Source: Elsinoe ampelina (Eukaryota). From it: DNA of 60,331 bases. The notes under the pieces are model-generated. The model searched no databases. It saw only the letters and a program-made list of their open reading frames with translations, and was not told the origin of the DNA. How positions within the stretch are numbered: position 1 is the stretch's first letter; each line of letters starts with the position of its first letter. Below are positions 1 through 60,331 of this stretch, in pieces. The translations under genes and the position numbers were made by a program. The stretch covers positions 549,533 to 609,863 of the forward strand of contig ML992515.1 of assembly GCA_010093995.1 (NCBI GenBank), read 5' to 3'.

Positions 1-375
1 GCTACCGACCTAGCGGCAAGAGGTCTCGATATCCCCGATGTAGGCCTAGTCATCAACTATGACCTACCACGAGATGCGGACGATTATATCCACCGAGTCG
101 GACGTACAGCCCGTGCTGGTAGGCAAGGCGTGAGCGTCAGCTTTGTTGGCCAGAGAGACGTTGAGCTGGTCAAGAATATCGAAGATCGTGTAGGTACGGA
201 GATGGACAACTACCAGGAAGAGGGCGTCAATATCGAAACGAGGGTCGTGAGAGACGCCCTCGGTGTTGTCGCCGAGAAGAAGAGGGAGGCACTCCTGGCG
301 ATCGAGGAAGGGCGGGATGTCAAGGGCAAGAGGATCCGAGGTGCGCGCGAGAAGTTCAAGAAAACTCTGGTATGA
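1..375 (+). CDS. DBP8: DEAD-box RNA helicase, C-terminal part (5' truncated), DBP8/DDX49-like
   Basis: Frame +1 from base 1 reads [41 protein letters not shown] (motifs V and VI), then a DBP8-type tail (VGQRDVELV...IE.RVG...[11 protein letters not shown]). TGA at 373-375. Confidence 0.85.
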
Positions 376-636
376 CCTGGGGTCAATTACTACCAGGAAC
401 GTGTCTCACTGGTAGTTCTCGCAGGTCAATCACTACCAGGACGTCCGTCCCGTCTGCGAACCTTGGCCGGCTGTTTGTAGCTCCGGTAGGACTTTTGCTC
501 GGCATCAGCAGCTCTGGAGGCTTTGAATGAAAGCCTTGAGTCATCGTTACGCCCCTTTTCCGTAGTACAAGTGTCAACAAACTAAGTCTAGAACCAAGCC
601 GCGTGATCAAGTGAACTGGACCTGCGCTGCGCCCCG

Positions 637-3223
637 TTAGTTACCTGAAGCGGTTTCCACCATGTCCTCCCGTAGCAATTCATCACGACGCCTCAATCTT
701 GTTCGGATGCAATCTGCAACGCACTCCATCGCCACCGCATCGTTAGGTCCATCATACCGCACGAAAGACTGGTCGTCGGCTGATTCGTATAGCAGCAGTC
801 CGAGCGGTGATGACTTGAGCATACCAGGCCAGTTCTCTTTCAGTCCATCCTGCTTTGATTTCCAGATCACCAACAAGAGGAAGCTGATGGTCGAGACCGT
901 AAGAATCGCAGGTAAGACGAGCCAACCCCAGGTTACGCTGGCGCATGTCTTGACCACCACAGTGGTGCCAATCACTGGCTCATTGCCGGGAAAGCTCATG
1001 TTTGCAGTGACTGTGATGTAATTTGACAATGTGTCGGCAATACGTGAAGCGTAGTGATTGATCGAGTCCATCGAGGCTGCGCCATCGTTGAGGAGCGGTA
1101 CCATGTGTAGGTTGTCGGGGGTCCGCTCGATTTCCACAGGTGGATCGTAGTCGTGAGCCCATACTGTCCTCACTCCAGGGGCTCGAGGCGTGAAGAGCGA
1201 CGAGAGGGTCCTTCCAAGCAACGACATGCTGCCCTCGCTCATGAAGAAGAAGCAACGTGGGTCATAGAATGCCGTGTGGTTGGACATGCTCTTGTGGTGA
1301 AACGTGTTATTCCCGCCGAACTCGCCCGAGCTTGTGCATTCCAAAAGCTCGCCATTATACACGAACTGCTTCGATTCTAAGACATATTCTTGAGCTGAGA
1401 TTCCAGATCGTTTCGTCAGAGGCCTAGACTCAGGCCTCAGGGACAGCGGTACAGTCGCTCGGGATCTTCTCTTAATGGATGATTCGTCGCCAAGCTTAGC
1501 ATTGTTGACCTCTGACGGTAAGCCCGATGGCTCTGTCAAAATACTGCCAGTGGCAGTTGCTCCATGGAAATCTCCTGAACGTTCGCTCGGCCAGTCTTTG
1601 GTTGTGAATTGCATCTCGCCGATCGGATACGACTCGATTATGTTGGTAGGATCAAGTGAAATCATGTCGGACGTGATTGTACTTGGGTACCATTCGTTAA
1701 TCGCAGAATTGGAGCTGCCGGTACCTGCGATACTCGTATTGTATGTTCGTTGCACCAGGAACAACGACTTGCGGTGGACCTCAACGCCCTCCGTAATGCC
1801 ATGCCTAGACCGTGCATTCATGATCTTCATGATCGGGCTAAATCGACACTCGGCGGCTATGGCGAAACGGAAGATCGGCCTCGTACTTGGTGCCATAAGA
1901 TGACCGTAATCGGTTGAGGTGTACATTAGCGTGGAAAATGAGAAAAATGCTGGGTCGGTATATTCGAATGCATATCCCACGACAGATAAGGAGATGAGCT
2001 CTTTCAAGACATGCTGCGAGAAAGAGTCGAATGCTGGAAGGCTGTAATTGACTGTGGTCTGCTCGTAGCTAAAGCTGCCGTCACCAGTTGCAGTTCGAGC
2101 CAGATGTGTGGTGTTTCGGATCCGCTCAGATATATCTTCGCATTCATGTCCTATCGCTAGAGTGGCATAGTAGCCTTCGTCGCCCCAGAAAGTGCAATTA
2201 CCAGTCGCACATTCGGTCTGTAACAGAGGCTGTATCGGTGCGTCGAAATTGATCAGGTTTGTGAGGATAGCTTGCTCAAGAGAATTCCCGTATTTGGTAC
2301 CGGTGTTACCAGCGCGGGATAGGTAGGCTTCTGGTGGCAGATCGAAGACTTGAATTTTTTGGATTGTCGAGGGTGACGAGGTGTCGTTTGCCTCACAAGG
2401 ACGGTAAGCAACCACCTGTTGAGCAAATGGATCGACCGCCATCGCAAGGACAGTGATTATAGCTCCAAGTAGGGCAATTGTACTGTGCTGCCTTTTAGTC
2501 GAGCGCTGAGACCAAAGAACACTGATTACCTGGCTTGCCGTCTGAGAAGAAACAAAAATGCACCCCAAGGACCTCTGCTGGCGGAATCAAATGCGCTGAG
2601 ATCGCTTAAGAGGCGTGGCTGCATAAACGCTGTCCATTTAATCTGTGAAAGACCTGCCTCGATGTCAGCGAACTGATTCTCATGCCAGGCGACCATAGCT
2701 CCTACTGACCTTCTGAGACAGCAAATATCATCGTTCCCTTCATGACAGTGGTAAGAACTGCGATTGCAGAGTTGATAGTAATTACTCTAGGCCATTCGGG
2801 GGTGGGCTTGCCATCATACACCAATAATAGGACGATGACACCTGTCAAGGAGGCGGCACTGACGAAACAAGCCAACGTCTCATAGAACCAGTGCTGATTT
2901 GCCCAGTAGCGCAATCTGTCCCACCGACTCATAGACATGACGATCATTTTTTTCGACTCCTGCTCCGAGGCTGTTTTACTTTCACATTCCGACGCCTTCG
3001 TCTCCTTGACTGTACACTCCGCATGTTTCGAAAAGACAAAGGGTCCATTTCCGACTAGGAAAGGGGTTGCAGTATCTGCAGTCTCTGCATCGCGTTCCAC
3101 ACTCTGTTCCATCAGAGCGTGCATTTGGTCTCCCTGATCCGATGCCCCGGTAGCAGTAGGAGCAGACATCGAGTACAGGCTGGTGTGGTCTGATAGACTT
3201 GCATTGGCGGAGTTATCTGTCAT
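637..3223 (-). CDS. DUF3176-type fungal membrane protein (2 exons)
   Basis: Exon 3223-2710, intron 2709-2654 (GTCAGT..GCTGAC..CAG), exon 2653-637. Joined read gives YDGKPTPEWP..ITINSAIAVL...VSEGLSQIKW, a DPFAQQ motif and a C-terminal WGWLVLP...KSSPL membrane segment. Confidence 0.75.
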
Positions 3224-4020
3224 TTCGACGGGGGTCTGTTCATCAGAAGGCTGTTGGGCAATTCATGGAAGAGAAAATGACCAGACTGACGCTGGGCATC
3301 GGGCAATCTTTATCTGTCGGTCTTCTCAGCTGCCACAACGCCAGAGCTGAGGTGCTATGTCGGTTGCTTGGCAAATGGGTGGCGTCCAGTGAGAGATTGC
3401 GGGTAGAGTGCCTGCAGGCCAAGATTGCCTTGATTTTCCAGCCGCGGGACGATGTAACACAGCTCCCAGTATGACTACCTGTTGCAGTGATGACTTTTCA
3501 AGCAGACAGAGCACTTAGCGCCAGCGAGAACTTCGTCACCTCTCGCGTCTCCCATATCAAGCGCTATCGACATTCTCAACATGATGCGGGTCATCATTGA
3601 ATGCCAGCTCAGAGTTGCGGATTTGCAATGCAATGACTGCGCCCGCAGCGATCACGAACATCCCGGATCTCGCGTAGAGCTTCGCTACGTAGAGCCGTAT
3701 CTGCGATGGCGACGAGTGATTGAGTATCATGGAGCGCACGCGTGCTGTCGGTTGAACGAACGTTCGCAATTTGCTACCGCAGTAGGAATTTCAATTGGGT
3801 CACATTGGCTTAGTAATCCTGAAATCAATGCTACTCCGCTGTCTAACTTGCTGTAGGAGCTGCAACTAGAAACGAGGTATTCAAGTGTATTGCAGCATCA
3901 ACGAATGAGCTTTACATTGCTAGGCGTATCTACTGTCTCCGAGATCACTAACATCACATCCGGTAATACGCGTGCTTTGATGTGATATCCCAAATCAGCA
4001 GTCGTCCTCATTTACACCCA

Positions 4021-6093
4021 ATGTCCAGTGAAGTAGTCCTCTCGCCGACGATAGCGGTTGGAGAGTACATATGGCGAAGGCCCGTTCTCGTCTGATTCTT
4101 CTAAAGGTAGTACTGAGTGTATCAGGATTGCCGAGCTCGGAATAGAAACCATCATGGTAACGCTTTCTATGTTACCACCCAAGCTTGTCTGAGGTCCTAC
4201 AGGGTCTTCCTGGCGACTTCAACTTGCAATTGCTAGATTACATATACAAGGTGAAAGGCCTTGGATGGAGTATGCCGAGCACATGATACCAACATAGCTT
4301 TGGCTGATAAGGTGTAGTCGGGACCGGGAACGAGCTCAATGCTTCCTATGCTGTGGATGGGTACTCGAGAGTTAAGAATGTCCCTGGATGCATAGTCACA
4401 ACGCACGGTGTTGGTAGACCACCCATGTCGGTCCAGATCCTCCTGATACTTATGCTTTGTATAGGTGAACTAAGCGCTCTCAATGGCATAGCTGGGTCTC
4501 TCACCGAGCAGAGCAAGGTGATTCATATTGTTGGGCAGACGACCAGATCCATGCAGAAGAACAAGCTCATGATTCACCACTCCATTGGCTTTGACCCAGA
4601 CCACCAGATCTTCAACACTGCATCGAAACGCTTCAGAGTCGCTGAAGCCGAGTTGTGGGAAGCAGAAAATGCACCGGCAGAGATCGATGTAAGCTTCATA
4701 TTGCCCATATCACGACTATCAGCTGATCTTTCACACAGCGTGTCATCAGAGAGTGTATCCTAAAGTCAGGGCCGGTATACATCTTCATACCTCTGGATTT
4801 GGCAGACGAGCGTGTCCCTTCGGAGCTACTGAAGACACCGCTAGATCTTTCACCGCCGACTGGTGAGCAGATCAGGACCACCGCAGAGCGTGCTGCAAAG
4901 GCCATCGGCGAGGCCATACTGGCATCCAAGAACCCAGTGATATTCGTCGACGGGCTCTTGATGCGACACAACGCCGTCAACGAAGCCCGTGAGCTAATCA
5001 AAACCCTCGGCTTCCCCGTCTTCAATTCAGGAATCGGCATGGGCATCCTCGACCCCAACTCCCCCCAACTCGTCGGCACCTACGGCGGCGCCACCAGCAA
5101 CCCCGGCATCTCCGAAGCCTTCGAAGCCAGCGACCTTCTCCTCGTCCTCGGACATCTCCCAGCAGACACCAACTCAGGCGGCTTCTCCCAACAAATGCCC
5201 GCAAGCAAAACCATCGACTTCCGCCCCACGTCCATCAAGCTCCTCGGCACCACCTACACAGACCTGTACTACCTCACCTTCCTCCCCCTCCTCACAACCC
5301 ACCTATCCACTCTCCCGCTCCCCCATTCCCCCATGCCAGTCATCCCCCCCTACACCCTCACCCGCCCCCACTCCCCTCCTCCCAAGCCCTCACGACCCCC
5401 ACCTTCTGGCCCTCTTTCTCCCACTTCCTCCAACCCCACGGCTCCATCCTAGCAGACACCGGCACCTCCCTCTTCGGCCTGCACGACGCCACCTTCCCTT
5501 CCCCCATACTCTACAACACCCAGACCTACTACGGCTCAATCGGGTGGGCCACGCCCGCCGCCTTCGGCGCCGAGATCGCCCGGCAAGAACTCGCCGCCCT
5601 CCCCGAGGGCCACGCGGTGAGGGGGAAAGCGCAGTGCGTGCCCTCGCGCACGGTGCTGGTGACGGGGGACGGGAGTATCCAGCTCACGGTGCAGGAGGTG
5701 GGGAGTATGATCCACTACTCTGCGCCCGTGGTGATCGTGGTGATCAACAACGACGGGTACACCGTCGAGAGGGCGATCCATGGTGCGAGGCAGGGGTATA
5801 ATGATATTGTGCCTTACCGGTGGAGCAAGGCGTTGGAGTTTTTCGGGATGGACGAGGGGGAGGCGGTGAGGAGTTATGTTAGGGTGGAGACGAGGGGGGA
5901 GTGGGAAGTGGTGTTGAAAAGGGAGGATTTGAGGAGGCCGGATGGGGTGAAGATTGTGGAGGTGGTGATGGACAAGTTTGATGCGCCGTGGAGGATGTTG
6001 GTGCAGATTGGACGGAGGGGGGAGGGGGTGAGGAGGGAGATGGAGGAGGGGGGGTTTGTGCTTAGGGAGGCGAGGGCGGGGGAGAGTGGTTGA
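4021..6093 (+). CDS. Thiamine-diphosphate 2-oxoacid decarboxylase (pyruvate/indolepyruvate decarboxylase family); 5 introns, apparent 1-nt frameshift near 5344-5390
   Basis: Spliced read: MSSE..GEYIWRRIAELGIETIMGLPGDFNLQLLD, NELNASYAVDGYSR, GVGELSALNGIAG, QTYYGSIGWATPAA and the ThDP motif GDGS...INNDGYTVERAIHG. The 4799-frame must shift into the 5401/5617-frame inside a C-rich tract. Confidence 0.85.
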
Positions 6094-6127
6094 TTGGGGG
6101 ATGGAGATGGTAGATGTGAGGGGTTGT

Positions 6128-7929
6128 CTATGTTGGGAAGCGAAAGTCGATCCTCCTGTTGCCGTGGAACTCTTCGTGCTCCGTGTCGATTTGGTATGCC
6201 ATTTGCTCGCTCGTTGTCATCTGTTCCCATTGCTTGTCTCGCTTGCTGTTCACTCTGTTCATGATCATCTTGTTGATCACGAAGAGGAGACAAGCGAGCA
6301 GGGCCACAGCTATGAGAAACTTGTTGCCGTTGTAGTAGTATGGTTCGTCATCTTTCTGGTAGACCTGGGACGCAACGATAGCGCCGGCTAGTGTCAAGAC
6401 GTTGAGGATCGTAACGGCAATGGCGCGCTTCTTCACGGAGAAGGTGGCTTCGCATGTCCATGCTATGAGGACGGGGTAGTAGCTCGGAGCTAGAAATATC
6501 AGTCAAGTATGACGAGTCGTGGGAGAATCAGCTCACATGCAACAATGGAGGCGGTAAGGCCATAGCGCTCCCACATCCCGATATGCTCGGGTACCGTCTC
6601 CAAAGCTATGAGGAATGGTATCGGGAAAAGATGGGCAAGGGTGCAATGCCAGGTGCGCTCCTTGAAGTACTCGCTACTCCATGCTAGAAGCAGAACAGTG
6701 ACCATTTGAATGAGTGCAGGCGGGACTTGAAGCATATTACTGTTGAAGACGGAGAAGTGTAGCCGGCGGAGTGTGAGTCCAAGATATTGCCTGACTGGCA
6801 GATATGATATGAGGCCGAGAAAGCTGCAGGTGTAGAGAATCCACTGCTTCTTGTCGATCAAAGTATCTCTAACTTCCGCCAACGATGGCCGTATTTTCAA
6901 GGCGGATTGACCTTTAGCTGGGTCATCTCGTAGCAGCCGATTGACCATGATGGTCTCTTCCCGGTCGCTGTACCAAGGACTGCGACATATCAAGCTCTGT
7001 GTATCCGTCACACACCAAGGTAGATAGAGCAGACTCTTAAAACCAGTCAGTGGTTGACGCTTGAAAGGCAAGGGTAAGACACACCAATACACCAATCAAA
7101 AGAGTGATGGAGCCTTCAATGAGGAAGAGCCAGAACCATCCTGGTTGCCCAGCCACGCCTCGCATCTTCAGTATGAGAGCTGCCATCAACGAAGCTATGA
7201 TATGGCCAAGCTAGGTACATATGTCAGTACGAGAGTCATGTAAAGATCAAAGGTCATACATCTGTCATGGCCGCCAGTACAGCCAGCCTTGGTGCCATCT
7301 CACTAGTCGTGTAGAATTGCGTGAAGAAATGTACCATGCCAGGCATATATCCGCCCTCGAGCAGTCCTAGCAAGCCACGAACGATGAAGAATGCGGCTCG
7401 ACCGTGTACCAGGCACTGGCAAGCAGCTGTCGAAGTTTAGCCATGCGGTATGCTCCATGTTGCTTTCATACTTACAGACAACCCCGAATGACATGATCAG
7501 AGGAGGAAAGACTGTCTTGAACCCGTACCGCAGAACGAGTATCTGTACAGGAAACTCGGAAAGGAGAACAGCGCTTCTGGTAATCATAACAGCGTTGTCA
7601 AAGTCTCGAGTATCAAGGCCAGCATCGCCGAGGAAGTTATCTGTCAGAGCGTTGTAAAGGTTGAATCTGTCAATGTGAATAACAAGCATCATCAGGCTGA
7701 CAACAAGCAGGAGAAAGCAGTCGGTCTTTCGGACGACTTTGGCTTCCTCCTGGGCAGTCCACGAGACGTCTGGGTTCCATCTATGGCGGCCGAAGAAGTG
7801 CTGGTCAGGTTCTGCGTGGTCTCTTTGGTTCGCCCGATCCTTGGCCTTTGGTCGTAAGGTGATGACGCTGTCAGATCGTTCGCGGGCTGACAAGGTCTCT
7901 GGTAAGACTTGAACTTCAACGAGTGGCAT
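6128..7929 (-). CDS. MFS transporter, anion:cation symporter (Dal5/Tna1-like) family; about 4 introns
   Basis: Motifs WTAQEEAKVVRKTD, DRFN..NALTDNFL.D, RGLLGLLEGG, MRGVAGQPGWFWLFLIEG, RLLRDDPAKG, SQVYQKDDEPYY and a DFRF C-terminus. Start assumed at MPLVEV (7929). Confidence 0.85.
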
Positions 7930-8460
7930 TTTCTTTGCGTCCTGAAGCTCTGGTAGCTCCGGTGTAGAATCAGCCTGGCTGACTCCTATAAGTGAATGGA
8001 TCTTGCACCAAACACCTATGACCCGTTCAGTTGGCAGACACTGTTGAATGCCAAGCGGCGATAGAGCCAGCCTGGACTCCTGCAGTCGCCATGATGTATA
8101 TGCTAGATTTGGTTCTTCTACGGTCATGCGACGTGGTCATGGTGCAGATGTTACCTGCCGCTTTGCTCAAGGTTCGTACGAGTACCCTCTTTCGGCCTTG
8201 CATAGTGGCGATGTGTCGTGAGCACGTCCAGACGCAAGCGTCATAAAGAAAAGCGTTGGTAGACAAGTTTGACAAGCAAAAGACTCAGCTCAACCACACG
8301 TGCTGATGTCAAGGACCGAGCTTTGCTGTTCCAGTACGCAATGTCTGACCTGGATGGTGGCCAATTTGCATTCCCGTCAAAGTCAAGCATCATTATAGAG
8401 CGCACAGACGTGATGCTCATGTATAACTGCGTCAGGGTGCGTGCCTAAGTTTCGGGCAAA

Positions 8461-8706
8461 TCTCGCCGCATGAGTTGAGTTTGAGGCAAAGAGCAAGTTC
8501 AGAAAGTGCGGCGAGAAAAGAAACCAATCAGCTTGTCCAGGGGGCCCGAGGAGATGGGTCTAGAGGTGTCTGAATACATCACTGCTATCCCTTAGGTTTG
8601 ATCTGATTACCTTGAGCCTCGTTCTCGAGTCTACTTTACGTATATTGCGATGGCCAGTCCTCTTGTACGGTATTGGCCATCGCCGCTACGCCATTCTGCT
8701 GCGGGG
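8461..8706. promoter_or_regulatory. Divergent MFS/dehydratase promoter with two perfect 10-bp inverted repeats and a CreA-consensus site
   Basis: TCTCGCCGCA (8461-8470) / TGCGGCGAGA (8507-8516); GCGATGGCCA (8647-8656) / TGGCCATCGC (8674-8683); GCGGGG (SYGGRG) at 8701-8706. Function is inferred only. Confidence 0.4.
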
Positions 8707-9022
8707 AAAGTTGAGCTGCTGCCTTGTTGTTTGAACACTCAACGAAACTGTTGAGCATGATCAGATCGTCATTTCGTCTGAATCTGCGTAATTGATTGCA
8801 GATGTTGCTGTCGCATGAGATGGGGGGGTTTCATGAAGGAGAAATGTAGATCTCCAGACGCGTGACGCGCTAGAGGGATGAGGTCGGCGACTGGCCGGCA
8901 ATTGAGCTTCGGCTCGGGTTACGTGTGACCGAACCGAACTACAGTGTATTCCATTAACCATTGAGGGTTGACCTCTTCCCAGCCAGAGTAGAAGCAAAGT
9001 TGAGCTCTGCTACACAGTGAAT

Positions 9023-10276
9023 ATGGCACCGATCGCAACTATCGAGTACTTCCGCCTCCTGCCGCGCTGGCTATTCGTGAAAATAGTCGACACAGACGGC
9101 AACTCCGGCTGGGGCGAAGCAACCCTCGAAGGGCACACCGAAGCCGTCGAAGGCACACTGAATGGCTTCGCCAAGCGTTTCGTCGGTCTCGAGGCAGAGA
9201 ACATCGAGCACATCTGGCAACTAGCATGGCGGCAGAGTAGGTTCCGAGGCTGCGTATCATACTTGTCATGAGACAAGACCTGATCAATCGCAGGTTTCTA
9301 CCGTGGCGGACCTGTTTTCCAGTCTGCTTTGTCGGGAATTGATATCGCTTTGTGGGACATGAAAGCTAGAAAGCTGAATGTCCCCATCTGGCATCTCCTG
9401 GGAGGCAAGGTCCGAGACAAAGTAGCAGTATATGCTTGGATCGGTGGGGACAGACCTTCCGACGTCGAGAGTGCAGCTAAGGCACGACTTGCGCAAGGTT
9501 TCAAAGCGGTGAAGATGAATGCAACAGAGGACGTAGGCTGGCTGGACTCGCCTCAAGCCCTACAAGCATCTGTCGAGAGACTCAAGACAGTCCGAGCATT
9601 GGGTATGGATGCGGCACTCGATTTCCATGGAAGACTGCACAAACCGATGGCCAAGCAGTTGGCAAAAGCGCTTGAGCCATACGGTCCATTGTTCATCGAA
9701 GAGCCCTTGTTGAGCGAGCACCCGGAAGGTATCAAGCAGATCTCGGAGTTGACCAGCTGCCCCATTGCGCTCGGTGAGAGATTGCACAGTCGATGGGACG
9801 TCAAGCGCTTCTTGGAAGGTAGGTTGATACAAGGTAAGCTTGAACTCGGCTGACTCTGGTAAGATCATTCGGTCGATATCCTACAGCCTGATATCTCACA
9901 TGTCGGCGGTATCTCCGAGCTGAAGAAGATTGCGGCAATGGCTGAGGCATATGATGTGGCAATTGCTCCTCACTGCCCTCTGGGACCCATCGCTCTTGCG
10001 GCGTGCCTGCAGATTGGGGTGAGCACACCTAATCATCAGATTCAGGAAATGTCTCTGGGCATTCACTACAACGTGGCAGCCGGAGATTATGATATCAACA
10101 GCTACATCACGAATCCGGAGGTATTCTCGGTGTCTAATGGATTCGTGCAAGTACCGGAAGGGCCAGGGCTGGGAATCGAGGTGAACGAGGAGCTTGTCAG
10201 GGAATTGTCCAAGACCGCAAAAGCATGGCCTCTTGGAAGTTTTGTTGGACCGGATGGCGGTCTCAGGGAATGGTGA
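9023..10276 (+). CDS. dgoD: D-galactonate dehydratase-like enolase-superfamily protein (DgoD-like); 2 introns
   Basis: PRWLFVKI...GWGEATLEG, FYRGGPV..SALSGIDIALWD.K, KAVKMN, DFHGR, FIEEP, GERL, LQPDISHVGGISE, APHCPLGP, PGLGIE. Introns about 9237-9293 and 9819-9863. Confidence 0.85.
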
Positions 10277-10354
10277 CACATGCATGGGCAATGTTGATAG
10301 ATGTACAGATTCGTGAAACGGCTATATACACACGAGGGATATCTACGCAGTGGA

Positions 10355-11378
10355 TTAAGCACTGCTCGTTGGTGTTGGTTCTGCACCGTTTTGGCCTCCA
10401 GATTCGTAGCTTGCCAATCGGAAGTCGTAGTCGAGCTTGAAGTCGGCCTTTGGATCTCCCTTGAATGGAACAAAGTCGACGACTAATGAGTCCTTGACAG
10501 CAAAGACGGAGTCGTTCGTGATGTACTCGTCCCTCCGATCGAAGATCTGTGTTACAAGAGGCTTGTAGCCAGGAGCAGAGACCTATATCGAGAGTCAGAG
10601 ACGCTTCTCCACATCGGAGCGGGTAAGTGCTTACAATGAAGTGGATATGTGCGGGTCTCATGGGATGTCTGTCGAGCAGTTTCAGAAGCGTACCACTCGG
10701 TCCGTCAAAAGGAATGGGATAGCTTGTCGGCCGGAGGCAGTAGAAGCTGTATTTCCCGTCGGCCCCGGTGGTGAATCTCCCTCGCAGGTTCATATCTGGT
10801 TGATCCGGGTCTTGCTGTTCGTATAGTCCGTTGGGTGCTGTGTGCCATACATCCACCTCCGCTCCCTCAATAGGCTTGCCAGTCACGAAGTCTGTGATCT
10901 CTCCGCTCATCAAGGTATAGTCGCCCTTCTCAATCCCTCCAATTATGATGGAATCGCCCATGGCTCGCTTGGGAGCGTCTTTCCGCCAGAATGGTCCCAA
11001 GATCGCAGTCGCGGTTGGGAGGTCTGGAGCATCTGTCGCGACCTTGTATGTGATTTCGTCTACGAGGGATTCTATGCCGAGGACGTCGCACATGAGCTGC
11101 CCCTCGTTCCTCTTCTCATCCGACATTCGTCCGGCTTGATTGATCAAGTCGACTCCAGCCATCCACTCCTCTACAGTCACCTCATTCTCGCGAAGCCAGT
11201 CGTGGAGATGCTGGATCAAGCCACCGACTACTTTCCGTACACGAGGAGAAGCCTTCGGTCCTGTGGCATTGATGACATTGCGAGTAAAGTCGGGGTCAAA
11301 TTTGCTGGTGCCATTGCTTGTCTGCTCGATTGGAGCTACTGGGATTGGGTTGGTGACTTTGCTGCCATTGACTGCCAT
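10355..11378 (-). CDS. Intradiol ring-cleavage dioxygenase (catechol/hydroxyquinol 1,2-dioxygenase family); 1 intron
   Basis: DVLGIESLVDEI, TAILGPFW, VDVWH..PNGLYEQQD, RPTSYPIP.DGP, RHPMRPAHIHF (Fe ligands). After the intron (~10634-10584) it reads VSAPGYKPLVTQIFD...DSVFAVKDSL to TAA at 10357-10355. Confidence 0.9.
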
Positions 11379-12065
11379 GTTTGCTGCTGCTCTAGGCGCG
11401 ATATCGTGACAACGCAGCTGATTTCTGTGGAGGGACTGCAAGACTTAGCTTTAATAGAATTGGGGAAACAATGGGTTGTAAGACAGCGGAAGAGGCCCGT
11501 ATATGAGCTGTACCTGGCTGCGGGTCCACAAGGTCACGGGGATTACACGGCTTTGTGGATGAAATGGGATGTCGACCAATAAGCAAGCTAGCAATTAGTA
11601 GCAAGGTTCATCAGAACACCCTAAATTTGGAGAAGAGCCTGCGATGAAAAGTTGCGGATGAAGTCAAATGTCATAGTAAGGTAGACACAATGACCGAATA
11701 GCAGAGGGGCTTACCCCACAGCGGGGCATCTGCAGCAGACCGAGCTCCGATTTGTCGGCTTTCTCGGCTGATGCATTTGCCCAGAGCCGACAAGCGGATA
11801 GTGCACCCAGGCATCGCCTCATGCGTGCGCTGCCTCCATCACTCCTCCACCACGTCAATCATTCCAATTCACACGGTACCTCATGTCAAGCGCACCATGT
11901 TGACTGATGGGAGCGGTGTATCCTGTGTGTTATCACTAAGCGACCTAACAGTGTCCAAGAACATTGCATCTTCGCTATCCAGACAGGTCCACGGGGTGCA
12001 GCCACTGCTCGCGACTAGGTCATGCCAAACGCTCGTATATACCTCACGCAAGCACCTAATACCGA

Positions 12066-12688
12066 TCACATCGTCTCCCAACCCTCCTCCATCCTTCCCA
12101 ACTTCCCCCGACCCCTGAACTTTTCCACCACAGTCCCTTGCTCACTCAACATGACCCTATCACCTTGATCACCGTACTGCTTCAGACTCCGCCACCTCTC
12201 CAGATCGATCGGGTTGCGCTTATCCCCATGCGCTTCATCGGGGTGCTCCCAATGCCCCTTTGAGAAGCCGAGAAGTGTCGTCACCTTGCCGAGCTCGATA
12301 TCGTAGACCATACTGCAGATTGTGCCGGTCTCTTCGAGCCAGTTCACTTGCCACAAAGCGCCGGGCCGGATGCATTGGTAGGTGGCTGTCTGGTAATTTT
12401 TGCGGCCGGCCATGGGGCCGCCGTGGATGGCGTAGACGATGCCTGGGGGGAATTTAGTGGTCATGGGATAATATCTGTGGAGAATAGGGCGTGGGAGACA
12501 AGAAAACCGCGCTGGAATCAAGGATATGGCGGAAGGGGAAGGGCGCACATACGGTCAGAGGAGAAGAACCACGCTTCATAGCGCCATTTCTGGGGATTGC
12601 CATCTTCGTCCTGAGCGTCGTAGTCGTAGAGGAGGTGTACGTCCTTGAGGTCTCTCTCGAAGGCTTGTTTGTCGAAGGCCGGGGGCAT
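12066..12688 (-). CDS. Phenolic acid (ferulic/p-coumaric) decarboxylase, PadA/PadC-type; 1 intron
   Basis: Exon 12688-12553 MPPAFD...HLLYDY...KWRYEAWFFSSDR, intron 12552-12443, exon IVYAIHGGPMAGR.NYQ...WQVNWLEETGT. Matches the PAD signature YxY..W.YE..YxIHGGxxAGR..WxExTGT. Confidence 0.85.
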
Positions 12689-12936
12689 AGCGGACTTTTA
12701 CAGATGGTGAAGTTAAATTGTCTGATGAGGAATAGTGTGACGGGTCAATGCGAGAGTGGACAGCGCTTTGAATCCGAGAAGTCGAAGAATTATGTTGATA
12801 CAGCTGCTGATCTGGTTGCAGAGCCAGATACGTCACAACGGCGCAAAGTCAAACCCTAGTCTTCACGATACTGCGCGGGACAAAGTCCAATACCACCGGG
12901 GGTACCATTGCTCGACTGGTGTGCTCCGAGAAATCA

Positions 12937-14010
12937 TTACTTAATGGCCCTTGGTCCATCAAAATCTGTCAACAGACTAATGAGTAGAGTCGTGATCTTG
13001 CTGGAAAATTCCTTTATGGATTCTCCAGCACCCACGTGTCTGTCGGGATGCCAAAGCATGATCTCCTGTCTCAAGTTCTGCCTGTATCTTCCGTCTCTAT
13101 CAAGCAGTCTCCGTAGCGTATGCTCGCAGGCTCGCAGATTGCCATGCGCCGAGCAGCTCGGAAACTCTCTACAGGGCCAAGACGGGGGTTGTGGAAGATC
13201 GGAGGCCCTGATCGCTTCGCCTTCTTTGCTTCGGTTCAGCGTGAGACGACAAGACTGCTTCCAGACGTGGTATGCGTCAACATCAGCTTCTCTACACGGC
13301 TCCCGTTCTGTTGGGGGAGGATTGGAATGTCGTCGTGACGGTCTCGGCTTCGGCTTCGGCGGTGATTCTGTTCGTGCGTTGCCATTGCTGGGTCGCTGGT
13401 GGTGTCCACCTTCAGTGTGACCAGTGTGATGAGATCCTGTCCTGGGCCCTTCGTTTGCCGCCTGCTGCTGTCGCGCATTGGCGTAATCTCGACTGAGTCG
13501 CTCGCGAGACTGATGGTCTGCAGATCCATGCGTTTGATGCGTTCCATAGTTACGGGAGCGTTCGGAGGATTGTGAATTGTCTGTCCTTGGGCGGAGGTCA
13601 GGGGAATCCCTACGGGACGAGTGGACTCGCGGTGACGCCAGTGCTCTGAAAATACATTTGACTAGACGGAAGAGCCATGGTAGTACCGTTGGTGCGAGAG
13701 ACAGCGCCGTAAGCGCCAGTAAGAGGATGAGGATGATGTACGCCACGTAGCCAAGGAATTCGAGCAGCGACGATAGAGCGGAAATTACGCCGTGGTAGGC
13801 CGCAGAGACGACACTACAGATACCATTCCAAATCAGAGAGGGCAAGTGCAAGACCCAGGTCGCTGCGTGAGCGATGGAGTCACCGATTTGCCTAAAGAAC
13901 CCTGTGATATCGTCCCATATATTCGTCAGGGAGATGGCCTGGATAGCCATTGTCCGGCGAGGGTGAACCTGGAGTCCGAATCGAGAGGTGAGAGTGATTG
14001 CAGGCGCCAT
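12937..14010 (-). CDS. Hypothetical membrane protein with C-terminal WHPD (J-domain-like) segment
   Basis: 357-aa single ORF with a hydrophobic block (~aa 50-120), a disordered middle and a C-terminal C..C..CEH.L...LRQEIMLWHPDR segment. Confidence 0.6.
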   Translation of the reverse strand: MAPAITLTSRFGLQVHPRRTMAIQAISLTNIWDDITGFFRQIGDSIAHAATWVLHLPSLIWNGICSVVSAAYHGVISALSSLLEFLGYVAYIILILLLALTALSLAPTVLPWLFRLVKCIFRALASPRVHSSRRDSPDLRPRTDNSQSSERSRNYGTHQTHGSADHQSRERLSRDYANARQQQAANEGPRTGSHHTGHTEGGHHQRPSNGNARTESPPKPKPRPSRRHSNPPPTEREPCREADVDAYHVWKQSCRLTLNRSKEGEAIRASDLPQPPSWPCREFPSCSAHGNLRACEHTLRRLLDRDGRYRQNLRQEIMLWHPDRHVGAGESIKEFSSKITTLLISLLTDFDGPRAIK

Positions 14011-14645
14011 GTTAGTAGTCTGTCCCTGATCATGGACTTACGCATCCGTATCAGCTTCGCGTCGATTCCTGGTCAATTGCTGCCACTTTCAGAACGTGCT
14101 GCTTGCAACAGATGTGAATCGGGGTCAATGTGTAAAGGAGGTGAAGAATCAGAAACAAGAAGTGAAGGTGTGCCTCCAGCTACCTGCGCCAATGGCTAGT
14201 CATATCCATCATGCGCGGTTACCATGCACGTTTGCCTGAAGCTGTGCAACACGCCGTCAATCGCCAGCACATAGTCTGTTATCACGGATCGAGCACACAG
14301 GACCCTATCAAACCACTGACCGCGTCAAGAACGACTCCAACAGATTATGTGGCTTTGCATGAGTGCCCCCAAGAAATGCTGCACAACATGTGACGATGTA
14401 TGGGATGGTGGAGTCCACGCTGGACGCGGTGTGTCAACACGTGACTGCGAGCTCCGATGCGGCTGAAATTTTGGCGGGGCTACAGGTCGACCGTCAACAT
14501 ATGAAAACATCCATCTACATTTCTCTTTGTACAGAATCACATTGATCGCAACTGCACTTTTTATTCCGATCGCATCGATTGCAACTCTTAAGCCTCCCAG
14601 CGCACAACTCAGCACTTTACAGAGACCAATTTCATTACTGCCATC

Positions 14646-15602
14646 ATGGGGGAGTCCAGGTCAGTTTACCGCCAGGCTCCAGCTGGTCGACCATAGCAAG
14701 CTGACATTCATCTTACAGACAAGAGCTGCTCGCATGGGCCAATAGTCTGCTCCAGCTCAATCTGACCAAGGTCGAGCAGTTCGGCACTGGGTAAGTAGAC
14801 GGTGAAGCATCAATGGGTTGAGCTGACATCTCTAGCGCGCCGTACTGCCAGATCTACGACAGCATCTTCCGTAAGACACCCATCAGGAACTGCAGCGCCA
14901 GAGTCTAATAAAGCGCAGTGGATCTTCCAATGTCAAGAGTCAAATTCAACGTCAATAGCGAATGGCAATACCTCGAAAACTTCAAGATCCTGTCCAGTAG
15001 GCGTCACCTCAAGCTGTCAGCATGGACTGTTGCTGACGAAGGCAGGCACGTTCCGCAAACACCAGATCGAGAGAACAATACCGGTCGAGATGCTTATCAA
15101 GTGCAAGATGCAGGACAATCTGGAATTCCTGCAGTGGACAAAGAGATTCTGGGACCAATACTTTCCCGGAGGCGACTACGACGCGCTAGCCCGCCGTAAG
15201 GGGTCGGGCGCTCCAGCAGCAAGCGGTGGCTCCAGCATGCGCGCATCCACCACTAAGCGACCGGCCGCCGCAGCTAGCACGACCACTCGTGCCGCCCGCC
15301 CTGCAGCAGCAGGTGCCGCAGCCGGCGTTTCCAGCGCTGCAGTCACTAAGCTGCAGACAGAGAACGCTGCGCTGACTGAGACGGTACAAGGTCTTGAGCG
15401 AGAGCGCGACTTCTATTTCAGCAAGCTACGCGACATTGAGCTTCTTGTACAAAGCGCATTCGAAGCCGAGCCAGAGCTGGAGAACGAAGAAGGAGGACTT
15501 ATGAAGCAGATCCAGACGATTTTGTACAGCACAGAAGAGGGCTTCGAGATACCAGCAGAGGAAGACGGAGCCGGTGAGGTCGCCGAAGAAGAAACGTTCT
15601 AG
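14646..15602 (+). CDS. BIM1: EB1/Bim1 microtubule plus-end tracking protein; 4 introns
   Basis: Spliced MGESRQELLAWANSLLQLNLTKVEQFGTG...CQIYDSIF.DLPMSRVKF (CH domain), KMQDNLEFLQW, EBH domain LERERDFYFSKLRDIE, C-terminal EEETF. Confidence 0.95.
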
Positions 15603-16006
15603 GATACTGGATTCGATGAGATGACCGATGTGATGGATGAGCCGGGAACGGAGACGGAAGTGTCGCCGTTGTCGCACGACCGCTTGAGGGAGGTGGCGGA
15701 AAAGGCCTCCGCGCAGTCAGCGATCGACGAGTACATGGCGAACAAAAGGGCAAGTATGAGTGGTGAGGGATTGGCGAAGCTATCCATCTCTTCTCCAGCC
15801 CAGGAGGTGATCACCGCGCGTGTGGTAAGCATTGAATAGAGCAGTCCTCATCTAGGAGGAAAAAAGAGTCACGATATACCACGAGCGAAGCGGCATGAGC
15901 AGCACGAACTAGACGCAAACAGAAAAGCATCCCGTACCAAACAAACACATTACATTAACAATCGGCCCTATTTCTTTTGTTCATAACATCATCACTTTCC
16001 CAACCG

Positions 16007-17143
16007 CTACGTCGCCAATCTCTCAGGCACATCCCACGGCGCCTCAAACGGCACCATCTCCCACGGTCCCTCACCCCAGTACCTACTCGAATACGTCTCC
16101 CGATCGGTAAGATGCATATACCCCTTATAATTCTGCATACTGAGGTACCTCACGCTCTGCCCTTCTCCCGCCGTGAGCGAAACGAAACACCTCACCCCTC
16201 CCCCGTCCTTGCTTTCCACCCTCGCCACTTTCGCGCTCACGACATCCCACCCTTCTTCTTCCTCCTCCCCGTCCGACGGAGAAGCAAAGGGAGAGGAAGG
16301 GCGGAAATATATCGTCCCCCCACCGCCCGTCGCGACGGACGCGACGTAGCTCGTGTTCACCACAGCAGGATGCAGCGCGCCGTCGACGAGAGCGAAAGCG
16401 CTGCGCTCAGGGGTGGAGATGGCGAGGTTGGTGTTTGCGCGGAGCATGTTGAGCAGGTCGAGCCAGGGGTAGGCTGTGCGGCCGTCTGTCTTGGAGGGGC
16501 CGGTGGAGAGGGCGAAGGAGGAGAGGGGACAGAGGGATGGGTCCAGTTGGTCTGTCGCTGCTCCTGGGGCGGGGGAGGCCTGGCGGGGTGCGACGGCCGG
16601 AGTGGGGGTAGGGGTTGGGATGGGCGAGACAGGGAACGGGAGGAGCTCAAAGGGGCCGGAACCCCATTGTCGGTTGGAATAGTTCGGGTCTGAGGTGAGG
16701 TGCAACCAGCCTTTGTAGTTTTGCATGGAGATGAAGGTGTTGTTGCCGCTGGCGAAGGTGGCGTGGCATTTTTGGGATTTGGCGTTCCATTTGGCGGTCA
16801 CGAAGATGGGTTTGCCGCCTGCTTTTCCTGGAGGGTGGAACTCGATGACGCCGCCTTCTGGGGGCACTTTGGCGAGGATCTGCGTGTTGTTGGCGGAGTA
16901 GAGACGAGAGTTCTTCACCAGGAAGGTGGCGCGGGAGGGTGTGTCGATGTCCAAGGTGGAGATGGCCCGGATCCAGTCCGTGTTGTCGAGCCAGAAGAAG
17001 GCTTCGCGGCCGTCGGTGATGGAGGGCCCGAGGGAGACGGCGAAGGTGGTGGGGCAGGAGGGGGGGTACTTCTTTTGCGTGGTGGCCGGGAGGGCGAGGG
17101 CGGAGGCCGCCGCGAGGAGGGGGAGAAGGGTAGAGGGGTGCAT
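16007..17143 (-). CDS. Secreted protein made of two tandem copies of a ~145-aa unknown domain
   Basis: Signal peptide MHPSTLLPLLAAASALALP. Two repeats (CP..FA.S.GPS.TDGR.A..WLD ... SMQNYKG..HLT....YS.R.WG.GP.E..PF) joined by a P/T/A linker. Confidence 0.8.
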   Translation of the reverse strand: MHPSTLLPLLAAASALALPATTQKKYPPSCPTTFAVSLGPSITDGREAFFWLDNTDWIRAISTLDIDTPSRATFLVKNSRLYSANNTQILAKVPPEGGVIEFHPPGKAGGKPIFVTAKWNAKSQKCHATFASGNNTFISMQNYKGWLHLTSDPNYSNRQWGSGPFELLPFPVSPIPTPTPTPAVAPRQASPAPGAATDQLDPSLCPLSSFALSTGPSKTDGRTAYPWLDLLNMLRANTNLAISTPERSAFALVDGALHPAVVNTSYVASVATGGGGTIYFRPSSPFASPSDGEEEEEGWDVVSAKVARVESKDGGGVRCFVSLTAGEGQSVRYLSMQNYKGYMHLTDRETYSSRYWGEGPWEMVPFEAPWDVPERLAT

Positions 17144-17822
17144 GATTGTGAGTGGGTAGGTGTGAGAGAGATATGGGAGGAATGCCAGAGGGATATATAT
17201 TGTTACTTACATCTCTGTGTCACCGGATGAGGCGCCGCTTTTTCTGCACGGTCATAGAGGATTTTCGTCTGCATGGGGCTTTTTGGTATAGTCTTACGTG
17301 AAGTGCGACTAGCAGGCTCGTATAAAAGTATAAAAGGTGGAAGATGAGAGACTGGCCCTGAAAATGAAGTGGGTCATGTGCTCTGTGCTCGCATTCCCGC
17401 GATCCCGTCTCGTCAAAGTGGCTACAGTAAGTTTACTGTGATTGCTGGAGAATCAGCCGCCGCAGATCGTCCCCTGTCTCTGCTCCTTCGGAAGACGGAG
17501 GTCTGCGCTTCCTGACCTATCAGATTTGGGGCCTGGCTGACTAAGCTCATGCCCGTAATTTTTGCATGTTCATAACGCGAACGACAGCAGCTTTGATTGC
17601 CACCATCGTTGACTGTTAAGCGTATACAAGAGTAAGCACAAAGTCGTGGGGATGAAGCAACATAAGCGTCATTTTAAAATTGGCGTCCAAGTGCAAGGGG
17701 CTCGCTCTACTACCTGATCATATACGTCTTTGACAGGAGAAGACTACGATTCTGCCTTCTACGCACTTTCTAGTTTGCAACCTTGTACTTGATCTCTGGA
17801 AACAAAGATTCGTGTTGCCACC

Positions 17823-18855
17823 ATGTCCGATTTCTTCAGCGTACACCCTGAAATGACCATCGAAGTATGCATAGCCCGCGCCGAAAGCATCACCGGACAG
17901 AAAGTATCGGCTCTTCATTGGCAAGGATATCACAGCTGCACGTTACAGTCGGAGGGCGGCCAGACTGTCGTGCAATTTAGATCCGAAGCGTCTCCTCTCG
18001 ATCAAGAGGTGATGGATCTCGCCCGCAATATCCATGGACGATTGGTACCCAAAACCACTCGAATCATAAGCCCACAATCAGAGACATTCACCGTCTGGGA
18101 GATGGAGAAACTGAGAGGTGTGGGTTTCCTAGCCATCGTCAGCAGCGATCAGATTGATAAGATGGTGAAGAACACCGTACAGGACATGGCTGAGTGAATC
18201 ATCGAAGAAACCTCTTCCAGAGTAATAGTGCTGACGTTGATCAAGTTTCTTTGCTGATGCATGGGAGCATCCGCATAACATTGCTTGTGAGAAGAAGGCC
18301 GCATTCGCCAAACGCACCTCTGCGATACTGGGGCGACTGGCCGCAAATCTACCCGCATCATTGCAGGATCACGCAAAAGAGACGGCCAGCAAACTTTCCG
18401 AAATCATCGAAGTGTTACCTTGGGTTTTGACACACGGAGATTTATCGAGTATGAATATCCTTGTTGACTCCGACAGCGCCCATTTGGAGGGAGTCGTGGA
18501 CTGGGCGGAAGCCGAGATACTACCCTTTGGTATTGGTCTCTGGGGATTTGAAGATATCCTTGGATACGCAGATGCTGGTGGCTGGCACTGGATCAACGAT
18601 GATCAGGGGCATGAAAGCCGATGCTCGTTCATCAGATCTCTGCTCCACAGAATTGGACCAGTGGACGACAAGACGCTTGCAGCGATCGAGACTGCTCGAA
18701 CTCTCGGATTGCTCTTGCGATACGGCTCCGATGGCGAAGACCCATCACCAACAACGGAAAGACTGTTGGGCGAACTTCTCGACCGTACGTACATGCAATT
18801 GCAGCGGAGTGCAGAGCTAATTCCCAATGGCACAGATAGATTGATAAAACAGTAA
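17823..18855 (+). CDS. Aminoglycoside-phosphotransferase/kinase-like protein; 1 intron
   Basis: WQGYHSCT, VVQFR, WEMEKLRG, intron 18194-~18246, then DFFADAW...LPWVLTHGDLSSMNILVD..GVVDWAEAEILPFG (HGDxxxxN and DW motifs). Confidence 0.85.
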
Positions 18856-19555
18856 AGTATGAAATGAGAAGGCCTCGATCGTCCATAATGACACAGACAC
18901 CGTAAGGACAAAAGCCACGCGCAATTTCTTGTGGTTAGGGTCCCTCGTAGGTCTTGGGCACCATCATCTGTGCCTGCTTATTCGACGAAACCATACTCCC
19001 GCAAGATGTACAACAGTCCTTCTTCGCCCAGGTCCCGCTTGCCATCAATGAACACCTTGTGGGGTCCCCGGACCGTTGGTGCATGGACGGTTTTGCCCTT
19101 CCAGGAGACTATCCCGTCTTCTCCCCTGACTGCCTGCCATGCGGTGATGTGCGTGGCTGGACCGTGGCACACACGATGCTCAGGGCAAGCCAAAGTCCCC
19201 AGATCACCAAAGTCAAATTCAACCAGCTCTCCCGACTGCTGATCGGAGACTCCAAGACCCTCAGTTGTGGCACGGTGTTCAGGTGCCTGGCGTGGTCAAG
19301 GTGACGAATTGGAGGGGCGGGACAATATCACCCCCGCCGCAGATGGTACTGAGCGAGCGGCGCGGCCGCCATTCTCCGTATGCCTCAATCATCACGAAGT
19401 GATGCCTGGCCTCAGCAACGACCGCTGCGCTACCCTGATCAGGTTTGGCTCGTGTGACTTCAACAGGACTTCTTCGCGCAATGTGAGAAGACGGGAAGAT
19501 GTCGTCGATCTTATTTCTCCTTCCTTCAACTAGGCATGCCTTGTGGCTCGCCATG

Positions 19556-20461
19556 TCAGCTGTTCTCATTCTTGCCTCTCACGCACCACAGAGGATCCGA
19601 CCCGCCCATACCCATCATGCGCATCAAGTCTTTGAGTCCCCTCTGCGCACCTTGATCCTGGCCAGCTTCACCGCCCTGGTCTTCACCTTCTTTGAGGTCG
19701 AGGATTTCAATGTTGGACCAGCCAGCAAAGTGTAGAAAATCTCCAACCATCTGCAATCTTTCATCTTCAGTCACCCGCAGCCACCTACTGACAGCCTTTG
19801 TTGGGAAGCATCGATTCGAAATGATGAGGTGCACGGTCCCTCCTTGTTTTGTCCTTTCTCGCAACGACTTGAGCACTTCCACCGGCTTGGTAAGATAGTC
19901 TATACTGACGACACATGTCGCAGCGTCTAGCTTCTCCTGCCCGGATGCCTCATCGGGAATGCTAGGATTCTCGTTGAGATCCTGAATAATACTACCAGCG
20001 TTGAGGAAAGTGTTTTTGTCCAATTCTGCCTTGTTCATGCCCATGCCTACCACTTGCAGCTCTCCCGAATCAACAGCCTTTTCAACTCTTGCCGGGTAGT
20101 GTGACACCCATGAGGAACAGAAATCGAGTATCCGGCCACGATTTGGGAGGGCGCTGTCGTAGTATCGCCGGAGTGACTCGATGGCCGCATCATCAATGTG
20201 TGTCACGAATCGTGGTGGACCATAGAATTGCGAATCGTTGGAGGAGTCCTGCCGCGTAAAGTCGGAAGGATTGTATGGCCAGGAAGTGTGTCGCGGTGTG
20301 TATGCAGTCGGCGTATACTGAAACGTGGACATTGCACGTGCTGTCGTTTTATTGCTCGATGGTAGACTTCCCGAAAGAAAGTAGGTTGTCGTTGCGGCTG
20401 CAGCTATACCGAGACTGAGAACAGGTCTGTGAGGGAATAGGGATGGACGCAGCATCAGCAT
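19556..20461 (-). CDS. SAM-dependent methyltransferase type 11-like protein
   Basis: DFTRQD...FYGPPRFVTHIDDAAI, ILDFCSSWVSHYP, GMGMN..EL, VSIDYLTKP, ISNRCFPTKA. Confidence 0.85.
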   Translation of the reverse strand: MLMLRPSLFPHRPVLSLGIAAAATTTYFLSGSLPSSNKTTARAMSTFQYTPTAYTPRHTSWPYNPSDFTRQDSSNDSQFYGPPRFVTHIDDAAIESLRRYYDSALPNRGRILDFCSSWVSHYPARVEKAVDSGELQVVGMGMNKAELDKNTFLNAGSIIQDLNENPSIPDEASGQEKLDAATCVVSIDYLTKPVEVLKSLRERTKQGGTVHLIISNRCFPTKAVSRWLRVTEDERLQMVGDFLHFAGWSNIEILDLKEGEDQGGEAGQDQGAQRGLKDLMRMMGMGGSDPLWCVRGKNENS

Positions 20462-21915
20462 TGGGAGATGTAGGCTCCTCTTACAAGATTATCGTTGTTC
20501 TCGAGATGCACCAGGTCGCCTTGAAGTCGTACACAGCTAATGCGTAGCGTACTTACCTCTAAGCTTCATGTCGTCATTGATGAATCTTGGAGATCCCGCA
20601 GAAGATCTGGAAGACAGTCCGGCTACGTTTATGCGAGCAATTCGACTGCCGCCTACCGTTGATGCATAGGAGACGCTGTATGACTGCATCCTCCCTTGGA
20701 CCTGCATGCTGTAATTTTTGTTGTTCCTTCATCTCTTGCTCTCGAACAGTCTTCTCAAAGTGACTAAGCTGATAGAGTTCCGAGAGTGATCTGTATTTGG
20801 ACACGTCAAAGCTTATCCAGCGATTGTCGGAGAATCATCTGCACGCTACGCAGATCATGCGGACAGTCCCACAGCGCGGGGTTTGTGAGAGAGCAAAGCC
20901 ACTTTCTCGAGTGTCGAGCTGCCTGAAGGGTCACTGCTAAACGATGGTGCAGTAGCTCCACGACAGCTCAGACCCTGTTGGTTATTGGTGTATCGAGGGC
21001 ATCTCGAGGCACAGCTCTCTGGTGGGGGTTCAAGCAGCCGAGCTGAGCAACGGATGGGGAATGGGGAAGATAACGACACCATCGACGCCCACGCCTCGTG
21101 CGATATCGGGAAAAAGGATCCGGCTTCACACGGGATCCCACGGGAGGGAGGTCCGCTGACTGACGCCGAGTGCCTGCGCGTTCGTATGCTTCATACCGTG
21201 ACGAATATCGACCATTGTGCGTGCGACATTTGTCCGTCATGTTGGCATGTAAAGTTGGCCAGCAGGATGCAGTGGAAGCGTCAACGTGCGCAGTCAAAAG
21301 GGTGCGACTGACCTGTGCTTGTGGCTTTTGCTGTAAAGAACCGTTGATCCGGGAAGCTGCGCTGATCGGCCGATTGTCTCCACGAACCTTGGAAGCGACC
21401 GGTTGCCAATCAGAAGGCAGCCCGGCTCTCGTGCTGCATTCGTCGTTGCGGGTTGCTTGCTCATCGTCGCGAAACACTTCACTGTTCCGACTCCTCTCCA
21501 TCCATCACCAACCCACAGAACACATCCCGGAACGAAGATAACCGTTCCATTTCGTCTTCTTTCCTCTCGGCTACACGTTTCCTTTCCCCACCGCGTTCAC
21601 ACACTGTTTCTCGACGATCAGGTCTTCCTGCAATCGTCGTTTCGGTCGAGCATCTTAACCTTCGGTCCGCTTCCACGACCGGACAAACACTCACCTCACC
21701 CTCGCGCTATCATCGCCGACAAGGTCGATACAGGCTTCTTCGCTCGTCGAAGTGAGTCGCATACCTTTCTTAACTTCACTCGCAGATTTTCACCTCGCTC
21801 CGACTGCTCGCTGCTGCTGCTGCTGCCACTGACTTGCCTTTGCGCTTACTCACGCGTGTTGAGCTTATTCTGACTCAATATCCCAGAGAAGCCATCTGCC
21901 TTATCACTCGTCAAC

Positions 21916-23100
21916 ATGGCACCTCCTGCAACTTCCGCCATCACTATGGCCTTTGCGAATCAATCCAATCTTGTCGACACCCTTGGTAGCGACTCCAACC
22001 TGGTTCCTGCGCGCTTCACTGCTGCTGCGGCCAACCATCCCGGAGGTCTTCTCCCGACTCCCCCTCACTCCATCTCTCCCAACCTGCCCGCTCATGCGGT
22101 TCGCGCTGGGCTCGCTTCTCCACCTCACCGTTCCTTGGATCATGATGTCGACTTGCAGGAAGCCCTCGACCACGCAAGAGCTCAGGATCAGCCAAACCTG
22201 CCTCCCGTTCCCTTGAGCAAAGAGGCCTTGTCCGATCTGCAGAAGGCTGAGGTCATCACCCCCACTCTCCTGGCTAAAAAGTACTTGCCCAAGATTCTAC
22301 TCGGTCACGGCGACGTCGCTATGCGCCACATCCTCGGGTGTCTCAATACCGATGTTCCTGGCTTCTCCAAGTTGGAACCCAACAAGGCCAGGCGCGTTGT
22401 CGGAGCAGCGCTCGAGAGTCGTGCTGGTGGTGGAGATGATGGCAACATCATGTTCGTCAAGGTCGGCTGGGGGCGTTGGTTGGCGCATCCAAAGGGCGAG
22501 AAGCCATCATCCCGCTCTATCAACACCTTCAGCCGCAGTCGCCTTTCTCCTGCAGCTTCCGATGTCAGCAGCACTGCAGCTTCATACTCCTCCACCTACC
22601 CTGTCAACAAGAAACTTCTGGTGTCATCCAAGATGCTCGGGCAGAGCTACACCGGATCCGACATGCCTTCTCTGGACGAAGGCCTCGAGGACATGTCCAT
22701 GAGCGATCACGAAGTTGACAACATGTCCCTCGACGGCTCCGACTCTGACTCTCTTTCCGACAGCGAGGGCGACGAGACCGACGAAGAGGATTGGGCTGCT
22801 ATCGGAGCCGAAGCCCTTCGTCGTCGCGACTCGAAACCTGCCGCAGCCACCGGGGGCGTAAGACGGAACTACAATCTTCTGTGCATACCCGGCCCTGTCT
22901 ATAAACGCCGCTTCTCTTCAACCAGCGGCATCTCCAAGACCTCTCGTCCGCGCGTCGCCTCATCCGCGCCGAACGATCACTTCATTTCTCGTCGATACTC
23001 TTCTCAGAACACCTTTAATAAGAACAATCAGGCCGACGCCATGGATGTGGATCCCGAGCGTGAAGCCGCTCGTGCTCTCTTGAGCTTGGGGTCCATGTAA
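21916..23100 (+). CDS. STB3: Stb3-like Sin3-binding / RRPE-binding transcription regulator
   Basis: ITP.LLA..YLP.ILL.HG..A.RHI..L...VPGFS....KARR.V..ALE...F.KVGWGRW, a TDEEDW motif and a C-terminal EAARALLSLG. Probable 5'UTR intron 21752-21886. Confidence 0.85.
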   Translation: MAPPATSAITMAFANQSNLVDTLGSDSNLVPARFTAAAANHPGGLLPTPPHSISPNLPAHAVRAGLASPPHRSLDHDVDLQEALDHARAQDQPNLPPVPLSKEALSDLQKAEVITPTLLAKKYLPKILLGHGDVAMRHILGCLNTDVPGFSKLEPNKARRVVGAALESRAGGGDDGNIMFVKVGWGRWLAHPKGEKPSSRSINTFSRSRLSPAASDVSSTAASYSSTYPVNKKLLVSSKMLGQSYTGSDMPSLDEGLEDMSMSDHEVDNMSLDGSDSDSLSDSEGDETDEEDWAAIGAEALRRRDSKPAAATGGVRRNYNLLCIPGPVYKRRFSSTSGISKTSRPRVASSAPNDHFISRRYSSQNTFNKNNQADAMDVDPEREAARALLSLGSM

Positions 23101-24160
23101 TACTCCAACACACCACATCACAACCTGCAGTAGTCCTCAGACCTGGGACACTGCCACTTTCTCTGCTTTTTTTTGCTTCATGTTATCGGGCTACAGGCGG
23201 CAGGCCCGGAAATACACGAATGGAATGATGATACCCCCTTTTTGGAAACTACCACGACTCAGAACCGACACTGGGCACCAGTTTCGACCGCCGATCAAGT
23301 CAAGTGCTGACGCTGGCGATGAATCGAAATCCTGGATTGACACGGGTGGCGCACTGAATATCTTTGCCTCTCTTCGAATTCTCTGTTACGACCATGGATA
23401 TGACCGAAACTCTCAACTCAAACCAACAACAAAACACATATCACAACTTCACTTCAACGACGCTTTTCAGCGTTGTCATCTCTGTAGAATGGAATGGAGA
23501 AGCATTCACCTGAAATGATGAATGCTTCACAGATGGAAAAGTCGGTGCCAGCAAAGGGCGAAAGCGCGAGGACTGCATCATGGCCCACTTTTCTTCAATC
23601 ACAGACTTGTATACGACGGGCATGGATGATTATCGACGGGCATCGTCTCGAGACTCGAAGATCGAACAGCCCCAACTCTTTGAGGTCTCTTCCTTGCCTG
23701 TGCACAAGGTGTTGCTGGATGCGGAGGACTGCGAGCAGGAAAGCAGAGCAGTGATGGATGTGTCATTAGCTTGAATTACATCTTCGAGGCTTTTCGACCT
23801 GCTCTTTCAGTGTAGCATAGCCAGAAACGACACTTTATGTGTGCAATACAAAGACCTCGACCAGCTTCTATTTGCTAATACATGCCATGGGATCCGTCCT
23901 GTATGCGTATCGTGGTTCTTGTGGAGACAGTCCGAGGTTGCAATCAGGATCACTCCAACCGCGGTCCGGTCACGTGAACGGTTTGATATCTAACGTTTAT
24001 CTCTGAACTTCGTCATTGTCCCAACATCGAATTCGTGAAGCTTCTGAATTTTCCTAATTGAGCTCGGCCGTGCAGGTATCATCCTCAGCTCGCAGATTTG
24101 CATATAGCAACTAAACCTGTCGCCTGTTCAGTGTTGCGCGCAAACCGCCTGGCCGTCACA

Positions 24161-25362
24161 ATGTACGTGCATCTTCTGAGCCATGCGCATCCCGGAACTT
24201 TGACGTGGCGCCTGTACTATACGCTATAATCATTGGACTGATCATACCAGGCCTATGACTGCCGAGGAGCTCAAAGCTCATCCCGAATACCCGCACATCA
24301 CATGGGACCTCAAGCCATCCCGCAGTGGAGTCTCCTCCGTCGCCGAAGGACGAGGCGGACCTCTCGACATATCATGGGAAATCCACGGCCAAGGACCACG
24401 ACATCTAGTGGCACGTCTCCCAACCCCTCATCTCCCCCCGTCCTTCTCTTCCTTCCCCCCATCCCCTCTTCCCCTCCTCCGCCACCCCTAACTCCCCCCA
24501 GTGGATCATGGGCCTCGCCTCCCTCAAAGAAGCCTGGCAGCGCCAAACCCGCGACTTCGCCCACCTCGAATCTCAAACCTACTCTTCCCTCCTCATCGAC
24601 AACCGCGGCATGGGCCACTCCTCCAAACCCCTCATGCGCTACTCCACCTCGCAAATGGCCCTCGACATCTACGAAGTGCTCCACCACATCGGCTGGACGA
24701 CGCCACGCTCACTCCACCTGGTCGGCATATCCATGGGGGGCATGATCGCGCAAGAACTCGCGTTGCTCGCGCCGGATCTGGTGTGCAGCCTGTCGTTGGT
24801 GAGCACGGCGCCGCGGATCGTGAACAAGGTTGGTTGGTTGGAGAATTTGCGGAACAGGGTGAATTTGTTTGTGCCCAAGAGTATTGATGCGCAGATTGCG
24901 CAGACGAAAGCCAATATGTACACTACCGAGTGGTTGGAGAGGGAGGATGAGACCGAGGCCGAGGTGCAGCGGTTTCCGACGAATGGGGATCGGTTTGCGG
25001 CCGGGGAGGTGAGGAAGAGGAGTGATACGGAGAAGTTCACGAGGACGGGGTTTATTTGTCAGGCGGTGGCCGCGGGGTGGCATTATAAGAGTGCGGAGCA
25101 GTTGGGGGAGTTGGCGGAGAGGGTGGGGAGGGAGAGGATCGCGGTGGTGCATGGGACGGAGGATAGGATGTTGGGGGTTTGGCATGGGGAGATGTTGTTG
25201 GAGGAGTTGGGAGGGGAAGGGAGTGGGGTGAGTAAGTTTTGGTTTGAGGGGATGGGGCATGTGATTCCTATTGAGAAGAGGAAGGAGTTTAAGAGGATTG
25301 TTGAGAGGATGTGTGAGAAGGGGGAGGAGGCGAATGGGAGGTTGGGGGCGAAATTGGGGTAG
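24161..25362 (+). CDS. Alpha/beta-hydrolase; 2 introns (first splits the start codon)
   Basis: AT|intron 24163-24250|G CCT ATG..., WEIHGQGPRHLV|intron|WIMGL, IDNRGMGHS, nucleophile elbow GISMGG, VHGTEDR, GMGH. Confidence 0.85.
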
Positions 25363-25473
25363 GAGGGAGGTGTATAGTACAATTTGTAATATGCTGCTGA
25401 TGCTATATGCCCGGGAAACGCCTCGCTAAGCCCAGATGTAGAGGTGAGATGTACATGGTGTCCTGACAGTGCT

Positions 25474-25917
25474 TCAAGGGTTCTTCTCGAGGTATTCCTT
25501 CGCTTCGTTGATCTTGGTCGCCAGGTACGGGCTTCCACCTCGGTCGGGATGGTTGAGGAGCATCATTTGTCGGTGCTTCTTTCGGATGGCTTCTTTCGTG
25601 AGACTTCGTTCGCTGTGGACATGTCAGATTATGGAGTCTGCTCTTGCCCTGGCTCGCAACATACGACATCTCTAGGATCAAGGCCGCCTCTCGCCGTGAC
25701 ATCTTCGGCTCGAATCCGCCCTTGTAGAAAGCTCTTCCTAATGCTCCTGCTGCTCCCGCTCTGTACCTTCGCCATGCTACGAGACCTGCTCGACCCTGTA
25801 ATTGCCCTGTTAGTAAATGAGGTCGTCCATGTGCTGATGACCAGCTCGCGGGGCTGGACGTACGAAGAAGGCTGCAGCTGCAGCGCCGACACCAGCTGCT
25901 ATTATTGATATGGCCAT
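25474..25917 (-). CDS. PAM18: Mitochondrial import motor J-protein Pam18/Tim14; 2 introns
   Basis: Spliced [17 protein letters not shown]...[20 protein letters not shown]...[34 protein letters not shown] at 25476-25474. Confidence 0.92.
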
Positions 25918-26128
25918 TATGTAGTCGGAAGGGAGTCGTAAAGATGTGGCGTCTGTTGCTCGTGTAGATCGATGCCTGCAGGTCCAGATGATGTCCATCT
26001 CAAGAAAAAGATGCGCGGCATCTTCGGGCCGTCAAGCCGCAGAAATTTTGTCCGCAATGATCGACCTCCACCACTCGACAACTTCGCCTCAATCTGCATA
26101 CAAGTCGCTACCGCGGAGATTTGCAGCC

Positions 26129-26856
26129 ATGAGGTACTTCTAATCGACATGTATCTACTGCACAGGCACTAATATGATCTAGGATTGAGACCTGCTACTT
26201 CTGCTCGGCGCCTTGCTACCCCTCTAAGGGCATCACATTTGTCCGTAACGATGCACGAGTTTTTCGATTCTGCAAGTCGAAATGTCACAAAAACGTATGA
26301 ATCATTCCAGTACGGAAGACGGTGTCAGTCCGCTAACAAGCAACAGTTTAAAATGAAGCGTAATCCCAGGAAGCTAGCATGGACCAAGGCCTTCCGACGT
26401 GCCCATGGCAAGGAGATGACCGTCGACTCGACCCTTACATTCGCCGCCCGCCGCAACGTACCTGTCCGATACAACCGTGATTTGGTCGCCACGACGCTCA
26501 AGGCTATGCAACGTGTGTCGGAAATCAGAGCGAAGAGAGAACGGGCATTCTACAGGAACAGGATGAAGGGCAACAGAGAGAGGCAGCTGGAGGCGGATCG
26601 CAAGCTTGTCGCCGAGAACCAGCACTTGCTTCCACCTAGCGAGAGGGATGCCGCGCAGAAGATGCTTGCCGAGGAACAGAAACTGGACGAGCTGTCAGAC
26701 CTGGAAGAGACCGAGGAGATGGACCTGGAGCAGGAGGAAGAGAAACTGGAGAGAGAAGAGCTGGAAGAGAGAAAGTTGAGAAGCCAAATGAAGGCGAAGA
26801 GAAAGGTGAGATTGATCAGGGGCAAGGGCGCAGAGAAGATGGATGTGGACGGTTGA
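26129..26856 (+). CDS. RLP24: Ribosome biogenesis protein Rlp24; 2 introns
   Basis: Spliced [68 protein letters not shown]. Lies head-to-head with PAM18 across 211 bp. Confidence 0.95.
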
Positions 26857-27523
26857 GGTGTACACATGTGAGGGCTCTTCACTTCACTTCACACGACTTT
26901 ACGAGGCGAGGCGTTTGGCGAAAAGTCTTCATGGGCCATGGCTTCCACGTGGCATCCAGTCACCACGTGTCCGCACACGGGAGAGACTGTACGGATATGG
27001 TCACATCGCCTGGATGGGCTCTACACTGCTTGCCTGAAGAAGCACGCCCACAAGCAGTCGGTGGGAAGATGCACGCTACGAGTCGTTTCCAAAGGCATGA
27101 GCGGTCCGGACGTAGCATGTATGGAGGACATTTCGGGCATCATGGGAATATATTGAGGCATTCACAGTGTTTCTCAAAACCCATCGGCGATGTCAAGTGA
27201 ACCCATGTGGAAAGTGACTTCAGTCCCTGTCGTGATCTTCGCCTGTCCAGAAATTTTCGGTCGATCCGCGTTCGGCCCCGCATTCCACCAGTCCTAAAGC
27301 GGACTAGATAGAAGCTTGAATGACAACTTTGTTCGGTTTGTTGGACGCGAGCGAGACGTGCAGCAGTGAACTCCTCTTTGCTGCGTTGGCGTCATTTCTC
27401 TCTCTTATCCTTCTTCCGTCGCAATCAGCCCCCGGACCGTCCTTACAAGGTGTCAGCAGTCATCAGCCGCAAAATGGAGCTTCGATATCACCGCTGAACC
27501 TCACCTTATCCAACACCGCGACC

Positions 27524-30001
27524 ATGAGCAGTTTGTCAGATCTATTGAACCCTTCGGCGGAAGAGGACGCCCAACCTGGGCGCAAAGACTCCATACCGCC
27601 TCTCCATATCCCTAGCAATCCGTACAATCTATCGGGTGCATCTAAAGGGCAAGGACAATACGCAGGTCATCTACCTCACGGAAGCGACGCGGTGCATACA
27701 TTGGCTGCCCTCTCCTCAACCCTAGGCGCTCCCGGCTCGTCACAACAGCAAAGAACAAGTACATCGCCTCCAGGCCAGCACCAGCGGCGGTCATCAGTCG
27801 ACCGCAGGATGAGCGCATATGAGGAAGGTGTCAACAGCGCAGGACTTCCGCGAGCCGGTGAGCTCCTGCGCAAATCTTCTTCAGGATCTCAGCAATTCGA
27901 GACGCGGTCTCCAGAGGCAATGATGCGCAAGATGTCGTCGCCCACGCTGCATCACTATCACATGTCGAGCCGGTCTCCAGAACAGACACGTCGCGCGTCA
28001 GTAATCGATAATCCTGATCCGACCTTCAAATTACCCCCACTTCAGCACAATCTGTCGCCAACCATCTCTCAGCAACAACCTTCTCGACCACCGCTCTATC
28101 AAGAGAGCGTCAGCTCTTCGCAAATGCCAGAATCATTCTCAAAGACTCCCTCGAATGTAGCCGACAGCTCTGCTTCTCACGCCGATGTGATCCCGCAGGT
28201 ACACTCACCAGTCGCTCAAGGGCACGCCGCGAAAATGCCCTCAGCAGACAACACTACCCCAGGCGATCCTTCTCCGACTGCAACGAATCAGACAGCACGG
28301 AGCAAGCAGCCGACACCATCCCTCGAAGAGCGACGAACATCGACCACACCGATCAAGTCCGAAGCCCCATCCTCAATCCGAGACTCGATCCCAGCCTTCG
28401 TACCTGTCTCTCAAATAAAGAAAGAGTCGAGTATGACATCCACACCTTTGCGCGAAGAATCCATCCCAATGCCGAGCACAGAAGATAGTGCAAGTGGTGA
28501 AGCTAGAGGTGTGAAGCGACCTGCGCCCAAGACCAAGAAGGGCGTCGCGAAGAAGGGTCCTCCAGCTAAGAAGCAGAAGATCGGTACGAATGGCGACACC
28601 AAGACAAAATCAAAGCCAAAATCGGCTGTTAAGAGATCGGGCAATGGTACACCCTTGGACTCCTCTCCTGCACCAAGGTCAGCCCGAGCCGCCTCTTCCA
28701 TTGGTAGATCATCAGGCTCACCAGAGTTCAGAGAGTCAGATGGCGAAGAGGAAGAGGCTGGAAGTCCCGATGATGGAGAATATTGCATCTGTCGTAAAGG
28801 CGACAACGGCACTTTCATGATCGGGTGTGATGGCAAATGCGATGACTGGTTCCATGGAAAATGTGTGGGTATTCTGGAGAAGGACAAGAACCTCATCGAC
28901 AGGTACATCTGCCCCAACTGCACCGACGCTGGAGTTGGTGTCACGACATGGAAGCGCATGTGTCGCCGAGTTGGATGTCGTATGCCTGCTCGTCTGGCCA
29001 AGAAGGATGAAGAGCCGAGCAAGTACTGCAGCGAAGAATGTGGCATCACTTTCTTTCGCGACATGATGGGTCGAACAAGAGGCGCCAGCGACGTTCTCGG
29101 TGGCAAGAAGTCTCGCAGACAAAGCGCAGCTGGACCACAAGAAGATATTGGCCCTCGCGGCGGTGCCATCAGTCAAGCTGAGCTGAAGTCGATGCTGAAT
29201 GCCGTGGCCACCGTCGATGAGTTCAAGAGGCTAGGCGAAGGCGTTCTCAGCCCTCCGGCGACTCCGTCCCCGAAACTCACCAAAGCCAGTCCGACAAGCT
29301 CGCTAGATGATACAGAGACCAAGCGCATACTCGAGATTAGCAAGACCAAGGACGAGTTGCGCGCCCGTCATGCTCTGCTGAAAGATCAAGCTAGGTTCGT
29401 GGGCATGTTGCGACAACGTTCTGCACGCATCGCGGAAGACAAGGGCATGAAGCCAAAGGATCTTTGCGGCTACGACGATAGAGTGCGCATGGACGAAGCC
29501 ACCTTCGCCAAATGGAGAGACAGCGAGGAAGGCAAGGCGGCGCTCAAAGCTGGCGATCTTGCAGTCATAGCTGTAAAAGGCGAAGATGGTGACGGGGTCA
29601 AAAGTGGCAGGAGAGATAGTGTAGGCTCGGATATTTGTACTAGGAAGAAGTGTCCGAAGCACTACGAGTGGGCGAAGCTCAGCCTGGAGACAAATCGCAG
29701 CGAGATGGGCGAGAACAGCGAGAGGATGAGGGGACTGGAGAGGGAGGAGAAAGAGATCAAGGAGAGGGCTGGGTTGAGGGCCAGGCAGATCAAAGCTGGT
29801 GACTTTGGCGGCAAGGTCGAGATCCATGGAGCTGATGTGTCCAAGAAGGAAAGGGGTGATGAAGCGAAGGGCTTGGGCATTGGAGTCGATGGAGATGGAG
29901 CTGGTCTTGACACCAGTACCAGCGTGAACGAGGTAGCACCTACGACCGCACCTGAGACAGCTGCTGTGGCTACAACGGAGGCTATGGATACTTCAGCATG
30001 A
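27524..30001 (+). CDS. SPP1: COMPASS/Set1C PHD-finger subunit Spp1-like
   Basis: [32 protein letters not shown]...YICPNC, then [15 protein letters not shown]...[13 protein letters not shown] and C.RKKC.KH..W. Start placed at accATG 27524; the ORF is open from 27320. Confidence 0.85.
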
Positions 30002-30347
30002 GTGGCGTTTACGAGGAGCAAGGGCACGATACCAAAAGATTCATTCAAGGAGGAATGATGCTGTATATTTGGCGATGAGCAGCTTCCTTTTCGCTAGATG
30101 CGGTGGGAACCTGCATCTCTAGTACATGGCATGATCAGTATAGCATGTTTTGTATCGAACATCAAGATAATTCCAGCAATGGACACTGGAAATATCATCT
30201 TAAGACTGCCTCCTCCTACCATTTCCCTCTTTCAGGCATGAATGAGTCAATATCAGCTCGACCTCCATCTCTCCTCTTTGCTGACATTGCCACATCTCCC
30301 TTCGTTGATCGGACACCTGTATCGACAATTCCTACCACCAAATTTGT

Positions 30348-31717
30348 ATGGCAAACACCATTACTAAATCGCCTACCTTACGCAAGACCCGCATCGTCTG
30401 TATTTCCGACACTCACGGCGCCTCACCCAAAGACGGCGCGTTCAAGCTCCCCAAAGGCGACGTCCTCATCCACGCCGGGGATCTCACCAACCAAGGCGGC
30501 CATGCGGAGATGAAGAAGACCATCGACTGGATCGCCTCCTCCGACTACGAAGTCAAGATTGTCGTAGCCGGTGCGTTCCCTTCCTCCTTCCCTTTGCCCT
30601 TCCCTCTTCCTCTCGCCGTCCCTCCCCCACCTACTACCACCCCGAGATCCCAACTTCACGACTGATGATCAAAGGCAACCACGACCTCACCCTCTCTCCC
30701 TCCTCACCAACCTCCACCCTCCCCCTCCTCCCCCCCTCCATCCACCACCTCACCCACCAACCCTCCCTCGTCCGCCTCTCCTCCCCCACCGGCTCACACA
30801 CCTCCTTCCGCCTCTTCGCCTCCCCTCACTCCCCTCTCCTCTCCTCGAGCCACGGGGCATTCACCTACACCCCTCGACAAGCCGACGAGATCTGGTCCAC
30901 CATCCCGCTGGACACGGACGTGGTGGTGACGCACACCCCGATGAAAGGGCACTTGGATCTCCACCCCAAAAGGGGAAGGGTGGGGTGTGAAGCGCTGCGG
31001 AGGAGGATGGGGGAGGTGAGGCCTGCGTTGGTGGTGGGGGGGCACGTGCATGAGGGGAGAGGGGGGGAGGTGATCCGGTGGAAGAGTGGGGCGGGGGGCC
31101 AAGGGGGGGTTGGGGGGATGGAGGAGGGGACGAGGTGTTGGGAGGATCCGGCGGCGGGGAGGGGAGGGAGGGGGGAGAGTAGGCTTGATTTGACGGGGAG
31201 GTGGGGGAGGGGGAGAGGGGGGTTGTGGGATGGGGATGGTGGTGTGGGGAGGGGATGGGCGTTGCAGAATGATTTTTCGAGTGTGAAGGGGGTGGTGCCG
31301 GTGAGGACTAATACGGGCAGAAGGGGGAGGGGGAGGTCAGGAGCGAGAGAGAAGGGGTGGGTGGCGGAGGTGAATCGGGCTGGACAGAGGAGCGGGGAGG
31401 TGGAAAATCATGTGTCGTTTTCTGTGGAGGGGGGGGGAGAGGAGACGAGGCGGAGTAGATTGCATCATGAGACGATGGAGGCGTGGACGGGGAGGGAGGG
31501 GAGGAGGGAGACGTGTGTGGTCAATGCGGCTATCATGGCGAGGAGTCATGGGATGGGGGCAAAGAGGTACAATCAGCCGATTGTGGTAGAGATTGATTTG
31601 CCTGTGTGGGGGGAGGGAGAGGAGGACGATGGGTCGGAGGAAGAGGAGGTTCAGCAGGACGAGGGAGATGGGGGAGGGGCTGGAGGGAAGGACATCATGA
31701 ACGTGGATGTGGGATAG
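30348..31717 (+). CDS. Calcineurin-like metallophosphoesterase (MPPED-like); 1 intron
   Basis: TRIVCISDTH, DVLIHAGDLT, VVAG|intron 30570-30674|NHD, VVTHTP, GCEALR, GHVHE, ETCVVNAAIM. Confidence 0.85.
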
Positions 31718-34700
31718 CATTCGCCTCATCCTAGCGCTTCTGTGCCGTCGTTCAAGCAGAGGTTTGGCGCTTCTCGACTGTTCAGTCACCTTTCGAGGCC
31801 GTCGTCGGAAGCGGAGTCGTTGCTGCTGGCTACAGTGCCGATCAAGAAGCAACAGCCTGGCGGATTGCCTGCTCGATCTGCTCGGTTGGTAGAGAAGGAG
31901 AGGAAGAGCAAAAGGGACACGTTTGGTGTTGCGCGCCGACATCGGGTGCTGGAGGAGTATGTGCGCGAGACGGACAATACGGGGTCAGAGAGTGTGGTGA
32001 GTACTTGGATTGCGCCTAGGACGAAGAAGGTGAAGTAGCAAGGAAGAGGTTAGACCTATGAAGATGGATACCTATGCTCAATCGTTCTTTACTCTCAGAA
32101 CTTGACAATTGGGATGTGGTCGCCACGGCGATACCTACTAAGCGTGCCTTCGATGTTCTGAGGGACAAATGGTGCCTGAGTGTACTTGACTGTCGTTGTC
32201 ACTCGAAGCTGTATCGTCACGATTGCGTGTTTGTCTAGTTCTACCGCAGACAACAAGTCGCACCGAGGTCATGGCCGGGGCCTGAGGTGCTCGGTAGCCA
32301 AGCGACAACATCGTCGTTTTGCCGTAAATGCATATGAAATTGAGCAAATATCACCTGTCAAGCGAGAGCAATTACCGATCAGATTGCTCAACGGCGATTG
32401 ATCCGGCCGTGAGAATTCATGTAGCATGATTGCAGAGGCGCAGTCGACAATTCATACTAATGCTGCAGGACGAGGCACCAGTATTGCTATTGGAGGCGGA
32501 GGTGAAATAGATGCCTGACAGGAAGAGATGGCGGAAGTGCCAGCGCATGAGTTGATGCGAGAAGGAGATCATAGCCCACGCTCTATTGTTCGTCTTTTGA
32601 CCCGTCGCTTATCGTTCTCGTCTTGATCACTCTGATGATCTTTCCGGAGCCCGTCCCCCTGTCAACATCGAGATGACTGTTTTGGGAGAGGCCGAGAAAC
32701 ATTGACTCGATGTGCCTGGCAATCAATTTCAAGCTCGGGCCGTCGTTGCTGCAGGCACACATGCAGCAAGCTCAGCTACCTTCCGGATCAATAAAGCGAG
32801 AGGCTGTGAGGTGCTCAGATGTTCTGTGGCAGATTCGTGTGGACGAGAGTCGCCGGCGATACGCCGCACCATCGAGGGTGGGAGGGAGGTTGAGTGGTTG
32901 TGAAGAGGGCGGCACGCGGGCGAATCATGGGAAGGGCCGGTCTTGTCATGGCTGCGTCGAATCACAAGACTCCACGATGGAGTCCTCCTTATGATCCACA
33001 ATCGTGCAGCGGGGACTTTATGCATACGGTTAGGAACAGGCGAAGGATGCGTGCATATCTTCTGGCGACTTGGGTCCGACTGGGATCGACAGGTGTGATT
33101 GGCGGTGCTGCGTTGGCACGAGGCATCTTCCTCTCTGTCTGTCGTGGGGCAACGGCCCGCGTGTGGTGCAGGAACCGTGGTTGGAGGCAAGAGACGGCCT
33201 CGACAGGCGGTCTGTGTCGTCTTAAAAACTCTCGTGATCGATCTAGAGCTGGACGTGCTCAAATCCAGATCATTGTCGCTCAGTCAGGTCAACCATGTCG
33301 ATGCATGATGGTGTTGCCTGGCGTGTGACAGAACCATCACATCGGGAATACCGCGTACACTCTCCATGTATGCTACATCGATACTCTCATCTGATTAACG
33401 AATAGTCAGACGCCAGAAGACGAGTCGGAAGCTTCTTGGAGGATCGTCCGGAGGGGAGCTGCCTTTAGTGGAGACCTTGTGTGGATGCATCCGCAAGGTC
33501 CCCACGACTTCATGACCAATAGGACAAACTCGTCCCTCCCCCAACACGTCCAGCCTGTGACCGAACAAGACCAAACAAGCATGATTGCCTCATCGCACGT
33601 GAAGTAGACCAGAAGAGACACCTTGTGCCACGCCAGACTAGCGACGATACAGCGGCTGCCACAGCAATCCGATTGCTTCTTGTCCCGGAAGGCTCTAGCT
33701 ACAGCAGAAGACTCCTTGGATTAGGGCCAATGCTTTGATCTCTGATGGGTAAATCGACCCTCAAGTCTGCGCCTCGTTCATAGCTGCAGCCCGCCCCTCC
33801 CCCTCGCAGCACGGTTCATGTCCTTTGTCAGTCGACAAATGATGCCGCAGGGGAGAGTGGGAGGTGATGATATGTTGATGCACCACCGCAGATAACCTAA
33901 TACTACCACAGGGAGCTCTTCTTGTGTGACCACTCCTCGTACCTTTCATTCGTGCTGCAGCTGTACAATCTCACTCAAGACACTCGTAAACGATACTGCA
34001 GACTCTGTTTTTCCCTTCTCAACAACAATCAGGCCCTGATCTGGGGACTCGTTGGTCTTCATCTGTCTTTCTGGAACACGCCCCGGCCGGTAACTAGCCA
34101 GAAAAGTCTCCCAGAAAGTCTACACAAAGCCTCCTTGACCGTCTTCTCATCATCCGACTCTTCCCACGTCATTCACCGCTCTCTGTCCTCGAGACCTGGA
34201 CACACTGCACCTCACCGGCCCTCATATCACCTTCAGCTTCACCTTGTATCAATTCTCTGTCCTTTTCTGCTCCAATCCAGGGCGGCTGTCATCCGTCAGC
34301 GCTGACTGAAAAGGAACCAAAGCAACTTGCCCGAGATCCGAGCCCGGCTTGACCAACAAGTTTTGCCGACTCCCGTCGCCTGCGCCTGCGCCATCCAAAG
34401 GGATCCTTCTCCATCGCCTTCTCCGGGGGCAAGCGTTGCACCACATTTTCATCCCCTTTTGACACACGCCACTCATCGACTTTCATCTCTACAGATCCGA
34501 CAACTTCAACTACAGTCTTTCACTAATCGGCTATACGCCTCCGATTTTTCCTCTACTGGCCTCGTCGCGTGTAGTGCCAGCCACTCCGTCATTGAGCAGG
34601 AAAACGTGCCAGGTCTTGGCAGCCAACTTCCCGCATCTCCAATCTCAATCGTCCATTACCAGCACGATCGGTGCCTGGACGCTCATCGCTGCCTCTTCAC

Positions 34701-34927
34701 AACTATCATTACAATATACGGCATCACAAATTTTAATCAGTAAATTCCACGACTTCTATTCTTGATAGACGACATACTCTCCTTGCTGCTCACCGCTCAT
34801 TTGCGTCACTACCAACCACCTTTCCTTCAACTTGTTTTTGCGACACATTCAAATGCACACCTCGTTATAGCAACACAGAGTCCTTCGTCTGTCGCCACGG
34901 TAATACAACCACTGTGGCACGTATATC

Positions 34928-36751
34928 ATGTCGGACGACCCCAAACCTGATCCCTATCTCGCCCTGGGCCTCACAAAGGATGCGACCTCACAGCAAATAA
35001 AAGCGACATACCGCAAACTTGCCCTCAAATTTCACCCCGACAAGGTCACTGATGAAGCTCTGAAACCAGCTGCTGCCGACAATTTCCACAAGATCCAGAC
35101 CGCCTATGAGACGCTCGGTGATGAGAGTAAGAGGGCCAAGCACGATGCCAATGTTCGACTCGAAGAGCTCCAAAAGGCATTCCAGAAGGAGAAAGAGCAG
35201 AGCAGCAGGTACCGTTCAGCACCGCCTCAGCAGACCCAACCCGTGAGGACGGACATCCGCACATCGGCATATGAAGTGCCCCTTCAAGCTACACGTGGTT
35301 CCACCTACCCTCAACCTCGTGCCTCAGAACGCTACGAAACCTTCCGTCCACGTGGCTACGACTCGGAATACTATGACGAAACTCCAGCGAGCAGGCCGAC
35401 AAGCCGCAAGCACTCGTACTTTGAAGTCCCTGAGCCAAAGAAGCATTCAAAGTCGGATGGAGAAAAGAAGAAGCACTCCTCTCGGGAAGCCGAGAAGGAA
35501 CGTCCGAGCAGGCATGACAAGAGCAAGAAGTCCGAGAAGGAGAAGGATAGAAAGAAGGATCGCGAGTCCAAAAAGACATACATTGTGCCTGATGAAACCG
35601 ACAGCGAACCCGAGATGAAGCCGAGACGCTATGATTCAGCCAGGGAGACGTCCAAGGAGTACCACAGGAAGAAGGAATCTAGCGAATCAGACGAGTCTGC
35701 TGATGATCATGCTCGGGACATGGAACGTAAGAGGTCTTATGCCACCAATTACATCAAACGACCAGACCACAAGCTTGATGATAAGAGCCGGGCTGCCTCT
35801 CTCAGGACTGGTTGGGACTACCTTCGCGGCTCTGCTCCAGAGCAGCCCCGTAGATCTTCTGCCAGAAGTCCCGTTAGGGAGCACCCCATGCGGGCCGATC
35901 GACCTCGTCAATACAGTGATCCCACCGTCTTTAGGCACGACATGTTTGCCCGACCTCCTCTCGAGAAGCATAATACTGCTCCAGCTGACAAGTTCCCCGT
36001 CGACCGCGAACGGGAAAAGGATCGGGAATACGACCGAGAGCGAGATCGTCGGACAAAGCCTTCATCTTCTTCAAAACAAGCGTATCCAGACCACCCATCT
36101 CTCAAGCGAGCCGAGACAGATCCCAGTGCGCATGCACGAAGACCGGAGCTTGGTCGTGGAGAATCGAGACTTCGCTATGAAGTGAACCATGGCATGCCAA
36201 CACCTCCCATCTCCCCACCACGCGACCCTTATGCCTTTGCTCAGAGCACCCGGAAATATGTCATTGACGAGGACGATCACACTCGTGAAGTCAGTCCAGG
36301 AACCAAGCCGACTCGACGTGCCCGTTCTCCGTCTCCGCCACCCGCTCGTGAAAGGGAACGAAAGTCAAGGACCACCAGTTCTCGCAAGCCTCGAACAGAC
36401 ATGCCAGAGGCTCCCGATGCTCGACCTATTCTACCCAAGCTTCGCACCGGCCTGGATGGTTTCTACACCGATCGTGTATACGACTCGCCGAGATCGTCAA
36501 AGCCCATGGCTGCCGCTCCCGACTACTTTACCAAACAAACGAAAGAGGATCTCTTGCCATTCGAGGTAGCACCGACTTCATCTCGTCGTCGCTCCCCACG
36601 TGAAGAAACCAAGGCCAATGATGACTTTATCGTCTACGATATGTCTCCCAACAAGGAACGCAAGAGCAGTAAATCGTCACGACCAAAGAATCCACATCGA
36701 TCTCACACCCACGCCTACGGTTCTGGCCTTGGTCGAGGCATATTTGCTTAG
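34928..36751 (+). CDS. DnaJ-domain protein with long charged disordered tail
   Basis: N-terminal J-domain DPYLALGL.KDAT..QIKATYRKLALKFHPDK...FHKIQTAYETLGD; 607-aa single ORF. Confidence 0.88.
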   Translation: MSDDPKPDPYLALGLTKDATSQQIKATYRKLALKFHPDKVTDEALKPAAADNFHKIQTAYETLGDESKRAKHDANVRLEELQKAFQKEKEQSSRYRSAPPQQTQPVRTDIRTSAYEVPLQATRGSTYPQPRASERYETFRPRGYDSEYYDETPASRPTSRKHSYFEVPEPKKHSKSDGEKKKHSSREAEKERPSRHDKSKKSEKEKDRKKDRESKKTYIVPDETDSEPEMKPRRYDSARETSKEYHRKKESSESDESADDHARDMERKRSYATNYIKRPDHKLDDKSRAASLRTGWDYLRGSAPEQPRRSSARSPVREHPMRADRPRQYSDPTVFRHDMFARPPLEKHNTAPADKFPVDREREKDREYDRERDRRTKPSSSSKQAYPDHPSLKRAETDPSAHARRPELGRGESRLRYEVNHGMPTPPISPPRDPYAFAQSTRKYVIDEDDHTREVSPGTKPTRRARSPSPPPARERERKSRTTSSRKPRTDMPEAPDARPILPKLRTGLDGFYTDRVYDSPRSSKPMAAAPDYFTKQTKEDLLPFEVAPTSSRRRSPREETKANDDFIVYDMSPNKERKSSKSSRPKNPHRSHTHAYGSGLGRGIFA

Positions 36752-47763: not shown

Positions 47764-50700
47764 ATGACCACCACGACCAACGATGTTTTCGTCGAAGCGC
47801 TGGCCAAATTCAAGCTCAGACTGAAGCCCGAGGAGAGGAACTTCTTCGCGGGGACAACGATTGAAAACCTACATACAACGATCCAAGCAATCCAAAACAG
47901 ACACAGGACCACACGCAAAATCAAGAACCTCAATCGTCTTCGTAAATTCGTGGAAATATTCGATGCTTATTCGAAGACGCTAGACCTCTTCGTGAACGTG
48001 AACGATCTGATTGCATTTGTCTGGGGACCGGTGAAGTTACTATTGCTGGTTAGGAATTTTCAAGACCACTAAATTAGAACGTCGATGCTGACGAGTAGCA
48101 GCTGACCCACAAGGTAGCAGACGCTTTCGATGCGCTTCTGCAGGTGTACCAGCAGATCGGTCATGATTTACCGATCTTCGCGCAGTACAAGGCACTTTTC
48201 CAGGATGAAAGCGCAATGCGTGAGGTACTTCTGGCAATGCTGGAGGTGGTATTTGACTTTCACCAACGAGCATTGAGATTTTTCGAGACGAGTACTTGGA
48301 GGCAGGCATTCAACGCCCAAAGCTTTCGCGCGGATTTTGGCGATGTGCTGCATGATCTTCGGGCTCACTCTGAACTCGTACAGCGGCAAGCAGGGCTGGT
48401 CCATTTTCGACAGGCAAAGTCGGCTCGCGACGAGATGCAGAGAGACTTACTGGAAGTACGGCGGATCCAACGACTTCAACGTCAGACCTACATGATACAA
48501 TGGCTTGCTGCGCCGAACATGCGCCGCATCCAGGAGCATGGACAGATGACCCGAGCCTACAGACCAGAGAGCGGCCAGTGGTTGATGCGAAACGGACACT
48601 TTGCTCAATGGTCCGATCTCACATCGAATGCGAAACCTGGCCTATGGATACATGGGATGCCAGGAGCTGGCAAGACAGTTCTCGCCTCAGTCATCATTGA
48701 TCATTGTAAGCAACTAGCGTCGAGTCGCACATTGTATTTCTATTGCCGACATGGGGAAAGTCATGGCGATCGCTTTGCCGGTATGGCCCGGTCGATGATC
48801 GAGCAATTGGCCGGCTATGATGACAGCGTGTTCGAGTTGCTCTGTACTGCAGCGGCCTCCTCTGGTGCAAGCTCCCCGTTCTCTACCCACAAGGGGTCAC
48901 AAAATGTGCTGCAGACTTGCATAGATGCTGGTCAGCCGACACATATAGTCATCGACGGACTCGATGAGTGCTCTGTGACCGATCAAACAAGGATAATCTC
49001 GTTTCTGAAGTTTCAAACCACTCGATTGCACTCTGTGTCGAGTGACATGCGATACGTACTCCTCAGCCAGAGCGACGCAAACATAGGTCTCCTACTATCG
49101 ACGTTTCCGACTATCAAGATCACCGAGATGGACAACGGCCAAGATATCGAGGCTTTTTGCGCCGCACACGCCTCCGATCTGGAGCGCAAGTTCCAAATCA
49201 CGACTAAGGAGATGAATGATATAGCACGAGGAGTGGCTACGATTGCGGGAGGTAAGCGCGTCCAAATGATGCTCATCCATTCCAACCTCCTGCTCTGGCA
49301 GGAGACGCTAAAGTGTGTTAGGAATGTTTCTCTACGCAAAGCTTGTGATGGACCATCTAAGTCACCAGACGAGTCAAGCAGGACTCTTGGAAGAGTCGAA
49401 GCTCGAACACTTACCACATGGGCTTTACGAAGTGTTCGTTCACCCTTGTGCATTGAGTATTGTAATTGACGGGCTTCCCAGATATGAACGAATCCTGAAA
49501 CGAATACTTGGAACCGGTGAATCTGGGCACAGGCATGATGCATTGAAGCTGCTTGGATGGCTTGTCTGTGCACAAAGACCCTTGAGATGGCATGAGATAC
49601 AGGCAGCGGCGTCTTTCGACTCGGCACGAGGCGAATATGACTCTCATCGGCGCCTCATGGTCGACCATAAAGCCCTGTGTGGGTCTCTGGTCGAGCGATT
49701 ACCCGACGATAGCATTGAGCTTGTTCACTCCACGACGAAAACGTTAGTGCCCGTCTTACTTTACTATATTTTCTACACTGACCAGACCGTCTACAGTCAC
49801 ATTTCGACACACGTTCTTTGCGTACGCAACGAACATCTCAAAATGACCAGGCTCTGTCTGGATCAGTTCTGCATAGCCGCATACGATGCTGGTGTACATG
49901 TTGATCTTCGTTATACTGCAGCACTTGAAGGAGCATTTGTACTCGCAGAATACGCATTAGTGCACTGGCCTGATCATCTTGCTGCAGCGTTTGGAGACGT
50001 AGCAATGGCGGTCAGACCCAACAAGACTGGCCCCGAGATAGCGGACCGGGACATTACTGAAGTAGTGGAAACTCTCGATACCTTTCTAGATCTGCACTGT
50101 CTCGCTACGACAACCAAGCTGAACATTCACAAGTCGATACCCAGATTTGTGTCCAGGATACCAGGACTCGACAATGCCAAGAAGCTTATACAGACATTAG
50201 CGTCAAGGCGGCTTCTCATGGCCATAGGAGGGAATTGCTCGATTGATGTAGAGAACCTAGGTTTGTATCAAGTGCTGCGTACTGTGAGGCTGCACATCGA
50301 ACAAGCGGTGGAGCAGCAGAAAGATATGGAACGCTTGACTTCGTTGTAAGGCGGGAGTCTGTACAAATGCCCTCGGCTGTACTGCAAAGGTTTCCAAGCC
50401 GGCTATGCCACTCGAACGGAAAGGGAGAAGCATGTTCTTGAACACGAAAGGCCCTTTCGCTGTCCTCACACAGGGTGCGTCCACTCCGTCATGGGCTTTA
50501 CCACACAAAAGAGCCTTGACAGCCATTTGACATCGAGCCACGCAGGAGAGCAACTTGAGGATGACTTCGAAGGCGGAAATGCGCCCCATCAGCCGCAAAA
50601 AGCTTTACATCCTTGTGACCAGTGTGGGAAGGAGTTCACCCGAAGACTGAACCTTCAAGCGCATATTCGTACCCACAACAAGGAGAAGCCGTACGTCTGT

Positions 50701-51171
50701 GCGGTGTGCACCAAGGCGTTTGTAAGGCAGGAGGATCGCAAACGCCATGAGACTGCACACGCGCGAAGCCACCGCTGGGTCTGTGGTGGGACACTCAAAA
50801 GTGGTGCGAGCTGGGGCTGCCAGAAAACATTCGCTCGTCCCGACGGAGCCCGGCGACATTTCCGCACGGCGAAAGGGAGAAATTGTGTGGCCGCGGCACA
50901 GGCTGAAAATGCGACAGCAGTATCAGGGAGCGAGTGCTCCATCAGACTGCAGGTACGAGCCTCTGGATCGACGAAAGATGCGAAACTTGGTGATTTTCCT
51001 CTTGACGATGCAGGTCTCGAAACGATTTTGGCAATACAAGAGGGAGACAAGACGAGCGAGACAGGAAACCATTGGAGTGAAACGGAGGATGATATGAGCG
51101 AAGCAGGGAACGATGAACGTACGGGATATCATCCGGATGCATTTGTAGGCACAGAATCTACTTCTTATTAG
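47764..51171 (+). CDS. NLR-like protein: helical N-domain, NACHT, winged helix and C2H2 zinc fingers; 4 introns; in-frame TAA at 50347-50349
   Basis: N-domain ...[20 protein letters not shown]; Walker A GMPGAGKT; Walker [35 protein letters not shown]; fingers [45 protein letters not shown]. Confidence 0.85.
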
Positions 51172-51972
51172 TCTAGCATGAAATGGCAATGCCTCGACGA
51201 GCAGCTTCTTGGAAAGTCATCATCTGTATTGCGCATCAGTGGGCTACTCTACGTGATGTGTAAGCTGAATAGCAAGGTCAGTCGACTATTTCGATCTCGG
51301 GTGCCCCAGTGTGTGATCTCGGTTTCCTCGGCGGTCCAAAGGTCAGAAAACCGCTGCGACGGCAGTCACAGGCGATAAAGTCACGCTTTTCTTGGCTTCA
51401 CCTTCCCGACTGCGCCGACAGCACGAGGCTGTGCTGAATGGCCCTGATTGGCTCACTGGGGCGATCGTGAAGAGTTTCCAGGTTTACATCGCCCCCGTTT
51501 TGCCTTGTTCAGCTGAGTTTGCCTTATTTCATGCTGGGTCTCCAGGCTTCTGATTGGTGAGAATCGACGTACATTGACGTACTCGAGTCTTAGCCAAGCG
51601 GCGTGATTGGCCACAGGCCATTCCAGCTCGAAGGCACCTGAGATAACTTATCCCATTGAACGTCTTGGAGGATCTGGTCGCCCGTAATCAGTTTTGCTTA
51701 CATAAGTTGTCAAAGAATGGCGGTTGTAGTCTTCCACGCACCCACATATCTGATACTACGACGCCGAACTCATCCCTTGATCTGCTTCTATTGGCATCCA
51801 TTGTGCAACATGGCGCCATAAATCGATCCATTAATCGATGACTCAGATCTTGACTTCAGGCCAGAGGTACCAGCCGTCCTGGCTCAATACATGACGGTCG
51901 TCGGTCAAGGTATGATAGGGTCCCCGATTTTTGCGGGGGATTCTGCAGCACGGGGATCCCAGTATTCAGCCT

Positions 51973-54900
51973 TCATCCATGTATCTGAATCCTTTGAACA
52001 CCCCTCTCAATCTCCCCCAAATCCCCCGCCCTCGTCACCCCCTCCGCAGCAACATGATGCTGCCCCCCAACCTCAGCACCACACTCACTGCACCTCGCCA
52101 ACTGCATCGGACCACCACACTCGCCGACCGTGAATGGATGCCCATTGGGACACCTGTACCAGTGACCCGTGCTCCTGAACTCCCTCTCCATAGCCGTGAC
52201 CACTGCTCTGATCTCCTCGTCGCTGACGTCGCTGTAGAACACCCCGTCCGTGAGCATCTTCTCTGTCAGTTCTAGGTCCGCTGCCAGAGCCTTGGTCTCA
52301 GCTGGTAGAGCGGCATGAATAGCGTGGGCGGAGTCGAGGTGAGCCCTGGCCACGTGGCGGAGCGGGTGCTCATCGTCCCAGTTCTCCTTCACGACGCGGT
52401 CGTCCTGCGCGTCAGTGGCCGAGGGGAAGTTCACCTCGATGGTGGCGAATTGGGCGAGGAAGAGATGACACTCTGCCTCTTGCATGGGATGCTTGCCTGA
52501 GGCACAAATGGTGATGAGCTCCTCGCAGCGCTTACGACCGACGCTGGTGTCAATGGTCCGGGTTGTCTTGCTGCTACCGGGACTGTTGCGGTGGATCGTG
52601 AGGTAGTCCGTGATGATGAGCAGGTCGGAGCGCAGGATGAGACAGGCGGCCATGCGGGAGGACTTGGTCTGCAGGACGGAGGAAGCAGGGAAGGTGAATT
52701 GGACTTGGTCGTCGGAAGCCTTGCGACGGTTGGCGAAGGTGACGAGGTCCTGAACCTTGCGGAATGGCTGCTCTGATTGCTGGACCTGGCGGGCGAACTT
52801 GGATAGGTTCTTGCGGAACTTGACGATGCGTTGGTAGCGGTTGGAGCCTGGTAGCTGGGAGATGGTCTTCACCATTGCGTCGTTGCCACCTTTGAGGTCC
52901 AAGTCCGTTGGTGTGATGGTCGAAAAGTCGTGCATGGCAGCGAGCTCGGCCTTCAAGTCCAGGAATTCGTTCATGAGGTTGACATAGCCGGTATTGCTCC
53001 AGGTGATAAATTTAAGAGTGCTCTGGATGAGAAGTGCACTGCGGATGGGACGACCGCACCTAGCGGTGTTGCGCAGAGACTTGCGACAAGTTGGACAGTT
53101 GATCTTGGCTTGGTCGATGTCCAGAGCATATGGCAGATCGCGAGCCGCTGTCGGATGACCATCCACGCCAATCTCGTAGTAGTTCGCAAGGCCGACCAAC
53201 CCGTCCATGCTCTCCACAGTCAGGATGTGACCGCAAGGTAAGAAGATGCAGGGCGTATCGTCCAGATCGACTTCGCTGTAGGTGGAGAACATGATGAGGT
53301 CCACTTGTGTCTGCTTGACATCCTCGTCACAGCAGGTTTGGCACAGCTTCGTTGGGGGACAACGTTCGCCGCAGAGAGACGGACCTGGCAATAATTAGCT
53401 CTAAAATATCAAACCACAAGAATGATCAACCTACACTGATGACCGCAGTCCAAGAGTTGCTCGCATCGCTTTGAGCAAGGCACCCAGTCGCATGGAGCGG
53501 CGCATGGCTGAGAGCAGGCGGCATGAGGACAAGCCGACGAACACTGAGCTTCGGCGCAAGGCGGGCATGGTTCCGAGCACTTTTTGTCGCACTTGGAGTG
53601 ACTGCATTGCATCTCGCAGGGGCGGTTGCATGGCGGACAAGGAGTATCACCGTGACACTTTGCCGCGCAGGAATGTGGGCATGCGTTGTAAGCGCGATCG
53701 CATATTTGTATGCAGATGTCGTGATCACTCTTGACGACTATGCCATTCTCTCGAGTGTTGCACATTGAGCAAGGTCGAAGACAGGTGTGGCCGCAAGCTA
53801 GGATCTCTCCGCACTTCTCACGGCATTGATACTTTTCTGTATCGACACTGGCGCAACAAGCGACGGCGACTTCGTGTCCGCATCCTGGCACAGTCTTCGT
53901 GACTGTTGCACGGCAGACGTACTCCTCCGGGTGACGTGAGATCCAGCAGGATACCTCTTGTGCGACATGTCCGCAGGGGAAGCTGATGTCTCGGCCATCG
54001 ACAAGCTGCTGACAAGTCGAAGGGCACGTATCGCCGCAAAGCTTCGGGCACTCGTGATCGCAGTTCTGGAAGTCTCCCTCGCGGCGAGGGCAAGGCTGAA
54101 GACATTTGACTGCGTCATGACGGAAGTTGGAATGGCATCTTGAAGGACAGGCGTGTCCGCAATCCAAGCGCTTTGGGCAAGGAAGGTGGCAGCCACCGTC
54201 GGGAGCCAGGCGGAGAAAGTCGTCGGGTATCTCCACTTCCATCTTGTGCTCTTCGTGGCGAGGACACTCGATCGGCAAGGCGTGTCCAATGTTGTCGTTG
54301 GCGTCCATGATGTCAATGACGTCCTTCCACATAGGTACACCGGCGCAGGTTGCAGCATCACCGATGATATACATGCCTTGCTGAGCACGTGAGAGCAGGA
54401 CGTTGATCCTGTTGGAGGTCTTGAGGAAGCCACACTGGTGACGTTCATTGCTTCGTACCAGTGAGATGACCACGATGGGGGCCTCTTCGCCCTGGAAGTT
54501 GTCGACTGTAGCCACTCTGACGGCTTGTGCAAGCGATGTCTTGCTGATCAGCGAGGTAGTTGGAGCATCTGCAAGTCCTGCTCGCTCCAGATCTTCTTCG
54601 TCTCGGTCGTCCACCAAGAGCTCGAAGAGATCACTTAAGCTTGCACGGAGCTTACGCAGCTGTCCAAGATACGGGGTCAACACAGCGATCTCGTCCGGTC
54701 GACGCTGGCCTTGCTTGATCAAATGACTCACAAGCGCCGTCACCATCTCGACCTCGAAATCGTTGCTGTGCGAAGCATGAGTACCTCCGGGTCCCTGATT
54801 AGAGGCTTCACGATTGTCGTGATCGAACCAGAACAGTCTCTTCTGCATGCCTTGAACAGGGGCATAGGCGGGTGGTTCGTCGACGAGACTTGGATACAGT

Positions 54901-57856
54901 GTTGACCTCACCAGCTCAGCAATAGTCGGATGCATGCGACGTTGGGTGTGAAGAGTGCTGTACGGTACGTTGGAGCCTGTACCCTCGCCTTGTCCGACCA
55001 AACGCTCGAAAAGTGAAAGGTCAAGAGAGTACTTCTCCCCTTCGCGACTCTCACGGGAGAGTTGATACTGCACATGTGGACGGAGTTGCAAGTGGTCCCC
55101 GATCAAGATAGCGTGCTCGATTTGAGGCATGAGTGCAGTCAAGAGATGCGCCTCCAGTACCTCACCGGCTTCCTCGCAGAGCAGAACCTTTGAGCTGAGC
55201 TTACGAAGGGTCGGTAGATTGCGGGCCAGACCGGAAGTCGTGAGACCGATGATATCAGCCTGCTCAAGCACACGCAGATCAAGCTCGCTTCGCACAATCT
55301 GCAAGCGATCTCGGGCTCTAACGAAAGCCGCTCTGGCCGGTTCGATGGATTCGTACTCTTGGTCGAACATAGTCTTGATCCAAGCTTGATGGATACAAGC
55401 ACGCTCTTGGTGGGACATGTTGGACAAGTCGATGTTGAAAAGTTCGTCTTCGGTCCGATCGGTTGTATGTGGACCGGGCTTTCTTCCACCGTTCAACCAA
55501 GTGTGTAGCCTCTTCTGTGGCGATTTGTTCTTCTTGGACTTCTGCTCTACCCACTCAGAGTCAGCCTTCTCAGCACCGAAGAGCTGTGTGGCGTGATCAG
55601 GGTTGAAAGACTGCAGAAATTGCCTCAAGCCCTGAGCGGTGCCACAACCGTGGAGTTGCTGAAGTGCTGCGTTGATCTTTATAGCTTCACCTTCCATGGC
55701 GACCCTACACTTCCACATCTCATGCTTCTCAACCTTGGTGACATCGTCCTTTTTGGCCAAGTCTCTGATGTTCAACTTTGACACTCTCTCACTCTTGGAA
55801 GCGGAGCCCATGCGTATGACTTGTGTGATGCCGTTGTCCAGGAGATGCTCCAACAGTTGATCCAAAGCATGGTTGGTGTAGCACACACAAATGACCGGTC
55901 CGAGACCTGCTTTCTTCTTCGCTGCAACCAAGACACGGGCTAGATGAACACCAACGAAACTCTTCCCGGTGCCGGGCGGTCCCTGTAGAAGAGCCAAGCG
56001 GCGAGACAGTGCGTCAAGAAGAGTCTGAGACTGTGACGGATCCAGGCGGGATGAATCAGTGAGCTGACGACGATCAGTTGTGGTGATATTATTCGGATCG
56101 AATGCCATGGGTTTGTCATCGGCACATATGATGTTCAGATCGAAGGAGAAATCTGGCAACGTAGCGTAAACCGGTGGTGACATGGCTTGTTGATCGCCAC
56201 GTTCCGTAGAGGTAAGAAACTCAGAGAATGGGATAGTTCCAGACTTGCTGAGGGTCTGAAGTGCTTGCAGAGTCGGCATGAATGCGGGAAGTAAGACTCC
56301 CGGGAATTCGACCAAAGTACAATCGCCCGCCAGACCTCCGAGAGCATGAACATAGATGAGATCCCCCACGCTGTGAGGGCTCAGGTCCACAGGACGAAGA
56401 AGGACCGAAGCACGGCGTGGGTTGTTAACCAACGATACTGACGCTCGTGATGGGGGTGGAAATCGGTCGTCTTCCTTCTTCTTGCCGCGTGTGTCGCGGA
56501 ACTCGCGAGTGACATGACAGAAGATGAGCTTACCCTGCGAGGTCAAAAGACACACTACACTATCTGGCTGCAAGCGACGAGAGTGCTCCCAGTGAGTCTT
56601 GCGCTCCTTGAGCGTCATGTCGTGAATGTGTTCGGGCTGATCGAAAGTGGCCACTACTTCCAGGCCCCTGTATGGGTCGAAGTACGGCGCTTCTATGCTG
56701 ACGTTGTCGAGCGACCAGTGCCTGTGGAGCTTAGATCCGTCGGTGTCTACTTGTTGATTGACCCTGTCGAGCTCGGTACGGACTGTATCACGAAGTTGGC
56801 CAATCGTATCCTCACGAAGCAAGCGAAAGTTGCGATCCAGAAGCCCCTGTACGCCAGCTTTGTGCCAAGTATCTTCATCCAGCAATGGCAGATATTCCGG
56901 CAGTGTGCTGACAATTTCCTGGTATGTTGGTAGGATCTGGATATCCTGAATGTCTTCCTTGTCGTTATCGTGCCTCGCTGGACTGTCTCCGTGCTCGCCC
57001 GGACCTGCACGAGCCAAATGGAAAGTGGCAGTCTGTGATGAAGCGGACCGCGTGATCTGCTGCTGTAGGAATGGTACATCCTTGCCGTGCTCAAGGCTGG
57101 CAGCGGCCTCGCGGAGGTAACGTCGGCTTGCGTCGATATCAGCGTGAGTGTTTGCATCGTCCGGATGCTCAGCGACGGCCACGAGTCTGTCGAAGATGTC
57201 CTGATATGCTGGTGTGATGCGTGCATTCTGCACTGTCTGCACCACAAGTGAGAAGAGAAGTGTGGTCATGACCAGACTAGGCCCAACGGCTTCTCCAACG
57301 GTGCGAGCTTTGTCGAGATAATCCAGGCAGATTTCGAAGATGCGCTTGCCGCGCTGGCCACCTCGTCCGAATAGAAAATTGTAGATGATACCGGTATGTG
57401 CTTCCAGTACTCCGGATGAGATGACACGATGGTCGGTGACTACTTGAAGAAATGGTATGAAGTCGGAACCGAAGCGATTCACGAAGCCCTGATCTTGCAG
57501 TCTGGTCCACTCAATGTTGAACAGCTCTTCCATCTTGGCACATCCTTTGTCGGTCGCAAGCGCCGATATGATTTCCTGCCTGGCAGTCACATCGGCCCCA
57601 AGTAGTCCTTGAGCCTGACGAAAGAATGCACCGACATTGTGACCAAGAGGGCGTGGGCTGTGAAGCTTGCCAGTCCAGTCGATAAGACCGCGGCCAGATG
57701 CAGGGAGGTTGTTGATCTCAGTCATGTCGTGGCTCCATTTGCATTTCGCACCATAAGTGCACTTGCCGGCCAGCAAGAAGCGGCAGGGCCTGAAAGGTCA
57801 GCTTCGTGAAACGTGTGACTGCGACGATGTACTGACCGCTTCTTTGGCTCGTTCAT
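51973..57856 (-). CDS. ZNFX1-like SF1 (Upf1-type) helicase with CCCH finger, NF-X1 fingers, RING-like segment and C-terminal RZ finger; 2 introns
   Basis: Micro-exon MNEPKKR (57856-57837), CRFLLAGKCTYGAKCKWSH, RHDND..DI, FRLLRED, GPPGTGKS, CEEAGE, QRRMHP, TVDNFQGEE, NRINVLLSRA, many CGH.C fingers, intron 53434-53385, GHWYRCPNGHPFTVGECGGPMQLARCSECGAEVGG. Confidence 0.9.
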
Positions 57857-58619
57857 GAGTTGCGATCGTAGTTGAAGCTATACAAGGCTGTCTTACTTTG
57901 AGGGCAGTATCAAGGAGGGACAGGGAGGGGTATGTGTCCAGGGCGAAAGTGGAAGATGATGGTGCATAACAAAATGAAGAGGAGAAAGTTTGCTGGGAGA
58001 TGTTCCAAGAAGAAGATGATGATCAAGCTCTGCAAAATGCAAAACAGCCGACTTGACGTAGTAGTCGTCCCTTTCTGTGCCTGAAGAACGAGAGCATAGT
58101 CCTCTCGTCCAATCAGAGCGCCACATATGACCCAACGACGTGGGAATGACCGGGTACCTGCATGGCGACAAAGAAGAAGCTGCGTTAACTGACTTACCTT
58201 GGCCCCGTTCACCCACATGGTCATCACAAAATGAGATCACCGTCCATCATATACGATTTCATCCTGGCGATGTTGAATGCGAAAACACCACAGACTCCCC
58301 TCTCGATGGTAACGTTGCCCGCTCGCAAGTGGCAGCAAGTTGATGCAAAACGGGCCTACAGCGCCAGCAAACACGGTGCATCACGTTTGGGGCATGGAAA
58401 TATCTTCGTGTGACCTGTTTCAGATTATTCCCACGGAACAGAAAGGACACCCGCATCAAAGTAGTTACGGGAGGGAAGGATGAGGGATGGAAGAAGAAGG
58501 AGTCGTCGTCCGGAGAAAGTTTGATTAGCTCATCTGATCACGTGCTCAACTCCGACTGTCAACTGAGGCATAAGCTGGAGCGCCAAGAAGACCCTGATTT
58601 AGTTCATCCTAAGGTTGAA

Positions 58620-60331: not shown

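What the first reader, a model, noticed from the sequence alone, without database searches (positions are those of the whole stretch)
4960..52900. About ten C-rich-to-G-rich switch domains of fixed polarity, independent of gene strand
Seen: 0.5-1.3 kb domains where the + strand is strongly C-rich and then flips to strongly G-rich. Switch points lie near 5600, 12290, 16370, 24760, 30940, 37930, 39350, 42520, 44030 and 52280. Polarity is the same in + genes, - genes and intergenic DNA. The bias covers introns (24411-24501, 30570-30674) and third codon positions, so neither protein nor transcription strand explains it. Inference: a bidirectional strand-asymmetric mutational process from fixed points. 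The polarity matches replication-origin skew and is opposite to cytosine deamination on resected double-strand-break ends. The density is high for origins, so a repair or recombination-synthesis footprint or G-quadruplex selection is also possible.
Basis: partly seen in the sequence, partly recalled or inferred. Interest (0 to 1): 0.75.

Follow-up and report, generated by a model that had tools for sequence, protein, structure and literature searches.

The report
Gene-anchored C-to-G skew blocks
In this Elsinoe-like plant fungus about a third of the genes switch abruptly from C-rich to G-rich about 150-750 bases before their stop codon, an extreme case of a gene-linked skew already described in fungi and not a row of replication origins.

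Summary
Nine of the ten listed switches are strong C-rich to G-rich flips with raised GC. An HMM finds 7 C-to-G adjacencies and 0 G-to-C. The skew is strongest at silent sites. Fourfold sites read G61/C398/A80/T52 in C arms and G338/C51/A59/T64 in G arms, against 565/922/718/764 in nine ordinary genes.

"Same polarity in + and - genes" carries no information, because a C-then-G pattern is its own reverse complement. What it means is that each domain sits inside one gene whose sense strand runs C-rich then G-rich. In 8 of 8 HMM-paired genic domains the G arm ends within 90 nt of the stop codon. In long genes the roughly 1 kb domain lies at the 3' end.

[quoted passage not shown] Orthologues from other fungi show the same flip.

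Replication origins, a break at the switch, G-quadruplex selection and a selected RNA hairpin are not supported. The likeliest cause is a transcription-unit-linked, strand-asymmetric mutation bias. A self-reinforcing R-loop version of it is my inference only.

The parts
5044..6146 (+). Domain in the 3' half of a thiamine-pyrophosphate enzyme gene (TPP_N/M/C). Sense C arm 5044-5604, sense G arm 5605-6146, stop codon ends at 6093.
   Evidence: HMM; Pfam; codon-position skews; stop distance +53 nt.
12025..12800 (-). Weaker domain over the minus-strand ORF 12069-12554 (no family found). Sense G arm 12025-12201 (C-rich on +). The sense C arm, about 12363-12800, is weak and not called by the HMM.
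   Evidence: (third-position skew -0.59, -0.15, +0.68 on the sense strand). The gene is not verified.
15928..17192 (-). Domain covering the whole 378-aa gene 16010-17143 (hypothetical protein). Sense C arm 16410-17192, sense G arm 15928-16274.
   Evidence: G arm ends 82 nt beyond the stop; the ORF is held letter for letter in the ESM Atlas.
24412..25377 (+). Domain in an alpha/beta-hydrolase gene (CDS from 24161, introns 24163-24250 and 24411-24501, stop ends 25362). Sense C arm 24412-24734 including the second intron; sense G arm 24735-25377.
30209..31717 (+). Domain over a metallophosphoesterase-like gene (intron 30570-30674, stop ends 31717). Sense C arm 30209-30971, sense G arm 30972-31717.
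   Evidence: (weak Pfam match, E 3.8e-4, just under the cut-off).
37725..38347 (.). Short C block 37725-37839 and G block 37982-38347, not inside one recognisable gene. The G block covers the region upstream of a TATA-like element at about 38105 and the first exon of the PAN-domain gene. This is the exception among the ten.
38982..39814 (+). Domain at the 3' end of a PAN-domain, Thr-rich secreted-type gene (38189-39813). Sense C arm 38982-39240 (partly poly-Thr ACC codons), neutral gap, sense G arm 39552-39814.
41901..42942 (-). Domain covering the 352-aa gene 41811-42866 (DUF7730/2EXR-like by Atlas features). Sense C arm 42537-42942, sense G arm 41901-42536.
   Evidence: (G arm ends 90 nt before the stop).
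43314..44351 (+). Domain over a short-chain dehydrogenase gene (stop ends 44320). Sense C arm 43314-44032, sense G arm 44033-44351.
51958..52865 (-). Domain at the 3' end of what I read as one long helicase gene with an RZ-type zinc finger (two adjoining ORFs, 51976-53394 and 53412-57797; the join is not verified). Sense C arm 52579-52865, neutral gap, sense G arm 51958-52129.

Best explanation
SHOWN: these are gene-anchored skew blocks, an extreme case of the fungal pattern 'sense strand C-biased upstream, G-biased at the 3' end' (McLean & Tirosh 2011). In about nine of roughly 29 putative genes of this Elsinoe-like ascomycete, a stretch of about 0.8-1.5 kb that ends at the stop codon is rewritten. 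Its upstream part carries C, and its last 150-750 nt carry G, at most silent sites. Introns inside are affected and amino acids are pulled along. Short genes are covered whole. In long genes only the 3' end is covered. INFERRED, about 0.5: the cause is a direction-aware mutation or repair bias tied to the transcription unit. In each arm the G-rich strand behaves like a strand that is repeatedly exposed or left unrepaired, with strong A>G, moderate C>T, and pyrimidine-to-G transversions. INFERRED, about 0.3: the exposure is R-loop-like. Sense transcripts would displace the G-rich sense strand in the 3' arm. Antisense transcripts starting at the gene's 3' end would displace the G-rich antisense strand in the adjoining arm. 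More skew gives more stable hybrids, so a gene either runs away to near-saturation or stays neutral, which would explain the two classes of genes.
For: 1. Gene anchoring. Nine of ten switches lie inside single ORFs. The sense G arm ends +53, +82, +15, 0, +1, -90, +31 and +18 nt from the stop in 8 of 8 HMM-paired genic domains, while 8.1% of the window lies that close to one of 29 putative stops.
2. Three long genes (TPP enzyme, PAN-domain gene, helicase/RZ gene) carry the domain at the 3' end only.
3. Silent sites. C arms: fourfold G61/C398/A80/T52, two-fold Y sites C153/T10, two-fold R sites G38/A48. G arms: fourfold G338/C51/A59/T64, Y sites C72/T127, R sites G262/A37. Nine control genes: 565/922/718/764, Y 774/554, R 689/417.
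4. Introns inside C arms read G5/C56 and G13/C49. Four control introns, and the abH first intron just upstream of the arm (G20/C24), are balanced.
5. Amino-acid replacements against the majority of 79 orthologues: 15 toward C, 4 neutral and 0 toward G in the C arm; 4, 5 and 18 in the G arm.
6. Other fungi. On about 250 kb of metagenome loci holding orthologues (L001-L061), the same HMM finds 17 C-to-G against 2 G-to-C adjacencies. Third-position skew flips from C to G in many orthologues but not in the closest ones. In 32 of 53 a G segment ends 79 nt before to 138 nt beyond the stop.
7. [quoted passage not shown]
Against: 1. No strand-specific RNA, R-loop or mutation data exist here. Antisense transcription through the C arms is assumed, not seen.
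2. Transcription alone is not enough. Transcribed neighbours (RPL24, the gene at 25406-25999, the PHD-finger gene) have no domain.
3. The 5' exon and first intron of abH are transcribed yet unskewed.
4. The G arm stops near the stop codon rather than running through a whole 3' UTR, which fits a termination-zone model poorly. The 2011 paper noted the same difficulty.
5. One of ten domains is intergenic, and locus L012 has a C|G switch at the 5' end of the orthologue.
6. Earlier notes of this scan (unchecked) report a similar gene polarity in a bacterium, a phage and giant viruses. These lack RNA polymerase II, which hints at a more general cause.
7. Only 40 of 880 differences from related organisms were shown, so I could not derive a substitution spectrum.
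Confidence: 0.5

Rival explanations
1. Selection on the transcript or on transcription: C-avoidance near 3' ends to pace RNA polymerase II (the adaptive hypothesis of McLean & Tirosh), selection for G-quadruplexes, or selection for pairing between the C arm and the G arm in the RNA.
For: The boundaries follow the coding sequence (stop codon) more closely than any expected transcript end. The adaptive hypothesis is in print (PMC3315797). Earlier scan notes report similar polarity in organisms with quite different repair systems (unchecked).
Against: Introns inside C arms are at least as skewed as exons, while another intron of the same pre-mRNA is not. G-quadruplex motifs are not above mononucleotide shuffles in any of 16 arms, and G runs are as few or fewer. 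The abH mRNA has MFE -382.6 kcal/mol against -382.8 +/- 9.4 for 12 within-arm shuffles and -392.3 for 8 whole shuffles, so no pairing has been selected. Only about a third of the genes are affected, and a ribosomal-protein gene is not.
Confidence: 0.15
2. Recombination hotspots at gene ends: breaks in the promoter and terminator gaps, with resection into the gene from both sides. The exposed 3' strands would be damaged and filled in, or heteroduplex would be repaired with a GC bias. The switch would be where the two tracts meet.
For: The polarity fits. For breaks at the outer borders, the surviving 3' strand would be the antisense strand in the 5' half and the sense strand in the 3' half, that is, the strands that are G-rich here (my inference). 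The arm lengths of 0.2-0.8 kb resemble meiotic resection lengths in yeast (recalled, not checked here). GC is raised, as with biased gene conversion. The outer borders are sharp.
Against: A break affects both of its sides, yet the DNA just beyond the stop codons is neutral although convergent genes start 35-80 nt away: skew -0.05 at 25401-25800 and +0.10 at 6201-6600. The regions upstream of whole-gene domains are neutral too (17201-17800, 23100-24250). G-to-C adjacencies should then be as common as C-to-G, but the counts are 0 against 7. In long genes the C arm starts inside the gene, far from any promoter.
Confidence: 0.08
3. One reading: a bidirectional process starting at the switch point, either a replication origin or a break or repair-synthesis centre.
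For: Polarity as at origins: the + strand is C(+A)-rich on the left and G(+T)-rich on the right. Some domains have arms of equal length, 561/542 and 763/746 nt.
Against: The domains end at stop codons in 8 of 8. The centres share no motif and lie in conserved coding motifs such as the GxSxG nucleophile elbow of the hydrolase. Spacing of about 6 kb and arms under 0.8 kb are unlike origin skews. The cumulative skew shows no large-scale V. Orthologues in other fungi have the flip at other positions of the same gene, still anchored at the stop.
Confidence: 0.05
4. Assembly or sequencing artefact in low-complexity C- or G-rich sequence.
For: The TPP gene changes reading frame inside its C arm, where there are C runs, with no evident intron. 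A homopolymer indel is possible there.
Against: RNA contigs from two runs and DNA contigs from two related organisms reproduce the stretches. The reading frames stay open and encode conserved proteins.
Confidence: 0.01

Closest known systems
[quoted passage not shown]
   Same: The sense strand is C-biased upstream and G-biased at the 3' end. The bias is seen at fourfold sites and in amino-acid usage. The positive skew peaks at the stop codon. Not all genes show it. The cause is unknown. Their data set included filamentous ascomycetes, among them Dothideomycetes.
   Different: That paper reports averages over all genes and gradual ramps. Here single genes carry abrupt two-block domains, near saturation at silent sites, with raised GC, in only about a third of the genes. 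In long genes both blocks sit together at the 3' end rather than one at each end of the gene. Elsinoe was not in their list.
C-over-G skew around transcription start sites of plants and fungi (Fujimori et al. 2005, PMC555766; only search listing and start of abstract seen)
   Same: C excess on the sense strand in the upstream part of fungal transcription units.
   Different: In abH the C arm begins about 350 nt downstream of the earliest transcribed base seen: the 5' exon and first intron are balanced. In long genes it begins kilobases from the start.
GC skew and R-loops at the 5' and 3' ends of human genes (Ginno et al. 2013, recalled, not read here)
   Same: A G-rich non-template strand at gene 3' ends, proposed to favour RNA-DNA hybrids and termination, especially in closely packed genes.
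   Different: The human skew lies in CpG-island promoters and downstream of poly(A) sites, not in the last few hundred coding bases, and has no adjoining C-rich block. R-loops are untested here.
Skew jumps at replication origins (bacteria; human N-domains; Candida and Yarrowia centromere origins; partly cited in PMC3315797, otherwise recalled)
   Same: The sign of the jump (C/A-rich to G/T-rich on the + strand).
   Different: The scale is hundreds of bases rather than tens of kilobases. Here the borders sit at stop codons, the density is one per about 6 kb, and only some genes are affected.

Membership tests
Gene-polar GC skew of fungi (McLean & Tirosh 2011) | Sense strand C-biased toward the 5' part and G-biased toward the 3' end of the gene | tested here: met
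   All 9 genic domains, on both strands. No ORF of the 24 examined runs from strongly G-biased to strongly C-biased across its length. The PAN gene's first bin is G-biased (+0.47) and belongs to the intergenic 37930 block.
Gene-polar GC skew of fungi (McLean & Tirosh 2011) | Present at fourfold-degenerate sites and outside codons, so not explained by protein selection | tested here: met
   Fourfold counts; introns.
Gene-polar GC skew of fungi (McLean & Tirosh 2011) | Shifts amino-acid usage along the protein | tested here: met
   Replacements 15/4/0 (toward C / neutral / toward G) in the C arm and 4/5/18 in the G arm, against 79 orthologues.
Gene-polar GC skew of fungi (McLean & Tirosh 2011) | Positive skew strongest at the stop codon; skew continues into promoters and UTRs | tested here: inconclusive
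   G arms end 90 nt before to 82 nt beyond the stop, which fits the first half. The C arm does not reach the 5' exon or first intron of abH, and in long genes it is internal, which does not fit the second half.
Gene-polar GC skew of fungi (McLean & Tirosh 2011) | A property of the gene set of the whole genome | not testable with these tools
   No genome is held for this window. Within the window about 9 of 29 putative genes show it.
Replication-origin skew jump | Skew arms run on regardless of gene borders and orientation, over many kilobases, from an intergenic origin | tested here: not met
   Arms are 0.2-0.8 kb, end at stop codons, and their centres are in coding sequence.
Replication-origin skew jump | Origin activity (ORC/MCM binding, nascent strands) | not testable with these tools
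   No such data.
Break-centred single-strand damage scars (strand-switching clusters around a double-strand break) | Loss of C from the 3'-ended strands, so G-rich on the left and C-rich on the right of the break, and both sides of a break affected | tested here: not met
   The polarity at the switch is the reverse. If the breaks were at the outer borders, the far sides should be skewed, and they are not.
R-loop-prone GC-skew regions | G-rich non-template strand in a transcribed region | tested here: met
   G arms on the sense strand of transcribed, spliced genes.
R-loop-prone GC-skew regions | RNA-DNA hybrids actually form there | not testable with these tools
   No hybrid mapping data.

The most novel reading that the evidence does not exclude
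The blocks are the fixed end state of a self-reinforcing mutational runaway. Once a gene's 3' end forms hybrids with its own transcript, and the adjoining stretch with an antisense transcript, the displaced strand loses C and gains G. This stabilises the hybrids further, until silent sites saturate. A gene is then either 'captured' or neutral. If the similar gene-polar patterns noted earlier in this scan in a bacterium, a phage and giant viruses share the cause, this would be a general, still unnamed mutational consequence of reading genes in one direction.
Probability: 0.2. Interest if true: 0.7.

Novelty: new member of a known kind. Interest (0 to 1): 0.42.

Why it matters
The gene-polar skew of fungi was described in 2011 and still has no accepted cause. 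In this fungus the effect is an on/off block of about 1 kb that reaches 66-67% of one base at fourfold sites, up to about 90% in single bins. It differs between adjacent, even overlapping-end, genes. Such contrast makes the question testable with ordinary experiments: strand-specific nascent RNA, hybrid mapping, mutation accumulation and polarised substitutions. It is also a practical warning. These blocks shift codon usage and amino-acid composition, create long spurious antisense ORFs, and mimic origin-like skew jumps.

Tried and rejected
1. Whole-genome analysis was not possible: no genome is held for this window.
2. Domain borders taken from maxima of cumulative skew over-ran the domains. 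I replaced that with an HMM.
3. Shuffling 50-nt blocks is a weak control, because it keeps the skewed blocks. I use it only for the count of adjacencies.
4. My first spliced abH CDS was one base short and gave nonsense. It was redone correctly.
5. G-quadruplex selection: motif counts and G runs are not above shuffles in 16 of 16 arms. Rejected.
6. Selected pairing between C arm and G arm in the RNA: MFE equals that of within-arm shuffles. The first attempt timed out. Rejected.
7. A common sequence motif at the switch centres: no 9-mer is shared by 3 or more of 10 centres. One 12-mer is shared by two, coding for Q-E-L-A in both. Rejected.
8. Substitution spectrum from related organisms: read laying listed only 40 of 880 differences, too few and not polarisable.
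9. No RNA holder was listed as such by the look-up of sequencing runs. Two runs guessed to be RNA did give spliced contigs, but contigs carry no strand or level, so nothing can be said about antisense transcription or expression.
10. Stop-anchoring of C|G pairs in the flanks of metagenome loci: with a crude choice of the highest-GC3 ORF, 4 of 8 pairs end within 90 nt of a stop and the rest are ambiguous. This is weak and I do not rely on it.
11. Convergent neighbours as the trigger: by my unverified gene calls, 7 of 9 genic domains have a convergent gene downstream. This is not significant, and the partner gene is never skewed.
12. The search of earlier findings by place found nothing for this genome.

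Full report
WHAT IS THERE. The window is nuclear DNA of a filamentous ascomycete close to Elsinoe. The hydrolase encoded at 24161-25362 is 98% identical to a protein of Elsinoe batatas, and the next best match is Myriangium at 68%. A composition profile confirms sharp flips from C-rich to G-rich on the + strand, with GC raised to 0.58-0.68, at nine of the ten listed places. The tenth, 37930, is shorter and weaker.

With identical criteria for both polarities, C-to-G switches outnumber G-to-C ones: 9 to 3 (400-nt arms, both beyond 0.25) and 7 to 0 (300-nt arms, 0.3). The few G-to-C calls all sit at the outer edges of C-to-G domains. A three-state HMM gives paired segments:
- 5044-5604 | 5605-6146
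- 15928-16274 | 16410-17192
- 24412-24734 | 24735-25377
- 30209-30971 | 30972-31717
- 37725-37839 | 37982-38347
- 38982-39240 | 39552-39814
- 41901-42536 | 42537-42942
- 43314-44032 | 44033-44351
- 51958-52129 | 52579-52865

It also gives a lone C segment at 12025-12201. There are 7 C-to-G adjacencies (gap up to 150 nt) and 0 G-to-C. None of 20 block shuffles reached 7.

THE KEY LOGICAL POINT. A C-rich stretch followed by a G-rich stretch reads the same after reverse complementation. "Same polarity in + and - genes" is therefore automatic and says nothing against a role for the transcription strand. The informative question is how the domains lie relative to genes.

Pfam, ORF and Atlas evidence places nine of the ten inside single genes or ORFs:
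- a TPP enzyme (+)
- an unverified ORF at 12069-12554 (-)
- a hypothetical gene at 16010-17143 (-)
- an alpha/beta hydrolase (+)
- a metallophosphoesterase-like gene (+)
- a PAN-domain gene (+)
- a DUF7730/2EXR-like gene at 41811-42866 (-)
- a short-chain dehydrogenase (+)
- the RZ-finger 3' end of a long helicase gene (-)

In every case the sense strand is C-rich first and G-rich last.

ANCHORING AT THE STOP CODON. The outer end of the sense G arm lies +53, +82, +15, 0, +1, -90, +31 and +18 nt from the stop codon in the eight HMM-paired genic domains. Only 8.1% of the window is that close to one of 29 putative stops, so the chance of 8 of 8 is about 2e-9. For the ORF at 12069 the figure is +44 by my reading.

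Domains measure 0.83-1.5 kb. Genes of about 1 kb are covered whole. In the TPP gene, the PAN gene and the 5.8-kb helicase gene only the last 0.8-1.1 kb is affected, with both arms side by side.

Borders are sharp. Convergent neighbours whose stop codons lie 35-80 nt away are not skewed. Within the abH pre-mRNA the 5' exon (G25/C33) and the first intron (G20/C24) are balanced, while the second intron, inside the C arm, is G5/C56.

SILENT SITES. Pooled over the eight genes:
- C arms: fourfold sites G61/C398/A80/T52; two-fold pyrimidine sites C153/T10; two-fold purine sites G38/A48.
- G arms: fourfold sites G338/C51/A59/T64; pyrimidine sites C72/T127; purine sites G262/A37.
- Nine genes without a domain: fourfold sites 565/922/718/764; pyrimidine sites 774/554; purine sites 689/417.

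So on the G-rich strand of either arm, A>G is strong and C>T moderate. The purine share at fourfold sites rises from 0.43 to 0.78, so transversions toward G are needed as well.

Codon positions 1 and 2 follow more weakly. Against the majority residue of 79 orthologues, replacements in the window's hydrolase go toward C in the C arm (15 toward C, 4 neutral, 0 toward G). Examples are D>H, E>Q, V>L, G>A and C>S. They go toward G in the G arm (4 toward C, 5 neutral, 18 toward G), for example I>V, P>R, T>S, F>V and K>G. Silent sites are the most affected, introns are included, and protein sites are dragged along. This is the signature of a regional mutation or repair (or conversion) bias resisted by purifying selection.

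REALITY AND CONSERVATION. Contigs of two runs that prove to be RNA (they are spliced) match the abH gene with 0-6 differences. They confirm the introns at 24411-24501 (a GC..AG intron) and 30570-30674. DNA contigs of two related organisms align across the laid 8-kb stretch, including the abH arms, at roughly 9-14% difference, so at least the abH domain is shared by relatives. Only 40 of 880 differences were listed, so I could not derive a spectrum.

OTHER FUNGI. A scan of metagenome contigs with an alignment of hydrolase orthologues returned 79 loci. On about 250 kb (the distinct loci among L001-L061) the same HMM finds 17 C-to-G and 2 G-to-C adjacencies. Third-position skew along the orthologue flips from negative to strongly positive in many loci: L008 -0.47, -0.19, +0.80, +0.93; L058 -0.28, +0.03, +0.93, +1.00; likewise L023, L029 and L041. 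It stays negative throughout in the closest group (L001-L005, L014-L017). In 32 of 53 distinct loci a G segment reaches the last 250 nt of the CDS and ends 79 nt before to 138 nt beyond the stop. Part of this is intrinsic to the protein's G/E/V-rich C-terminus. The flip sits about 230-350 nt before the stop in those fungi and 627 nt before it in the window. The position is therefore lineage-specific while the anchor is the same.

WHAT IS KNOWN. McLean & Tirosh 2011 (PMC3315797; parts 1-3 of 4 read) reported the following for 64 fungal gene sets, filamentous ascomycetes included:
- The coding strand is C-biased at 5' ends and G-biased at 3' ends.
- Fourfold sites and amino-acid usage are affected.
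- The positive skew is strongest at the stop codon.
[quoted passage not shown] They proposed phase-specific mutational regimes of RNA polymerase II, or adaptive C-avoidance. Fujimori et al. 2005 (listing only) reported C skew at fungal and plant start sites. Earlier notes of this scan (unchecked) describe similar gene-polar C-to-G patterns in a Planctomycetota bacterium, a phage and giant viruses.

MECHANISM. Shown: the pattern is direction-aware and gene-anchored, so it must be tied to a process that reads the gene in one direction.

Rejected:
- G-quadruplex selection. Motifs and G runs are not above shuffles in 16 of 16 arms.
- A selected long-range RNA hairpin. MFE is -382.6 against -382.8 +/- 9.4 for within-arm shuffles.
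- A shared centre motif.
- Origins, on scale, borders and density.
- A break at the centre.
- Breaks at both gene ends. These would give the right polarity, but the far sides of those borders are neutral and G-to-C adjacencies are absent.

Inferred: in both arms the G-rich strand carries the changes typical of an exposed or unrepaired strand. For the G arm that strand is the non-template strand of ordinary sense transcription. For the C arm it is the non-template strand of antisense transcription.

My best guess, at about 0.3, is a pair of adjoining hybrid-prone zones: sense in the 3' arm, and antisense, starting from the gene's 3' end, in the arm upstream. Each would be reinforced as skew stabilises G-rich RNA on C-rich template. 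That would explain the 3' anchoring, the fixed scale of about 1 kb, the adjacency of the arms and the on/off behaviour. The supporting biochemistry is recalled and was not checked here: non-template-strand A>G and C>T asymmetry in mammals, C insertion opposite abasic sites by Rev1, transcription-coupled removal of template-strand lesions, and R-loops acting as antisense promoters.

Against this guess:
- Transcribed neighbours are unaffected.
- The G arm ends at the stop codon rather than at a transcript end.
- Antisense RNA is not shown.
- One domain is intergenic.

VERDICT. The thing is a striking, block-like member of a known but unexplained fungal gene-polar skew.

Noticed in passing
window 58400-60331: AT-rich block (GC 0.29) with TpA/ApT 1.9 and (CpA+TpG)/(ApC+GpT) 0.21, against 0.56 and 1.27 in the rest of the window. 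This is the dinucleotide signature of repeat-induced point mutation (RIP), probably a degraded repeat at the window's end.
   Followed up: partly
window 24161-24501: The hydrolase start codon is split by an intron (AT at 24161-24162, G at 24251; intron 24163-24250). The second intron (24411-24501) has GC..AG ends. Both are supported by spliced RNA contigs of two runs.
   Followed up: yes
window 5234-5503: The TPP-enzyme gene changes reading frame inside its C arm, between the TPP_M and TPP_C matches, and I could find no GT..AG intron of fitting length. It may be a real frameshift (pseudogene), an unusual intron, or a homopolymer indel in the assembly (there are C runs).
   Followed up: partly
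window 37725-38347: The one C|G pair that lies outside a recognisable gene. The G block lies upstream of a TATA-like element at about 38105 and runs through the first exon of the PAN-domain gene, whose first coding bin is G3-rich. It may mark an unannotated transcription unit.
   Followed up: partly
window 5583-5594 and 24750-24761: The 12-mer GCAAGAACTCGC occurs only twice in the window, each time within about 20 nt of a switch point, coding Q-E-L-A in both genes. It is not found at the other eight centres, so it is probably chance.
   Followed up: yes
L012:2689-3318: In one metagenome fungus the hydrolase orthologue has a C|G switch at its 5' end (C block upstream, G block over the first 100 codons) as well as the usual G block at its 3' end. 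The rule of anchoring at the stop codon therefore has exceptions.
   Followed up: no
window 24672-25562, 30797-31984, 42010-42933: The skewed arms carry long stop-free ORFs on the antisense strand and in other frames (for example 24712-25425 minus, 238 codons). These are by-products of the composition and could be miscalled as genes.
   Followed up: no
window 48099-51168: Three consecutive + ORFs (NACHT/NPHP3_N with DUF7708, a winged-helix domain, C2H2 zinc fingers) look like one NLR-type gene broken by introns or frameshifts. It has no skew domain.
   Followed up: no
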